A stretch of 64,000 nucleotides of DNA. Source: an uncultured Spirochaetota bacterium (lineage in GTDB: Bacteria; Spirochaetota; Brevinematia; Brevinematales; JAOACQ01). Where the stretch lies: NCBI GenBank assembly GCA_963783575.1, contig CAWAOD010000009.1, positions 128,001 through 192,000 on the forward strand, in the 5' to 3' direction. Positions 1 to 64,000 of this stretch are shown here, in pieces; within the stretch, counting starts at the first letter, position 1, and every line of letters begins with the position of its first letter. The position numbers and the translations under genes were made by a program. Below the pieces are notes generated by a model. The model saw only the letters and a program-made list of their open reading frames with translations, searched no databases and had not been told where the DNA came from.

Positions 1-182
1 ACAAAAGGAACTGCATAAGTATATTTTTTATAATATATAATAAAAAGCTGTTGATTAGTTTTTTTTGGGTGTTCTAAAATATCTAAATAATTTTGATCCA
101 GTATGATTTGAGCTACTTCATCAACATCAATATCTCGTTCAAATTTTAATTTAATTGCTTTATTTTCATCATAAACAATCAT
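1..182 (-). CDS. BrnT/DUF497-like type II toxin (runs off window edge)
   Basis: Manual translation from ATG at 182: MIVYDENKAIKLKFERDIDVDEVAQIILDQNYLDILEHPKK...YTYAVPF, resembling BrnT-family toxins; not in the ORF track. Confidence 0.65.
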   Translation of the reverse strand, partial: MIVYDENKAIKLKFERDIDVDEVAQIILDQNYLDILEHPKKTNQQLFIIYYKKYTYAVPF

Positions 183-258
183 AATAAATAATAATTATTG
201 AAAAAATAAATGTCAATATAATGTATGTATAATGTAATCGAAATTCCGCAAATCTTTC

Positions 259-555
259 GTACAACGGTGCAACTGTACGGCATTTGCAAGCCTTAGCGCC
301 AGCCCTGCACGCTTAGGCTTGCAAATGTGGTGAGCCCGTAAATAATGACTTCTATTTTAATAATCATCAAAGTCAGATTGAACTCCTTTCTCTTTTTATT
401 AAAATCAAAAACGGGTGAACCCGGGGAGCGCAACATAGAGCCGCTGAGTCTGCCGCAAAACCCGGATTTTTATCAATTTTGCCGTTTTAACTCTATATAT
501 TCCAACTAGAAATATTTTAGAAACCCTGCTTTTGCGACAGATTCCGTTGTTATGC
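259..555 (-). repeat. Long attC-like palindromic element (copy A)
   Basis: Minus strand starts GCATAAC (549-555) and ends GTTGTAC (259-265); internal hairpin 281-328; 287-339 matches 52285-52337 (inverted) at 49/53 nt. Confidence 0.65.
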
Positions 556-585
556 GATGGCCGGGCCGAAACATAGGTAATCAAA

Positions 586-1269
586 TTATTCTTTTAATTC
601 ATCCATTATTATACTATTATAAGATAAAGTTGAAATAATTAATAACGGCAATATTGTCAACATTATATAAAGCATTACAAAGAGACTTTTTGAAATAATA
701 TTTGGATCATTTACACCATATGAAAAGCCAAATACTTCGGTTATAATTGAATGTAAAAATACTATCAAAAATATTACCAATAATATTAGCCAAGGCTTTG
801 AAATTATATTTCTAATTTTATAAGGAATTTTTCTCCATAATCTTAATCGACTATTTATTAACATTGCATAGATACTTATAATTATAGCACATCCAAATTG
901 AGCTGCGCCACCACCACTCAAATATTGTAATATTGATAATAAAAGTAAAATCATCCAGGAATATTTAAAATAAATAAAATTTGCTGAATAAATAATAACT
1001 ATTGTGCTAATAATAATTGCGATTATTCCTGTAATCAGATAATTTGGAATTATTGTAAAAGCTGGCGCATAACCGAATTCCCAAAATCTATTTGATTCAC
1101 CAATAGCATAAATCATGAGTTTCCCAGCAACAGAATGAAGTTCAATAGCTTTATTTCCTTGAAATACTTCAAATAAACCATGAACTATTCCTGATATGCC
1201 ACAAATTATACTAACTAACATTACTGCAATCTTTATTGCATTTGTAAATCTTTGGTTTGTATTATTCAT
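586..1269 (-). CDS. Hypothetical multi-pass membrane protein (cassette-like)
   Basis: 227-aa ORF with several hydrophobic segments, GGAG RBS, very AT-rich. Confidence 0.75.
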   Translation of the reverse strand: MNNTNQRFTNAIKIAVMLVSIICGISGIVHGLFEVFQGNKAIELHSVAGKLMIYAIGESNRFWEFGYAPAFTIIPNYLITGIIAIIISTIVIIYSANFIYFKYSWMILLLLSILQYLSGGGAAQFGCAIIISIYAMLINSRLRLWRKIPYKIRNIISKPWLILLVIFLIVFLHSIITEVFGFSYGVNDPNIISKSLFVMLYIMLTILPLLIISTLSYNSIIMDELKE

Positions 1270-1722
1270 ATTAACTCCATTTTATGATGATAATTATTTT
1301 CAAAATTTAAAGCTTTAGACAAATTTGGAAAAATTCTATATAAATCATTCTTTGCCCAAACTATGATATTATTGTTTTCAAATTCTTTTCTTAATTTATC
1401 TGAGATAAAACCTGGGAAAGTAATTAATGGTTGCTGTGTTGGAAATGCTTTTTGATACAATTTCATAATATCCATATAATTTTTAAATCTTTGCTCAGTT
1501 TCAGGTGGGGTCGATTTAACTTCAATACATAAATGATCCCATTGTTCATTGTTTCGACCTCTAGGGTAATAATCAACCATAATATCAGCTTCAACAATTT
1601 TTCCTTCACCCATTAAATGAAGGCTACTAACTCCTCTAGTTGTATTTTTAAAACGTGAATCATCAATCATAAATAGTTGATTCAAATGTATTATTGAAAG
1701 CTATTTTATCTTTTATTTCCAT
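1266..1722 (-). CDS. PD-(D/E)XK restriction-endonuclease-like protein, frameshifted near the N-terminus
   Basis: EADIMV...CIEVKS motif; the RBS-preceded ATG at 1722 (MEIKDKIAFNNTFES) is out of frame with the 1266..1685 ORF. Confidence 0.55.
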
Positions 1723-1766
1723 AATTACCTTCATTATATTTTTTAAACGGCGTCTGATGCAATTAT

Positions 1767-1895
1767 GTCTAACTCGATATATACGAAGTTCATATATTAC
1801 CCCAAATCCCGGGTATTAAATGAACTTCTTTACCAACTTGCCGGGCAACGGCTTGAAATAATTTCATTATAGCATTTTAATTTGCTGATTGTCAA
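1767..1895 (-). promoter_or_regulatory. Consensus sigma70 promoter plus attI-like core (platform A)
   Basis: TTGACA(1895-1890)-18 nt-TATAAT(1871-1866) with extended TG, then GTTAGAC core at 1773-1767; homologous to 51089-51191. Confidence 0.6.
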
Positions 1896-2051
1896 TCAGG
1901 GTCAGGATAGAATCATAACACCTACCGTTATCGAATTATTATATGGAAAATTCAGAGTTATTTTTGAGTTTAAAATGTTTTTCATATACAATCTCCTGGT
2001 ATTAATTATAAAAATCCATTAGATAATACAAAGAATCTCCGGAGGCTAAAA

Positions 2052-3835
2052 ATGAAAATTATTTTTATATCCATCTTTCTTTTTCTTTCAGTGTCCGTTT
2101 ATTCCGCCGACTGGCCTATATACAAGGGCAACCTTTACTTTACCGGCAATAATGACCAGATCATAGTAAAGAACAATAGCCTGAAGTGGCTTTTTATGGC
2201 ATCCAATTATATCTTTAACCCGGTTGTTTCCGACGGCAAAATCTATTTTTCCGATTTGGATAAAATTGTCTATTCCGTGGATGAAGAAACCGGTAAAATA
2301 AAATGGAAATTGGATTTAAAAGACATATCCAGCCATTTTAGCGGAAATGCAGGAGTTCCCGGAAAAGTTAAATATCCGATCATCAGGGGAAATTCCATTT
2401 TCCTTTCAGATGCCACGGCAATATACTGCCTTGATAAAAATACCGGTAGAGTACTTTGGGCTAGGTCCGGTCTTCAGGAAAACGAAAAATAAACAGCTGT
2501 GATAGACGGTATTTATGCCGACCCTATTCTATCGGGAGATAATCTTTATTATGGCACCAGGAAGAATTTTATCGCACGTGAAATATTTAACGGGCATGTT
2601 ATCTGGTCCAGCCAGGAGATAGAAAGCTATAGCGGATTTCCCACGTATTACGATGATAAAATACTGGCACAGTCCAGGGATTATAAAAACAACTCTTACT
2701 TTGTCCTATGCCTGGACCGGTATACCGGAAAGATTCTTTGGAAGAAACAGATCGATAACCCTCTACAGATATTTTCACCGGTTGTATATCAAGGTAAAGT
2801 TTTTATCCCATCGGGAAAAAAGCTTTACAGCCTTTCTTTAAGTGACGGTTCAATAATCTGGCAGAAGGAGTACGGGGATTATATTACCTCAAACCCAAGC
2901 TTTACAGACAGGGAAGTGCTTCTGACGATCGGGAATCAAAAAATTGCCGTATTAACGCCCGATAACGGTTCCGTCAGCTATGAACTGGATTTCGGAGCCG
3001 GTCCGAACCTTATTATGTGACTGTGAATGATCAGATTTACACTGCTTTTAATTATAATAAAAATATCGGCGGTAAGGATATAACCTTCACATCCGTCAGG
3101 GCTTACACCTTCGGCGACAATAAGCCAATCTGGGAATTTCTGCCGCCTTTCCCCGGCGGCGCATCACAGCCGATTGCCTCCCGCGGTACTTTGTTCATTC
3201 CTGCAGGTAATTATCTTTATGCAATAGGTACTTATTATGAACGGCCGATTGTTTATGGAAATGACGGCAGCTCAATCCTGGAGCCGGAGGCCGGTTCCCC
3301 GGGCAAATCATCATCTTTCGCTGCTGTTCAGGAATCGTCCGGCGGTTCATCAACCTCGTCCCTGCCCTCATCAGGATTGAATGATAATTTTGTAAAAAAC
3401 CCTGTTTCCAGCCAATCCTCTTTCACCGAAAAAGAAAAAGAACTACCGAAAGCTCCGGAAAAGCCTGTGAACCTGGAAGAAACCAAACCTGGTGAAAGTG
3501 TTATAGTTCATAATATTTATTTTGAGTTTGATAAAGCCTATCTCAGGCGTGAGTCCATAGCAACATTGGATGATATTGTCAATCAGCTTAAGAAAAACAC
3601 AGCAATTAAGCTTGAAATCCAGGGACACACCGACAACACTGGAACCGTGGAATATAACAAAAAGCTATCCGATCGCCGGGCCGACGCAGTAATGGAATAT
3701 TTGATTAAGAATGGCATCAGCCCCGAACGGCTCCACTCCATGGGATTCGGCGAAACCAAACCGGTTGCCGATAACAAAACTGAAGAGGGAAGAAGTAAGA
3801 ACAGAAGGACGGAATTTTTGATTCTGGAAAAGTAA
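2052..3835 (+). CDS. Exported PQQ-like beta-propeller (BamB-like) protein with C-terminal OmpA domain; split by an in-frame TAA and a frameshift
   Basis: Signal peptide, repeated TGKI.WK propeller motifs over three ORFs, OmpA_C motifs IYFEFDK / IQGHTD / NRRTE; TAA at 2490-2492 is in frame with 2499; frameshift near 3000. Confidence 0.8.
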
Positions 3836-3952
3836 ACCGCCACCCGGCAGAATATTTCTCATTATTGAGAAAAAATACAATAAACCATCGATTTTTGACG
3901 TGATTCCCAAGAAATGATATTATATTTGATTAAAATAATGGAAGGACAAAAT

Positions 3953-4705
3953 ATGCAACCATTAATCACAGAAAAAGAATACGAAATCCATTACCATGAA
4001 ACGGATTTTAGAAGAAAGGTGTGGATTTATAGATTGATGAATTATTTTGACGATATAGTCCTTGAACAGAGTAATTTAATAGGTTTCGGTCTTGATTTTT
4101 TTGAAAAGAACAGTTTGATCTGGGTTCTATTAAACTGGGATATAAAAATAATAAAATTACCGTCATACCAGGATAAAGTGCTTGTAAGAACCTTTCCGTA
4201 TTCTATGAAAAAATGCTATGGATACAGGAAATATGAGATCAGGAATTCGATTGGAGAAAATATTGTAACTGCCGATACTGCCTGGATATTTCTGGACAGA
4301 AACACCATGCGTCCCTTGAGAGTTCCGGAAAATATTTGTACGGCTTACGGGATTGTTAAGGATGAAGGAGAAAGCCTGGCAATGGATAAAATCAACTCTC
4401 CGGATAGGGATGATATGGAGAAAGATTTTTTTGTGCGATACAGCGATATTGACGGAAACCAGCATGTTAATAATGTCAGCTATGTTGAATGGGCACTGGA
4501 AACGGTGCCCATGGATTTATTGCTGAATTATGATCCTTTAAACATAAAGATCAGTTATAAGAAAGAATCAAAATATGGAGACGCCGTCCGATCAATTTCA
4601 GAAATAAACATTAACGGATCATCTGCGGATTGCCGGCACAAAATTACAGATAAAAACGGCGTCGATTTGTGTTTACTTCAGACCATTTGGGAAAAGTCAG
4701 CTTAA
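3953..4705 (+). CDS. Acyl-ACP thioesterase (FatA family)
   Basis: VRYSDIDGNQHVNNVSY motif, double hotdog layout. Confidence 0.9.
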   Translation: MQPLITEKEYEIHYHETDFRRKVWIYRLMNYFDDIVLEQSNLIGFGLDFFEKNSLIWVLLNWDIKIIKLPSYQDKVLVRTFPYSMKKCYGYRKYEIRNSIGENIVTADTAWIFLDRNTMRPLRVPENICTAYGIVKDEGESLAMDKINSPDRDDMEKDFFVRYSDIDGNQHVNNVSYVEWALETVPMDLLLNYDPLNIKISYKKESKYGDAVRSISEININGSSADCRHKITDKNGVDLCLLQTIWEKSA

Positions 4706-4856
4706 TTTACTAAGTACGTTTATAATGTTCAGCAGAACCTGCCCTGCGGTATCGATAGGCTCAATACCTTTTCAATCAAAAAAAGGATCAAGCGTCACGC
4801 TTGTCAAAATACCTGTTAAAAATTACTTGAGTGCAGTATATAACTTGTCGAAAATA

Positions 4857-4899
4857 TATTAAAAGATAAAAATCATTTCATGATTTTTATCTTTTAATA
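4857..4899. repeat. Perfect 20-bp inverted repeat with 3-nt loop
   Basis: tattaaaagataaaaatcat-ttc-atgatttttatcttttaata. Confidence 0.9.
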
Positions 4900-4971
4900 A
4901 GTAGTTTTGAATAGCGTAAGTTCGGGATAGACAAAACTACACTCTGGTTGGTAAAACCATTGGGGTTAATT

Positions 4972-6006
4972 ATGCGGATTATAAAATGGATCGCATTACT
5001 CTTACTGAATTTTTACCTTTTTAACTTTCTTTTCCCGGCTCCGATTGATCTTAAAAATATCATAACAATCGACGGTTTTCAGGATAATCCAATTCTTGGA
5101 ATGGGAATTGTAACAGGCTTAAAAGGTACCGGGGACGACAAAGGAACACAGACAAAAGAGATTGCCGCAAGAATTTTTAAACATTTCGGATTTAATGTAA
5201 ATCCGGATGATATAAATCCTAAAAATTCTGCAGCAGTATTGGTCAGCGCTGTTGTTTCACCGTCATCTTCGGTAGGTTCCAGACTTGATGTAAAAATATC
5301 CTCTATCTGTAATGCAAAATCTCTTGAAGGCGGCGAATTGATCGTTACACCTCTTTTCGGAGGTGAAAACAGAGAGGATATATATGCGATAGCCCAGGGC
5401 AGCATTATAGTTGATAAAACCTCAAAAGGAGTTACAGGCTACATACCGATGGGCGGAATATTACAAAAGGAAATTGAACATCTAATTGTCAGCAGTAACA
5501 GGGTATTTTCAATTGGAGTTTTAGACACGCTTCATTTTACATCTATAAGCAAAGTAGCCGATGCCATAAGGGCAAAATATCCCGATTCCATAAAATCCAT
5601 AACTCAAAATAAAATCAAATTATCGCTGCCGCCCGATATCGAATTCTTCCAGTTTATCAATGACATTTACCAGTTAAAAGCCGATGTGGAAGACAGTCCC
5701 AGTGTGATAATTGATTCCAAAAAAGGCATAATTGTTTCCGGCGGAAATGTAATTGTAACGGATGCGGCAATTTCTCTCAAAGGAATGAAATTAGTAGTCG
5801 GAAACGGAGGTTCTGCGCCATCCTGGGGTGGAAACGGAGCCTCTCAACAATCCGGGAATAACGTCCAGTACTTTAAAACTACAACAACAGTATCGGATCT
5901 TGTGGATGGGTTGAACAAAACAGGGGCGTCAATCGATGATATGATCGAACTGCTTCAGCTTATGTATAAAAACGGTAATCTGAAAGCAAAATTAATTGTT
6001 TTATAA
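4972..6006 (+). CDS. flgI: Flagellar P-ring protein FlgI
   Basis: NPILGMGIVTGLKGTGD, KNSAAVLV, AKSLEGGEL, C-terminal GNLKAKLIV. Confidence 0.9.
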   Translation: MRIIKWIALLLLNFYLFNFLFPAPIDLKNIITIDGFQDNPILGMGIVTGLKGTGDDKGTQTKEIAARIFKHFGFNVNPDDINPKNSAAVLVSAVVSPSSSVGSRLDVKISSICNAKSLEGGELIVTPLFGGENREDIYAIAQGSIIVDKTSKGVTGYIPMGGILQKEIEHLIVSSNRVFSIGVLDTLHFTSISKVADAIRAKYPDSIKSITQNKIKLSLPPDIEFFQFINDIYQLKADVEDSPSVIIDSKKGIIVSGGNVIVTDAAISLKGMKLVVGNGGSAPSWGGNGASQQSGNNVQYFKTTTTVSDLVDGLNKTGASIDDMIELLQLMYKNGNLKAKLIVL

Positions 6007-6038
6007 AAAAAGGCCGGGCATATTGCCCCGGCCTTTTT
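6005..6038. terminator. Bidirectional intrinsic terminator
   Basis: A-tract, ggccgggc/gccccggcc stem, T-tract between convergent genes. Confidence 0.85.
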
Positions 6039-6056
6039 AATTAAGTAACTAACTAT

Positions 6057-6545
6057 TCACAAATTTTGTAGCTCGTTCAATTTGCTTTGAGCTTCGTCTT
6101 TTAAGGCTTTTGGAGCAGTCGGACTTGTTACGATTTCTTTTAACCGGCTTTGAGCATTATCCCTCGCATTATCTATTAAAGCATTGATATCGGCATCACT
6201 CATTCCTGATTTTACAACTTTCTCCTTGTCGGTATGGATAAATTTTATAACTAGTATATAAGCTTTTGCCGTTTTCAATTTTGTGGAAGAATCGCTTGCA
6301 GTCTTTTCATCATCAAGAGATTCCCTGAGAACAGACATTACATTAGCGAAAGCTGTATCATTCATCCTGTCATATGCGGGTTTCGGAGTTTCCTTTTTTA
6401 CCGTATTTGTAGCCGCGGGCTGCGCAGATGTTTCAGTTTTAACTTCATTCTTTGGCTGAGGTTTAACCTGTTCTTTCGGTCCGCATGAAACAATCAGAAA
6501 CGATGCCGTTATACTTAAAATAGCTAAGGTTAAAATTCTAAACAT
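6057..6545 (-). CDS. Hypothetical lipoprotein
   Basis: Lipobox LIVSC, GGAGG RBS. Confidence 0.75.
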   Translation of the reverse strand: MFRILTLAILSITASFLIVSCGPKEQVKPQPKNEVKTETSAQPAATNTVKKETPKPAYDRMNDTAFANVMSVLRESLDDEKTASDSSTKLKTAKAYILVIKFIHTDKEKVVKSGMSDADINALIDNARDNAQSRLKEIVTSPTAPKALKDEAQSKLNELQNL

Positions 6546-6580
6546 ATAATACCTCCATGATTTAATTGTAATTATTAATA

Positions 6581-7096
6581 TTACCAGTGTATGGCTTCAA
6601 TTGTTTCCCAGGCGGCTTTTACAGTCTGATCCCTGTGATGCCTGTTATCCAGTACAATATTCAGCAGTACCGGGAAGCTTTTTGAGCTGCCGTTTTTCAG
6701 TAAAATTCTTACCAAGCCCTCAGCAATAACATCATCATAATACATAACCTGATCATCTTCCTTAAAATCCGGGTTTGTATAAAAATACTCAAGCAGATTA
6801 TCAATAATATCAATAACCCTGTCATTTGTATAATTATCGCTGAATGATTTTAAGGCCTTCTTTTTATCTTCATAAATACCATTTTTTACTAAAGTCCTAT
6901 AAGCTTTAGCGATCTCATCATCACCGGATAAATTTTTTAATTCATGAGCGGCTTTTGTATTTGATTCATTATCCGTATTAATACCGCTGTTGTCAGTAGA
7001 AGGGCTCTGGCAAAAAGCTGATATATTAAACAAAAAGATGGCACTAATGGGTAGAAATAAAAGTCTAAGAATTAAATTATTGATATTTCTTTTCAT
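6581..7096 (-). CDS. Exported HEAT-repeat-like protein
   Basis: Signal peptide; C-terminus paralogous to 7105..7848 (FPVLL...HRD.TVKA.W...I.W). Confidence 0.65.
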   Translation of the reverse strand: MKRNINNLILRLLFLPISAIFLFNISAFCQSPSTDNSGINTDNESNTKAAHELKNLSGDDEIAKAYRTLVKNGIYEDKKKALKSFSDNYTNDRVIDIIDNLLEYFYTNPDFKEDDQVMYYDDVIAEGLVRILLKNGSSKSFPVLLNIVLDNRHHRDQTVKAAWETIEAIHW

Positions 7097-7104
7097 TTTA
7101 AAAG

Positions 7105-7848
7105 CTACCATTTGATTTTTTTCATTGCATCCCAACCGGCCTTTACCGTATCATCACGATGCTGATCCGGATTCATTACAGTCTGCAGTAGTACCGGAAA
7201 AGCCCTTGGATCGCCTATATCCCCAAGCGTTACAATAATAGCTTCTGCCACTCTGTCATCATCAAAGCGTTTTGTATCCTGTTCGTTAAATTTCGCTCTG
7301 GTTACACCATATTGATTTTTTAATAAATCAAGTAATTTAGGAACGATTAAATTCGCATTGCCCAATATCGGTAATGCCCTAGCCGCAGCGATCCTTGGGT
7401 TCACTGATTCGTCCCTTTCAATCACTGTCAATAGTGTCGGAACAAAATTTGAGTTGGAGCTTTGAGCAATCGCATTTATAGCCATCACCCTGGCGTCAGG
7501 TGAAACTGCAGTGATTTTCTGCGCGGTTTTATTAGCATTCCTTATATCTTCCATTACAATTTCCTGTAATAAATCATATTTCTGCGAAGGAACATTTGTA
7601 ACCTTGGTTATCAACAATACAATTTTAAACTGCGTGTCAAAACTAGCCTGTTTCCCTACTGAATCGTAAAATTCACTTTTCAAAAATGGTAATACTGCAT
7701 CAGGAAGTTTTAATTCTTCCGGAATTGCCTTAATCGGCACATTCGGTCCTAACAGCGCATTTAATGCATCATTATCAGCAGCATAAGCTGAAACAGAGAT
7801 GGCTAATAAGAAGAAACAGACAGACAGCAGCAAATAACTCTTCTTCAT
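7105..7848 (-). CDS. Exported HEAT-repeat protein
   Basis: Signal peptide AYA; HEAT motifs RIAAARALPILG and LGDIGDPRAFPVLL. Confidence 0.75.
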   Translation of the reverse strand: MKKSYLLLSVCFFLLAISVSAYAADNDALNALLGPNVPIKAIPEELKLPDAVLPFLKSEFYDSVGKQASFDTQFKIVLLITKVTNVPSQKYDLLQEIVMEDIRNANKTAQKITAVSPDARVMAINAIAQSSNSNFVPTLLTVIERDESVNPRIAAARALPILGNANLIVPKLLDLLKNQYGVTRAKFNEQDTKRFDDDRVAEAIIVTLGDIGDPRAFPVLLQTVMNPDQHRDDTVKAGWDAMKKIKW

Positions 7849-8097
7849 ATATTACTCCTTATATGAATTTACATTCTCATATATAATCTTAAATAAAGTA
7901 GCGCCATATTTGATTTATTATAAAATAAAAACAATCATAATTAAAGTCAAGATATAAAGTTATAAATACATATTTTAAATTGAATTCAAGTCATTTTAAC
8001 TTAATCTCAACAAATGTCAAGTAAAAAAAGTTAATTTTACCTTATTTTGGCAATGTTAATTTATATAAAGGCAATATCGGAAAATAAATACCCAAAA

Positions 8098-8937
8098 TTA
8101 AATATTTTCCAATTCCATTACGGCCTCATCAACAATCCCATCCGGCGTAGATGCCCCGGCTGTAACACCGATCGTTTTAACTCCCATTAGTAAATTTCTG
8201 TCCAGTTCGGATATTCTTTCGATATGGAAACTGGAAACAATTTCGCTGCATAATTCGAAAAGCCTTTTAGTGTTGGAACTGTTTTTCCCGCCGAGGATTA
8301 TCATTCTTTCAACTTTACCCGCCGTTTCCAGGGCTGAACTTTGACGCCTTCTTGTTGACGGGCAGATGGTATTATGAATATGAACCGACTCACAGTGCCG
8401 TATAAAATGATCGCTAATTTCAAGGAATCTCTTTAAAGACATGGTCGTCTGGGATATCAGGGCACATTTTTCTTTTGGAAAAGCAAATTTATCTGGATTG
8501 AAACTATTATGACCAATAATAGTGACATTTTTTGAAAAATCCTGCGTCGATGCTATTACTTCAGGATGTTCCGGCTCACCTACAAAAAATACGGGAACCT
8601 TATTATCTATTTCCTTTTTTATTATTTTAGAAATATTCCTCACATAAACACAGGTTGCATCTATTACATTGAAACCTTTTCTGACCGCATCATCGATAAC
8701 GCTGTGAGGAAGGCCATGCGCCCTAACAACACCTACACCGCTGCCGATGCCGAATATGGAATCCTTTATTATCACGCCCTTTTTTTTATATTCACAGATG
8801 ATATCCTGGTTATGTATTATTTCGCCGATGGAAAATATCTTTCTGCCCGGATTAGCCTCAATTGCGGCATCCAGCTTGTCCAACGCTATACGGACACCAT
8901 GACAGAAACCGTACTCTTTTGACACTATTACTTTCAT
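8098..8937 (-). CDS. ispH: 4-hydroxy-3-methylbut-2-enyl diphosphate reductase
   Basis: GFCHGV, IIHN, RAHG, DATC, TICPST.RRQ, SSNT, TAGASTP. Confidence 0.97.
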   Translation of the reverse strand: MKVIVSKEYGFCHGVRIALDKLDAAIEANPGRKIFSIGEIIHNQDIICEYKKKGVIIKDSIFGIGSGVGVVRAHGLPHSVIDDAVRKGFNVIDATCVYVRNISKIIKKEIDNKVPVFFVGEPEHPEVIASTQDFSKNVTIIGHNSFNPDKFAFPKEKCALISQTTMSLKRFLEISDHFIRHCESVHIHNTICPSTRRRQSSALETAGKVERMIILGGKNSSNTKRLFELCSEIVSSFHIERISELDRNLLMGVKTIGVTAGASTPDGIVDEAVMELENI

Positions 8938-8949
8938 TATATGCCTTAC

Positions 8950-9798
8950 TTATAACTTTTCCCTGAATTCCTTACTTTTTTTGAGATAATCGACAAGTTC
9001 CTTACGTTTATTATTCCTTATCAGATGGATTAAAGTGTCGATCTCCCTGGAAAAATCAATCAGGGCCCTTTCCACATTATCGGCATTATGTAGAATAATA
9101 TCGGCCCACATATCCGGGTTTGACTGCGCAATTCTTGTAATGTCCAGCAGGCCTTTCCCGTATAAACCGAAAAATCTGACTTCCGACCATCCGTCTTTTT
9201 CAAGGTACCGGGATGTTGCAAATGCTATCAAATGCGGAACATGACTTGTAGAAGCCACTATTTCATCATGAAAATCGGCCGAAACTAAAACAATCTGTGC
9301 TCCAAGAGTTTTCCAGAAATCCCGCACTTCTTCCATGACGCCTTCCTCGGTTTCACCGATTACTGCGACTATTTTTTTCTGGAACAAATCCGCCCTCGCA
9401 TATTCCAGGCCGGACTTTTCACTTCCAGCCATCGGATGCGTGCTGACAAAATGGATGCCCCTGTTATTGATCTTATTAATCCCGGCGATGACCGGCCTTT
9501 TAACGCTCCCGACATCCATAACAATCACATTTTCAGACAAGTTGTTTATATACTTAAAAAATATATCTGAAACCGTCTCAATAGGTGTACCAATTATGAA
9601 AATGTCAAGTTCTCCGACTATTTCGGAATTTTCATCAGCGATTTTATCAATCATCCCAAGTCTTTTTGCCATTTCCAGTTTTTCTTTATCCCGGCCGAAA
9701 CCGATAATTTTAGAACCCGGTATTAAAGCTTTGACCGCAAGAGCTATAGATCCGCCGATTAAACCAAGGCCATATATTCCTACAATTTTTTTATCCAT
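8950..9798 (-). CDS. tyrA: Prephenate/arogenate dehydrogenase
   Basis: GLGLIGGS, DVGSVK, HPMAGSE, HDEIVA..SHVPH. Confidence 0.93.
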   Translation of the reverse strand: MDKKIVGIYGLGLIGGSIALAVKALIPGSKIIGFGRDKEKLEMAKRLGMIDKIADENSEIVGELDIFIIGTPIETVSDIFFKYINNLSENVIVMDVGSVKRPVIAGINKINNRGIHFVSTHPMAGSEKSGLEYARADLFQKKIVAVIGETEEGVMEEVRDFWKTLGAQIVLVSADFHDEIVASTSHVPHLIAFATSRYLEKDGWSEVRFFGLYGKGLLDITRIAQSNPDMWADIILHNADNVERALIDFSREIDTLIHLIRNNKRKELVDYLKKSKEFREKL

Positions 9799-9812
9799 AA
9801 CCGCCCCAAATA

Positions 9813-10841
9813 TTATCCGAATAAATTTTTTCCAACTCCGATAACCGGAGCAATTTTTTTAATCTCATACATCATTGTAACAAATTTTTTAGGCTTTAAA
9901 GACTGAGCCCCATCAGAAAATGCCTTTTCCGGTTCATGATGAACCTCCACCATAATTCCATCCGCTCCCGCAACAATACCTGCAAGAGCCATCGGTATAA
10001 CATACTGCCATTTACCTGAAGCATGGCTCGGATCGACTATAATCGGCAAATGAGATCTTTCTTTTATAACCGGAATGGCTATCAAATCCAGGGTATTTCT
10101 TGTCGCTGTTTCAAATGTTCTGATTCCTCTCTCGCAGAGTATCACTTCCTTATTACCTTCCGACATTATATATTCGGCCGACATAAGCCATTCTTCAATA
10201 GTCTGGGACATCCCCCTTTTTAAAACGACTGGGTGCTTCAATTTTCCTACTTCCTTCAATAACGCAAAATTTTGAGCATTCCGAGTCCCGATTTGAAGGA
10301 CATCAACGTACTCCGCAATCAATTCAACAGTGGACGTATCCATCACTTCAGATATTGTCGGCATTCCGAATTCAATTCCAGCCTTTTTTAAAAGTTTTAA
10401 TCCGTCTTCACCCATCCCCTGAAATACGTAAGGGGAAGTTCTCGGCTTAAATGCTCCGCCTCTTAGAAAATTTGCTCCGGCATCTTTGACAGTTTTAGAG
10501 ATAGTCATCATCTGTTCTTCACTTTCTATACTGCAGGGTCCCGCTATAATAGCGATATTGCCCCCACCGACCTTTACTCCTTTAACATTGATAACAGTAT
10601 CATCAGGATGAAAGTCCCTGCTGGCAATTTTATAAGGTTTTGAAACCTGTACAATCGACTCTACACTTGCAAGCGATTCAAGCGGCGTATCAGCAAGCCT
10701 GGTTTTATCCCCGATTACACCTATTATTGTCTGCTGTTCGCCCATGGAAATGTTTGTCTTTAAACCGGCTTTTTCAATCATTCCGACAATATGGTCAATC
10801 TCTTCCTTTGTAACGGTTGGTTTCAGAACTATTATCATCAT
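9813..10841 (-). CDS. aroF: DAHP synthase type I-beta with N-terminal regulatory domain
   Basis: IAGPCSIE, RGGAFKPRTSPY, LCERGIRTFE, DPSH. Confidence 0.95.
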   Translation of the reverse strand: MMIIVLKPTVTKEEIDHIVGMIEKAGLKTNISMGEQQTIIGVIGDKTRLADTPLESLASVESIVQVSKPYKIASRDFHPDDTVINVKGVKVGGGNIAIIAGPCSIESEEQMMTISKTVKDAGANFLRGGAFKPRTSPYVFQGMGEDGLKLLKKAGIEFGMPTISEVMDTSTVELIAEYVDVLQIGTRNAQNFALLKEVGKLKHPVVLKRGMSQTIEEWLMSAEYIMSEGNKEVILCERGIRTFETATRNTLDLIAIPVIKERSHLPIIVDPSHASGKWQYVIPMALAGIVAGADGIMVEVHHEPEKAFSDGAQSLKPKKFVTMMYEIKKIAPVIGVGKNLFG

Positions 10842-11059
10842 TGGCTCCCCGATTTTCTAAATTATTTCTTAAATAAATTATTATTCTATTACTCAATTCC
10901 AGACTTTTAATAGAACTATAATTATAAAAAATAAAATGAAAAATTACAACAAACGGTTACCCCCGAGTTATGTTTGGTCACAAAACCGAAGATAATATTT
11001 TGTTTTTTTTATAAAATAAACTATAATATTTTGTGGTAAATTTTTTATGGGGTGTATTT

Positions 11060-12967
11060 ATGGCTGTTATTGAAAAAAGCGGATCTTTAAACAAAAAAAA
11101 TGATGCGGGCGAATTCAATATTTATACTATAATCATAGCTTTAATAATACTATTTCTGTCAATCATCCCTTTTATAAGGAATTATAAGTATAATGACATT
11201 CATCTGGCCTGGCTCAATCATGATTATGGTAAAAATCTGATGACCTCAACCGAAGAAGGTTCTGTTTTTATGACCGAGGGCGGTGATAACCAGGTTTTTT
11301 CGACTCTATATTTTATGTATGCCGAAAAACTAAGGCCGGATCTTGCCCCTTATGATCAGAAAGGGAATATTTTTAAGAGAATTTACGGTGATATGAGGTA
11401 TATAGATCCAAAAACCCTTGAAAGGAGAATGCAGCTTGTGGATTCGCACCTCTTCGCGGGAGAAGAGCCTTTTTATGTAAACATCCGTGACAGAGCCGAT
11501 CCATATTTTATACCTTACTGGCAGGGCAGAAGGCCGGTTTATTTGACATGGGAGAGGCCTGAACCCTGGACATTAAGCCTTGGCGTCGGCAGCCCGCCTA
11601 TTATAGGTCAAAAACAAAATTCAATAGAAGATAATTATGGCGATTATTACTATAAAAGATATGGAATAATGTACAAAGTGCAGAATATACAATACGAGCT
11701 TGTGGATTATCTTGAATTAAAAAAGGAAATATCAGTATCCGACGCCGAGTCGCAGCTTTCTTCATGGCTGCACAGGACTGTCGATTTAAAGTTCACAATC
11801 GATAAAATAAATGAAATGGTTCGTGAAGGTTATCTAAGGCTGGCGGGAGACAGGGTAATATTCATAAAAATGTATGATCCGCCGCATAAAGGCGACTATT
11901 TTGACAAATTCCTGCTGCGCTGGCACGATGCACCCAACGCCATGTACTGGGATGTTCTTACAAGGGAAATAATTATAAATTATGATTATCAAATGGGTGA
12001 AATATACAGGGGAAAGGTAGGCGAACTCCAGGATATTAAGAGCAGGGAAAAAAGACCCGAAATTCTTGCCGAAATTGATAAAAGGATTAAAGAAAATTGG
12101 ACACTGGCTAAAAGCTTTTATAACGACTCCCTTATATATGGGTTTGACTCAATATCAACACTTCATAACCTTGCTGTGGTATATATGAGAAACGGCCTTG
12201 AAAACCTCGATGAAAAAGCACGGGAACTTCTTACTAGAGCCTTAACTCTATACGCAAACTCCTGGGGAACCTATTCACTGATGTTCAGCCTTCTAATCAA
12301 CGATATGTTCAAAAACCCGGCCGATGAATCCAGGAATATGAAGGAAATCGACATGTGGATGAACCAGCTTAAAGTTAATTTAACACATTACCGCTCTGCA
12401 GGCGGTGATTATACAAAAAACAGCGTTTGGGGAAACTTCTCAGGTTTGGATAATTTTATCAACCAGCTCAGACAGGTCCCTTTATCTCAGCTTAACGGCA
12501 TGGTCGATGAACTTTCCAGGCAGATCAAAGTTTCACCTAAAAATATAGATAATAACCTTAGCCAGCAGGCTTTAACCCTTCTCTACTCCAGGGGCATTCC
12601 ATTCGGATACCAGCCATATATTAAAAAAGCCGATGAATTATTAGATCAGTTGTTAATGATAAAAAAAGACGACCAGAATTTTATTATTTGGGCTTTCAGT
12701 ATCTGCCTTCAGATACAAAAGCTGGATAAAGCTTATGAAATAGGCAAAGATATGGAAAGATTAAATAAGGATATCCCCGATCCTTCATTTTATTATTCGA
12801 TGGGAATGATAAGCTATAATCTTAAGAAACCGGTTGATACGGTAACTTATCTTAATAAATTCCTGGACAAAATAAAAACAGACAGAAAAGCACAGATTCA
12901 ATTGAGAGAACCGGTACAGAATGCTAATAATGTACTGTCACAGTTAAAAAAAGCGGGGTTAAAATAA
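11060..12967 (+). CDS. Membrane-anchored protein resembling the C-terminal part of DUF2723/TMEM260-like glycosyltransferases, with TPR-like tail (copy 1)
   Basis: One TM helix, then HDYGKNLM...VFMTEGGDNQVFSTLY...RPDL; helical C-terminus. Confidence 0.6.
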   Translation: MAVIEKSGSLNKKNDAGEFNIYTIIIALIILFLSIIPFIRNYKYNDIHLAWLNHDYGKNLMTSTEEGSVFMTEGGDNQVFSTLYFMYAEKLRPDLAPYDQKGNIFKRIYGDMRYIDPKTLERRMQLVDSHLFAGEEPFYVNIRDRADPYFIPYWQGRRPVYLTWERPEPWTLSLGVGSPPIIGQKQNSIEDNYGDYYYKRYGIMYKVQNIQYELVDYLELKKEISVSDAESQLSSWLHRTVDLKFTIDKINEMVREGYLRLAGDRVIFIKMYDPPHKGDYFDKFLLRWHDAPNAMYWDVLTREIIINYDYQMGEIYRGKVGELQDIKSREKRPEILAEIDKRIKENWTLAKSFYNDSLIYGFDSISTLHNLAVVYMRNGLENLDEKARELLTRALTLYANSWGTYSLMFSLLINDMFKNPADESRNMKEIDMWMNQLKVNLTHYRSAGGDYTKNSVWGNFSGLDNFINQLRQVPLSQLNGMVDELSRQIKVSPKNIDNNLSQQALTLLYSRGIPFGYQPYIKKADELLDQLLMIKKDDQNFIIWAFSICLQIQKLDKAYEIGKDMERLNKDIPDPSFYYSMGMISYNLKKPVDTVTYLNKFLDKIKTDRKAQIQLREPVQNANNVLSQLKKAGLK

Positions 12968-13001
12968 ATATTCTATAATAAATTTTAGATAGGGAGCGTT
13001 T

Positions 13002-14917
13002 ATGAATATTATAGAAAAAAACAGGTCCCTGAACAAAAAAGATGACGCCGGTGAAATCAATATTTAACTATAATTATAGGTGTAGTGATACTAATCCTTT
13101 CGATCATTCCTTTCATAAGGAATTATAAGTATAATGACATCCATCTGAACTGGGTTACTCATGATTATGGTAAAAACCTTATGTCATCAACCGAGGAAGA
13201 CTCTGTTTTTATGACCGAAGGTGATGATAACCAGGTTTTTTCGACGCTTTATTTTATGTATGCCGAAAAACTCAGACCTGATCTTACTCCTTACGATCAG
13301 ATGGGGAATATTTTTAAACTGATCTATGGCGATATCAGGGTTGTAGGCCAGCTTTACCCTCAAATAGTCAGTCCCAGAAAAAAGCTTGTGGATTCTCACC
13401 TTTTTGCCGGTGAAGAGCCTTTTTATAAGGACCCCCGGGATAATGCCGATCCCTATTTTATTCCTTACTGGGAGGGCAGAAAACCTGTATACCTCACATG
13501 GGAAAGGCCGGATCCCTGGAGCCTAAGCCTTGGAACAGGCAATCCTCCCGTTACCGTTCAACAGCAAAATTCAATTGAAGATAATTACGGTGATTATTAT
13601 TACAAAAGATATGGAATTATGTATAAAGTGCAGAATATTCAGTATGAACTTGTGGATTATCTTAAGTTAAAAAAGGAAATATCAATTTCCGATGCGCAAT
13701 CTCAACTTTCAGCATGGCTGCATCATTCTGTCGGCTTAAAGTTCACCCTTGAAAAAATACAAGAAATGACAAAGCAAGGGTATCTAAGCCTGGAAGGAGA
13801 CAGGGTAATTTTCATAAAAATGTATGATCAGCCCCATAATGGCGATTATTTTGAAAAATTTCCCCTGCGTTGGCATGATGCACCCAACGCTAAATACTGG
13901 GATATGATGACAAGGGGAATAATCAGCAATTATGATTTTCAGATGGGCGAACTTTACAGGCAGAAAATCAACGAATTGCAGGATATAAAAAGCCGGGAAA
14001 AAAGACCGGAGATTCTTACCGGGATTGATAAAAGTATTAAAGAAAACTGGGCGCTTGCAAAAAGTTTTTATGACGACGCCCTTATATATGGTTATGATTC
14101 CATATTCATTCTGAATAATCTGGCCCTGGCATATATGAGGAACGGTCTGGAAAACCTCGATGATAAAGCCAGGGAGCTTCTTACCAGGGCATTGAAATTT
14201 TACACAAATTCATGGGGAACCTATCCATTGATGTTCAGCCTACTTATAAACGAAATTTTTAAAAACCCGGCCAATGAATCGGTGAACATGAAGGAAATCG
14301 ACATGTGGATGAACCAGCTTAAATCTACCCTTACCCACTACCGTTCTTCGGGCGATGATTATACAAAAAACAGCAACTGGGGGAACTTCACCGGTTTGGA
14401 TAATTTTATCAATCAATTAAAACAGGTCCCATTATCACAGCTTAACGGCATGGTTGACGAACTTTCCAGGCAGATAAAAGTTTCGCCAATGAATATAGAC
14501 AACTACCTGAGTCAGCAGGCTTTAGCCCTCCTCTATTCCAGAGGAATCCAATTCGGCTACCAGCCATATATTAAAAAAGCCGATGATTTATTTAACCAGT
14601 TATTACTAATAAAAAAAGACGATCAGAATTTTATTATCTGGGCTTTCAGCATCTGCCTACAGATGCAGAAATTGGACAAAGCTTATGAAATAGGCAAAGA
14701 TTTGGAAAAAGTTAATTCGGAAATTCCCGACCCTTCTTTTTATTATACGATGGGAATGATTAGCTATAATAATAAAAGAAAGGCAGACACATTATTATAT
14801 CTTGATAAATTCCTGGATAAAATCAAAACCGTCAGAAAAGCTCAGATCCAATTGAGAGAACCGATACAGAATGCCAACAATGTCCTGTCACAGTTAAAAA
14901 ACCCTGATTTAAAATAA
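13002..14917 (+). CDS. Tandem paralog of 11060..12967 (copy 2), 1-nt deletion near 13067
   Basis: Colinear high similarity; ATG 13002 (MNIIEKNRSLNKKDDAGEINI) matches the copy 1 N-terminus, but tat-act has become ta-act. Confidence 0.75.
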
Positions 14918-14931
14918 TATCTTATATAGAA

Positions 14932-14961
14932 AAGGGCTGCCTTAAATTTGAGGCAGCCCTT
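14932..14961. terminator. Hairpin terminator between convergent genes
   Basis: aagggctgccttaaatttgaggcagccctt. Confidence 0.75.
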
Positions 14962-14971
14962 AAATTGTATC

Positions 14972-16495
14972 TTATTTCTTTAAGTTCTTTTCGGTATATG
15001 TAATCTTATTCAGTGCGTTCATATAAGCCCTGGCGCTTGCAATGAGGATATCGGTGCTTGCCGCATGACCGGAATAAACCAGGTCGTTATACTTTAAGCT
15101 TAAATTCACCTCACCCATCGCATCCTTTCCGATAGAAACTGAGGCTATGTTATAATCCTCAAGGATTACCTGTATTCCTACAATCCTATCGATCGCTTTA
15201 TAAATAGCGTCAACCGGACCATTGCCTGTTGAAGATTCACGGGTCAATCTTCCCGCTTTCTTTATCTCGACAGTTGCCGTAGGTATTGCGTTATTGCCGC
15301 TCATAATCTGCACATTGGAAATAAAATATGTATCCGGAATGTTAATTCCAACATTGTCTTCTAATATTATGAATAGTTCATCGTCATAAACAGCCTTTTT
15401 CTTGTCGGCAATTTCGGTGAATTTTTCAAAAACCTTGTCAAAATCTTCCTTATTCAATTCATATCCCAATTCTTTAAGCCTGGCCAGCAGTCCATGTTTC
15501 CCCGAATGCCTGCCCAAGACGATTTCAGAGCTAGGCCTGCCTATCTGCTGTGGGGTCATAATTTCATAAGTACTTCTCTCTTTTAAAACACCGTCCTGAT
15601 GAATCCCGGCTTCATGGGAAAAAGCGTTTTTCCCGACAATGGCCTTATTCGGCTGCACCTGGATGCCGGTTATGGCTGTGAGGAGTTTACTGGCCTTGTA
15701 AATTTCCTGGGTATTGATATCGGTTGTATATTTCAAAATATCCTTCCGGATTGCCAGTGCCATTATGAATTCTTCAAAAGAAGCATTCCCGGCTCTTTCA
15801 CCTATGCCGTTTACAGAAACCTCAACCTGCCTGACTCCCGCTTCAACCGCGGCAATAGAGTTCGCAACGGCAAGCCCAAGATCGTTATGGCAGTGCACGC
15901 TTATGACAGCTTTGTCAATATTCGCGACTTTCCGCCGTATTGTGGAAATTATCTTTGTAAATTCGCTTGGTACGGTATAACCTACGGTATCCGGAATATT
16001 GACAGTTGAAGCCCCGGCTTCGATTACTGCTTCCACAACCTCGCAGAGGTATTCAAGTTCGGTTCTTGTTGCGTCTTCTGCGGAAAATTCCACATCATCC
16101 GCAAATTGTCTTGCGTATTTCACGGCGTGAACGGCCGCTTTTAATACTTCATCCTTCGTTTTTTTCAGCTTAAATTCCCTGTGAATCGGGGAGGTCGCAA
16201 TGAAAGTGTGAATCCTCATCCTATCTGCTCCCTTGAGCGCTTTTGCCGCAGCATCAATATCGCCGTCCACTGCCCTCGCTAAAGAGGCGATCACCGGCTT
16301 ACGGACTTCATTGACAATCATACGGATCGCATCGAACTGAACAGGCGATGAAACGGCAAAACCGGCCTCGATAATATTTACGTTCAGCAGCTCAAGCTGT
16401 TTTGCAAACCTCAGCTTGTCGGCCTGACTCATACTTGCGCCGGGCGACTGTTCCCCGTCCCTTAAAGTCGTATCAAAAATAACTATATTATTCAT
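14972..16495 (-). CDS. leuA: 2-isopropylmalate synthase
   Basis: FDTTLRDGEQSPG, HCHNDLG, GERAGN, HEAGIHQDG, GNGPVDA regulatory domain. Confidence 0.97.
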   Translation of the reverse strand: MNNIVIFDTTLRDGEQSPGASMSQADKLRFAKQLELLNVNIIEAGFAVSSPVQFDAIRMIVNEVRKPVIASLARAVDGDIDAAAKALKGADRMRIHTFIATSPIHREFKLKKTKDEVLKAAVHAVKYARQFADDVEFSAEDATRTELEYLCEVVEAVIEAGASTVNIPDTVGYTVPSEFTKIISTIRRKVANIDKAVISVHCHNDLGLAVANSIAAVEAGVRQVEVSVNGIGERAGNASFEEFIMALAIRKDILKYTTDINTQEIYKASKLLTAITGIQVQPNKAIVGKNAFSHEAGIHQDGVLKERSTYEIMTPQQIGRPSSEIVLGRHSGKHGLLARLKELGYELNKEDFDKVFEKFTEIADKKKAVYDDELFIILEDNVGINIPDTYFISNVQIMSGNNAIPTATVEIKKAGRLTRESSTGNGPVDAIYKAIDRIVGIQVILEDYNIASVSIGKDAMGEVNLSLKYNDLVYSGHAASTDILIASARAYMNALNKITYTEKNLKK

Positions 16496-16733
16496 AAAAT
16501 TCTCCTTCATATTATATATACTGAAAACCTTTAAGCAAAACTAACACTTTATACAACAATAAAAACTCAATTTATTTGGGCTGCCGCCCTAGAATATTTG
16601 ATAAAAGAAGTGTAAAACTTGAGAAGCCGTTTATATTCTGACTATTCCTGTTAAATCGGTGAAAAGCCCCATGAAAGCTCTCCTGAAATTTGATGCATTA
16701 TTATAATTATTATCGAAAAATAAATCAAATAGT

Positions 16734-17147
16734 TTATGTTTTTTTGTTCCATTCAACTTCCACCAGAACACCGATACCCCCGCGGCTGCTCCAGTTTGCA
16801 ATAATTTTTATCCAGCGGGGTTTTACAGCCAAAACAAAATCATCCAGGATTTTATTCGCGGCATGCTCCTGGAATATCCCCAGGTTCCTGTACCCGGTCA
16901 GGTAAAGCTTCAAACTTTTTTCCTCCACAAGATATTCCCCCGGGATATATCTTATTATAAGTTCGGCAAAATCGGGGAGTCCCGTTTTCGGACATACAGT
17001 TGACAATTCGGCCGTTTTCAATTCGACAATATAATCCCTGTCCGGATACATATTTTTTATTACTTCCAGATCAGGTTCGATCCTTATTTCACGGATATCA
17101 TCCTGCCTATCATTATAACCGGATGTATCCCACGCTTGACTTTTCAT
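16734..17147 (-). CDS. queF: preQ0 reductase
   Basis: CPKTGLPDFA, EKSLKLYL, FQEH, RGGI. Confidence 0.92.
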   Translation of the reverse strand: MKSQAWDTSGYNDRQDDIREIRIEPDLEVIKNMYPDRDYIVELKTAELSTVCPKTGLPDFAELIIRYIPGEYLVEEKSLKLYLTGYRNLGIFQEHAANKILDDFVLAVKPRWIKIIANWSSRGGIGVLVEVEWNKKT

Positions 17148-17169
17148 ATATAATCCTTCTTTATATTAT

Positions 17170-18102
17170 TTAATATTTTGCCGGTAATAAATACCCGTCC
17201 TGCCTGATTTTTTCGCGGATGCCTTTAAAATGGAAACAGTAGCCGTTGTAACGGACGGTTGCTATGGCTTTATCTACCTGTCCCGAACCAATCAGGGCTT
17301 TTATCTTCTCATAGAACGCCCAGGATTTCAAATATTCTTCATCAAACAAACGGTCGGAAAGCCAGTAAAATGATTTTCCTATCATAGCCATCATTTTAAC
17401 GGAAAAAGTGGGGTATTTCCTGTAAAAAACAACGGAAGCCTGCCCTTCGACAAACCTGTCATTAAAAAATTCCAGGATATTTTCCCTGCCGAAATCTCCT
17501 TCATAATGCCGGACAAAAGCCTCCTTAATAAGCCGTTTCGGCTTAAGGCCTATCTTTATCAGTCTGAGTCCAAGATCCAGGTCTTCCCAGCCTTTTTTAA
17601 ATATTTTATCGTCAAAATACCCTGCTTTTTCAACAAATTTTTTTAAAACCGAAACATTTGCCGTATCGAAGAAAGAACGTGAATAATGCCAGTAGTTGAA
17701 AGGAGCGCTGTAAGCCTCTTTAAGGTCAATGATCCTGACAAGCTGTCCCTGAACTATCCGGCGGGGGTATTTTGTATGATAATAAACATGTGTTTCCACC
17801 AATTCCGGCGGTGAAATAACATCACTGTCGATAAAAAGAAGGACATCGCCGGTGGAATTTTTTATGCCTGTGTTTCTGGCCCCGGCCGGTCCGGCATTTT
17901 CCTGGCGGATATATTTGATTTTACCCGGCGATGCGGCTCCAAGCTCTTTCATTATTTCAGGAGTATTATCGGTCGAACCGTCATCTACAACAACTATTTC
18001 ATAATTGGAATAAGTCTGGTTTAAAAGGCTTCCTGCCGAATACTTTAATATGAAACCACGATTGTAAGCCGGCATTATTATCGAAACTTTATATTCAGGC
18101 AT
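17170..18102 (-). CDS. Glycosyltransferase family 2
   Basis: SIIMPAYN, VDDGSTD, ARNTG, FIDSD, GWEDLDLG. Confidence 0.92.
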   Translation of the reverse strand: MPEYKVSIIMPAYNRGFILKYSAGSLLNQTYSNYEIVVVDDGSTDNTPEIMKELGAASPGKIKYIRQENAGPAGARNTGIKNSTGDVLLFIDSDVISPPELVETHVYYHTKYPRRIVQGQLVRIIDLKEAYSAPFNYWHYSRSFFDTANVSVLKKFVEKAGYFDDKIFKKGWEDLDLGLRLIKIGLKPKRLIKEAFVRHYEGDFGRENILEFFNDRFVEGQASVVFYRKYPTFSVKMMAMIGKSFYWLSDRLFDEEYLKSWAFYEKIKALIGSGQVDKAIATVRYNGYCFHFKGIREKIRQDGYLLPAKY

Positions 18103-19354
18103 TGGATTTATTCTCCTGTTCTATAGATAATTGATTTTGACTTTTATATCCGATATTCCGGTTCTGCGATAATCCTGCGGCAATCCAGATAAACAAAGCA
18201 ATCGGAACTGTATATAATACGGCGTCAAAAATGGAATTGACAAGAAAAGCCCCAAGCAGAACAACCCCATTGAGAGTGTTCGGTGTCCAGGAACCGGAAT
18301 TATTTTTAATTAATTTGATAATAAGAAAAATTATAAAACCGAAAAACGATAGAAATCCAAGAAGTCCGGTCTCAGCAAGGATTGAAAGATAATTATTATG
18401 AATATAAGGAACTTTTACATAATCGCTGCTGCCGGAATAATTTTTTTCGAAATCATACTGAAAATTTAAAAGTCCAATTCCCCATAAAGGGTTATTCCTG
18501 AAAAAGCTATCAATGCCGGCTTTGTACTGAAGCATTCTTCCAGGGACATTCAACGAATTCATTGGATTTTTTAATGTATTTCCAATTTTTTTATTGGGTA
18601 GAAATATAAGAATAATTCCCAGAATAAGTATTACAACAAGAATTCTGTATCTTTTTGTAATTATCACGGTTACCAGCACTGACACTCCAATAAAAATCAT
18701 AGCCGAACGAGTTAATGTTAATACCGCCGTATAGATTGATATGAGTAGCGCCAAACTGAACAATGTTTTCTCCCATATCTTCATATTATTAAAATTGAAT
18801 GAAAGAAAAGAAAGAACGAAAGTCATAACAATGGCTATTAAATTACCACCGACCGCGGGATGTTCGAAGATCGATATGAGCGGTTTATCTGAAAGCCATG
18901 GATGGATTGACATAATTTTAAGGGTTCCAATATAAATCGTTCTTTGGATAATATAGTAATGAATCAGCGCAAATCCGCACCAAATTATCAAAGAAACGGC
19001 AATCTCCACTATCATTTTCTTATAAAACACCTCATCCATTAAAATATTCTTAAAATAAAAATAAACAATAAAATAAAGAATAAAAACAGCTGCTCCGCTG
19101 AATGCTTCCGTTTTATGCTTTGCAAAAACCGAGCTGATAATAGATGCAACTAGAAATGCGGCCAGAAAATAATCGGCATATCCCCAAGAAAGACTTTCCC
19201 ATTTATTTGCAATAATTAAAAATATTATATAAAGCAATAATGATGCATACAAAAAAATCTGAAACGGAGTCGCTAGAAGGCTTACACAGAGCATCGCCAA
19301 TAGAAAAAATCTATTAAAAAGCAGAACAGGGTTTCTTTTCAGAGTAAGTGTCAT
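18095..19354 (-). CDS. O-antigen ligase family membrane protein
   Basis: Multi-TM; TLTRSA, WGIG, HNNYLSILAETGLLG. Confidence 0.88.
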   Translation of the reverse strand: MTLTLKRNPVLLFNRFFLLAMLCVSLLATPFQIFLYASLLLYIIFLIIANKWESLSWGYADYFLAAFLVASIISSVFAKHKTEAFSGAAVFILYFIVYFYFKNILMDEVFYKKMIVEIAVSLIIWCGFALIHYYIIQRTIYIGTLKIMSIHPWLSDKPLISIFEHPAVGGNLIAIVMTFVLSFLSFNFNNMKIWEKTLFSLALLISIYTAVLTLTRSAMIFIGVSVLVTVIITKRYRILVVILILGIILIFLPNKKIGNTLKNPMNSLNVPGRMLQYKAGIDSFFRNNPLWGIGLLNFQYDFEKNYSGSSDYVKVPYIHNNYLSILAETGLLGFLSFFGFIIFLIIKLIKNNSGSWTPNTLNGVVLLGAFLVNSIFDAVLYTVPIALFIWIAAGLSQNRNIGYKSQNQLSIEQENKSNA

Positions 19355-19409
19355 AAAAAGACCTCTTTTTTATTTTATAATATGGAAAGAAAAAAAGGAA
19401 ATAATTGTA

Positions 19410-19462
19410 TTTTCATAATCTTTAGATTTTTCATAATCTTTAGATTTTTCAAATCTTTGATT
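19410..19462. repeat. 18-bp tandem repeat (two exact copies plus one degenerate) in a divergent intergenic region
   Basis: ttttcataatctttagat at 19410 and 19428, then ttttcaaatctttgatt. Confidence 0.85.
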
Positions 19463-19537
19463 ATTTAAAATCATCATCTATTTGATTTTTTTTTAATATA
19501 GCATTAAATTATTGTTAGGTAAAATAAAGGAGTTAAC

Positions 19538-20074
19538 ATGATTAAGAATAAATTGCTGGATATTTTAGCTTATTTTCAAAAAAATAAAAGAAAATGGATA
19601 TTAATGACAGTAGACAAACTGTTTTTTGAAGCTCAAACCGACCGTTATTTTCTGATATTGAAAGCTTCAGGCAAATACAGGAATGAAACTGTTTTCATTA
19701 CCATCGGCAATATGTTTGATGAGAGTGTCCTCACGAATCTTTTTTTTAAAAACGAAAGCACCAAAAAGATGTTTCAGAAACTTGGCATAGGTATTAAGAA
19801 AATCAGGATATTAAAAAAAGTTAATTCCGAAGATTCGGCGGAATGCATATTGAAAATAGGAATGGCAATAAGAAGAATTAAAATTTCAACTGTCGATGCC
19901 GTACGTATGGCTTCGGAATACAATAAAAATATCGAAGTACCGCAGGATATTGTTAAAGCCGATAAATTCGATCTTGCAGAGTATTCAAATATGTACTCCA
20001 GGGTATATAACAATATTTTTTCCACCAAATTCATCGAAAGAGATTTTTACAACAGCAATGAGGTGATTATGTGA
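19538..20074 (+). CDS. Divergent bifunctional-nuclease (DUF151)-like protein
   Basis: LILKASG...ITIG and STVDAVRMA patterns resemble DUF151; AAGGAG RBS. Confidence 0.4.
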   Translation: MIKNKLLDILAYFQKNKRKWILMTVDKLFFEAQTDRYFLILKASGKYRNETVFITIGNMFDESVLTNLFFKNESTKKMFQKLGIGIKKIRILKKVNSEDSAECILKIGMAIRRIKISTVDAVRMASEYNKNIEVPQDIVKADKFDLAEYSNMYSRVYNNIFSTKFIERDFYNSNEVIM

Positions 20075-21576
20075 AACGCCTGTTTGCCGGTTTGTGTCTG
20101 ATATTTGCCTTATCCATAAACATTTTTCCTCAAAGCACAAATTCCACAGTGAATACTTCATTGGCGAAAACTTCATTGGTGAATACTTCACCAGAGATCA
20201 GAAACTACATTTCTCAATGTGAGTTTATGCTTTTTTCTCCCTCGTTGGAGAATATTATAACAACATCAAAGTCAGTCCTTAAGCGCTTTTACGGAAGAAA
20301 TTATAATGAAATGCTTGAGAAGATAAGCACTGATTCAAAAAGCCTGTATGGTCTTGATATCCTGGATTTGAAAAATTTGGAATCGGCAGGGATAAATATT
20401 AAACTGCCTATTGCTTATGTTCATATTTCAAATCAAACCGGCTATCTATTAATACCGATAATCTCTAAAAAAATCATAGAAAATTTTATTAAAAAGACAT
20501 TAAGTGAACCTATGCCATATAAATTCATGGGAAATTACATATGTCTTTCGGAAAAAAATACGGCTCTTGATATCTTAGAGAATACGAACCGTCTTGCCCA
20601 GAATGAAGGATATAATTTAGCTTCCCAGAAACTGAATTTTGCCTGGGACAGGAATTTCGCCTGGATTGAAAGCCGTTATTTGAGTGATGTATCATCATCA
20701 CTGGGGGTTTCCTCCAATATTAAAATACCATACGGATTTACAGCGTTAATTTTAGATTATCAGGAATCTAAAATTTCCGTTAAAACTTATTCCGGTATTA
20801 TTGATCCGAAACAAACTGATTATATAATAAATATGAGAAATGTTTCGGCTTCTGAAAAATATAATATTTTTGACTATATCTGGGGAAGTCCTGCGATAAT
20901 TGCAAATATTTACCTTAATGTGCCGATGGCTTATAAGTATTATAATTATATAGATACAATCAATATTCTAGGAATTAAAGGTTTTGTAGCAGAGATGCTG
21001 CAAAAATACAATATTAATATTGAAAGAGATCTTATAAATAATACTGATGGAAGACTGAAAATGGTAGTTGACAAATTTGATACCATTCAGAATGATTATC
21101 TGGTATACGGTTCATTGGGTATTAAAGATACATCGGTCGCTGGCAGTTTTATGGATTCTGTAAAGACGGCAATTTTACAGACAGATGGAAAATTATATTC
21201 TTTTGAAATGTTTACAAAACCATTTTATCATTATCAATCGACAAATTATTCAATCTACTATGGAGTGATCGAAAATGAATTTGTCTTCTCAACAGACAAA
21301 GACAGCCTTGTTCAACTGGTAAAAAACCTTTATGAAAATAAAGGCGGATATGCAGCAAAACTTCCGGAATTTTTTCGGTTGTCAATCAACGATAAAAAAC
21401 TAGGTTACTTTATATCCATAGATATACAAAGTCTATTCAGCAATATTAAAACGAGTGTTGAAATCAACAAAGACTTTCTGGTCGGTATAAAAGAAATCGA
21501 CATATATGGAAATCCAGATCTTGACGGTACACCATATGGATGGAACACTACTATAGATATTAATTATTATCAATAA
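20071..21576 (+). CDS. Hypothetical exported protein
   Basis: 501-aa ORF with signal peptide, coupled to the upstream stop. Confidence 0.7.
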   Translation: MKRLFAGLCLIFALSINIFPQSTNSTVNTSLAKTSLVNTSPEIRNYISQCEFMLFSPSLENIITTSKSVLKRFYGRNYNEMLEKISTDSKSLYGLDILDLKNLESAGINIKLPIAYVHISNQTGYLLIPIISKKIIENFIKKTLSEPMPYKFMGNYICLSEKNTALDILENTNRLAQNEGYNLASQKLNFAWDRNFAWIESRYLSDVSSSLGVSSNIKIPYGFTALILDYQESKISVKTYSGIIDPKQTDYIINMRNVSASEKYNIFDYIWGSPAIIANIYLNVPMAYKYYNYIDTINILGIKGFVAEMLQKYNINIERDLINNTDGRLKMVVDKFDTIQNDYLVYGSLGIKDTSVAGSFMDSVKTAILQTDGKLYSFEMFTKPFYHYQSTNYSIYYGVIENEFVFSTDKDSLVQLVKNLYENKGGYAAKLPEFFRLSINDKKLGYFISIDIQSLFSNIKTSVEINKDFLVGIKEIDIYGNPDLDGTPYGWNTTIDINYYQ

Positions 21577-21698
21577 CAGTCGATTAGTTAGCTAGTCAAT
21601 TAGTTGGTTAGCCAAATTATAGAAAGCATGAGTTCGCAAAGCAAAATCATATTAATTGAATAATTTATTGACTAATCGACTAACAGGCTAACTAACTG
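21577..21698. repeat. Inverted arrays of degenerate 8-mers forming a long hairpin
   Basis: cagtcgat-tagttagc-tagtcaat-tagttggt facing gactaatc-gactaaca-ggctaact-aactg. Confidence 0.7.
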
Positions 21699-21846
21699 CT
21701 TGGCAGACTGAAAAGATTTATATTGTGAGCCTTGACTTATTATAATTTTGTTTTATCATTTATGGATTAAATAATTTATTATCAAAAATGTTATCCGATG
21801 CGGGCATATTTAATTTTCTACTGAAATATTCACAACGGAGTAAGTA

Positions 21847-22332
21847 ATGGAAAAACAATTCGTAAGTTTTGAGATCGCTCACAATAAATATTGTATAGAT
21901 ATTATGGATGTCAAAGAAGTAGTCAAAGAAAATAATATAACCGTGCTGCCGGATTCTCCTTTTTTTGTTGAAGGAATTATGAATTTAAGGGGTATAGTTA
22001 TCCCGGTAGTATCTGTTAAAAAGAAACTGGGTTTAAAAGACAAAGATGAACCCGGAAATAATACCACTGGTGTTAAAGGCAGATCTAACAAACTTATTAT
22101 AGTAATGATTGAAGGAGTTTTAATTGGTTTCCTTGTTGATAGCCTGGATAGGGTATTTTCTATCGACAACACACAGATCCAAGCATCGGAAAGACTGTCA
22201 GACAGCAGTATTGATAAAACATTGATAAATGGTGTTGTAAAGCTGGAAGAGCAGCTTTACCTGATCCTTGATATTAAAAAACTTCTTGATTTTGAAGAAA
22301 AAACTTTCATAAAGAAAGAAATTATAGAATAA
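21847..22332 (+). CDS. cheW: Chemotaxis adaptor CheW
   Basis: VEGIMNLRGIVIPVV, GFLVD, LILDIKKLL. Confidence 0.92.
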   Translation: MEKQFVSFEIAHNKYCIDIMDVKEVVKENNITVLPDSPFFVEGIMNLRGIVIPVVSVKKKLGLKDKDEPGNNTTGVKGRSNKLIIVMIEGVLIGFLVDSLDRVFSIDNTQIQASERLSDSSIDKTLINGVVKLEEQLYLILDIKKLLDFEEKTFIKKEIIE

Positions 22333-22469
22333 AAATATTATAAGATAAATAAGCATCATCAGAATTATTAAATAAATGAATTTCAAGTTAAATCTTTTTG
22401 TAGTTGTTTTTTTTTGGGAAATATGATAATATTAACTAGTCTTTGAATTAATATAGCTGAAATGCGAGT

Positions 22470-22515
22470 CTGGCCTGCCTACGCCGGTATCTCCGGCAGG
22501 TAGACGGCAGACAGG
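22470..22515. repeat. 46-bp GC-rich REP-like palindrome (copy 1)
   Basis: 44/46 identical to 35775-35820. Confidence 0.9.
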
Positions 22516-22576
22516 CCGAATGGATCAATAACCGAGCGGCATGCTTGTAAAAATTACCCAAAGGAGGATTTAATAT

Positions 22577-23632
22577 ATGAGAAAAGCTAGTTTATTAACA
22601 TTAGTTTTATTGTTTACCGGTATTTTGGCTGGATATTCCCAGCAAACAACTGCACCGGATCAACCCGCAAACCAGAATACCAATCAGGCTGTACAGACAG
22701 TCTCTAATGATAATAATTCCAATGTTCAGGAACAAGCGGCGGAAACATCTTCAAATACAAATGCCGCGCCGATTATTACTGAAGAAAAAGAGGTTTCCCC
22801 GGTTGGAGGTGTTACTTACAGTGATGGCACAACAACATATGCATCCGGCGATGTTCAGTTTGAAATCCAGGCTGTTGAAGATATTTCCGGTGTTAAGCAA
22901 ATTGAAGCAATGCTTGATGATTCGTCTTTTTCAGTATATGAAAAACCAATCGGATTCGATTCCGAGGGACAGCATGTAATTGCATATAAAGCAGAAAATA
23001 ATGTCGGTAATGTTTCCCCGGTTAAATATTATGAATTTACTTTGGATAAAACGCCCCCGGATGCGGTATTAACATCCGACCAGAAAGCAATTCAAATCGG
23101 TGGTGTAGATTTTGTCAATTCCAATTATAACTTCAGTATTACAGCTCAGGACAGGCTTTCCGGTGTAAAAAGCATTGAATACAGCGTTGATGGCGGTGAA
23201 TATCAGGCGTATTCAGCTGTTTTTGCTATTCCCGGTCCAAATGGAATGCATAAAATCGAATATAAATCAACAGACAATGTTGGTAATGAATCAAAAGTAA
23301 AAGCATATGACTTTAGCCTTGACATAAATCCTCCAACGGTGCAGATTGATACAACACCCGCTCCATTCGTTAAAGACGGTGTTAATTATATTTCAGGATC
23401 CTCCCTGATAGTAATTACAGCAAGCGATGCTGAAACAGGAATATCTTCCATAAAATATACAATTGACGGCGGAGATGAAATTAATTATTCTTACCCATTT
23501 AAGCTGACAGGCGGCCAGCACACTATAAAAGCTAAAGCAACCGACCTTCTTGGAAATGTAAGCGATGAAGTTTCACTTATTGTTACAGTTGATGTTAACG
23601 TACCGGAAACAGAAATTAAGGCTACAAAATAA
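22577..23632 (+). CDS. Exported protein with OmpL47-type/Ig-like repeats
   Basis: Three repeats of D..SGV..I.Y..DG...Y..P....G.H.I.YKA.DNVGN. Confidence 0.8.
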   Translation: MRKASLLTLVLLFTGILAGYSQQTTAPDQPANQNTNQAVQTVSNDNNSNVQEQAAETSSNTNAAPIITEEKEVSPVGGVTYSDGTTTYASGDVQFEIQAVEDISGVKQIEAMLDDSSFSVYEKPIGFDSEGQHVIAYKAENNVGNVSPVKYYEFTLDKTPPDAVLTSDQKAIQIGGVDFVNSNYNFSITAQDRLSGVKSIEYSVDGGEYQAYSAVFAIPGPNGMHKIEYKSTDNVGNESKVKAYDFSLDINPPTVQIDTTPAPFVKDGVNYISGSSLIVITASDAETGISSIKYTIDGGDEINYSYPFKLTGGQHTIKAKATDLLGNVSDEVSLIVTVDVNVPETEIKATK

Positions 23633-23646
23633 TAATCATCAATAAT

Positions 23647-23679
23647 AAAAAAGCGGGGTTAATTACCCCGCTTTTTTTT
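23647..23679 (+). terminator. Intrinsic terminator
   Basis: gcggggt-taatt-accccgc followed by a T-tract. Confidence 0.88.
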
Positions 23680-23791
23680 AAATCAACTTCATACAAAAAA
23701 TAAAACAATCATAAAACCTCAATCTTGAAAGCAACTTGATTTTAATTTACTTACATGATAAAATCTTCTACTTTAATTTTAGGAGGATGTT

Positions 23792-24544
23792 ATGTCAGGT
23801 CATAATAAATGGGCTAATATAAAGCAAAGGAAGGGTGCTCAGGATGCAAAACGGAGCAACATGTTTTCAAAAATTGCAAAAGAAATTATTTTAGCAGCAA
23901 GGCATGGCGGCGGTAATCCCGATACAAATGCAACGCTGCGGGCCATTATTGAAAAAGCAAAACAAGCCAATATGCCCAAGGATAATATAGAAAAAAATAT
24001 TAAAAGGGGAACAGGAGAAATTGAGGGCATAATTTATGAGGAATTGACATACGAAGGTTACGGACCGGGCGGAGTCGCAGTTATAATGGATATTACAACC
24101 GATAATAAAAACCGATCCGCCGCCGAAATCAGGAAGATTTTCTCCAAACATAACGGCAACCTCGGCGAAGCCGGTTGTGTCGGCTGGATGTTTGATAAAA
24201 AAGGCTATATAGGCGTGGATGGCACAAAACATTCCGAAGATGAAATTATGGAAATCGCTCTTGATTTAGGCGCTGATGATGTTAAAAAGTCAGATGATGA
24301 AATTGAGGTTTACACATCTGTAGAATCTTACATAAGTGTACTTGAGGGTTTAAAGAACAAAAATATAAATGTTTTATCTTCTGAAGTAACAAGAATCCCT
24401 CAAAATACGGTAAAGCTTGAAAAGGATAAAGCTATGACACTTCTCAGACTTATGGATGAACTTGAAGGTCATGACGATGTCCAGAATGTCGCTAGTAATG
24501 CGGAAATTGACGACAGTGTGATGGAAGAATTTGCCAATTCATAA
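23792..24544 (+). CDS. yebC: YebC/PmpR family protein
   Basis: MSGHNKWANIK, YEGYGPGGVA, TDNKNRS, HDDVQNV. Confidence 0.96.
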   Translation: MSGHNKWANIKQRKGAQDAKRSNMFSKIAKEIILAARHGGGNPDTNATLRAIIEKAKQANMPKDNIEKNIKRGTGEIEGIIYEELTYEGYGPGGVAVIMDITTDNKNRSAAEIRKIFSKHNGNLGEAGCVGWMFDKKGYIGVDGTKHSEDEIMEIALDLGADDVKKSDDEIEVYTSVESYISVLEGLKNKNINVLSSEVTRIPQNTVKLEKDKAMTLLRLMDELEGHDDVQNVASNAEIDDSVMEEFANS

Positions 24545-24569
24545 ATACCCATCATTTCAAAATAAACGG

Positions 24570-26038
24570 ATGATGAATGGATTTTCAGATAAAATTTATA
24601 ATACTTTTGAAAAGAAATACTGGTTATCGTTTTCAATAGTGCTTCTTTTATCAATATTTAACTTATTCTATTTCCTTGACAGCCTTCCGGTACAAAACTG
24701 GGATGAGGCAAGAAACGGTATCACAGCTTATGAAATGATCATTCATAAAGATTTTATAAAAACAACCTACCTGGGTGAAACGGATTACTGGAATACAAAA
24801 CCGCCCTTATTATTCTGGGCAATAAGCCTTTCTTATAAAGTATTCGGTTTTACACCGTTCGCTCTTAGGTTTCCATCGGCTTTTTCCGGATTGATCTCTA
24901 TTGCTCTGACAATGCTAATATCAAAAAAAAGCTTTGGAAAAACAGCGTCATTTTTATCGGGTATTATAATTTCAACAACATACGGCTTTATACACTTTCA
25001 TGCCGCCAGAAAAGGAGACTACGATTCATTATTCACGCTGATTGTTTTAATCTGCATGGCATTTTTGATGATTGCAGATAAAAATAAAATCTATTTCTTT
25101 CTATGCGCGCTTTTTACCGGCATAGGGTTTTTAGCCAAGAGTTTCGCAATAATACAGATCCTCGGGATTATAGTTTTTTATGTCTGGCTTTCGGGATTAT
25201 ACAAAAAGATTAAAATTCCGGATTATATCATATTTGCAATTTTATTAATGATTCCAGTATTAATTTGGGGAATACTCCGGTTTTCAACAGACGGTTTCAC
25301 ATTTTTCAGTAAAATGATTGATAACGACCTGATTATGAGAACCACTCAGATAGCCGATAATCTGCCTACTTTTTCCCTCTGGTATTTCGGTTCGGTTATA
25401 TCGCACTTTTTTCCATGGTCGTTTTCCTGATATTTATTCCGTTTTATAAAAACTCAATAAATACAATGACTTCGGAAAAGAAAACCGGAATAAAACTTGA
25501 GTTGAATAATATTTTTTCAAATCCTCTTTACATTTTATGGATTTTGATTCCTTTTACTTTTTTCAGTCTTGTCACAACAAAAGTTGATTGGTACATGATA
25601 CCTTTATTTCCGCCTCTATCAATCCTCTGCGGCTGGTATCTTACGGATCATATCAATGCAAAAAAAACTTTCCTTACAGGAAAAAAAATACTGGTTTTAT
25701 TAGTTTTTTTTGTTATGCTCTTTGAAGCCGTTTCGGTAATTGTAATAAATTCACAGGATAAGGAATCATACCAGAAAATCTTTAAAATTCTTAAATCTTA
25801 CCCGCCTTCATCGGTATATTTTGTTGATCGCGGAAGGAACCAGGCAGAAATATTCCTGGCGAAGGTTGTGTACCGTTATAATGTTAAAAAGACGGATGAT
25901 ATAAATACTGCAATAAGTCAGTCTGAGACCGGAGATTTTATCTTTACGGCAGATGAAAAAAATAATTATAGTAATATGGAAAATAATTTTAAAATCTTAA
26001 GCAGAGCAGATGGTTATCTTTTAGGCATAAAAGAATAA
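24570..26038 (+). CDS. ArnT/GT-C family glycosyltransferase, frameshifted near 25420
   Basis: WDEARN..TAYEM, KPPLLFW, ALRFPSA, GFLAKS; second ORF continues with TKVDWYMIPLFP. Confidence 0.85.
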
Positions 26039-26057
26039 TCCGGATTGAGGAAAATTA

Positions 26058-27254
26058 ATGGAAGAAAAAAAAATTTTATTCACCAGCAACTGTTACGGAG
26101 AGGACAGAAGCGCCGCTTTGATAGCGAGTGAATTAAAAAAAATGCTGAATCAAAATAAAGAAAATTACAGAATAATGGGCGCATCACTGATAAGCGGAGG
26201 AGAGGATTACATCAAAGAAGGTATAGATATACTGTTTTCTTCAGTTGTACCGCCATCCGGCGGCTTCCCAACACGAAGCATATCAGGTTTTCTATCGGAT
26301 ATTTTTTCAGGCTCGGTCTCAAACACTTTGAAATTCATCAAAAAAATAAAAGAAACCGGACAGATTGACCTTGCTGTTGTTGTCGGAGATGTTCCCCTTC
26401 TCTGGCTCACAAAGCGAGGTTTGCAAAAAAACACACCGACACTTTTTTTAGCCCCTGCAAAATCGGATTATATAAAACCCCATTATAAAATTGAAGAATG
26501 GTATATAAAAAAAACCGCCGATTATATCTTTGCTCATGATCAATTTACCGCTGATAATCTGTCTTCAAAAGGCCTAAACGCAAAATTTCTCGGCAATCCA
26601 ATGATGGACGGTCTGGTTCCGGAGCCGACTATTACGGATAACCTCAGGAAAATCCTGAAAAAAAACATACCGGTAATAGGAATCCTCCCGGGCAGCAGGG
26701 AAGAGGCCTATGATAATCTAGTTTTGATTTTAAAAACCACAGAAAAAATATATTCCGAAAAAGAAACTGAATTCATTGCAGCTATTCCCAAAACGCTTGA
26801 AAATTCTTCAATAGCAAAAAAAGCGGGAAAAGCAGGCTGGTCGTTTAACGCAAATATTGAGTTCATCTCTTTGCAAAAAAATAATGTGAGGGTTTTCCTT
26901 TTAGGAGGCGCTTTCCCGGCCGTGCTGGAAATGTCGGATGTAATTATTGGCCTTGCAGGCACAGCAAACGAGCAAGCTGTCGGAATGGGAAAACCGGTTG
27001 TTTCTTTTACCGGGACAGGCCCCCAGACAACCCGGCAGAGAATTGAAGAGCAGGAAAGGCTTTTGGGCGGCGCGATGAAATTTGTCAGAAATTATCCCGG
27101 CGGGGTTGTTAAAGAAGTTTTAAACCTTCTCAATAATAAAGAAGAGTTGGATAGAAGGGTAAGCATAGGAATAGATAGGATGGGAATGCCCGGAGGGGCA
27201 AGAAATATCGCGGAGTTTGTTTTAAAACATTATATTCAAGGTAGAGTGGTTTGA
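26058..27254 (+). CDS. Lipid-A-disaccharide synthase-related protein
   Basis: SNCYGED, PSGGF, GNPMMD, ILPGSR, AGTANEQAVGMGKP. Confidence 0.85.
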   Translation: MEEKKILFTSNCYGEDRSAALIASELKKMLNQNKENYRIMGASLISGGEDYIKEGIDILFSSVVPPSGGFPTRSISGFLSDIFSGSVSNTLKFIKKIKETGQIDLAVVVGDVPLLWLTKRGLQKNTPTLFLAPAKSDYIKPHYKIEEWYIKKTADYIFAHDQFTADNLSSKGLNAKFLGNPMMDGLVPEPTITDNLRKILKKNIPVIGILPGSREEAYDNLVLILKTTEKIYSEKETEFIAAIPKTLENSSIAKKAGKAGWSFNANIEFISLQKNNVRVFLLGGAFPAVLEMSDVIIGLAGTANEQAVGMGKPVVSFTGTGPQTTRQRIEEQERLLGGAMKFVRNYPGGVVKEVLNLLNNKEELDRRVSIGIDRMGMPGGARNIAEFVLKHYIQGRVV

Positions 27255-27314
27255 CAAAGTTTTACCGGAATAGTATAATTTATTATTCCATGATAGTGTA
27301 AAACGGAGGAACAA

Positions 27315-27513
27315 ATGGATGCGAAACATTTCCCAGTTTATAGTATCCTGTCCCGTATTAAAAGGCTGCCATTCTTACGGTAAAACAATAGATATGGATA
27401 ATATCAGAGAAGCTATAGAATTGTGTATTGAAGATGAAAATATTCAACTAGATAATAAATTTATTGGATTCAGGGGTATTGAGGTTGCAAATCATGAGAT
27501 TGCCTGTCATTAA
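27315..27513 (+). pseudogene. HicB-like antitoxin with internal deletions
   Basis: RBS+ATG 27315 (MDAKHFPV), then a shift into IVSCPVLKGCHSYGKTI...NIREAIELCIE. Confidence 0.7.
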
Positions 27514-27594
27514 ATGGAAAATTTGTAATTATTCAGCCATCATAATTAAAATAGAAAAATTTACTGGAAGAAAAGAAGGCACGAAGAATGTGTT

Positions 27595-27756
27595 ATGACG
27601 ACCGAATATAAAACCTGTTTTATCGATACAAATATTTTGATCTATCACACTTTTTCTATACTGGGTCATTATGATAAATGCCTTTTAATTCTGGAGGACT
27701 GCTCAGTAGGAAAAATTCAAGCATTTTTTTCTTTACATAAATATAGATCAACATGA
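27595..27756 (+). pseudogene. Truncated PIN-domain (VapC) toxin
   Basis: Manual translation MTTEYKTCFIDTNILIYHTF..., stops after 53 aa. Confidence 0.6.
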
Positions 27757-27813
27757 TATAAATTTCAATAAGAAATAGCTGCATCAAAAGACAGTGAATA
27801 GGAGCATTGAAAA

Positions 27814-28605
27814 ATGAATCATGATATTCTTGTTGAACAATTCTGCACTCCTCATCAACAGGAGGAGACCGATTTTGACAAAGAGGTTTTTGCTGATGCA
27901 AAAATCCTGGATATTAAGTTTGAAAATCGTATATTGAAAGGTTATTCTATGGGTATTGGGAAGAATATATTACTGGTTCATGGATGGAGTTCCCGTGCCA
28001 GCCACATGGCACTGCTTGCCCGATACCTTGTAAATAACCAATTTCATGTCCTAGTTTTTGACGGACCAGCTCATGGGGACTCCAGGAGAAAAGAACAGAA
28101 AGATATGTCCAATATGTTTGAGTTCGGCAGGGCTATTTCATGTGTTGCAAAAAACATGGGCAATATTTATGCTGTGATCGGCCATTCCCTCGGAGCAACA
28201 GCCGCGGCATTTACTTTAGCGGGAACAGGACTTCTAAACAATTACCAGATTGCAACGGAAAAACTTATTTTAATTAGTGCTCCTGAAAGCATATCAAGGA
28301 TCATTGAAAATTTCAGCCGGAATAGGAATGAAATGGATAAAATGACAGAACTGACACAAAGTCTGGAGCAAGCATTTAACTTCAAAGTATCAGATTACAG
28401 CCTGTCATCAGCATTAAAATATCTGAATACCAGTATTTTAATCATTCATGATAAGCTTGATGTGGAAATACCAGTTTCTGATGCGCTGATGTTGAAAGAA
28501 GCAAATGAAAGATTCAAACTGATCTTGACTAAAGGCTCTGGTCATCAAAAGATACTTATTAACCGGGATATGCTCCGTGCTGTGAAAGAATTTTTGTTAA
28601 CATAA
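27814..28605 (+). CDS. Alpha/beta hydrolase
   Basis: LLVHGW, FDGPAHG, GHSLG, IHDKLD, GSGHQKIL. Confidence 0.9.
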   Translation: MNHDILVEQFCTPHQQEETDFDKEVFADAKILDIKFENRILKGYSMGIGKNILLVHGWSSRASHMALLARYLVNNQFHVLVFDGPAHGDSRRKEQKDMSNMFEFGRAISCVAKNMGNIYAVIGHSLGATAAAFTLAGTGLLNNYQIATEKLILISAPESISRIIENFSRNRNEMDKMTELTQSLEQAFNFKVSDYSLSSALKYLNTSILIIHDKLDVEIPVSDALMLKEANERFKLILTKGSGHQKILINRDMLRAVKEFLLT

Positions 28606-28838
28606 ACAATGAATACAGTGGAAATAATTACTTAAATTGAAAGAAGTAAAATATTGTGTCAGCTCAAAATTTGGGGAAAATAGGAGTTAAAGAATAATTA
28701 TATTGACAACCTGAATCGGTCGGTTTGATAAAGCCATTCAGGAGTATTATAATTAATTGTAGCGGAGGAAATATAAATGGATTGTTCTTAATGGAGCAGA
28801 TGTGAAGCAGGAAGAATGGTACCTTCAATAACAATAAT

Positions 28839-28890
28839 ATTGACACATCAGTTTTGATTGAATATTTTAAAGGTAATTATAGCGAATTTC
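28839..28890 (+). pseudogene. Second PIN/VapC N-terminal remnant
   Basis: IDTSVLIEYFKGN in frame from 28839. Confidence 0.45.
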
Positions 28891-28899
28891 AGTGTTCAA

Positions 28900-29613
28900 T
28901 TATTTCCTGCCCCTCGGGCAGACTGAAACGCAAATCCCGCATAAACTGATATCCTTTCCGAAATTTTTTCTCGATAACCTTCGGTTATTCTCCCGGCATT
29001 TAAATGGATCGAAGAATTCGTTCCTGTCGATATTTACATTCCAAAGCCTGCCGCTGGCGGCCTTCGCAGGGCAGCAATCCACACAAACTGAACATGATCC
29101 GCACATGCTTTCCTCTACCGGCTCATTTGCCGGTATGACCGGGACGCCGATAAGGATGGACGCAAGTCTTACCCTTGGACCGAATCTCTTGGAGACAAAT
29201 AAAGCTGTTTTACCTATCCAGCCAAGACCGGCCCGTGTTGCCGCCATTTTATGTGAAAAATCAAGCCTAAGCGTCTGAAAATATTCATCGCCGAGCTCGC
29301 TGTCCTCAACAGTGGACTGAATGCCGCGGGATGAGATTCCTTCCGTTTTTAATAGAGAACAAATTTTGTCAATACAGGTATTCAATTCTCTGTTTATATC
29401 ATTATAATGATTATAATATTCTAAAGTCGGCCCACCATAAATTGAATCGATAATTTCATCATCCAGTTTTCTGATTATTGCAATACCGGATTGAAAATCT
29501 TTATAATCCGGCGGCAGAAGGCCTTTTAGATCGGCAAAACCGAATTCATAATAAAGGTCTGGAAGTTCAGACAATAAAATTCTTTCAATAACTTTCTGCA
29601 TATTTCCATCCAT
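28900..29613 (-). CDS. QueG-like 4Fe-4S double-cluster protein
   Basis: SHKMAATRAGLGWIGK, FGPRVRL, CGSCSVCVDCCP, CGICVSVCP. Confidence 0.85.
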   Translation of the reverse strand: MDGNMQKVIERILLSELPDLYYEFGFADLKGLLPPDYKDFQSGIAIIRKLDDEIIDSIYGGPTLEYYNHYNDINRELNTCIDKICSLLKTEGISSRGIQSTVEDSELGDEYFQTLRLDFSHKMAATRAGLGWIGKTALFVSKRFGPRVRLASILIGVPVIPANEPVEESMCGSCSVCVDCCPAKAASGRLWNVNIDRNEFFDPFKCRENNRRLSRKNFGKDISLCGICVSVCPRGRK

Positions 29614-29716
29614 AACAAACTTAACAAGTCCGGAGTTTTGTATGTCCAGACCTACACTTATCAAAATTCCCTTAAATTGATTGTTAATGTTCTGGCCGAT
29701 GCCAGAATATTCACAA

Positions 29717-30672
29717 TCAATAGGGGTCCCACTCAACATCCGCAAAATCCTCGGGTTTTGTCCTTTCCCAGCGGTCATGCAAAAGCGAAAACCACTGGTC
29801 GGGATACATCCGTATATACTCTTCATACCGGCTGTTTATCCAGGCCATTACACTTTCGCAGTCTTTCTCCATATCCCCGGTATTCTCAAATTTAACGGCG
29901 TCCTCGAAAGTAATTAAATATTTCCCGTCCGGCTGCCGTATTGAAAAAGCCATCATCAGCGGAGCCCATATTTCAGATGAAGCTTTGCCGGCCCATCTGC
30001 AACTGCGCTCTGCATTCCGAAAAAAGGCACAAAGATCGGTTTGAAATAATAGGTTTGATCAGCCATCGTACCTATAATGCCGCCGCTTTTCAAATGCCTT
30101 ATAATCCTTATAAGGTCTCCCACCTCATTGTAAAAACACTTAACCTGTCCCCCTTTTTCACGGATTTTCCTCAGCCAGGCATCGGTATAAGGATTGAATT
30201 GCCTGTTTATTATTACACCGGCATTATTACCCAATTTAGCGGCTATACTGCAGAGATATTCCCAGTTTCCAAGATGCGCCGAAACGACGATAAGGCCCTT
30301 TCCTTCGCTTAAAGCTTTATCCATTTTCTCATAGCCATCCATTTCGATAAAATCATGATAATTATCCTTTTTGAGCGATCCGATCTTTAAATACTCAATC
30401 ATGCCTATTGCAGCATTAACCAGAAGCCTGCGGATAATTTTATCCTTTTCCTCCGGAATCAAGGGTTTATTCTTAAATATTATATCAAGGTTCCTATACG
30501 CTATATATTTATAATTGCCGGTAAAATAATAAAGAATCTTTGCTAAAAAACCAATAACACTTCTTGCTGTCTTTATCGGCAGTAAACTTAATAACTTACC
30601 TGCCGGTACTAGAAGACAATATTCCAGAATATATGAAATTTTTTGTACAAACCGGACTCTTCTTCTTCCCAA
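29717..30672 (-). CDS. Lipid A/lysophospholipid acyltransferase (LpxL family), frameshifted near 29960
   Basis: SAHLGNWE, MADQ, VPFFG; C-terminal YPDQWF..HDRW lies in the second ORF. Confidence 0.88.
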
Positions 30673-30693
30673 AACATCCCTCCGAAAAATAAG

Positions 30694-31572
30694 CTATAAA
30701 TTGCCATTATTGTAAATCAGGGCAAAATCTTCATACCTGATTCGCAAACCCTTACCGGCAAATGTTTTGTAAGGCTTACCTGCAATTTTTCCATCCAATA
30801 TATTTTCAACACAAAATATAAGCGACCGGATAATTTTTTTATCAACAGGATTTTTCCCATGACCGGAAAAAATTTGTTCAAATTTGCCGGAAATTGAATC
30901 CAGATATTTCAAACTATTCAAATATATGCTTAACGGCATCGATTCTTCCAGATGAAGCCATACTTCTCCGCTGATAACAGTATCGCCTGAAAATAAAATC
31001 CCTGATGCTGAATCAATGAGTGCAATACATCCTGCGGTATGGCCAGGTAAAGCAATAGCCTCTATTATCCTACCGCCCAGATCAAATATATCGCCGTTTT
31101 TCAACGGTAATATTTTTGTCGGTATATCATCAAATGAAGCATTTATCCAGGCATCTTTTGAAAAACCCGCCGGTAATCCTTTACCGGAAAAATGACGGAT
31201 CATATCACTTCTATTTTTTTTAGAAAAACAACTATCCAGTAATTTCATATCTTCAGTTGCAATATATACTTCCTGGAAAAGATAATCCCCTCCAGCATGA
31301 TCGGGATGGACATGTGTATTGACTACAACAATCTGAAGGTTAGTAATTGAGGTTATTATTTCTACAAGATTGCCGATGCCCCAGCCTGTATCTACAAGAA
31401 GACATTTTTTACTTCCGCAGACAAGATAGGAGATGACGCTTTTATGGTCATCGATTATCCAGATATCATCGGAAATTTTTTTTGTTTCAAAACAATGTTC
31501 GTTAATTCCCGACAAGTTTTTATCCTCCGTATAAAGCCATTTATTATCAATTAATTCAGCGCTAATATGCAT
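30694..31572 (-). CDS. Metallo-beta-lactamase-fold hydrolase
   Basis: THVHPDHAGG, PGHTAG, LFSGD, SGHG. Confidence 0.92.
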   Translation of the reverse strand: MHISAELIDNKWLYTEDKNLSGINEHCFETKKISDDIWIIDDHKSVISYLVCGSKKCLLVDTGWGIGNLVEIITSITNLQIVVVNTHVHPDHAGGDYLFQEVYIATEDMKLLDSCFSKKNRSDMIRHFSGKGLPAGFSKDAWINASFDDIPTKILPLKNGDIFDLGGRIIEAIALPGHTAGCIALIDSASGILFSGDTVISGEVWLHLEESMPLSIYLNSLKYLDSISGKFEQIFSGHGKNPVDKKIIRSLIFCVENILDGKIAGKPYKTFAGKGLRIRYEDFALIYNNGNL

Positions 31573-31631
31573 GCTTGATCCACTGCAATATATATTGTAT
31601 TGAATTTAATATCGATCAAGCGGAACGCTTG

Positions 31632-32849
31632 TTATTGATGATAGTCCTTTAGAAAATCCGCCAGCCTTTCGGCGACAATTTTCATTTCTTCAACTGGCGG
31701 CAGGAATACAACGCGGAAGTGATCCGGTTCAGGCCAGTTAAATCCCATTCCACGGACTAGCATAACCTTTTTCTGACGCAGAAAATCCAGGACAAATTTC
31801 TCATCATCCCTGATATTGAATCTTTTTATATCAATCTTCGGAAATAAATAGAGTGCGCCTTTGGGTTTATTGCATGACAAGCCTGGTATATCATTGAAAA
31901 GACTGTAGGAAAAATCTCTCTGTTCCTTCAGCCTTCCGCCCGGTTTTATTAATTCCGTAAGGCTTTGATGTCCGCCAAGAGCCGTTTGTATCGTAAGCTG
32001 GGCAGGGACATTACTGCAAAGACGCATATTTGAAAGAATATCAAGCCCTTCAATATAGTCGGCCGCCATTTCTTTTTTTCCGCTTATTACCATCCATCCT
32101 GCCCGGAACCCTGGAATCCTGTGAGATTTTGAAAGCCCATTCATTGTAATAAACAGGATTTCACCGGATAATGAAGCCGTAGAAGTATGTGTAGCATCAT
32201 CATAAAGTATTCTATCGTATATTTCGTCAGAAAACACAATAAGCTTTTTTTCTACTGCAATATCAACTATTTTTTGAAGTATCTCCACCGGATAGACCGA
32301 ACCTGTCGGATTATTAGGATTAATTACCACAATACCTTTTGTTTTATCGCTTATTTTCTTTCTGATATCTTCAATGTCCGGAATCCAGTCCTGGCTCTCG
32401 TCACAGAAATAATGAACGGCCTTTCCTCCGGCAAGGTTCGCGGCTCCAGTCCAAAGAGGATAGTCAGGCATCGGTACAAGAATTTCGTCCCCGTTATTAA
32501 GAAGACCCTGGAGGGCCAAAACGATAAGCTCGCTTACACCGTTGCCTATATAAATATCGCCGACATCCACACCTTCGATGCCCTTAAGCTGGCAGTACTG
32601 CATAATGGCCTTCCTGGCCTGAAAAAGACCCTTTGAATCGCAATATCCTTCTGCGTTTTTAATATTAAGAATTACATCATGGATAATCTCATCGGGAGCG
32701 GTAATCCCGAATTGGGGCGGATTCCCGGTATTAAGTTTGATTATGGTTGCCCCTTCCTCTTCAAGACGGTTCGCTTCCTGCAAAACAGGTCCCCTGATAT
32801 CATAAAATACATTGTCGAGCTTGTTTGATTTTTTAAATTCCCGAACCAT
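31632..32849 (-). CDS. alaA: PLP-dependent aminotransferase, AlaA/YfbQ type
   Basis: KSNKLDNVFYDIRGPV, INPNNPTG, DEIYD, NGLSKSHRIPGFRAGW. Confidence 0.92.
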   Translation of the reverse strand: MVREFKKSNKLDNVFYDIRGPVLQEANRLEEEGATIIKLNTGNPPQFGITAPDEIIHDVILNIKNAEGYCDSKGLFQARKAIMQYCQLKGIEGVDVGDIYIGNGVSELIVLALQGLLNNGDEILVPMPDYPLWTGAANLAGGKAVHYFCDESQDWIPDIEDIRKKISDKTKGIVVINPNNPTGSVYPVEILQKIVDIAVEKKLIVFSDEIYDRILYDDATHTSTASLSGEILFITMNGLSKSHRIPGFRAGWMVISGKKEMAADYIEGLDILSNMRLCSNVPAQLTIQTALGGHQSLTELIKPGGRLKEQRDFSYSLFNDIPGLSCNKPKGALYLFPKIDIKRFNIRDDEKFVLDFLRQKKVMLVRGMGFNWPEPDHFRVVFLPPVEEMKIVAERLADFLKDYHQ

Positions 32850-33028
32850 ATAAACCCTCAAATTAAATTTTAACAAATTCTATTCATAACAAAGCATAAC
32901 TGCCTCTTTAGAGTGGCAGTATCATATTAACAAATCAGCCAAAGGAATTTATAGTATAATTCAGAATACTTATTTTATCAAAATTTATAGATTATCAGGC
33001 TGTTATTAAAAAAATATTTTTAAAAACT

Positions 33029-33081
33029 ATTGACTGATAATCAGTCAATATGTTATAATATATTTGACTGATCGTCAGTCA
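33029..33081 (+). promoter_or_regulatory. Promoter with two TGACTGA-N3-TCAGTCA operators (TetR type)
   Basis: attgactgataatcagtcaat overlaps the -35; tgactgatcgtcagtca lies downstream of TATAAT. Confidence 0.8.
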
Positions 33082-33109
33082 TTATAATTCTAATTAAAGG
33101 AGAAACAAA

Positions 33110-33577
33110 ATGATCTTTTTAGTTTTGTGGTTATTAGGGATACTTTTAGGGATTGTCACAACTATTATGAACCCGTCATTAAGAACAATGCAATCAATTG
33201 CATATAATCTACTTTTCTATCAAATGACAGTTACCGTAACTTTATCTGGATTGATATGCTTTACAGGCCATGTTTTCAGATCGGATTCAATAGCTGATAA
33301 AAACGGTTGGCCCAGAGGCAGCCTGTTTCAAAAGGAGCTTGGTTTTTCACAATTAGGGTGGGCATTCGCCGGGATTCTTTCAATATGGTATAAAAGCACT
33401 TTATGGATTGCAATTATTGTAATTCTTTGTCCAATGTTTATAGGAGCCGAGGTCATTCATATAATGGATATGTTTAAGAACAAAAATCTCAAACCCGGTA
33501 ATCCGCTAATAATTTTTGCGGATTTAATAATTCCCTTAACATTGATCGTCCTATCGGTTTTTGCAAAAATATGGTAG
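33110..33577 (+). CDS. Small membrane protein (DUF6790-like)
   Basis: GHVF...IA...GW...FQKELGF pattern, four TM segments. Confidence 0.65.
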   Translation: MIFLVLWLLGILLGIVTTIMNPSLRTMQSIAYNLLFYQMTVTVTLSGLICFTGHVFRSDSIADKNGWPRGSLFQKELGFSQLGWAFAGILSIWYKSTLWIAIIVILCPMFIGAEVIHIMDMFKNKNLKPGNPLIIFADLIIPLTLIVLSVFAKIW

Positions 33578-33600
33578 TTTTTCAATAAAAGGAGATTCTT

Positions 33601-34236
33601 ATGTCAAGAACAACAAAAGATCCTGAGGAAAGAAGGAATGAAATTCTGGATACGGCTCAAAGGCTTTTTATAGAAAAAGGGTTTATTCAAACTTCGGTTA
33701 GTGAAATTGTAAAGGAAATCGGCGTTGCCCAGGGAACATTCTATTATTATTTCAAAACCAAAGAGGATATCTTAGATGCGATTATTGACCGCTATATTAA
33801 TGAAATTACAGTAGAGGCCGAATCCTGTTTGAATAACCCCGATTGGGATATAAAGCAAAAAATGGAGAATATAATTATTTCAGAAATAAAAATAGTGAGT
33901 AAGAACAATAGTTACCTGCACAGGATTCAATCGGCGGATATTCACACCCGTATGCTGACTGTGATGGTCAAAAAATTGACGCCTGTTTATGCCCGGATCA
34001 TCGAAGAAGGTATTCAATCGGGAATCTGGAAAACAGATTATCCGCAGGAATTCGCGGAATCCATGCTGGTATCATCGCACATTCTTTTTGATCCGGGATT
34101 GTTTCACAGGACAAAAGAGGAGTTTGAAAGGTGTATTTTAGCATGGCGAGATTCGATGGAAAAAACACTTGGTATGGAAAAAGGGTGGATGGATAGCCTT
34201 AAAAATATTTTTTTTCAGATATATAAAAGGCTCTAA
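33601..34236 (+). CDS. TetR family regulator
   Basis: GVAQGTFYYYFKTKE helix-turn-helix. Confidence 0.93.
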   Translation: MSRTTKDPEERRNEILDTAQRLFIEKGFIQTSVSEIVKEIGVAQGTFYYYFKTKEDILDAIIDRYINEITVEAESCLNNPDWDIKQKMENIIISEIKIVSKNNSYLHRIQSADIHTRMLTVMVKKLTPVYARIIEEGIQSGIWKTDYPQEFAESMLVSSHILFDPGLFHRTKEEFERCILAWRDSMEKTLGMEKGWMDSLKNIFFQIYKRL

Positions 34237-34267
34237 CATAAAAAAAATAATAAAAGAGGGATCATCT

Positions 34268-35833
34268 ATGGAAGATAGGCATTCTTTACTTGGCAATGAA
34301 AGCATAACCAGGCTCATTGTAAAATTTTCAATCCCGGCGGTCGCAGGGATGACCGTCACCGCACTTTATAACGTTATCGACAGGATATTTGTAGGACGGG
34401 GGGTTGGATCCGACGCCTTATCTGGCGTTGTGCTGACCTTTCCGATTATGATGATCATACTGGGATTTTCGCTTTTAATTTCCGTTGGAACGGCTTCAAT
34501 GGTTTCTATAAAATTAGGTCAGAAAAAGAAAGACGAGGCGGAGGATATTATCGGTAATGCTTTTGCCCTGTCCATGGCATTGGGAATCATCCTGTCGGCG
34601 GTTTGCCTGGTATTTATGAAGCCGGTACTCATTGCTTTTGGCGGTGAAGGAACTCCTCTCCTTTATGCCGAGCAGTTTATGCAGGTAGCGCTTTTTTCGA
34701 TTGTCTTCCAGATGATCGGTTTTACATTGAACGGAGCTATCCGTTCCGAAGGAAACGCGATGATTGCATTATTGACTTTAGTAATAGGGAATGCCATCAA
34801 CCTGATTTTGAACCCATTATTCATATTTGTCCTGCACCTTGGAGTTAGAGGTTCTTCCCTTGCCACACTTATATCCCAGATTGTAACTTCAGCCTGGACA
34901 TTCTTCTATTTTGCAAATAAAAAAAGCCTGCTGCGTCTCAGGATAAGGAACCTCCGGCTCAAACCCATTATCTTGAAGGAAATCCTGTCCATAGGACTTG
35001 CGCCATTTATTTTACAAAATGCTTTAAGCCTGATGTTGATCATATCGAACATTGTATTTAAGAAATTTGGAAATGGAGAAGGCCTTGCGGTTGTCGGAAT
35101 AATTATGGTAATCAGTATGCTGTTTAACCAGGTAGTTACAGGCATGCAGCGTGGAATTCAGCCTATTATAGGCTATAATTACGGGGCAAAAAATTTTACA
35201 CGGGTAAAAAAGACAATGGAACTCTCCATTATAATCACTACAATGATATGTTCCATCGGTTTTATTCCCATATTCTTTTTCAGCCGCGAAATCATATCTT
35301 TATTTACTGAACAAAGAACAGTTTTATCATTATTTGGCCCTCCGGGGCTGAAATATGCTCTTATAACCCTCCCTCTCCTCGGTTTTTTGACAATAGGGAG
35401 CGGCTATTTTACATCCGTAGGGAAATTTAAGCAGGCTCTATTTATTATTATAATCCGCCAGGCGGCCATTATAATTCTGCTGTTGATTCTTCCCGGATAT
35501 TTCGGTTTTTATGGCGGTATAACCGCATATCCTCTGGCAGATTTAATAACAACCGCCATAACAGCTCTTATGATGGCTATTGAATGGAGAAATCTCAAAG
35601 TAAACAGCGATAATACAGAAAAGCAAGAGAAAATGACCATTAATAAAGTATTCTCAAGGCAGCGCCTTGAGATATTAAAGTCAGAACAACTGGAAGCATC
35701 TTCTAGTGGAAAAGCAGCAGAGCTATACGAAACTTTGTTGCGTAAGGAATCTACGCCTGGGACAAGCAGCCTGCCTGGCCTGCCTACGCCGGGATTTCCG
35801 GCAGGTAGACGGCAGACAGGTCACGCTTGTTAA
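34268..35833 (+). CDS. MATE efflux transporter (MepA-like)
   Basis: LYNVIDRIFVG, RSEG, QPIIGYNYGA; C-terminal tail reads through a REP-like repeat. Confidence 0.92.
   Translation: MEDRHSLLGNESITRLIVKFSIPAVAGMTVTALYNVIDRIFVGRGVGSDALSGVVLTFPIMMIILGFSLLISVGTASMVSIKLGQKKKDEAEDIIGNAFALSMALGIILSAVCLVFMKPVLIAFGGEGTPLLYAEQFMQVALFSIVFQMIGFTLNGAIRSEGNAMIALLTLVIGNAINLILNPLFIFVLHLGVRGSSLATLISQIVTSAWTFFYFANKKSLLRLRIRNLRLKPIILKEILSIGLAPFILQNALSLMLIISNIVFKKFGNGEGLAVVGIIMVISMLFNQVVTGMQRGIQPIIGYNYGAKNFTRVKKTMELSIIITTMICSIGFIPIFFFSREIISLFTEQRTVLSLFGPPGLKYALITLPLLGFLTIGSGYFTSVGKFKQALFIIIIRQAAIIILLLILPGYFGFYGGITAYPLADLITTAITALMMAIEWRNLKVNSDNTEKQEKMTINKVFSRQRLEILKSEQLEASSSGKAAELYETLLRKESTPGTSSLPGLPTPGFPAGRRQTGHAC
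35775..35820. repeat. 46-bp REP-like palindrome (copy 2)
   Basis: ctggcctgcctacgccgggatttccggcaggtagacggcagacagg. Confidence 0.9.
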
Positions 35834-35851
35834 ACCGGAGGAGGAAACAAT

Positions 35852-36700
35852 ATGAAAGCAATGACCGGAATTTTTATGTTATTCATTATCACAGGGTGCG
35901 GAATTGGAAAAGCTGAATACCCGCCTTTAAAATTGTACGATAAAATATCGATCCCCGATGGAGAATATTTACAATACGGGAAATATATCGGCGGAGAAAA
36001 AAACGTAACAATTTATTATGTTACCCGGCTGGATAATAATTCCAATCATGAACCTGAAGCCAGGATTTATGGTCAAGCGATCAGAGTTAACAGTAATGAT
36101 AAGCTTCCTGACAATTATAAAGATTATTCTTCAATTGATGTAATCTCTTTACAGACAGGATCTTTAACAGAGCAAATTGTTGATAACTCAATAATCACAA
36201 ATGATTATAAATACTTAAATGATCCATCTAAATTCAAAGGGGAATTTTATCATCATTACCTGCTAAAGGACGGCACAATATATTATGAATACCGTATTTT
36301 AAAAGGCAATGAGATTATGAACACAGCATTCAGGGAGACTGTTAAAAAAGATTATCCCACCTGGGATCTTTATAGTTTCTCGACTTTTTCTTTCAGGTAC
36401 CTGGATATATCTAAAGAGGGAATCTTGTATCTTGTTATGCCAACTATCATAAAGGATCCAATACCTGGGTATTTCAAGGTTATAGGTAAAGAGAAAATAA
36501 AAACCGGATTTAAAGAATTTGATGCCGTTAAACTCGGTGTAGTAGCCTCCGACCCATTCCTTGGAAAGCTTATGGAGTCCTATAGCAAGGATACATTTCT
36601 ATGGTTTGAAGATTCTGATAGAAGGGTTCTTTTGAAAATGCAGTCTGCCGGGATAACGCTGGAGATAGAAATGATCTCAAATGTGATTTCAAATATTTAA
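35852..36700 (+). CDS. Hypothetical lipoprotein
   Basis: Lipobox ITGC, GGAGGAGG RBS. Confidence 0.7.
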   Translation: MKAMTGIFMLFIITGCGIGKAEYPPLKLYDKISIPDGEYLQYGKYIGGEKNVTIYYVTRLDNNSNHEPEARIYGQAIRVNSNDKLPDNYKDYSSIDVISLQTGSLTEQIVDNSIITNDYKYLNDPSKFKGEFYHHYLLKDGTIYYEYRILKGNEIMNTAFRETVKKDYPTWDLYSFSTFSFRYLDISKEGILYLVMPTIIKDPIPGYFKVIGKEKIKTGFKEFDAVKLGVVASDPFLGKLMESYSKDTFLWFEDSDRRVLLKMQSAGITLEIEMISNVISNI

Positions 36701-36748
36701 AAAGAAAACATTTCTAACTGATTGAAATACAAAATAAAGGAGTTTATT

Positions 36749-37561
36749 ATGAGTAAAGCAGAGATTTATTATTTTTCAGGCACTGGAAATTCATTATACG
36801 CAGCTAAAGAACTGCAAAGGAATATTCCTGAATGCGAATTAATCCCCATATTGGGAGCTTTAAGAAATTCTACTTTTGAATCAAAAGCGGAAATAGCCGG
36901 ATTTGTTTTACCGAATTATGTCCGTACAATACCCGGGCCAGTCCGGAAATTCCTTAAAAAAATAAATTTAAAGACCGCATCCTATGTATTTGCGGTTGTT
37001 ACTGCGGGCGGTTCCCCGTCAACAGTCTGCAAAGACATAAACAAAATTATCTCAGGAAAAGGAAAACAGCTGAATGCCTATTTTGAACTGGAGATGCCCA
37101 ATAATTCCTTAATTTTTCATGGGGAAGATACCCCTGAAGAAATAAAAAGACTGGTAACGGGAGCAGGGAAAAAACTGGGATCCATACAAAAAACAATTTT
37201 GAACCGGGGAAAAAACATTGATCAAAGTTCTGAAAGCAATTCCATAAAGGAAAAAATCCTATTTTCAATATTGGGTAAGCTGGTAGTTCCGCTATTCGGC
37301 GAAAAAATGATCTCTTTTTACTCCGATTCCAATTGCAGCAGTTGTGGAATTTGCGAAAAAGTCTGTTTATCGGGCAAGATTGCCATTAAAGACAGAAAGC
37401 CTGAATGGCAGAAAAATGTTAAGTGCATGTACTGTTTTGCCTGTATCAATTTCTGCCCTGTTCAATCCATTCAAATAAAAAAATCAAAAACAAATGTTCT
37501 TGGAAGGTATCATCATCCGGAGATAACAGCAAAGGAAATTGCCGGGCAAAAATTAATTTGA
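36749..37561 (+). CDS. EFR1-family flavodoxin-ferredoxin
   Basis: YYFSGTGNS plus CSSCGICEKVC and CMYCFACINFCP. Confidence 0.88.
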   Translation: MSKAEIYYFSGTGNSLYAAKELQRNIPECELIPILGALRNSTFESKAEIAGFVLPNYVRTIPGPVRKFLKKINLKTASYVFAVVTAGGSPSTVCKDINKIISGKGKQLNAYFELEMPNNSLIFHGEDTPEEIKRLVTGAGKKLGSIQKTILNRGKNIDQSSESNSIKEKILFSILGKLVVPLFGEKMISFYSDSNCSSCGICEKVCLSGKIAIKDRKPEWQKNVKCMYCFACINFCPVQSIQIKKSKTNVLGRYHHPEITAKEIAGQKLI

Positions 37562-37581
37562 ATTCATCCAAAGATAATTTA

Positions 37582-38037
37582 TTATACTAATTCTTTTAAT
37601 TGCAGGTAAGTAATTCTTGGGAAAAAACCATATTTACTATAAAATTTAAAAACCGATTCATGCCCCTCTGCAACAGCGACCATGATTTTTGTACAGTTAT
37701 TGGCTTTTAACCAATTTATGCTATTTTCAACCAATTTCCCGCCATAACCGTATTTTCTATATTCCTGATCAATGAATAATGAATCTATCTCGCCAACATT
37801 TTTTTCAATTGTTGAAATACAATAGCCAACCGGAGTATTATTATTAACAATCAACTCAATTCTAATATTACCGCTATCCAGTTCATCAAACTTTTCACAT
37901 CTTTTTTCAAAAGTAAAACTTTTATAGTGCCCCTTAAAAAATTTGGAATCTTTTAAATGAATTTCATTTAATTTTTCCCAAAGAGCTTTTATTTCACCAA
38001 TTTTTATTTTTTCAATAACTTTGAATTCACAATTCAT
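37582..38037 (-). CDS. GNAT acetyltransferase
   Basis: EIDSLFIDQEYRKYGYG, FYSKYGF. Confidence 0.88.
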   Translation of the reverse strand: MNCEFKVIEKIKIGEIKALWEKLNEIHLKDSKFFKGHYKSFTFEKRCEKFDELDSGNIRIELIVNNNTPVGYCISTIEKNVGEIDSLFIDQEYRKYGYGGKLVENSINWLKANNCTKIMVAVAEGHESVFKFYSKYGFFPRITYLQLKELV

Positions 38038-38156
38038 AAAAAATATCCTTTTTATTTGATCATAATTACCCGGCAATACTTTACAATAAATAAATATAAA
38101 AATCAAATCCTGAAATTAAGAATTAAAGTTGCCGGATTAAATTATTTTATCAACTA

Positions 38157-38195
38157 TTGACAAACATTCTTTTATATGTTACACTATTAGTATAA
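38157..38195 (+). promoter_or_regulatory. Promoter TTGACA-17-TACACT with overlapping imperfect palindrome
   Basis: ttacactattagtataa overlaps the -10 upstream of a TetR gene. Confidence 0.6.
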
Positions 38196-38218
38196 TTAAT
38201 TATATTATAGGTGTAAAT

Positions 38219-38857
38219 ATGGGAAGAAAAGAAAGAACCATTGAACAGAAAAAAATCTGTGAAAAAGATATTTTAGATGCTGCCGAACGGAGGCTTTTCC
38301 AATCGGGTTTTGAAAATACTACAATGGAAGAGATTGCAATCGAAGCAAACTATACAAAGCGTTCTCTTTATTTCTATTTCAAAAGCAAGGAAGAAATCTA
38401 TCTTAGCATTATTACCCGGGGTTTCAAGATATTAAATATAAGCATAGAAGTTGTCAACAGAGCTTCTGTGGCAAAAGGAATAGAAAAGGTCAGGAAACTT
38501 GGCGAAGCTTATTACGCTTTTTACAAGCAATATACAAACTATTTTCGCTTGATCGCAGAATACGAAAACCGTGAACAGGATTTTTCAGGAGATAATCCAA
38601 TCATAAGCGAATGCTATACCGAAGGTGAAAAAAGCATCGGCATGCTGAAGACTGCTCTTGAGGAAGGAATCCTTGACGGCAGTATTCGAAACGGGATCGA
38701 TGTAAAAATGATGGCCTTTCTTTTATGGGGGCAGTTCAACGGAGTCATATCAATCATAGCTCACAAAAAACATTACATAGAAGCTTATTACCGTAAAAAT
38801 GACGAAGAAATAATGCGGGTTTTATCGGATATAATTGAAAGAATTCTTAAACAATAG
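38219..38857 (+). CDS. TetR family regulator
   Basis: TTMEEIA...LYFYFKSKEE. Confidence 0.92.
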   Translation: MGRKERTIEQKKICEKDILDAAERRLFQSGFENTTMEEIAIEANYTKRSLYFYFKSKEEIYLSIITRGFKILNISIEVVNRASVAKGIEKVRKLGEAYYAFYKQYTNYFRLIAEYENREQDFSGDNPIISECYTEGEKSIGMLKTALEEGILDGSIRNGIDVKMMAFLLWGQFNGVISIIAHKKHYIEAYYRKNDEEIMRVLSDIIERILKQ

Positions 38858-38865
38858 AGGAAAAT

Positions 38866-39680
38866 ATGATTAGAATTACATTGTTAATTATTCTATTTAA
38901 CTTATTCTCGTCATTTACTTTTACACAATCTGTAGAAAAAGGATTTTTCTTATACCAGGGATTGGCCGGATTGGATTATCCAATGGGAATTCAAAGTGAT
39001 ACGGCTGTTTATTACCGTATTCCCACAGGTGAAAGTGAAGAGATGCTTTTTAAGACCGCTCATACGGATATTGGAATTGAAAATTGGCTTACCCCAACGG
39101 ATAATTTTCTGGCCCTATATTGCAAACTTGAGCCCATCGCATTCTTTGATCTTGTGTTCCGTAGCGGTTATGACGGTATTTTTAATTTTACCGGCGTGGG
39201 TTTTCAGCCGGTAAGCGGGCCCGGCGAGCCTTATGATTCGGAATCGGCTGTGAAACTGCCCATGAAAACCGGTCCGGATTATGGGGAATGATTACCCCGG
39301 AATTAAAAATCAAATTCTGGAATATCATTCTCACACATTCGTTTACAATTAACTATTTCAATATGTTTTATCCCGGATATTTTATTGAATTCCATACCGA
39401 TTCAATCCTTCATGGTGAAGATATTAATCTGCAAAACGATACATACGGATTTTACGAATTTAACCGGCAATTACTATTGGGTTTTAATCACTATTATCTC
39501 TATGTACCAAGCACCGGATATGCCTCGCAGAGACTTTCCGCAGCGGCGGTCTTTAAACCCGGGCTGAGTTGTTTTTATGATGCTTTCCTTGCTGCTCTTG
39601 CCGGCAGTTATCTTCAGGATCACAGCTACACCGGCAAGTTTTTCCTGCTTATTCAGGGTGGCTTTACTATAAAGTTATAA
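38866..39680 (+). CDS. Hypothetical exported protein, split by a frameshift near 39260-39290
   Basis: Two overlapping ORFs, signal peptide, beta-strand-like C-terminus. Confidence 0.55.
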
Positions 39681-39701
39681 AGGAGGTGGTATGATAAAAA
39701 A

Positions 39702-39866
39702 GGTTGAAAAATAAAAGAGCCCGCATCAAAATAGATGAGGGCTCTGAATAGGACAAAGATCGAATCAATTTGTGGGGATAAACCCCGTTAGGAGTATGAT
39801 CGAATCCTTGTCCGAACCACCATTTTGAGGATAAACCTCGTATTGGAGTATGGTAATTTTTCAACC
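39702..39866 (+). ncRNA. Candidate IS110 bridge RNA
   Basis: Closed by an 11-bp stem ggttgaaaaat/atttttcaacc; 5' hairpin plus two similar modules, each with a GGATAAACC hairpin and GGAGTATG. Confidence 0.65.
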
Positions 39867-39922
39867 GGATTAATATACCACTAAAAGATTCAGGCCTCCC
39901 AAATAAATTAGGGAGAAAAACG

Positions 39923-40933
39923 ATGGACGCAAAAAAGTGGATCGGAATTGATATCCACAAAAAGCAAATTACCGTTTGCATTATTATAGAAAACGGTAAA
40001 AAATCAATCAAGCAATATGAGAGAAATGAAAAAGAATTAGCGGAATTTGAGAAAGAGATTGACAAAGAAACGATAATCGGGATTGAATCGACAAACTGGA
40101 CATGGGATTTAATCAAACGGTTAAAAGATAAAGTAAAAGATGCGGTTATTTTCAATACTATTGATTTAAAAAGATTAATGGATCGATTTAAAAAAACAGA
40201 CAAGGAAGATGCAGAAAGAATGGCGATTATATTACAAAGATTTGAAAAAGAAGAGCTAAGTACCTGTCAGATAAGAAGCGACGAAGACGCTGAAATAAGA
40301 GGATTATTATCTGTGAGGGAAGAAATGGTTAGCAATAAGAAAAGCTATAAGACAAAGATAATAGCGATGATGGAGTATTGGGGGATTAAAACCGGAGACA
40401 AAATGTTCAACAATTTTGAAAAGAACACAAACTGGGTCAAAGAACAAAACATACCTGAGAGTATAAAGAGAGCCGTAATCCAGATGTATGTTATGTTAGA
40501 AAATCTCAAAGAAGACATTAAGGTACTGGATAAAGAAACAGAAGCCTTAAGCATAAAGAGACCCGGATATAATGAGATTAAAGAATTAACGGGAATAGGC
40601 ACAACAACCGGCGTATACATCATAACGAAGGTAGGCAATATAGACCGCTTTAGTACCTCAAAAAAATTTGTATCATATATGGGATTAGCACCAAGAGTTA
40701 GTGAAAGTGACGGAAAAGGAACAAATGGTCAAATTACACGAAAAGTAGACGGTGCTTTTTTAAGGGTCATAGTACAAGCAGCCTGGGTTCGTGTGAGATA
40801 TGATAAAGAAATGAAATCGTTTTATGAGAATATTCGAACAAGAAGAGGAAAACAAAAAGCGATCATTGCAGTAGCGAGAAAAATTATTGTGGAAGTATAT
40901 TATAAGTTGTTGAATCTGAAATCTGAGGCTTGA
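39923..40933 (+). CDS. IS110 transposase/recombinase
   Basis: RuvC-like DEDD motifs GIDIHK, GIEST, KTDKEDA; C-terminal GIG...YMGLAPRVSESDG, AVARK. Confidence 0.95.
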   Translation: MDAKKWIGIDIHKKQITVCIIIENGKKSIKQYERNEKELAEFEKEIDKETIIGIESTNWTWDLIKRLKDKVKDAVIFNTIDLKRLMDRFKKTDKEDAERMAIILQRFEKEELSTCQIRSDEDAEIRGLLSVREEMVSNKKSYKTKIIAMMEYWGIKTGDKMFNNFEKNTNWVKEQNIPESIKRAVIQMYVMLENLKEDIKVLDKETEALSIKRPGYNEIKELTGIGTTTGVYIITKVGNIDRFSTSKKFVSYMGLAPRVSESDGKGTNGQITRKVDGAFLRVIVQAAWVRVRYDKEMKSFYENIRTRRGKQKAIIAVARKIIVEVYYKLLNLKSEA

Positions 40934-40972
40934 ATCTTAAAATAAAACTTGACAAATTACATAGGAGAAATT

Positions 40973-42058
40973 ATGATGCAAATATTAAAAAATATAATCC
41001 TGATGGGAATTATCTTTGTATTCCCGATTGCCGGTTACAATATAACAAATAATCAAGGAGAGAACAAAATGTACAATTTGAATCCGGAAATGGAGAAAAT
41101 GCTTTTTTACGGCACTCTTGCGCCAAGTTCTCACAATGCTCAAATGTGGAAAGTCCGGATAACAGGGCCTTTGGAAATAGAGGTTTTTCTAGATACAAAC
41201 CGGCTTCTGCCACAGGTTGATCCAGATAATAGAGAAGCATTCATCTCAATCGGCACATTCCTTGAGAATCTCGGCGAAGCCGCATTTTCCCTGGGTTATC
41301 GCGCAAATATCGATATTCAAGAGCATCCGATGGATGAACGTGCTGCTATCATTCAATTCATTAAAGATGATGCGCTTCCTCCTGACAATTCTTATCTTTC
41401 TAATATTTTGTCCCGCCATACAATCCGGACAGCATATTTGACAAATGAATTGACAATTTCCGAAATAAATTATTTTTTGTCTTCAGACCAATATCATGTT
41501 TTTTACTATTCGTTTAGTTCAGATGAGGGAAAGTACCTTTCACAAAACCTGATTAAAGCCAACCGTCAGCAGATGGCCGATGACAATAAAGAGCTTGAAC
41601 TTTCTGAATGGTTCCGTTTTTCACAAAAGGATATTGATCAGAAAAAAGATGGTATGGTACTGGATATTCAGGGTATCGGCGGCTGGATTGCAGGAATATT
41701 CTTCAATAAAGATACCGTTATGTCAAAGATCTTCCGCGAACAGGGTGTTGAAATGGTTAAAAATGCCGTTGGCAATTGCAGCGGGTATTTGGTTGTCACG
41801 GCTGAAGGCACTTCACCGAAAGACTGGATTTCAGCCGGTATGCTTTCCGAAAAGATTTGGCTGATGGCGGCATCGAAAAAGATCGCAATTCAACCCATGA
41901 GCCAATTGCTTGAAGAAATCCCCTGGAAGCTTGAAATTATGCAGAAAATCGGCTTAAATAAACCGATAGCCATGCTCTTCAGGGTTGGTTATATAAAGGT
42001 TTATGGAAAAGGTTTAACCAGACGACGCGATTTGAAGGATTTTATTATTAATCAGTAA
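40973..42058 (+). CDS. Acg-type nitroreductase-family protein
   Basis: LAPSSHNAQMW, DPDNRE..ISIG, RHT.R, QPMSQ. Confidence 0.85.
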   Translation: MMQILKNIILMGIIFVFPIAGYNITNNQGENKMYNLNPEMEKMLFYGTLAPSSHNAQMWKVRITGPLEIEVFLDTNRLLPQVDPDNREAFISIGTFLENLGEAAFSLGYRANIDIQEHPMDERAAIIQFIKDDALPPDNSYLSNILSRHTIRTAYLTNELTISEINYFLSSDQYHVFYYSFSSDEGKYLSQNLIKANRQQMADDNKELELSEWFRFSQKDIDQKKDGMVLDIQGIGGWIAGIFFNKDTVMSKIFREQGVEMVKNAVGNCSGYLVVTAEGTSPKDWISAGMLSEKIWLMAASKKIAIQPMSQLLEEIPWKLEIMQKIGLNKPIAMLFRVGYIKVYGKGLTRRRDLKDFIINQ

Positions 42059-42144
42059 TTCTATCTAAGCCAATTTTTATCTCAAACTAAGTCTTGAACT
42101 CAATACTCAAGGTATAACTCAACCGAAGAAATTTCTAATTATTA

Positions 42145-42202
42145 TTGACAAACTGTCATCTTATATGTTATACTTATTATAGACTGACAGTCGGTCTATA
42201 AT
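42145..42202 (+). promoter_or_regulatory. Promoter plus TetR operator
   Basis: TTGACA 42145, TATACT 42169; palindrome attatagactgacagtcggtctataat. Confidence 0.75.
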
Positions 42203-42219
42203 ATAAGAGGTAAACTGAA

Positions 42220-42885
42220 TTGACAAGAATATTAAAGGAACCGGAAGAAAGACGGACGGAAATCCTTGATTCAGCCGAGGAATTATTCCAGATTAAAGGT
42301 TATGAAGCAGCCACAACGGGCGATATTATAAAAAAAGCCGGAATCGCACGCGGCACTTTATATTATTATTTCAAATCCAAAGACGAGATTATGGATGCGG
42401 TGATTGAAAGAAGAATTGAACGGCAGATTCAGAATTTGAAGACAATTATCAACGGACAAAAAATAAACGCTCTTGAAAAGATCAAAAAAGTCCTTTATCA
42501 AAACAGTATAATAAACAATGAAAACGAGGAAATGCTGGATTATCTCCACCAGCCAGAAAACAGCGCCATGCATCAAAAAACACTTGTTGCAGCTGTCAGA
42601 AATTCCGCGCCGGTTCTTGCGGAGATAATAAACCAGGGGAATTCCGAAAAAATATTTCAAGCCGGGTATCCGCTTGAACTGGCTGAGTTTTTACTGGCGG
42701 GGATGAATTTTCTGTTCGATCCTTCAATTTTTCAATGGAGCCGGGAAGAATACATAAAAAGAATGCACACTCTTGCGGATATTCTGGAAAAGGTTCTGGG
42801 GGCGGAAAAAGGCAGCTTTGATTTTATGAAATCATTTGCTGAAAAAGAAGGCTCACAATACAGGAATAAAAAGGAAAGGGACTAA
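42220..42885 (+). CDS. TetR family regulator
   Basis: GIARGTLYYYFKSKDE; paralog of 33601. Confidence 0.93.
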   Translation: MTRILKEPEERRTEILDSAEELFQIKGYEAATTGDIIKKAGIARGTLYYYFKSKDEIMDAVIERRIERQIQNLKTIINGQKINALEKIKKVLYQNSIINNENEEMLDYLHQPENSAMHQKTLVAAVRNSAPVLAEIINQGNSEKIFQAGYPLELAEFLLAGMNFLFDPSIFQWSREEYIKRMHTLADILEKVLGAEKGSFDFMKSFAEKEGSQYRNKKERD

Positions 42886-42909
42886 TAAAATCGTGTAAGG
42901 AGTTTTGAT

Positions 42910-43680
42910 ATGTTCGAAATTCTTAGACAGTTGTTAATGAATCCGGAAACCAAAGAATCTCCGGACTATCTTGAAAAAGATGGGAAAGAATGGTTTCAGG
43001 ATAAAAACGGAACAGTTTTTCCGGTAGAAGACGGAATCGTTCGCTTTCTGTCCGGAAAAGAATTATCCGGAAATAATAAGAATTTTCAGAAAATGTATGA
43101 TGGATTTTCAGGGCTTTATGATGGATTCACACGGTTTTTTGCCTTAATAAGCGGCGGCGAGAAACAAAGACTTATGGAATATCTTTCGGAACTGGAAATA
43201 AAAGACGGCGATAAAGTAATTGAAATATCCATAGGTACCGGGCGAAATATTAAATATTTGAACCCAAAGGCAGAATATTTTGGCGCTGACATTTCTTTAG
43301 GGATGCTTAAAAAGTGCAGAAAAAATATGTTAAAAATAAACCGCAATATCGGACTTATTCAGGCGGAAGCGGAAAACCTTCATCTCCGGGACAATTCTTT
43401 CAATGTTGTTTTTTCAGCCGGAGGATTCAATTATTTTAACGACAGGGAAAAGGCGGTCCTGGAAATGCTGCGGATTGCAAAACCCGGGACAAAATTGATG
43501 ATTTCCGATGAGCCTGAAAAAATTATGAAATCATTCGAAAAAATCCCTTTTGCCGGGAAAAACTTTAAGCTTGATGATTCAAAAAAACCTGAGGATTTTA
43601 TCCCGGAATATTGCCGGGATGTACAATACAGGGAAATCTGCAAAGGCGCGTTGTATGTTTTAACATTCATCAAGCCATAA
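42910..43680 (+). CDS. Class I SAM-dependent methyltransferase
   Basis: IEISIGTG, DISLGML, EMLRIAKPG. Confidence 0.88.
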   Translation: MFEILRQLLMNPETKESPDYLEKDGKEWFQDKNGTVFPVEDGIVRFLSGKELSGNNKNFQKMYDGFSGLYDGFTRFFALISGGEKQRLMEYLSELEIKDGDKVIEISIGTGRNIKYLNPKAEYFGADISLGMLKKCRKNMLKINRNIGLIQAEAENLHLRDNSFNVVFSAGGFNYFNDREKAVLEMLRIAKPGTKLMISDEPEKIMKSFEKIPFAGKNFKLDDSKKPEDFIPEYCRDVQYREICKGALYVLTFIKP

Positions 43681-43887
43681 TACTGTCAAACTATAATACA
43701 AATTAATAATTGACAAAGATACTATATCAAGAATAGGAAAATTATATGAAAGTACTGGTCGTTGGTGCTGGTGTAATAGGTTCAATCTACGGATGGGCAC
43801 TTTCAGAAGCCGGTCATTCCGTAACACATTTAGTGCGCCCGGGTAGATCTAAGTTATTTACAAATGGTATTTCAATTGATATGATGG

Positions 43888-45903
<2,016 letters not shown>

Positions 45904-46881
45904 ACAGGCGGAAAGGCCATAAAAAATGGTTTACAGGGAATTACAATATCCGGTTAATGGAAAATCTTAATTCAAAAAATGATTATGAATTAGTGATTGT
46001 CCCGGTTAGACATTATTCAATTGAAGATGTTTTGAAACAAATAGTTCCGCTGATTCCAAACACAGGTTATCTATTATTAACTCAAAATTGGAAAGGCAGT
46101 TCCGAAATAGATAAATTTTTACCGGCAGATAAATATATTTTTGGTGATGCTAAAGCCGGTGGCTCTTTCCGGAACAATAAATTAATTGCAACAATTTATG
46201 CGATTGATATTGGCAGTATTGATAACAATGAAAACAATTGTTTAAGAAAAGCATATGATTTGTTTTTATCCGCAGATATAAAGACGACTATACAGGATAA
46301 TATATTACATTATCTTTGGGTTCAATATGCAATTAATGGAGGAGAGTGGCCGGCACTTGTAAAGGAAGGCAGCATAAAAGCGCTATTAAAGAATCCTCAA
46401 CTTGTAAAAGCCTCAATTTTAGCTGTGAGAGAATGTCTTACAGTTGCAAAATCCCGAAAGGTTGATCTAAATAAATATAATGAAACAGATTTTTATTTAA
46501 CTAATTCAATTATTAAACAAGTCATCGTGACAATAGCAATGAAAATCATATTTCGTTACAGCAAATATATTCAAAGAAATTCTGCACATGCTATGGCTGA
46601 TCCCAGGGAAATAAAGACTTTCTATTATGATTTGATTAAGACAGGAGATGATCTTGGAATAAATATGCCGGTTATGAAAAGTTTTAAAGAAGTTATTGAT
46701 AATTTAAAATCAACATAACCTGGTTCTCCCTCATAACAAACTGTCTTCGAATAAAAAATAAAAATTTTATCCGGTAGAAAATGGTATCATCCTTTTTCTG
46801 TCATGAACCAAATTATACCGTCAAAATAATTGTATTGATTTTAGATAATATCAAAAGTTTTATGAACCATAAGGAGATTAT

Positions 46882-47825
46882 ATGAAAGTTCTCATTGTCG
46901 GCAAGGGAATAATAGGAACAATTTACGGCTGGGCACTCCATAAGGCCGGGGTTGATATTACTCATTTTGTCAGAAAAGGCAAAGCTGAGCAATTTAAAGA
47001 AGGTATGAAAATAGACATCCTTGATGAAAGAAAAGGCTATCCGAAATATCAAAAGACAGTTTACCCGGCCCGCTGTATCGAAACTATTGAAATCCCCGGA
47101 CAATATGACCTGGTTTTTGTTCCGGTTAATGCCTATCAGGCCGAAGACGCTCTTAAAGAAACCTCGGAACTATGTCAAGATGCCTTCTTTTTTATTATGA
47201 CTTCCAATTGGACAGGTGCAGAGAAATTCAACAGAATCCCTGGAAATGGCAGGTATATTCTTGGTTACCCCGATGCGGGAGGCGCTATCCGGGACGGAGT
47301 TTATTGGACGAACATCGGCCCGGAAATCCACATCGCAAAACCGGAACCGCAAAACAAAGAGGGCGTAGAACAAATAGCCGCATTATTTCAAAAAGCAAAT
47401 ATAAAACCCGACTGGCAGGACAATATGCTTCACTGGCTCTGGGTTCACAATGCATCGTCTCAAGCGATCTGGGCGGCATTTACAAAATACAAAAACCGTG
47501 ACCGTTTTCTTGAAGACAAAAACTTGCTTAAGAAATCTTTCCTGGCAACACGGGAATTGCTTAAGCTTTGTGAAAAAAGGGGAGTTATTTTGAAAAACTA
47601 TCCGGATGTTTCGATGCTTCTGCATTTACCGCTATGGCTTATCATTTCATTTTTGTAAGAAACTTCCTCACCAATGAAAGCATGCAGAGATACACAAGCC
47701 ATGCCGAGAATGCCCCGGTTGAGGATTTAAATAAATTCTACACGGAGATGATTCAAACCGCTGAAGAACTGCATGTCAATATGCCGGTATTTCTCGAAAT
47801 CGGGAAAAATGGCGGATTTATATGA
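46882..47825 (+). CDS. Second PanE/ApbA-family protein, frameshifted near 47650
   Basis: MKVLIVGKGIIG; colinear with the intron-interrupted paralog; C-terminus in ORF 47634..47825. Confidence 0.82.
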
Positions 47826-48097
47826 AATAGGCTAGTCTTGTAAAATAGTTACAAAAATTAATTACAGAGAGTATATATTTTATTGTTTAAGAATTCTCTA
47901 TTGATTTTTTTCATAGATTGAATTAAAATCTCAGATATTATGTTATATAACATATTAATATGAAATAATTTTAATCTTCGATGAAATACCGAATGAACTT
48001 AAAAGTTCTGGTATTATTGTCTCTCCTTTCCCTTTAATTTTAGATACTTGTTTTGAATATATGAAATTAAATCATACTTTTTCGTAGGAGGTATTAT

Positions 48098-48445
48098 ATG
48101 AGTGATAGAGTAAAATGGGAGGTTTTTAATGGCGTAAAATATTTGTTTACAGATTATTCTGCTTTAGAAAAAGAGGGTATTTCCAAAATAATGGAAGAAG
48201 CTGAATCAGAAATAATAAAACAGCCTATTAACTCCGTTCGGATAATAAGTCTTGTTAATAATTCTTTTTTTAATGATGAAATTAAGAATTTAGCAAGTAA
48301 ATATGCCCAAAAAATAAAACCATATATATTTAAAACAGCAGCAGTAGGTTTTACCGGCTTTAAGACAATAATACTAAAAGTAATAAGTCCAGCGGCAAAA
48401 ACATTTGTGACTCTCGATGATGCAAAAAAATGGATTACAGAATAA
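48098..48445 (+). CDS. STAS/SEC14-like small protein
   Basis: KTAAVGFTG...TFVTLDDAKKWI; AGGAGG RBS. Confidence 0.6.
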   Translation: MSDRVKWEVFNGVKYLFTDYSALEKEGISKIMEEAESEIIKQPINSVRIISLVNNSFFNDEIKNLASKYAQKIKPYIFKTAAVGFTGFKTIILKVISPAAKTFVTLDDAKKWITE

Positions 48446-48460
48446 CAACTATTGAGAATA

Positions 48461-48822
48461 ATGGGGGCTTATGTAGACCTGGTTAAAGCCATTGGTGAAG
48501 TTTATACAGAAGGGAAGAAACAATAGATATATACCTAATTTACTCGATTAATAAATAATGTAATGACCGGAATAGCAGATTTCCATATTCCTATTTCCGA
48601 AGATCCAAGTGTCCCTGTTTAAAATTTAAAACAATTCACAGGTCTTTAATGAAAGAATTTAATGATGCGATTATGATACAGAAGGGATCTAATGGTAATA
48701 AAGTCGATAAAATTCTTTCTGAATCTATAATAAAATTAAAAAAATCAGGAAAACTCCAGGTATTATTTTCAAAAATTCACAAGCCTTATGACAATTGGCA
48801 GCCATCTGAAATGGGTTGGTAA
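48461..48822 (+). pseudogene. Remnant of a periplasmic substrate-binding protein gene
   Basis: Fragments GAYVDLVKAI, GIADFHIP and KLKKSGKLQVLFSKI in broken frames. Confidence 0.5.
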
Positions 48823-49401
48823 TATCTGATATGGGATTTAATATTATCAGTTAGAAACCCCATAGATAATTTTCACCGTCTTGAGTAAGAATAACGCAAT
48901 CGTCAGCCCTCTTTGTAACGAATCCTTTTGATACAAGTGAATCCAGAATATTCTTCAATTCACTGTAATTTCCGGAACTCATAAATTTTTAATATTTGTA
49001 TCAACAAAGACGGACTGAATCATGACACAATCATCGGTAACTACTCTATAATGCCGGAATATTTCCATAAACTCTTTTTCACCGCTGGATAAACTATACG
49101 CCATATTTCCCCCAAAATTTCATTTATTGATAATTGGTTATTAAATCTATATTTATTTTCTGAAATATTTATTTCACTCCAGCCATATGACCAGATGTAA
49201 AATATTAATAAAAACCATGACAATAAAAGACTTTTTTTGAGAAACCATAAATATATCTCCTCAAATTTATATTCAAAAAGGATAGTTTATTTAATTAAAT
49301 TTTATCCGCTGAGCATATTTTTGTCAAAAGCATATTAATTTTTTGACAAATAATTTTTAGTTATATAGAATTTATTAAATCAAATTTTAAGGATTTTATA
49401 T

Positions 49402-49580
49402 ATGTTCATTGCGGATAGACTTGAAACCATAACAGCTACATTGAAGCAGACATTCAAGTGTCAATTTAAATGGTGCAGCCTGTTTGCAGTGCATTATATT
49501 TTATGATAAACATATAAAATATGATAAAAAGCCCGCAGGTTGAGTCTGCATAAAGCAGATGACGCCCGCGGGCTTTTTTT
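49402..49580 (+). promoter_or_regulatory. Candidate leader ORF plus terminator upstream of asd
   Basis: 34-codon ORF 49402-49506, then aaaaagcccgc...gcgggcttttttt (49526-49580). Confidence 0.5.
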
Positions 49581-49607
49581 GTTTTTATTCAAATAAAGGA
49601 GGAATTT

Positions 49608-50681
49608 ATGGGATTAAAAGTTGGCTTAGTCGGTGTCGGCCCTGTCGGCGACATGATTGTACGGGTGCTGAAAGAAAGAAGCTTCCCGGTAGACGGAGAT
49701 CTTGTTGTTATGGCCACAAGTGAAAGGGATGAGATTCTTTCGGGTGAAAATTACCATGTCCTAAAAATCAAAGCGGATTTATTTAAAGGATTGGATCTGG
49801 TATTTTTCGCAGGGAAGGAAGGCGCCAAAGGCGCCAGCGTAGTGTGGAGTAAAACTGCGGTCAATTCCGGATGTACGGTAATCGATAACGGAGGCGATTT
49901 CAGAATGTTTCCGGGTTATCCGCTGGTCATTCCCGAAGTGAATATGGATGCCATAACCGCGGAAACCAGGCACATCTGCAATCCGAACTGCTCAACCATC
50001 CAGCTGGCGGTCGCTTTAGCCCCTCTTCACAGGGCTTCCAGGCTTTTCAGGATTGTTGTTTCAACTTATCAATCGGTCAGCGGCTGGGGCGGAAACGCAA
50101 TGGAAGAGCTGATAAAACAAACCGGGCAGGTTCTGGCGGGGAAAGAACCAAAGTATGACCCTTCCATTTTTAATCATCCTATAGCTTTCGACTGTATCCC
50201 GCAGGTCGATAAGTTTCTGGAAAATGGCTATAATAAAGAAGAAATGAAAATGGTCAATGAAACCAGGAAGATCCTAAATGAACCGAACCTTCTGATCAGT
50301 GCTACTACCGTCAGAGTACCGGTGCTAGTCGGCCATGGAGAATCGGTCAATGCAGAATTCATGGGGGAGATGACCGCGCAGAAGGCAATGTATATTCTTG
50401 CCGATAAAAAACAATCCCCCGGTGTAGTTTTAATCGACGGAATTACCGGAGACCCCGATGCCGTTCAAATCCGCAAAGATCCGCTGGAAAGGAGATATCC
50501 TATAACCAGGGACTTGCTGTCGGATGAATACAAGGACGCCGTTTTAGTGGGCCGCGTCCGGAATGATACGACCAGGGCTAATACCATTAATTTCTGGTGC
50601 GTATCCGACAACCTGAGAAAAGGTGCGGCGACAAACGCAATTCAGATAGCGGAAGGAATGCTGGAAAGAGGGATTTTATAA
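49608..50681 (+). CDS. asd: Aspartate-semialdehyde dehydrogenase
   Basis: PEVN, NPNCSTIQ, STYQSVSG, VRVPV..GH, DNLRKGAATNAIQI. Confidence 0.95.
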   Translation: MGLKVGLVGVGPVGDMIVRVLKERSFPVDGDLVVMATSERDEILSGENYHVLKIKADLFKGLDLVFFAGKEGAKGASVVWSKTAVNSGCTVIDNGGDFRMFPGYPLVIPEVNMDAITAETRHICNPNCSTIQLAVALAPLHRASRLFRIVVSTYQSVSGWGGNAMEELIKQTGQVLAGKEPKYDPSIFNHPIAFDCIPQVDKFLENGYNKEEMKMVNETRKILNEPNLLISATTVRVPVLVGHGESVNAEFMGEMTAQKAMYILADKKQSPGVVLIDGITGDPDAVQIRKDPLERRYPITRDLLSDEYKDAVLVGRVRNDTTRANTINFWCVSDNLRKGAATNAIQIAEGMLERGIL

Positions 50682-50762
50682 TAAATTCTTGGATCAAGAA
50701 GTGTAATAAACAATTCATCAAACAGTTTATGCTGTTGCCGTAAAGCCACTACAATGTGGCTT

Positions 50763-51027
50763 TCGCACCTTCGCATTAACGCCATTTCATGTCAAGCAGT
50801 CTTTAAGTACTGAAGTGTTGTTATTCCAATGTATTTAACGATTAATTTAAAGAAAAGAGCCTCACTTTGCAATCCTGCTGCGTTCGGGTCGCAGCCCTCC
50901 CTGGCTGCGAAATTATAATTGTTCAGATTATTTTCAAAGGGGAATAATAACGATTTTTTAATACCAAGATTCCTTTAAAATCAAATAAAGGCTCAATCAG
51001 AAATGGCGCTAATGCTGCGGGGTGCGA
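50763..51027. repeat. Non-coding element with terminal inverted repeats (MITE-like)
   Basis: tcgcaccttcgcattaacgccatttc versus gaaatggcgctaatgctgcggggtgcga; central hairpin 50889-50910. Confidence 0.6.
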
Positions 51028-51088
51028 TTAAGCAGGCTGGTTACAGATTGGATGGATTGTTTTAAAAACCAAATGTTAAAAAGCCAGA

Positions 51089-51191
51089 TTGACAAGCAAT
51101 ATTTATAAATGTTATAATGGAATTATTTCAGTCCGTTGGTTGGTAAGACTATAAAAGAAATCCTGAAATTCGCTGTATATTTGGGTTATAT
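51089..51191 (+). promoter_or_regulatory. Consensus sigma70 promoter plus attI-like core (platform B)
   Basis: TTGACA(51089)-18 nt-TATAAT(51113) with extended TG; GTTATAT at 51185; homologous to 1767-1895. Confidence 0.6.
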
Positions 51192-51245
51192 GCAAAGTTC
51201 TTTATTTCAAGTTAAAAGCCATTACTTACCGCAAGGAGTTATTGA

Positions 51246-52139
51246 ATGGGGAAAAAATTAACTGTATATTTAATTGATGGGAATGATAATGGTCCGAGAA
51301 CAATTGAAATTGGTAATTGGTCAGGTAAAGCCATTTTTTCACCAAGAGCAAGTTTAATAAATTTGATGAATCGACCAGAATTTGATAAACCTGGTATATA
51401 TGTCCTAAAATCTGATCCAACAGAAGATGCTTATGATGAAAAAATTTATATAGGAGAAGCAGAAAAAGTTGGTCAAAGACTAAAACAACATATCAATAAT
51501 CCAGATAAAGATTTTAAAGAATGTATTTTTTTTACGAGTAAAGATGAACTACTTACTAAGTCACATATAAAATATATCGAATCAAGATTAGTAAATTTGG
51601 CATTTGAGGCTAAAAATTCACAAATAGATAATGGTAATATACCCACAGAATCATCATTATCCGAAGCAGATGTATCAGATATGGAATATTTTATAGACCA
51701 AATAAAATTGATACTTCCAGTTGCAGGTTTTACATTTTTGATATCTAGTACTGTTACAAAAGATAGTAAATATAGGATTGATAAAGACAAGATAACTTCT
51801 GAAATATATTACATTAATAGTAAAGGAATTCAAGCAAAAATGATTGAATCAAGCGAAGGCTTTATTATTTTGCAAGACTCTCAGGCATTTAGAGAAACAT
51901 CAAAATCTATGATGAAATCTTGGGTAAAATTAAGAAAAAAATTTATCGATACAGGAATTTTAATTGAGAATAATGACAATTATATTTTTAAAGAAGATAC
52001 AATATTTTCAAGTTTAAGTGCAGCTGCTTCAATTGTTATGGGAAGACAAGTAGCAGGAACAATTGAATGGAAAGATAAAAGTGGAAAATCTTATAAGGAA
52101 ATAAATGAATCAATTATTTTTGGACAAAATGGCAAGTAA
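51246..52139 (+). CDS. GIY-YIG nuclease family protein with DUF4357-like C-terminus
   Basis: PGIYVL...KIYIGEAE...RLKQH; FSSLSAAASIVMGR..G..EWK. Confidence 0.88.
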   Translation: MGKKLTVYLIDGNDNGPRTIEIGNWSGKAIFSPRASLINLMNRPEFDKPGIYVLKSDPTEDAYDEKIYIGEAEKVGQRLKQHINNPDKDFKECIFFTSKDELLTKSHIKYIESRLVNLAFEAKNSQIDNGNIPTESSLSEADVSDMEYFIDQIKLILPVAGFTFLISSTVTKDSKYRIDKDKITSEIYYINSKGIQAKMIESSEGFIILQDSQAFRETSKSMMKSWVKLRKKFIDTGILIENNDNYIFKEDTIFSSLSAAASIVMGRQVAGTIEWKDKSGKSYKEINESIIFGQNGK

Positions 52140-52143
52140 CGGT

Positions 52144-52367
52144 AATTAACAGCGTCCATAGCATTACAGTACTCACCATCATCTCGATCGCTTAGGTTGT
52201 GTTCCTCAGGTTCGCCCGTTTTTGCTTTTTCTAAAAAAGATAAAGGAGTTCAACTTGACTATGATAATAAAGAAGTCATTGTTAACGGGCTCACCACATC
52301 TGCAAACCTAAGCGCGCGGGGCTGGCGCTAAGGCTTGGAAGCATTGTATAGCCACACAATTGTGCGA
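52144..52367 (+). repeat. Long attC-like element (copy B, degenerate)
   Basis: Begins AATTAAC-AGCG and ends tatagcc...TTGTGCGA; about 150 nt homologous to 281-441 inverted. Confidence 0.6.
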
Positions 52368-52472
52368 TATATTATGGGGATTCAGATTTTTGTTAAAAAA
52401 TATTTAGAGATTTTCCAACCTTTTTAAGAACTTCTCTTACTAAATATATAAACAAAATTTATGGAGGAAGTT

Positions 52473-53120
52473 ATGAACCCGTTATCTGAAGTATTAAATA
52501 GTAAAAGGGCCAATGATAATAGAGGCATTCAAAAAGCTTTGAGACGTCTTGATGTTCATATTCTTGCACTAAGCTTATTGGATATTGATAACAATAAACG
52601 GGAAATACTTTATCGTAATACAACTAAACGAGTTGCTGCAATGATTGAAAAAGAAGTAGAAACACTATCAATTAACTTAAAAAATGATTATATCGGAATT
52701 GAAAAGATAAGCATTTCAGAAGCACAAGAAATGGTAACTGAAATGATTATTAAATGGACACAGGAATTGAATGAACCAATAGTTTATCAAAAAGATTTTC
52801 CTGCTGTTAATTTAAATACATATGATGATTTAATAAAAACATTTGCAAATATTAATGATTATGCAAGCAAATATGGCTTGATGTCTATTGAAGGAATTGA
52901 AAATTCTACAGATAATGAATTGTTTAAAAAAGGCATTGAGTTGATATTAGACGGCTATGATCCTTTACTGCTTGATGAAATATTGGAAAACTATATTAAA
53001 TCTTTAATGAGTAAATATTTAACAGAATTAAATATGATTTCAAGTGCTATAAAAAGTATTCAAATGGCTTTACCAACTGACATTATGATTGAAAAACTCA
53101 ATTCTCTAAAGAATCAATAA
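52473..53120 (+). CDS. FliG C-terminal domain fused to a MotA cytoplasmic-loop-like domain
   Basis: LRRLD...LALSL...ILYRNTTKRVAAMIEKE...EAQ (FliG_C-like), then KYGLMSIE...DNELFKKGIELILDGYD (MotA-like); no TM helices. Confidence 0.7.
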   Translation: MNPLSEVLNSKRANDNRGIQKALRRLDVHILALSLLDIDNNKREILYRNTTKRVAAMIEKEVETLSINLKNDYIGIEKISISEAQEMVTEMIIKWTQELNEPIVYQKDFPAVNLNTYDDLIKTFANINDYASKYGLMSIEGIENSTDNELFKKGIELILDGYDPLLLDEILENYIKSLMSKYLTELNMISSAIKSIQMALPTDIMIEKLNSLKNQ

Positions 53121-53123
53121 CTC

Positions 53124-53618
53124 ATGATAAGTGATAATGAATTTTATAATATTATTAATCAATATGAAGATAAAATTAGATATTTTTATCTGTCAAAAGT
53201 AGATAAACGTGATGATATTGATGATTTGGTCCAGGAGTCACTGTATCAGATAATAAAATCATTACCAAATTTTGGCCACAAATCTAACTTATCTACCTGG
53301 ATTTACAGTATTTGTAGAAATACGTTATACAATTATTATTATCAAAAGAGAAAAATTAATAATATCAAAATTAAACAAAACTATAATTCTTTAAATGAAG
53401 AATTTGAAAAAATAGATTTCAAGATAATTATAGAAAAATTGGAGAAACCATTAAATACAATATATGATTTATATTATAAAAAGAATTATAAAATCAAAGA
53501 AATAGCAGAATTGTTGGACAAACCAGAAGGTACGATTAAATATTTATTGTATAATTTGAAGATAAAAATAAGAGAATACTATTTTGACACTACAGAATCC
53601 GCAAAAAACATCATATAA
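53124..53618 (+). CDS. ECF sigma factor
   Basis: DDLVQE, LSTWIYSICRN, IKEIAELLDKPEGTIK. Confidence 0.88.
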   Translation: MISDNEFYNIINQYEDKIRYFYLSKVDKRDDIDDLVQESLYQIIKSLPNFGHKSNLSTWIYSICRNTLYNYYYQKRKINNIKIKQNYNSLNEEFEKIDFKIIIEKLEKPLNTIYDLYYKKNYKIKEIAELLDKPEGTIKYLLYNLKIKIREYYFDTTESAKNII

Positions 53619-53623
53619 CAGTA

Positions 53624-53935
53624 CAGTCTGTTGCAAAACCCCCTGAACAGCCGGCCAATAAACCTAAAAAACCGGTAATTTCAGATTATTGAATTTTAAA
53701 AATGAATCGTTAATCAATCTCCCGGCTGTTCTTCTCTACAAGATTCACGGGAAAGCACAGTGCAGGAAGAATGTTACTTTTGCGAGCCAACAGGACGTTG
53801 GCGTGCCCGAAGATCTGTCCGAAGCAAGGATGCGAGTTACGAAGGGCCGCAAAAGTCACATTCTTCCGGAGCGTTCTTCCCGTCAATAACCCGCCCTCTC
53901 GGGCGGAATCTAATCTTAACTTTTTAACAGGATTA
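53624..53935. mobile_element. MITE-like element
   Basis: Imperfect ends cagtctgttgcaaaa / tttttaacaggatt; internal 19/20 inverted repeat 53765-53784 versus 53848-53867. Confidence 0.55.
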
Positions 53936-54027
53936 TTGATAAAATCCTGCCAAAAAGTTAAAATATAAATGAAATTAAATACCATTGAGGTTTTCAATTA
54001 TAATAAAAATAATTAGGAGATTCTCCT

Positions 54028-54825
54028 ATGAAAGGCATATTATGTTATTATTCCGGTACCGGCAATACCCTTGCGGCATGCCGCTATATGGTGAAAAATC
54101 TTTCTTCAATAGATTTCGTATTATATAATATCGCAAAAGGCGGCCCGGTCGATTTCACCGAATATGATCTTGCGGGATTTGCGGCATTCGCGGATTTCTG
54201 GGGGCCATCGATGCTTTTCCGGAGATTTATCAAATCCCTGCCCCGTCAAAAGAAAAAGCCGGCATTTTTATTCAATACTTTTGGAAGTATAAACGGGCGT
54301 ACACTTATGGCTATGGCAGGCATTGTTAAAAAGAGGGGTTTCGATATTATAGCCGAATTCGCTCTCCATACGCCGGAGAATTTTCCTGTAATGGTGGCCG
54401 GGGACAATTCAAACAGCCAGGCTCCCGATGAGAGAGAGATGAATGATTTCAATAATTTTATTAATTATTTAAGCAATTTAATTGACAGTATAAAAACCGG
54501 GAAAGATATCAAACGGTTCCCAACCAGGACAAAATGGCCGGACATAATTATTCCATCCTTACCGCGCCGGCTGGCGAGGAAAATTTCGATGGGCAGGAAA
54601 TTCCTTGATGAAAAACTCTGCAATGAATGCGGTGTTTGCGCCCAGGCATGCCCGTATCAGGCCATAAAATTGGACCCGAAACCCATTTTTAACAGTGATA
54701 AATGCTGGGGATGCTGGGCCTGTTATAACCGCTGTTTAATGAAAGCAATTTATACAAAAAATATCAGGGGTACCGGTCACTACCCCGGGCCGATTGAACC
54801 GCTGTTGAAAAAGTTAAAAGTTTAA
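54028..54825 (+). CDS. EFR1-family flavodoxin-ferredoxin
   Basis: YYSGTGNT plus CNECGVCAQACP and CWGCWACYNRC. Confidence 0.88.
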   Translation: MKGILCYYSGTGNTLAACRYMVKNLSSIDFVLYNIAKGGPVDFTEYDLAGFAAFADFWGPSMLFRRFIKSLPRQKKKPAFLFNTFGSINGRTLMAMAGIVKKRGFDIIAEFALHTPENFPVMVAGDNSNSQAPDEREMNDFNNFINYLSNLIDSIKTGKDIKRFPTRTKWPDIIIPSLPRRLARKISMGRKFLDEKLCNECGVCAQACPYQAIKLDPKPIFNSDKCWGCWACYNRCLMKAIYTKNIRGTGHYPGPIEPLLKKLKV

Positions 54826-54917
54826 CAATCATTCCCGGATTAGAACTTGAAAAAAATTATTATTCTGCATGTTTATTTATGATATCTGAAATTTTTTCAT
54901 AAACAGGTAATTATCTG

Positions 54918-54967
54918 TTGACAAATGGATAATTTTCAGTTATAATAAAGTACAGTGTACTTTATTA
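54918..54967 (+). promoter_or_regulatory. Consensus promoter plus perfect palindromic operator
   Basis: TTGACA-17-TATAAT; taataaagtaca-g-tgtactttatta (54943-54967). Confidence 0.85.
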
Positions 54968-54979
54968 AGAGGTTGAAAT

Positions 54980-55570
54980 TTGCAGTTTATTAAAGATGAA
55001 ATTAAGCAGAGAATTATCGATGCAGCTAAGGAAGAATTTCTGAAAAAGGGTTTTGAGAAGGCTTCCATCAGAACTATTTGTTTTAAGGCCAAAACATCTA
55101 AAAGCAATTTGTACAATTATTTCAAAAGCAAAGACCGGCTATTTTGTTCTATCCTGGAACCTGCTTTGACAGTGATTCAAAAAGGGTTTGAACAGGCTGA
55201 AGTCGAAGCATCCGGAGACGCTCTTTCATATACCGAGGAAAAGCAGTCGAGGAATATCGGCGTTGTGATGAATTTTGTTTATGAAAACCTGGCTGAAGTA
55301 AAATTATTGCTTTTTCAATCAAGGGGCTCAAGCCTGGAGAGTTTTAAGGATCAAATTATAGATAAATTTACAGACATATTATACGGATGGGTTAAAATGA
55401 ATTCGCCGGATAAGAATATAAGCAGGTTTTTTGTCCGGTGCGTTTCCTCTTTTTATATGACAGGTATTGAACAGACAATTATTAACGGCGCTTCAAAGGA
55501 ACAGGTGGAAAAGCATATTAACGAATTTGTCCGATTTGTTTACCATGGCTGTAAAGGTGTATTAAAATAA
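54980..55570 (+). CDS. TetR family regulator
   Basis: KASIRTIC...SNLYNYFKSKD. Confidence 0.92.
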   Translation: MQFIKDEIKQRIIDAAKEEFLKKGFEKASIRTICFKAKTSKSNLYNYFKSKDRLFCSILEPALTVIQKGFEQAEVEASGDALSYTEEKQSRNIGVVMNFVYENLAEVKLLLFQSRGSSLESFKDQIIDKFTDILYGWVKMNSPDKNISRFFVRCVSSFYMTGIEQTIINGASKEQVEKHINEFVRFVYHGCKGVLK

Positions 55571-55583
55571 AGGAGATGAAATA

Positions 55584-56468
55584 ATGCCTAAAAGAATCGA
55601 ATCAAAAACTTCAAGAACTGCGCAAATGACCTGTGGCGCAAGAGCAGTATCATACTCAGAATCAAGGGATTACTATAAAAGCGATGACTATATTTCATCA
55701 ATATTAATTCCTTCATTTTTAAAGCATTTGCTCAAATTTCCTCTTGCCCGGTATTTATATTTTCAAGGTAGTCCGAAAGGAAGTTATGAATATGTAGTTG
55801 CCCGGACAAAATACATTGATTATGAATTTGCAAAAGCCCTTCATGAAGATTATGAACAAATACTTATTTTTGGCGCCGGATTTGATTCCAGGGTTATACG
55901 TTTTCAAGATATTTCAAAAAAAAACAGGATTTTTGAAATCGATGCCCCAATCACCCAATCCTCCAAGCTGCAAAGGTATAAAGAGCTGGGAATTATAAAT
56001 CCGGATAATCTGACTTATATTCCGGTTAATTTTGACAAAGAGAATATCATTGACAGGCTTAATGAAAAAGGTTTTGCAAAAAATAAAAAAAGCCTTTTTA
56101 TCCTGGAAGGGTTGACTATGTATCTGCAGCCTGAATCCGCGGTCAAAACCTTTAAAATAATTCAGGAATTCGCAGGCGCTGGAAGTATGATAGTATTTGA
56201 TTATATTTATGCGTCTGTATTGAGAAAAGAAAATTTGTATTATGGTGAAAAAGAAATATATAAGTTTGCTTCAGGAGCAGATGAAAAATGGTATTTTGGA
56301 ATAGAAAAAGGAAGGGCGGGTGATTTTCTGGCAGAATACGGTTTTGAAATATTGAACCATATGGATTCAAATGATCTGGAAAACAAATTTTTTAAGGATA
56401 AACAGGGAAACATTGCAGGCAGGGTTAATGGAACCCATTGTATCGTCACCGCAATAAAAACGGAATAA
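55584..56468 (+). CDS. LCM-family SAM-dependent methyltransferase
   Basis: ARTKYID, FGAGFDSR, FEIDAP, LEGLTMYL. Confidence 0.88.
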   Translation: MPKRIESKTSRTAQMTCGARAVSYSESRDYYKSDDYISSILIPSFLKHLLKFPLARYLYFQGSPKGSYEYVVARTKYIDYEFAKALHEDYEQILIFGAGFDSRVIRFQDISKKNRIFEIDAPITQSSKLQRYKELGIINPDNLTYIPVNFDKENIIDRLNEKGFAKNKKSLFILEGLTMYLQPESAVKTFKIIQEFAGAGSMIVFDYIYASVLRKENLYYGEKEIYKFASGADEKWYFGIEKGRAGDFLAEYGFEILNHMDSNDLENKFFKDKQGNIAGRVNGTHCIVTAIKTE

Positions 56469-56493
56469 AATGAATCTTAAAAAGGAGTTTAGA

Positions 56494-57222
56494 ATGGATG
56501 TGAAAGATCATTACGAAAATCATCTCTGGAAATATTATTCCTGGATTTACGGAGGATTTGAAGCAAAATCGTCATATAATTCGGATTTTTTCAGCCTCCA
56601 CAATATTAAACCCGGGCTAAACAAAATTGCTCTGGATCTCGGTGCCGGTTCGGGGTTTCAATCGACAGCGCTGGCTAAACTTGGCTTCAAAGTTATAGCT
56701 ATCGATATAAGTGCCAAAATGCTGGAAGAATTAAAAATAAATTGTATTGGGCAGGATATTGAAACTGTTCAGGCGGATTTTATTGAATTAACGGAACAAG
56801 GTAATTATAAACCGGAATTGATTATATGTATGGGTGATACCCTGACACATATCGAAAGTATGGGATCGGTTGAAAAGCTTATAGTCAATTCTTTCAGTAT
56901 TCTTCCCGGAAGTGGTAAATTTATCGTTAATTTCAGGGATTTGACCGCCGAATTAAAGGATACGGAAAGGTTTATCCCCGTTCAAAGTAACATTAACAGG
57001 ATTTTTACTTGCTTTCTTGAGTATTTTCCGGAATATGTAAATGTTTATGACATCGTACAAGAAAAATCAGGGGATAAATGGGAACAAAAAATAAGCTTTT
57101 ATAAAAAAATAAGGATTTCTTCTGATAAAATCAGGGAACTTTTCATTAAAGCCGGGTTTGAAATCGAGTTTTTCGAAATTAATAATGGAATGATAACTGT
57201 AATAGGCAAGAAGCCTGAATAA
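56494..57222 (+). CDS. Class I SAM-dependent methyltransferase
   Basis: ALDLGAGSG, CMGDTLTH. Confidence 0.88.
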   Translation: MDVKDHYENHLWKYYSWIYGGFEAKSSYNSDFFSLHNIKPGLNKIALDLGAGSGFQSTALAKLGFKVIAIDISAKMLEELKINCIGQDIETVQADFIELTEQGNYKPELIICMGDTLTHIESMGSVEKLIVNSFSILPGSGKFIVNFRDLTAELKDTERFIPVQSNINRIFTCFLEYFPEYVNVYDIVQEKSGDKWEQKISFYKKIRISSDKIRELFIKAGFEIEFFEINNGMITVIGKKPE

Positions 57223-57241
57223 AAGTACCGGAGGTATTAGT

Positions 57242-58054
57242 ATGCAGGATAAAATTTTACTGGAACTTGGAAATGTCCAGAAAACCCTTCTTCTTCCATT
57301 ATGGGGGAGAGCCGTTGAAACACGGAAGGATAAACCGCTTTTGATTGACAAAACCGCTGTTGAGATCATTGATAAAATCGATTATGATTTTTCATTAATG
57401 ACGGTAAATATTAACGAAGTAAGCCGGATGGGCTGGATAATGCGGAGTCTTCACATTGATAAAACAATCAAAGCATTTCTGGAAAAACATCCTAAAGCAA
57501 TTATTGTCAATATCGGTTGCGGCTTTGATACAACATTCAATAGAGTTGACAACGGTTTGTTGAAGTGGTTCGACCTTGATATGCCGGATGTAATTGAAGT
57601 TCGAAAACATCTCATTCCGGAAAGCGGCATACAGAAATATATTTCATCTTCTTTTCTTGATGAAGAATGGCTTAAAACATTGAAACCGGACGACAATATT
57701 TTATTCATTGCGGCAGGTGTATTTTACTATTTTGAGGAAAATCAGGTTAAGGGATTTTTCAGAAAAATCGCAGACCTTTTCCCTGAAAGCGAGGTTGTCT
57801 TTGACACATCGTCAACGCTTGGGATCAAAATGGCTAATAAAATGGTCATTAAAAAAAGCGGTCTTGATGAAAAGTCATTCCTGAAATGGGGGCTTAAAAA
57901 TGCGTCAGTCCTGGAAATGTGGGATAAAAGGATAAAAATTCTTGAAGAATATGACCTGTTTAAAGATGTACGAAATATTTTTAAAAATAAGATCGTAGCT
58001 TTTATCTCGGATGCTTTGAAGATGCAGTATATGGTGCATATTAAATTCCGGTAA
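57242..58054 (+). CDS. LCM/TcmP-like O-methyltransferase
   Basis: TLLLPLWGRA, NIGCGFDT, DLDMPDVI. Confidence 0.88.
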   Translation: MQDKILLELGNVQKTLLLPLWGRAVETRKDKPLLIDKTAVEIIDKIDYDFSLMTVNINEVSRMGWIMRSLHIDKTIKAFLEKHPKAIIVNIGCGFDTTFNRVDNGLLKWFDLDMPDVIEVRKHLIPESGIQKYISSSFLDEEWLKTLKPDDNILFIAAGVFYYFEENQVKGFFRKIADLFPESEVVFDTSSTLGIKMANKMVIKKSGLDEKSFLKWGLKNASVLEMWDKRIKILEEYDLFKDVRNIFKNKIVAFISDALKMQYMVHIKFR

Positions 58055-58119
58055 TAATTTTGCTAAAACCGGCGTTTTTCTGTTAAAATAATGATCACTA
58101 TAAAATACGGAGTTTAAGA

Positions 58120-60375
58120 ATGCATCAATCAGCCGGTGAAGTTCTGCGTAATGTATTCGGGTACGAAACATTTCTTCCACACCAGGAAGAAATCATATGC
58201 GCCGTTCTTTCAAAAGATGATGTACTTGCCGTTCTTCCTACAGGAGGCGGAAAGTCAGTCTGCTACCAGATACCGGCGATCATTCTCCCTGGTTTGACCA
58301 TTGTTATATCGCCGCTTATCTCGCTCATGAAAGACCAGGTCGATCAGCTGATCAAGGCCGGAATAAATGCCGTCGTGCTTAACAGCTCACTTGAACGAAA
58401 CGAATATTTTAAAAACAAAGCTCTGCTTATCCAAGGAAAAGCCCGCATCCTTTATATTGCCCCGGAATCGCTATTCAAACCGGATATTCAATCAATGCTT
58501 TCCGGCATCAAACCATCTTTGATCGCTGTTGACGAAGCTCACTGCGTCTCTGTCTGGGGACATGACTTCCGCCCTGAATACCGGCAGTTGATCAAACTTC
58601 GATCAATTTTCCCTGAAGCTGTCTGGATAGCCCTGACGGCAACCGCAACCGGTCATGTACGCGATGATATCAAAAAATGCCTGGGCCTGAAATCGGCAAA
58701 AGTATTCATTGGAAGTTTTAACCGGAAAAATTTGTTCCTTGAGGTAATAAAAAAAACAAATGGTTTTAATCAAATAATTCAGGTTCTAAACCGGCACAAA
58801 GATGAGTCCGGAATAGTCTACTGCTTTTCAAGAAAACAGGTTGATATATTATCTGAGAAGCTTTCTAAAGAAGGCTATTCCGTAAAACCATATCATGCCG
58901 GATTGACCGATGAAGAACGCCATAACAACCAACGGCTTTTTGTAAACGATAATGTATCGATCATTGTTGCGACAATCGCATTCGGAATGGGGATCAATAA
59001 GCCGAACGTACGCTTTGTCATCCATTATGACCTCCCGAAAAACCTTGAGTCATATTACCAGGAGATCGGCAGGGCCGGGAGGGACGGCCTTGCTTCCGAC
59101 TGCATACTCCTTTATAATTACGGCGATATGCGAAAGCAGATGATCTTTATAGAAGAAATACAAAATCCGGAATTAAAGTCCTCGGCAATTAAACACCTGA
59201 ACGACATGGTTTCTTACGCCGAAAACATGGACTGCCGGAGAAAACCGCTTTTAAATTACTTCGGGGAGGTATTCCACCCTGAAAATTGCGGCGGATGCGA
59301 TAACTGCGTTGAAAAAGAAACTACCGGTTCCGAAACGGATTTGACGAAAGAAGGCAGGTACTTCCTGTCAGCAATGACAGAAGTCAATGAAAAATTCGGG
59401 AGCGAACACATAATCGAAATCCTCCGGGGCTCCTCTAGTGAAAAAATTCTGAAATTCAGCCATAACGAACTTGCATCATACGGCCTGGGCAAGGATAAAA
59501 CAAAGAAAGAATGGCGGCAAATCAGGGATGCTATGGAACAGCACAGGCTTGTCAAAAAAGACCTTGAGCAATTCGGCGTGCTTAAAATTCTGCCGGCAGG
59601 CCGGGAAGTTCTGTGCGGCACGCGAAAATTCATGGCTTTTATTGAGAAGGAAGATGTGAAGATATTCCAGCAAAACACTCATAAATCTGACTTAAATTAT
59701 GATAAAAACCTATTTGAAATTTTAAGGAAACTCAGAAAACAACTTGCAGACAATGAAAATGTACCGCCTTACATAATATTTCCCGATACTTCTCTCATAC
59801 AGATGTCAAAGGTTTTCCCGAAGAATAAAGAGGAATTCTCGCATATAACCGGCGTCGGCCGGGTGAAACTTGAAAAATATTCCGGGGATTTTATTCCTGT
59901 GATCAGGCAATATGCCAATGAAAACAAAATTTCTTCAATTTCAATTCCGGAGAATAACCGAAAAGATTATTCCATTAACGCTCAGCTAAATGGAATAAAA
60001 ACCGGGATATATAAGCAAACAGCCTCTAAAATATTGGAGGTAAAAAAACCTCCGGCACATATTAATACAGGGACATTATTTAATTCCGGCCGGTCCTTTG
60101 ACAGTATCGCCGGCGATCTTAAAATTCAAAAAGCCACAATTATTGACCATCTTCTCCGATGTCTAAAAAGCGGTTTTCAAATCAATACTTCTTATCTTTC
60201 GGGCAATATGCCACGAAGCGAGGATGAATCAAGGCAAATTCTTGAAAAATTTAGAAAAGACGGCGGCGGCTACTTGAAGCCAGTTTTTGAGGCTTTCAAT
60301 GGAAAATACGGTTATGATGAGCTGAAGATTTATCAATTGGTATTTTTCAGTGAAAAAATATCAAAGAGTAAATAA
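58120..60375 (+). CDS. recQ: DNA helicase RecQ
   Basis: PTGGGKS, DEAHCVSVWGHDFRPEY, QEIGRAGRDG, Zn, RQC and HRDC domains. Confidence 0.97.
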   Translation: MHQSAGEVLRNVFGYETFLPHQEEIICAVLSKDDVLAVLPTGGGKSVCYQIPAIILPGLTIVISPLISLMKDQVDQLIKAGINAVVLNSSLERNEYFKNKALLIQGKARILYIAPESLFKPDIQSMLSGIKPSLIAVDEAHCVSVWGHDFRPEYRQLIKLRSIFPEAVWIALTATATGHVRDDIKKCLGLKSAKVFIGSFNRKNLFLEVIKKTNGFNQIIQVLNRHKDESGIVYCFSRKQVDILSEKLSKEGYSVKPYHAGLTDEERHNNQRLFVNDNVSIIVATIAFGMGINKPNVRFVIHYDLPKNLESYYQEIGRAGRDGLASDCILLYNYGDMRKQMIFIEEIQNPELKSSAIKHLNDMVSYAENMDCRRKPLLNYFGEVFHPENCGGCDNCVEKETTGSETDLTKEGRYFLSAMTEVNEKFGSEHIIEILRGSSSEKILKFSHNELASYGLGKDKTKKEWRQIRDAMEQHRLVKKDLEQFGVLKILPAGREVLCGTRKFMAFIEKEDVKIFQQNTHKSDLNYDKNLFEILRKLRKQLADNENVPPYIIFPDTSLIQMSKVFPKNKEEFSHITGVGRVKLEKYSGDFIPVIRQYANENKISSISIPENNRKDYSINAQLNGIKTGIYKQTASKILEVKKPPAHINTGTLFNSGRSFDSIAGDLKIQKATIIDHLLRCLKSGFQINTSYLSGNMPRSEDESRQILEKFRKDGGGYLKPVFEAFNGKYGYDELKIYQLVFFSEKISKSK

Positions 60376-60461
60376 AATTTAACCATAAATGCCACTTGAC
60401 TGCCATTAAAACAAATATTATATTTAATTATCTTGAATATTTAATAAATGACGGAGGATTT

Positions 60462-61088
60462 ATGGATAATTCTAACCCATGGCTGGAAATTCCAGCTGAA
60501 ATATATGAGCATCATATGTCGGATAAAAATATATTACAAATACAAAAGCTTAACGATATTATAAAATCACAAATTGAAGATTATAAACCGAAGTATCTTG
60601 CTATCTTCGGAGTAACTACCGGAAATGGACTTGAATATACGGTAAATGTAAAAAATGTTTATGCCATTGATATTAATGACAAATATTTGAATATTTGCAA
60701 GGAAAGGTTTAATCATAATAAAAATATAAGTTTTCTCAAATTGGATGTTCAAAAAGATAATTATAATTTCGGTAAAATTGACCTTGCAATTTGTAATCTG
60801 ATCTTTGAATATGTTAATGAAGATACTATGGCTAAAAAGATTGCCGGGATTTTGCTTGAAAACGGTGTTTTGTCATTGGTGTATCAAGTCAATCAAGGCG
60901 TGGCTTATATCAGTAAATCAAAGTATTCAGATGTCTTTACCATATTGGACAAAATACATCATAATGTTAACGAAGAATTTATAACAAATATAATGAAAAA
61001 TAATGGATTAATTAAAATTAAAAAGGAAGAGTTTATTTTACCGGATAATAAAAAACTTATTAGAATTGATTTTAAAAAAACCGCTTAA
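60462..61088 (+). CDS. SAM-dependent methyltransferase-like protein
   Basis: FGVTTGNGL, AIDIN; GGAGG RBS. Confidence 0.75.
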   Translation: MDNSNPWLEIPAEIYEHHMSDKNILQIQKLNDIIKSQIEDYKPKYLAIFGVTTGNGLEYTVNVKNVYAIDINDKYLNICKERFNHNKNISFLKLDVQKDNYNFGKIDLAICNLIFEYVNEDTMAKKIAGILLENGVLSLVYQVNQGVAYISKSKYSDVFTILDKIHHNVNEEFITNIMKNNGLIKIKKEEFILPDNKKLIRIDFKKTA

Positions 61089-61094
61089 ATTTTC

Positions 61095-63725
61095 CTATTT
61101 TCCATCTTTTGGGAATAAAATGGAAAAAATGGTATGTCCAGGCCTGCTTTCTACATTTATAGTCCCTTTAAATTCGTTAACAAATCTTTTAACCAGGCTT
61201 AAACCAAGTCCGGTTCCTTCCCCGAAAGGCTTTGTAGTAAATAGCGAATCAAAAATCTTATCCATATTTTCCGGTGGAATTCCTATTCCGTTATCTATAA
61301 CCGTAAACCTTAATTGTCCGTCATTCGTCCGTGATAAAGTTAATGAAATTTGACCCCCATTCGGATTACAGGCATCTATGGAATTCTTAATCAAATTAGA
61401 GGCAATCTGGCTGAACCATCTTGGATCACCGTATAAAACCGATGTCTCATCAAGTTCCATTACCAGGTTGCATTTTACCTTCTTAAAAGCAAATTCCAAT
61501 AAATTGACAACATCCTTTAAAATCGGAGCAACTTTAAAATATTGTATCGGTGATTCGATTTTATCAGGCGTTTGAGCCTTTATACCCCTGATAAAACCTG
61601 CACTTTTTTCTGCGCTACGCATGGCTGTTTCTATATTTTTTTTCATTTCTCCGGCAATTGCATGATGATCTGCCGGAAGAACCTCGGGTGTGTCTATTGA
61701 CTGATTATATTCATCAGTAAGAGATTTTATCTGTATTAATGCAGCACGGATAGCCGCTATAGGTGTGCTCATTTCATGGGCAATCTCGGCAGACAAACGA
61801 CCCAAAGAAGCCATTATTTCAGATAAAAGCAGTTTTTCCTGATTTTCTTTTAAATCCTGATAAGTTGCTTCAAGCTTTGATTTTGACTGGGCTAATTGAA
61901 CTGCATCCGATTCTAAATTATTTACAAGAAGCGCCCCCTTCAATGCGCTTGAAAGCTGAACCCTTAATAAATCAAATACCTTTCCGTTCTGAGGGTTTGA
62001 TTCAAACAATACAAAACCTAGCTGGTCTTCCCTGAAATATAAAGGCTCGACTATCATACTGAAACGCTTATCAAGATTTAATAGACCTTCGGGTAAAAGC
62101 ATCTTAGAAGAAAATCTCAAACCTTCCGGTGCAATTTTTATTCTTCCGTTCTCATCATAGGCCAGCAAAATACGCGACCATTCCGTAGGTTTAAGAGGAG
62201 CTTCATAAAGTGCCAGGTAACATTTTGAAATACCAAATAAGGGGAATTCTCCAGCCATTATATCGGTTAAGTCTTTCAAATTGAAAGAAGTAATTAACTT
62301 TTGGGCTATTTCACTCAATTTCTGGTTTTGTGCTTCAATAACAATTCTTTTATACCCCTCAGCCTGTAAAGATACCTTACTAATCATTAAGCGGATCTGC
62401 TGAAAGAGGTTTTCAGCAGACAGTATGTATTTACCTGGCAGTAAAGGAAGGATATGCTTTCTGAGAGTTGTTATGACCTCCTGCCAAGAGATAATATCAA
62501 TATCATTCATAACCATCTTTGAGAGGATTTCATTCATTACTGAAAGGAATCTTACCGATCCCGGGTTTTCCAACCCGTCAATAAAACTTTCCTGAAGCTG
62601 TTCAATATTTTTTTCATCAACGGATACCCCGGTAATTATACCTGAAATATCATTTATAAATAGATCTTTATCTATTCCGGCTTCAATTCTCATATTATCA
62701 TCCTCCTGAGAATTGAGACTGACTGGAATTTTTAAAACCTCGGTATCAATACAACCGCAAGACTGCCTTATAATCAGCTCGGACTCTTTATTAACAATTT
62801 CAGGCACTTCTTTTCCTTCAAAAATATCCAGCAGAATATTTGCGGCAATGATGCCCTGATTGTAAAATTGCTGGGTAATAGTAGTAAGAGGAGGTGTTGA
62901 CAACACACACTCCGCAAGATCATCAAAACCTGTAACGGCAATATCGCCTGGAACCCGGATTCCCCTGTTTTTTAAAGCCTCAATAACATCAAAAGCAGTA
63001 ACATCATTAGCAGCGGCAATTGCATCCGGTTTCTGTTTTCTAACATCAAGTAAAAGATTAACTGCATTTTCACCCGAAGGTCTGTTAAAATCACCGGGGG
63101 CTACAAGATCCGGATCGAATGAAATCCCGTTTTTAATTAATACTTCCACATACGCTCGGTATCTTTCCTGCGCTTCAAGATGCGTGGAAGGCCCCTGAAC
63201 AAACGCGATCTTCCTATAGCCATGAACCTTAATCAAGTGTTCGATAATATACTTCATACCATTATAATTATCAAAAACAATTGAAGGCACACCTTCAATT
63301 TTTAATGATATACTTACAATTGGCAGTTGTTTGTAACGTATATGAAAATATCTCATTTCTTCAACCGTACTGTAAAAAATGAGCAGAGAACTCCAAAGAA
63401 CAAGGCCGTCAATGCATTCCTTGTTCGCAAGATCAAAAAGAACATTAGCTTGATAATCATAACCGAGATGTGAATTGATGGGATTTGCCGGAAAACATAT
63501 CAAATTGGCATTCCTTTTCCTGACTGCGTCATTAACGCCGGCCCATAATAAAAGGCTGCAGGGATCTTTCGTGCCATAATTTAATAGGCCGATTGTTGGC
63601 CTTTCCCTTGCTTTACCCGTTATTCCAAATCTGTTAATATCCATCGGAAATACCCCGTGTTTTCCGGTTAAGGATAGTTCCGGTTTATTAAAGCTCTGTT
63701 TTAAATGATATTTCGAACTGTCCAA
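61095..63725 (-). CDS. LacI-type ligand-binding domain fused to a histidine kinase
   Basis: HGYRKIAFV, AANDVTA, VTGFDD, PPLTTI; C-terminal IAHEMSTP, DNGIGI, FTTKPFGEGTGLGL. Confidence 0.9.
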   Translation of the reverse strand: MDSSKYHLKQSFNKPELSLTGKHGVFPMDINRFGITGKARERPTIGLLNYGTKDPCSLLLWAGVNDAVRKRNANLICFPANPINSHLGYDYQANVLFDLANKECIDGLVLWSSLLIFYSTVEEMRYFHIRYKQLPIVSISLKIEGVPSIVFDNYNGMKYIIEHLIKVHGYRKIAFVQGPSTHLEAQERYRAYVEVLIKNGISFDPDLVAPGDFNRPSGENAVNLLLDVRKQKPDAIAAANDVTAFDVIEALKNRGIRVPGDIAVTGFDDLAECVLSTPPLTTITQQFYNQGIIAANILLDIFEGKEVPEIVNKESELIIRQSCGCIDTEVLKIPVSLNSQEDDNMRIEAGIDKDLFINDISGIITGVSVDEKNIEQLQESFIDGLENPGSVRFLSVMNEILSKMVMNDIDIISWQEVITTLRKHILPLLPGKYILSAENLFQQIRLMISKVSLQAEGYKRIVIEAQNQKLSEIAQKLITSFNLKDLTDIMAGEFPLFGISKCYLALYEAPLKPTEWSRILLAYDENGRIKIAPEGLRFSSKMLLPEGLLNLDKRFSMIVEPLYFREDQLGFVLFESNPQNGKVFDLLRVQLSSALKGALLVNNLESDAVQLAQSKSKLEATYQDLKENQEKLLLSEIMASLGRLSAEIAHEMSTPIAAIRAALIQIKSLTDEYNQSIDTPEVLPADHHAIAGEMKKNIETAMRSAEKSAGFIRGIKAQTPDKIESPIQYFKVAPILKDVVNLLEFAFKKVKCNLVMELDETSVLYGDPRWFSQIASNLIKNSIDACNPNGGQISLTLSRTNDGQLRFTVIDNGIGIPPENMDKIFDSLFTTKPFGEGTGLGLSLVKRFVNEFKGTINVESRPGHTIFSILFPKDGK

Positions 63726-63728
63726 AAA

Positions 63729-64000
63729 TCATTTTTTTAGTGCTTTTTCCAGAACCTCAAAAAGTCTCTCTTTTCTGACAGGTTTGATAATCAGGTCAAT
63801 GGCGCCAAGTTCCTTCGCCCTGTCATAATACTCCTTCTCTATAAATCCGGTCAGCATAATAACGGGTATACTGGGATATTCCGTATGAATTTCCCGCAAA
63901 ATATCGAAACCGTTTTCTTCCTTCATTTTGATATCGCAGACAACAATATTTATTGAACCGGCGATCAGAAAAGCCAGGGCCTCCGGTTTGTTCGATGCTT
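63729..64000 (-). CDS. CheY-like response regulator (5' end outside window)
   Basis: VVCDIKM...GF, IMLTG, IIKP. Confidence 0.88.
   Translation of the reverse strand, partial: ASNKPEALAFLIAGSINIVVCDIKMKEENGFDILREIHTEYPSIPVIMLTGFIEKEYYDRAKELGAIDLIIKPVRKERLFEVLEKALKK

Follow-up and report, generated by a model that had tools for sequence, protein, structure and literature searches.

Homologous promoter and attI-like platforms heading integrase-less cassette arrays belong to a dispersed family in a Brevinematales genome

The window (the whole 64,000-nt stretch of DNA analysed) carries two homologous promoter plus attI-like units, P1 and P2, at the places where the sequence-only reading had put them. 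P1, on the minus strand, begins with a perfect Pc-like promoter (TTGACA-N18-TATAAT, 1866-1895; -35 at 1895-1890, -10 at 1871-1866), followed by a short conserved motif, CCG-TTGNY-CGG (1840-1852), which may form a 4-bp hairpin, and by an attI-like site (1767-1830) with the core GTTAGAC at 1773-1767 and the crossover GTT at 1773-1771. This site is 34/45 identical to the recombinase-linked attI of the same genome (G000:C5:458248). The first P1 cassette (586-1685, minus) holds two overlapping AT-rich ORFs of 139 and 227 aa, for which neither Pfam nor PADLOC gave a family. After it comes a first attC-like site (259-555, minus; R'' 555-549, R' GTT 265-263), with an insert of about 100 bp at approximately 545-446, adjoining R''. 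The start of the second cassette (1-264, minus) encodes a toxin-antitoxin-like pair whose antitoxin matches CopG, and the array runs on past the window, broken up by multi-copy IS elements. Compared with 40 relatives, the P1 DNA gave no meaningful match (one weak 26-nt match in G003, inside a coding region).

P2 lies on the plus strand, downstream of a dispersed intergenic repeat (50763-51050, plus; matched about 40 times by blastn across the genome). It comprises a perfect TTGACA-N18-TATAAT promoter with an extended -10 TG (51089-51118; -35 at 51089-51094, -10 at 51113-51118), a copy of the same short motif (51132-51144) and a degenerate attI-like site (51143-51217; 29/47 to the C5 attI). The core first proposed for P2, GTTATAT at 51185-51191, corresponds in the alignment to an inner box of P1; the true core is GTT at 51211-51213, which is spaced as in P1 and is the one chosen by the attI model. 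The first cassette gene (51246-52139, plus) encodes a GIY-YIG/DUF4357 protein, which PADLOC matched to its candidate defence family PDC-S14 with E 5e-96, and is followed by a decayed attC-like site (52142-52365, plus), in which R' reads ATT, not GTT, and the L-box stem is degraded. The second cassette (52461-53618, plus) contains two ORFs, one of 219 aa that falls in no Pfam family and one of 164 aa encoding a sigma-70 region 2/4 protein; the last attC of the array is cut off after its R'' by a mosaic hairpin repeat, repeat B (53609-53909, minus). The asd gene flanking P2 and the PQQ-repeat gene flanking P1 are near neighbours in G006, and not in G003, G008, G010 or G011; no rearrangement model was drawn from this distribution.

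Both units measure 125 nt from the -35 box to GTT, with 85/126 identical positions. The likeness reaches beyond the promoter hexamers: the 25 nt after -10 match at 19/25, whereas for the 108 remaining perfect TTGACA-N16-19-TATAAT sites of this genome the mean is 6.2 and the maximum 13. Co-oriented AT-rich ORFs follow both units (GC 0.22-0.28), and neither the window nor the surroundings of the two units gave a PF00589 match. The same long palindromic repeat does stand behind both, with arms that are 77-80% complementary; it is attC-like but damaged at both places. The P1 and P2 arrays are thus attC-like clusters without a neighbouring integrase, as CALIN/SALIN are defined, with a promoter and an attI in addition.

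The genome-wide motif search that the earlier reading had proposed returned 14 copies of the promoter module scattered over G000 (nhmmer, E ≤ 4e-5; next best 0.44; assembly 89.85% complete). The exact promoter pattern has 12 matches in G000 vs 0 for the reversed control; it was found in none of 42 other class genomes and gave 0 matches in metagenome contigs, so that the module looks lineage-specific within what was searched. An attI-like end lies behind 12/14 modules, 11 of these 12 being part of the attI model training set, vs 3/108 of the other perfect promoters; a co-oriented attI is absent from the remaining two. Different accessory genes follow the attI-like ends of most modules. Among platforms sharing one promoter, attI identity to the C5 site ranges from 27/49 to 44/45 (the latter at each of the solo sites C9:382288 and C5:114975), pointing to at least two attI lineages behind the same promoter. 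Integrase C-terminal stubs (the last ~30 codons) are present between promoter and attI at C13:218936 (iE 8e-6) and C4:27263 (iE 9e-6; best reversed control 0.96). Sites resembling attI also occur within arrays (C13:208480, C13:214029 and C12:18576). No Rfam family was found for the module, attI, attC or repeat B, the sole scoring item being a tRNA beside one module.

Different cassettes begin exactly at GTT, and column conservation over 13 junctions falls after this triplet, with conserved sequence upstream and variable sequence downstream. At their start, most cassettes are complementary to the end of their own attC (heads against own R'': 62 vs 40.0±4.7 shuffled, p~1e-5, permutation, 12 junctions); P1, P2, C5:359002 and C9:632869 reach only 2-4 of 7 in this head/R'' test. 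Bottom-strand attC folds gave z-values of -2.4 to -2.8, and the L-box arms are complementary yet differ in sequence across attC families. The attC sites of integrons are about 57-141 bp long and have extrahelical bases; the main family here is ~270 bp long, and extrahelical bases are not evident in one-sequence folds. IS elements interrupt many of the attC. The cassettes include candidate genes for anti-phage and toxin-antitoxin functions. In blastn searches with the C5 attC, only short matches were obtained, in 2/5 relatives.

A co-oriented tyrosine recombinase gene lies directly before the attI at C5:458248, heading a long attC array. This is the only integrase-attI adjacency in G000, absent from P1, P2 and the other modules, and the gene is the sole member of its family found there. 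It contains two frameshifts, for which the 5 frameshifts in 41 kb of core genes give a Poisson P(≥2) of 0.007; assembly error may nevertheless be behind them, since the core-gene frameshifts cluster (3 in one gene). The one DNA run, in which the organism is a small share, covers only 162 nt and neither frameshift. Near full-length copies exist in relatives, that of G011 (P0001) being intact. The search for intI, also proposed by the earlier reading, produced no TIGR02249 match above cut-off in any of the 43 class genomes; the C5 enzyme, judged by its sequence, is not a canonical IntI. The best matches by sequence and fold are NCBIfam NF040815, VchIntIA (PDB 2A3V) and archaeal XerA (4A8E, 5HXY), but the IntI signature insert (~35 residues) is missing, P0001 having 24 residues where 2A3V has 66 (~42 fewer). 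An extra N-terminal domain of ~70 residues has no counterpart in the aligned structure chains; it matches Pfam HARP weakly in 37/118 homologues, and the likeness to HARP comes from Pfam alone. The other 14 PF00589 matches (among them two XerC/D-like proteins, paired recombinases on C5 and C15, and a C11 fragment) were rejected as the enzyme, having no adjoining attI. The idea that the module is the recombinase's own promoter was likewise unsupported, the module being absent from all integrase loci scanned.

Co-oriented recombinase and attI pairs were also found in G011, G005, G004 and G002, and in G004 and G011 a promoter too lies outside the recombinase gene. Solo attI sites with 9/10 cognate first cassettes are present in G004 (two), G005, G008 and G011, that is, in 4/11 family relatives. 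In G011, one 585-bp cassette (99.3%, GTT to GTT) stands behind two attI sites separated by 2 Mb, one integrase-linked and one solo; left arms and next cassettes differ between the two sites, and no integrase match occurs within 4 kb upstream of the solo attI. The proposal of loading in trans is built on this pair. A 2638-bp block (99.85%) that a solo array of G000 has in common with the C5 array starts at an attC crossover and ends inside an IS, the attC bodies beyond it differing; IS-mediated copying could be its source. Service in trans gains support from cassettes common to solo and integrase-linked sites, but the sole recombinase copy found in G000 is the frameshifted one.

Among the closest known systems, the Treponema-type sedentary chromosomal integron (PMC3607928) resembles the present one in layout: a co-oriented tyrosine recombinase with attI right behind the gene, a crossover of the form GTTRRRY, cassettes with a hairpin attC as their last element and a spirochaete host. 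Unlike it, the system described here has a recombinase without the IntI insert and with an extra N-terminal domain, a main attC family of ~270 bp and at least a dozen promoter-attI heads that lack the gene; that source states one attI per integron. CALIN/SALIN and attG insertions (PMC4889954 and bioRxiv 10.1101/2022.09.11.507474, in the portions available) share the occurrence of cassettes and attC clusters far from an integrase, and PMC9668308 and 10.1101/2025.06.18.660453 accept that mobilisation can occur in trans. CALIN/SALIN are defined by attC alone, whereas in G000 a homologous promoter with a genuine attI, in place of attG, stands at the head of each array. Delta-attI cassettes of class 1/2 integrons (PMC12901181, available part) are extra attI pieces off the primary platform, resembling the internal attI-like sites of G000, and Vibrio superintegrons have promoter cassettes that place promoters away from it (10.1101/2023.11.21.568050, available part). 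Both sit inside arrays, whereas the units described here head their own arrays at separate loci, join promoter and attI, and have no terminal attC. According to the available text of PMC4889954, recombinases without the IntI insert are held not to be integron integrases; its supplements list 21 insert-less integrases near attC, which may bear on novelty. In the main texts searched, which included few subscription papers, neither promoter-attI platforms in dispersed positions nor a cassette-integrating role for this recombinase family was described.

We consider it probable that P1 and P2 are members of a 14-copy promoter and docking-site family of likely truncated integron-like heads, likely multiplied and likely loaded in trans. 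Because two platforms keep a recombinase 3' stub, the heads likely derive from truncated integrons and did not arise de novo; the recombinase is transcribed towards attI, so that attI lies wholly outside the gene and is detachable. The modules would have spread by duplication or recombination along with dispersed intergenic repeats, the short Xer/IntI-intermediate recombinase would join a folded attC to any of these attI sites, and the module promoter would express the first cassette. The system is presumably largely fossil in the G000 strain, given the frameshifted recombinase, the many IS-broken attC and the decay of P1 and P2, and its present activity is doubtful. The dispersed satellite pads with a distant integrase that the sequence-only reading envisaged are thus borne out in architecture, cassette junctions and the existence of one distant recombinase with a near-identical attI, but not in the nature of the enzyme; as landing pads, P1 and P2 are among the decayed ones. 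Against this explanation, the stub is found in 2/14 modules only, no module lies near any integrase locus scanned, and the published position on insert-less recombinases runs counter to it.

The same two stubs would also follow if each platform had once been a full integron, original or duplicated, that took up its cassettes in cis through a recombinase of its own; later deletion of that recombinase would have left the solo sites inert. The coexistence of attI lineages behind one promoter and the wear on attC and recombinase agree with such a history; we nevertheless regard it as unlikely, because the G011 solo attI carries its nearly identical first cassette with no integrase close upstream, 12/14 modules have no stub, and upstream repeat DNA common to the modules at up to 89% similarity argues for duplication of an integrase-less unit. 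Less probable still is that the modules are gene-less promoter cassettes or delta-attI cassettes put by the recombinase into secondary genomic sites, where they seeded arrays. Cassettes of both kinds are published (see the available parts of the two sources above), and a complete promoter-attI lies inside a G004 array, as attI-like sites do in G000. The modules, however, have no attC at their end and no GTT crossover at their start. Their 3' site is set apart from attC by GC over the last 60 nt (0.23-0.35 vs 0.40-0.65) and by L-box complement (0-7 of 9 vs 6-9) and matches the recombinase-adjoining site, and they share no 5' GTT boundary, their upstream similarity extending for variable lengths into repeat B. 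That repeat has 33 matches, mostly without a module, and lies upstream of 9/14 modules; together with the IS copies filling the arrays, this would suit modules that are ordinary bits of a mosaic intergenic repeat, followed by AT-rich genes through chance or IS-driven insertion. The exact GTT junctions and own-cassette complementarity largely refute this. It is also opposed by the presence of sites almost identical to the recombinase-linked attI and by the matching geometry seen in relatives, and is thus very improbable.

Truncated heads loaded in trans therefore remain our preferred explanation for P1 and P2. A wider view, tentative although quite possible, is that they belong to a distributed integron-like network, in which one insert-less HARP-domain tyrosine recombinase would serve 12 to about 20 promoter-equipped attI sites chromosome-wide, giving many first-position expression slots, and the head would spread as a non-autonomous unit from a deleted integron.

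Integron theory assigns one platform to each integrase, so that only one cassette lies next to the promoter, and regards distant arrays as remnants or as chance insertions at attG. Arrays far from an integrase that carry homologous promoter-attI heads would add a third possible source of integrase-less arrays, and the integrase stubs indicate a route by which these heads form. They would escape standard tools, because the attI search covers classes 1-3 only and the integrase is defined by the insert missing here (PMC4889954, available part). The G011 genome offers an intact enzyme together with a cassette present at a linked and a solo site; with these two, the need for the IntI insert in attC recombination is testable. 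If these heads are loaded in trans, gene capture would need no adjoining recombinase gene.

The sequence-only reading described two homologous units in the window, and both are present: P1 on the minus strand (1895-1767) and P2 on the plus strand (-35 at 51089-51094) are colinear from the -35 to the GTT over 125 nt (identity 85/126), and in the 25 nt downstream of the -10 they match at 19/25 positions; among the 108 remaining perfect promoters the maximum was 13/25. The P2 core, previously placed at 51185, needs moving: that position aligns to an inner box of P1, and the homologous core is 51211-51213. There was no platform (promoter plus attI-like site) at the P1 position in 5/5 relatives checked, nor at the P2 position in G006, whose asd was the single close orthologue looked at. 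The P2 neighbour asd (49608-50681) and the P1 neighbour, a PQQ-repeat gene (2052), lie close together in G006 and apart in four other relatives. The PQQ-repeat gene is broken into three ORFs (2052-3835) and forms a single frame of 559-662 aa in relatives, the split being either an assembly error or a pseudogene. The window also contains a GC-rich direct repeat of 46 nt (22470-22515 and 35775-35820, 96% identity) and tandem paralogous genes (11025-14917, DNA identity 75-83%, spacing about 1950 nt). Four FlaA matches above cut-off in the subject assembly (G000), where the window spans C9:128001-192000, agree with the spirochaete label.

The promoter unit is not confined to the window: a profile search of G000 identified 14 module copies (E<=4e-5, with the next match at 0.44) spread over five contigs, 12 of which were recovered by the exact module pattern (reversed control 0). 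An attI-like junction lies <=450 nt from 12/14 modules vs 3/108 other perfect promoters. The attI matrix, whose training set included 11 of these 12 junctions, gave 24 matches in G000 at a score >=17 (12 outside the training set; reversed genome 0). The three non-module promoters with an attI-like junction represent additional kinds of head, namely a pair of compact promoter-attI units on C16 and another module family on C12/C13. The compact units (C16:33509-32449, minus strand) are 1 kb apart, each with a perfect TTGACA-N17-TATAAT 49-58 nt upstream of the attI-like GTT, and the intervening gene lacks an attC; the other, unrelated family (C12:17097 and C13:202368, plus strand) heads AT-rich arrays, and an attI-like GTT ends one copy. 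At C15:196812-196980 the attI-like junction that comes after a module lies on the other strand. All 14 modules carry a CGTTG-centred motif 11-16 nt downstream of the -10 (window 1840-1852, 51132-51144), where a 3-4 bp hairpin is possible in most modules, with weak covariation.

The DNA downstream of the modules is AT-rich (GC<=0.30 in 11/14; median for other promoters 0.37) and encodes unrelated genes (GmrSD/HNH, HEPN, ParE/Phd and CopG-type pairs), including a candidate defence gene of family PDC-S14 behind P2. Conservation over 13 junctions is high as far as the GTT and then drops, the shared R' pattern excepted. Complementarity between each head and its own R'' was 62, vs 40.0±4.7 in shuffled pairings (p~1e-5), for 12 of the 13 junctions (C9:531752 was excluded because an IS follows), with the first attC start placed by eye from the attC body; poor scores were those of P1 (2/7), C5:359002 (3/7), C9:632869 (3/7) and P2 (4/7). 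On this comparative evidence, the GTT boundaries behind the modules are cassette junctions. That the platform ends are themselves attC sites was ruled out by AT-richness and weaker L-box complements. The main attC family (~270 bp; 31 full or partial matches in G000) has R and L stems on the outside of its bottom-strand fold (z -2.4 to -2.8), and in other attC families the L arms are still complementary though their sequence differs. The long repeat reported as common to the P1 and P2 arrays is indeed attC-like, with both window copies damaged; the P1 copy has a ~100-bp insert (about 446-545) with inverted-repeat-like ends and two related pieces on C16 and C4. IS copies split many attC, occupying the same R'' position as this insert. 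G000 shows heavy recent IS expansion, e.g. one 1.5-kb element at 31 near-identical copies and two others at 13 each. Sites resembling attI within arrays, similar to delta-attI cassettes, were observed at C13:208480, C13:214029 and C12:18576, and near 8496 of L110, a G004 locus.

Among 15 tyrosine recombinase matches in G000, one (C5:457.1-458.2 kb) is directly followed by an attI of the solo-site type, 44/45 identical to two sites without a neighbouring integrase, and then by a co-oriented attC array. The search for intI yielded this distant attI-linked recombinase, whose best family is NF040815 (TIGR02249 below cut-off, a cut-off passed in 0/43 genomes of the class). Its near full-length homologue in family member G011 (P0001) gave a two-part alignment to VchIntIA (2A3V) in which 24 residues stand opposite 66 of 2A3V, indicating that the IntI insert is absent; the best structural matches of the predicted P0001 model (pLDDT 88) were 2A3V and archaeal XerA. 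The N-terminal domain (~70 residues) has a weak Pfam HARP match in 37/118 homologues and, speculatively, might recognise hairpin junctions. The C5 gene has two frameshifts. Multi-copy IS families showed few gaps in 4/5 cases (largest: 2 in 47 kb), with more in IS21 copies, and core orthologues had 5 frameshifts in 41 kb, confined to 3/39 genes; a real pseudogene is likelier than an assembly error. The sequencing reads mapped here span neither frameshift. Three near-identical recombinase copies in G011 (L052, L058 and L059 on C6, C7 and C1), with upstream DNA common to all and different first cassettes on C6 and C7, may come from different strains captured in one assembly.

The system resembles in its working the Treponema-type integron of PMC3607928, with recombinase and array co-oriented; in contrast to integrons, the G000/G011 enzyme fails the defining IntI insert test. 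PMC4889954 concludes that enzymes without the insert fall outside IntI, and its attI searches cover classes 1-3 only. The literature already has trans-mobilised CALINs, SALINs/attG insertion, delta-attI cassettes and promoter cassettes; no description of repeated promoter-attI heads on separate arrays was found in the passages and literature searched.

The attI model matches 6/11 family relatives. Solo sites whose first cassette has a 9/10 complement at its end were seen once each in G005, G008 and G011 and twice in G004, where one of the two lies within an array; a recombinase search of G008 returned nothing at E<=1e-40, and the G009 match sits at a contig end. In G011, a 585-bp cassette, GTT to GTT, is 99.3% identical at an integrase-linked attI (C2:46.6 kb) and at a solo attI (C2:2028 kb) with no integrase within 4 kb upstream, the left arms and next cassettes of the two copies being different. 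In G000, the C5 array (attI at C5:458248) and the solo array at C9:382 kb have a 2638-bp block in common (99.85% identical). The block, which begins at an attC crossover, is weaker evidence of loading in trans, since it ends in an IS and the attC bodies beyond differ.

As for the origin of the heads, the last ~30 recombinase codons lie between promoter and attI in both long-spacer modules (C13:218936 and C4:27263; iE 8e-6 and 9e-6 vs best reversed control 0.96, profile of 118 homologues), indicating that the attI derived from the 3' flank of a recombinase. By eye, the stub is closer to the G005 gene end than to that of C5; a further 16 solo heads gave no match to the same profile. A promoter also lies between recombinase stop and attI in G004 and G011 (-111 and -109), and at -112 in the G004 solo sites, distances similar to the 125 nt seen in P1 and P2. 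Repeat B, a dispersed intergenic mosaic hairpin repeat whose model was trained on six of the nine module-preceding copies, is immediately upstream of 9/14 modules vs 0/108 other promoters; P2 is preceded by a different dispersed repeat. The borders of the upstream DNA common to modules vary; a fixed-ended element would fit this less well than duplication or conversion.

Of the "distributed integron" proposed earlier, the dispersed heads are real, but the enzyme is not an insert-bearing IntI. The genome carries such heads at scattered sites, likely truncated from an integron-like system and probably loaded in trans; the system is probably mostly inactive in the G000 strain.

What the first reader, a model, noticed from the sequence alone, without database searches (positions are those of the whole stretch)
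39702..39866. Candidate bridge RNA with two duplicated GGAG-containing loop modules
Seen: just after the left-end -10 box, an 11-bp stem encloses a gagccc/gggctc hairpin and two similar modules, tgtggGGATAAACCccgttaGGAGTATGat (39771-39800) and ttgaGGATAAACCtcgtattGGAGTATGgt (39825-39854). Both contain the GGAG of the insertion core. The accacc at 39816 is complementary to the left-end ggtggt, and aattt before module 1 is complementary to aaatt beside the core. Known: IS110 recombinases use a bridge RNA with target-binding and donor-binding loops. Inference: this is a bridge RNA programmed for a Shine-Dalgarno core; which loop binds target and which binds donor is tentative.
Basis: partly seen in the sequence, partly recalled or inferred. 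Interest (0 to 1): 0.8.

Follow-up and report, generated by a model that had tools for sequence, protein, structure and literature searches.

The report
Mirror-order bridge RNA targeting ribosome sites
This is the predicted guide RNA of a small RNA-guided jumping gene that lands on the ribosome-binding sites of host genes and leaves a replacement site behind; the system is of a known kind, but its guides read the two DNA strands in the opposite order to the best-studied example.

Summary
The structure is real (fold z = -7.9). It is the left-end RNA of a 1,282-bp IS110-family element (recombinase 39923-40933). The genome holds six copies. All six sit at an AGGAG 5-7 nt before an ATG, in the host gene's direction, and the element's right end supplies a replacement GGAG. 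Joining the ends makes TTGACA-17-TATGAT just upstream of the RNA.

Relatives settle the loop roles. Across 9 lineages, loop 1 matches its own target flanks (p = 0.0001 left, 0.0002 right) and loop 2 its own donor end (p = 0.003). The IS621 arrangement and swapped loops show no signal.

The core is 2 bp (AG, i.e. CT on the other strand); GGAG only looks duplicated. The guide order is inverted relative to IS621: the top-strand complement comes first, as reported for IS1111 elements, although the RNA lies upstream of the gene. The accacc match overlaps a conserved stem.

No RNA data or activity test was possible, and in the window alone the guides are too short to assign. Verdict: a new variant of a known system.

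The parts
39675..39683 (+). Left target flank (host DNA ending in ..aagg, the first half of the host Shine-Dalgarno)
   Evidence: Flank differs among the six copies up to here
39684..39685 (+). Core dinucleotide AG at the left junction (CT on the bottom strand)
   Evidence: AG at both junctions in 6 of 6 copies; 2-bp register fixed by empty sites and CG/TG cores in relatives
39686..39695 (+). Left end: right donor arm gtgg plus -10 box TATGAT
   Evidence: Identical from 39687 on in six copies; sequence
39702..39866 (+). Predicted bridge RNA body, closed by an 11-bp stem (39702-39712 with 39856-39866)
   Evidence: Fold z = -7.87; models R1/R2 find homologous structure upstream of related recombinases
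39716..39744 (+). 5' scaffold hairpin
   Evidence: Fold; a hairpin of other sequence at the same place in relatives
39751..39813 (+). Target-binding loop (module 1). 5' strand aattt 39767-39771 complements the top strand right of the core; 3' strand ttaggAG 39788-39794 copies the left flank plus core (pairs with the bottom strand)
   Evidence: Own-versus-other permutation; window sites; helix covariation
39816..39854 (+). Donor-binding loop (module 2). 5' strand ccattt 39820-39825 complements core plus gtgg with two G-U wobbles; 3' strand tattggAG 39841-39848 copies the right end cataggAG with one wobble and one mismatch
   Evidence: register from the relatives' ccat/atgg and ccgtct/agatgg
39923..40933 (+). 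IS110-family DEDD recombinase, 336 aa; D10, E55, D93, D96 and S262 invariant
   Evidence: Pfam; alignment of 28 homologues; profile hits to IS621 and ISCro4 structures
40949..40965 (+). Right end: -35 box TTGACA (40949-40954) and left donor arm ..catagg
40966..40967 (+). Core AG at the right junction; with the preceding gg it forms the replacement GGAG Shine-Dalgarno (40964-40967)
40968..42058 (+). Right target flank aaatt and the downstream host gene (nitroreductase family, ATG at 40973)

Best explanation
The region encodes the bispecific bridge RNA of an IS110-family element. Shown from sequence: the element ends, the six insertion sites, the fold and the guide-to-DNA matches across relatives. 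Inferred from IS621: joining of the ends (a circle) brings TTGACA and TATGAT 17 bp apart and drives the RNA. The recombinase binds loop 1 with the target and loop 2 with the joined ends, and exchanges strands at a 2-bp AG/CT core. In both loops the 5' strand pairs with the top strand right of the core and the 3' strand with the bottom strand left of it. This is the IS621 geometry with the recombination sites turned round relative to the element. Loop 1 spells (t)taggAG plus a weak A/T-rich right half, so the element lands in Shine-Dalgarno sites. Its right end rebuilds GGAG at unchanged spacing to the start codon, which should keep the host gene translatable and may be why such insertions persist (inference).
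For: Recombinase identity. Six copies, all at AGGAG + ATG at 5-7 nt with ORFs of 151-474 aa; background 744 of 6,536 AGGAG sites genome-wide and 598 of 1,728 outside long ORFs (0.346^6 = 0.0017). Structure kept with changes on both sides at 4 of 29 pairs in 7 close rows and 18 of 29 in 15 model-fitted rows. Permutation, 9 lineages, Watson-Crick only: loop-1 3' strand vs left junction 7.76 vs 4.49 nt (p = 0.0001, n = 9); loop-1 5' strand vs right target 4.34 vs 2.91 (p = 0.0002, n = 8); loop-2 3' strand vs donor left arm 6.62 vs 5.02 (p = 0.003, n = 8); loop-2 5' strand vs donor right arm 4.22 vs 3.82 (p = 0.036, n = 9). All four IS621-polarity and all four swapped-loop tests gave p > 0.08 in that set. 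[quoted passage not shown] Core: 89 empty-site matches for the AG-core reconstruction vs 0 for a no-core one in 4 genomes carrying ISLin1-like copies. Loop-2 core letters equal the right-junction core in 15 of 15 elements with a right end, including CG (L040) and TG (L041).
Against: No RNA run was found, so expression is untested. In the window alone the assignment is ambiguous: loop 1 matches the donor left arm better (6 nt) than loop 2 does (4 nt), and aatttgt in loop 1 is also the exact complement of acaaatt in the right end. The loop-2 5' guide is weak: p = 0.18 over all 17 elements without wobble, and p = 0.16 over 9 lineages with wobble. One IS621-polarity test reached p = 0.048 in the 17-element set. 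The hypothesis was formed on the same elements that were then permuted, and kin are not independent. The two 5'-most bases of the window's left target guide add nothing beyond AGG (3.5 vs 3.41-3.57 of 5). The right guide is only modestly above other Shine-Dalgarno sites (p = 0.02 Watson-Crick, 0.05 with wobble). No empty allele of a window-genome site was found, and no circle junction was seen.
Confidence: 0.85

Rival explanations
1. The RNA is a bridge RNA, but in this element target choice is mostly a half-match: either loop pairs with ggAG plus the left arm, and the restriction to true ribosome-binding sites comes from A/T-rich context and purifying selection rather than a full two-sided guide.
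For: Both loops carry ggAG. Right-target matches are 2-3/5 in five of six copies. 6,551 AGGAG words exist in the genome. Half-match insertion is reported for IS621 (10.64898/2026.08.31.748434, passages).
Against: The right-guide match exceeds all AGGAG sites (3.17 vs 1.69, p = 0.002) and Shine-Dalgarno sites (2.09, p = 0.02). Relatives show 7-8 nt right-guide matches (L040, L041, L032 group). This rival is partly compatible with the best explanation.
Confidence: 0.3
2. Loop roles are swapped in this element: module 1 binds the donor and module 2 the target.
For: In the window, module 1's taggAG matches the right end for 6 nt against 4 for module 2, and its aatttgt complements acaaatt in the right end.
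Against: All swapped-loop tests are non-significant across relatives. The acaaatt stretch is not kept in the close relative L057, whose loop is identical. Module 2's 5' strand complements the left-end arm, and its 3' strand tracks donor cores GACG, GATG and ATGGGAG in relatives.
Confidence: 0.06
3. The structure is a cis-acting 5' leader that regulates transposase translation (for example GGAG decoys or sequestration), not a guide.
For: It lies on the same transcript as the gene, ending about 55 nt before its start, and contains Shine-Dalgarno-like words. Leader regulation is reported for ISPpu9 (PMC8450116, search listing only).
Against: In relatives the same loop positions change to non-Shine-Dalgarno words that match each element's own flanks. 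The GGAG words lie more than 70 nt from the start codon.
Confidence: 0.04

Closest known systems
IS621 / ISCro4 (IS622) bridge recombinases (PMC11208160, parts 1-2, section 12 and passages read; PMC13626964 and 10.1101/2025.05.14.653916, passages)
   Same: RNA in the long left end; 5' hairpin, then target loop, then donor loop; promoter formed across the joined ends; 2-bp core that reads CT on one strand; ATA/TAT short inverted repeat round the donor site; DEDD + Ser recombinase.
   Different: Guide order is inverted (IS621: 5' side pairs with the bottom strand, confirmed on locus L147). An extra 11-bp stem closes the whole RNA. The target is a ribosome-binding site rather than REP DNA. The protein is only remotely related (profile E about 1e-14 to 1e-15) and lies outside the IS621/ISEc32/ISEc20/ISBth13 clade.
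IS1111-group seekRNA elements (ISEc11, ISKpn4, ISPa11, ISPst6; PMC11187229, section 6 and passages read)
   Same: [quoted passage not shown]
   Different: The long non-coding region is upstream, not downstream. The inverted repeat is only 4 bp here (cata/tatg; 10 bp in the G025 relative). The protein is outside the IS5708-containing clade.
ISLin1 (Leptospira; locus L137)
   Same: Nearest named element by tblastn (27-28% identity). Same RNA architecture (model R2, E = 4e-7), same guide order, AG core and ..ataggAG right end. Listed as IS110 family in the seekRNA source data.
   Different: Targets a dispersed repeat (89 empty matches in 4 genomes), not ribosome-binding sites. Not grouped with the window clade at high support. 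No description of its guide RNA was found in a search for its name (11 papers, listing only).
IS900 / IS901 / IS902 of mycobacteria
   Same: IS110-family elements that insert at translation starts. Insertion between ribosome-binding site and start codon is recalled from memory; PMC8141618 (2 passages) shows only that the antisense hed ORF lacks its own RBS and is scored by an upstream RBS.
   Different: Recalled to insert in the opposite orientation to the host gene and to belong to the long-protein IS110 subgroup. Not compared by sequence here.

Membership tests
IS110 family (broad, bridge recombinases) | DEDD RuvC-like domain plus C-terminal Tnp domain with conserved serine | tested here: met
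   PF01548 and PF02371 above cut-off; D10, E55, D93, D96, S262 invariant in 28 homologues
IS110 family (broad, bridge recombinases) | Promoter reconstituted across the joined ends | tested here: met
   TTGACA 40949-54 + 17 bp + TATGAT 39690-95 on joining at the core (sequence). In silico only; no circle observed
IS110 family (broad, bridge recombinases) | Structured non-coding RNA with two internal loops, conserved in structure | tested here: met
IS110 family (broad, bridge recombinases) | Loops complementary to, and covarying with, target and donor | tested here: met
   Three of four guides significant in all four settings; donor-loop 5' guide borderline
IS110 family (broad, bridge recombinases) | RNA expressed, bound by the recombinase and needed for recombination | not testable with these tools
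   No RNA holder listed; needs bench work
IS110 group sensu IS621/ISEc21 | Long non-coding region upstream of the gene | tested here: met
   Left end 237 bp, right end 34 bp
IS110 group sensu IS621/ISEc21 | Bottom-strand guide 5' of top-strand guide | tested here: not met
   Inverted order supported, IS621 order not
IS110 group sensu IS621/ISEc21 | Recombinase clusters with IS621, IS110-like or ISBth13-like proteins | tested here: not met
   Outside the 98/95 clade of ISEc20, ISBth13, IS621, ISEc32 in a 57-row tree; ISEc21 and IS110 itself were not available
IS1111 group | Top-strand complement precedes bottom-strand match | tested here: met
   criterion from PMC11187229
IS1111 group | RNA downstream of the gene | tested here: not met
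   Right end is 34 bp; the RNA is upstream
IS1111 group | Sub-terminal inverted repeats of 7-17 bp | tested here: not met
   4 bp (cata/tatg) in the window; 10 bp in relative G025
IS1111 group | Recombinase in the tight IS1111 clade | tested here: not met
   Outside the 100/100 clade holding IS5708 and outside the ISEc45/ISSso6 clade; deep position unresolved

The most novel reading that the evidence does not exclude
A deep-branching lineage of bridge recombinases (the window clade, ISLin1 and other spirochaete elements, possibly wider) combines a left-end, two-loop bridge RNA with IS1111-type guide order. That breaks the published link between RNA position and guide order, and suggests the recombination site can flip relative to the element. 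Within it, a branch was programmed to ribosome-binding sites, in some members reading the start codon too: in G249 the loop-1 5' strand predicts T-ATG at spacer 5, and 5 of 6 copies have it. Against that last part: the sister G220 has spacer 5 in only 2 of 12 copies, and the window RNA has lost the CAT. The probability covers the inverted order being real and not yet described.
Probability: 0.45. Interest if true: 0.55.

Novelty: new variant of a known kind. Interest (0 to 1): 0.4.

Why it matters
Bridge RNAs have been known since 2024, so the mechanism is not new. Two features would interest specialists. First, the inverted guide order in an element whose RNA lies upstream: the published IS110/IS1111 split on this point rests on few tested elements, and tools that assume IS621 order would mis-call targets and design wrong guides for this lineage. 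It also offers a simple two-loop scaffold, with natural AG, CG and TG cores, for testing how strand polarity is set. Second, targeting of ribosome-binding sites with a rebuilt site is a way of finding thousands of tolerable landing places with a very short guide, and it puts the element's -35 box and ends directly in front of host genes. Other unchecked notes of this scan report the same habit in other genomes, so it is recurrent rather than unique.

Tried and rejected
- 'No core at all', my first reading of the Leptospira-type junctions: a mis-registration. The no-core empty-site pattern has 0 matches against 89 for the AG core.
- 4-bp GGAG core: cannot be excluded from the six window sites alone, but relatives share only 2 homologous letters at both junctions.
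- Start-codon reading by the window RNA: its loop lacks CAT; T before ATG in 6 of 6 has a 58.6% background (p = 0.04, post hoc).
- The pairing scores used coordinates off by one; they were discarded and redone. Only its core table is used.
- Rfam: nothing. Viral contigs: nothing.
- Sequencing runs: no RNA holder listed. Contigs of four DNA runs gave no circle or empty-site joint; one gave a further right junction followed by ATG at 6 nt; X1 shares the interruption seen in copy C12 and may not be independent.
- No empty allele of the window site in 35 relatives.
- ISEc11 and ISEc21 records were not in the collections.
- Models R1/R2 did not convincingly pick up the 358-aa and 400-aa metagenomic groups or ISHvo9. 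Their donor-loop 3' strands look like sense copies of their right ends by eye, but they were left out of the permutation.
- Dropped before the permutation: L084 and L140 (weak model hits, not upstream RNAs) and L155 (no junctions found). One of six window copies (C12, interrupted) was not in it.
- Literature: 10 searches listed no paper on Shine-Dalgarno-programmed bridge RNAs or on inverted order with an upstream RNA; most hits were seen as listings only. Not visible: figures (including Extended Data Fig. 10c of PMC11208160), the cut part of its supplementary tables (Table 5), and the supplements of bioRxiv 10.64898/2026.10.21.760802 (86 bridge RNA models). Any of these may already show this order.

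Full report
Observation. 39702-39866 folds as one closed unit: an 11-bp outer stem, a 5' hairpin, and two arms that each have an internal loop capped by a G-rich hairpin. The energy is -63.7 kcal/mol, z = -7.87, and 0 of 200 shuffles fold as well. Rfam has no match at E <= 1. The modules share the capping hairpin and GGAGTATG but agree at only 17 of 30 positions ungapped.

The element. The ORF 39923-40933 (336 aa) carries PF01548 and PF02371. D10, E55, D93, D96 and S262 are invariant in 28 homologues, and a profile reaches the IS621 and ISCro4 structures. A relative in the same family is titled an uncultured Brevinematales bacterium. The genome holds six copies at about 99% identity: four of 1,282 bp, one of 1,271 bp, and one split by a 2.5-kb insert with two IS21-like ORFs, named from their look. 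Two copies have an open reading frame; the others show stops or frameshifts. The RNA region is identical in 5 of 6 copies. Joining the ends gives TTGACA-17-TATGAT just upstream of the fold, as described for IS110 circles (PMC11208160).

Targets. All six copies lie at AGGAG with an ATG 5-7 nt downstream opening ORFs of 361, 178, 209, 228, 474 and 151 aa, in the host gene's direction. In this genome 744 of 6,536 AGGAG words meet that description, and 598 of 1,728 outside long ORFs; six of six has p = 0.0017 on the latter. Selection against insertions in genes is not excluded. The right end ends in ..cataggAG, so the gene keeps a GGAG at the old spacing. Relatives do the same: 8 of 8 examined copies in G025 (10 right ends exist). 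12 of 12 in G220 have ATG at 5-7 nt, two with only 3- and 11-aa frames from that ATG. In G249, 5 of 6 have it at 5 nt and one at 8 nt.

Structure in relatives. In seven close elements (45-87% protein identity) my 29-pair structure holds in 96.5% of cells, with changes on both sides at 4 pairs. In 15 model-fitted rows it holds in 94.3% with 18 such pairs (fitted rows lean towards the structure). The homologous donor register is ccat against gtgg/atgg. Models built from these rows find the RNA upstream of recombinases down to about 27% identity, including the ISLin1-family locus L137, and not at IS621, ISEc32, IS5708 or ISBth13.

Which loop does what. I cut the strands on either side of each capping hairpin from the model alignment and located junctions with family-level anchors. 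Each RNA was then scored against its own and against other elements' junctions, with 10,000 permutations. In 9 lineages, Watson-Crick only, loop 1's 3' strand copies the left junction (7.76 vs 4.49 nt, p = 0.0001) and its 5' strand complements the right target (4.34 vs 2.91, p = 0.0002). Loop 2's 3' strand copies the right end (6.62 vs 5.02, p = 0.003) and its 5' strand weakly complements the left end (4.22 vs 3.82, p = 0.036; not significant in two of four settings). IS621-order and swapped-loop pairings gave no signal there; one IS621-order test reached 0.048 among all 17 elements. Of seven further distinct model hits, five (L191, L193, L194, L195 with its second copy L199, L196) show by eye a loop-1 3' match to the left junction; two have no recognisable left end, and none showed a right end. 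Limits: the idea came from these same elements, kin are not independent, and in the window alone loop 1 matches the donor end better than loop 2 (6 vs 4 nt).

Core. The apparent GGAG duplication is a 2-bp AG core plus gg in both left arms. In four genomes with ISLin1-like copies the AG-core reconstruction of the empty target occurs 89 times and a no-core one 0 times. L040 has CG and L041 has TG at both junctions and in both 3' guides. In G025, L035, L040, L041 and the ISLin1-like elements, the two bases after the core in loop 1 equal the first two bases of the left end. That resembles handshake pairing as described for IS621 (PMC13626964); the window RNA does not show it. For the window itself the 2-bp register is inferred by homology.

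How it works. [quoted passage not shown] The simplest mechanism is IS621-type recombination with the sites turned round relative to the element. The IS621 locus fetched here shows the opposite order, as its paper states. The seekRNA paper reports top-strand complement first for four IS1111 elements and the reverse for ISEc21 (PMC11187229). This element has IS1111 order, an upstream RNA, a 4-bp inverted repeat, and a protein outside both reference clades in a 57-row tree whose deep nodes are unresolved. In the window element the effective target word is short: AGG-AG plus a weak right half (3.17 of 5 vs 1.69 at all AGGAG sites, p = 0.002, and 2.09 at Shine-Dalgarno sites, p = 0.02). Half-match insertion and selection may therefore share the work.

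Novelty. Membership of the broad IS110/bridge family is met on all testable features; membership of the IS621-type or IS1111 group is not. Ten literature searches listed no description of Shine-Dalgarno-programmed bridge RNAs or of this order with an upstream RNA, but figures and several supplements were not visible. Insertion of IS900-like elements at translation starts is recalled precedent. Five unchecked notes of this scan describe Shine-Dalgarno-targeting IS110 elements in other genomes, and none was found on reversed order. Verdict: a real, well-supported bridge RNA; a new variant of a known kind; interest 0.4.

Noticed in passing
window 44075-45436 (-): Group II intron reverse transcriptase/maturase, 453 aa (RVT_1 + GIIM).
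   Followed up: no
window 42140-42203: 26-bp imperfect inverted repeat just before a TetR-like gene (42220-42885); operator-like.
   Followed up: no
window 38866-39291 and 39288-39680: Two overlapping ORFs without Pfam hits directly upstream of the element; they look like one split or frameshifted gene.
   Followed up: no
G000:C12:19698-22235: One copy of the element is interrupted by a 2.5-kb element with 521- and 255-aa ORFs resembling IS21 istA/istB, flanked by a short aaaagt repeat.
   Followed up: partly
G178, G141, G135, G110 (e.g. G141:C1:2794022-2794540): The ISLin1-like target is a dispersed, often tandem repeat of about 72 bp; 89 empty matches in four genomes.
   Followed up: partly
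L155, L197, L201 (G090): Three bridge-RNA-like model hits without a recognisable left end; L155 has no ORF over 150 aa right after it. Possibly remnants or orphan guides.
   Followed up: no
L088, L093, L113, L116, L119, L121, L130: A 358-aa group whose upstream RNA carries gtgtgtgaatg, also found at the left junction, and ataggtg, also found at the right end in most; suggests the same inverted order with a TG core.
   Followed up: partly
L047 (G141:C1:1407898-1411659): An ISLin1-like copy whose RNA region looks disrupted by a duplicated insert.
   Followed up: no
window 40949-40977: At this copy's right junction the element's TTGACA and the host's TATGAT again form an 11/12 sigma-70-like promoter with 17-bp spacing, overlapping the host start codon.
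   Followed up: no
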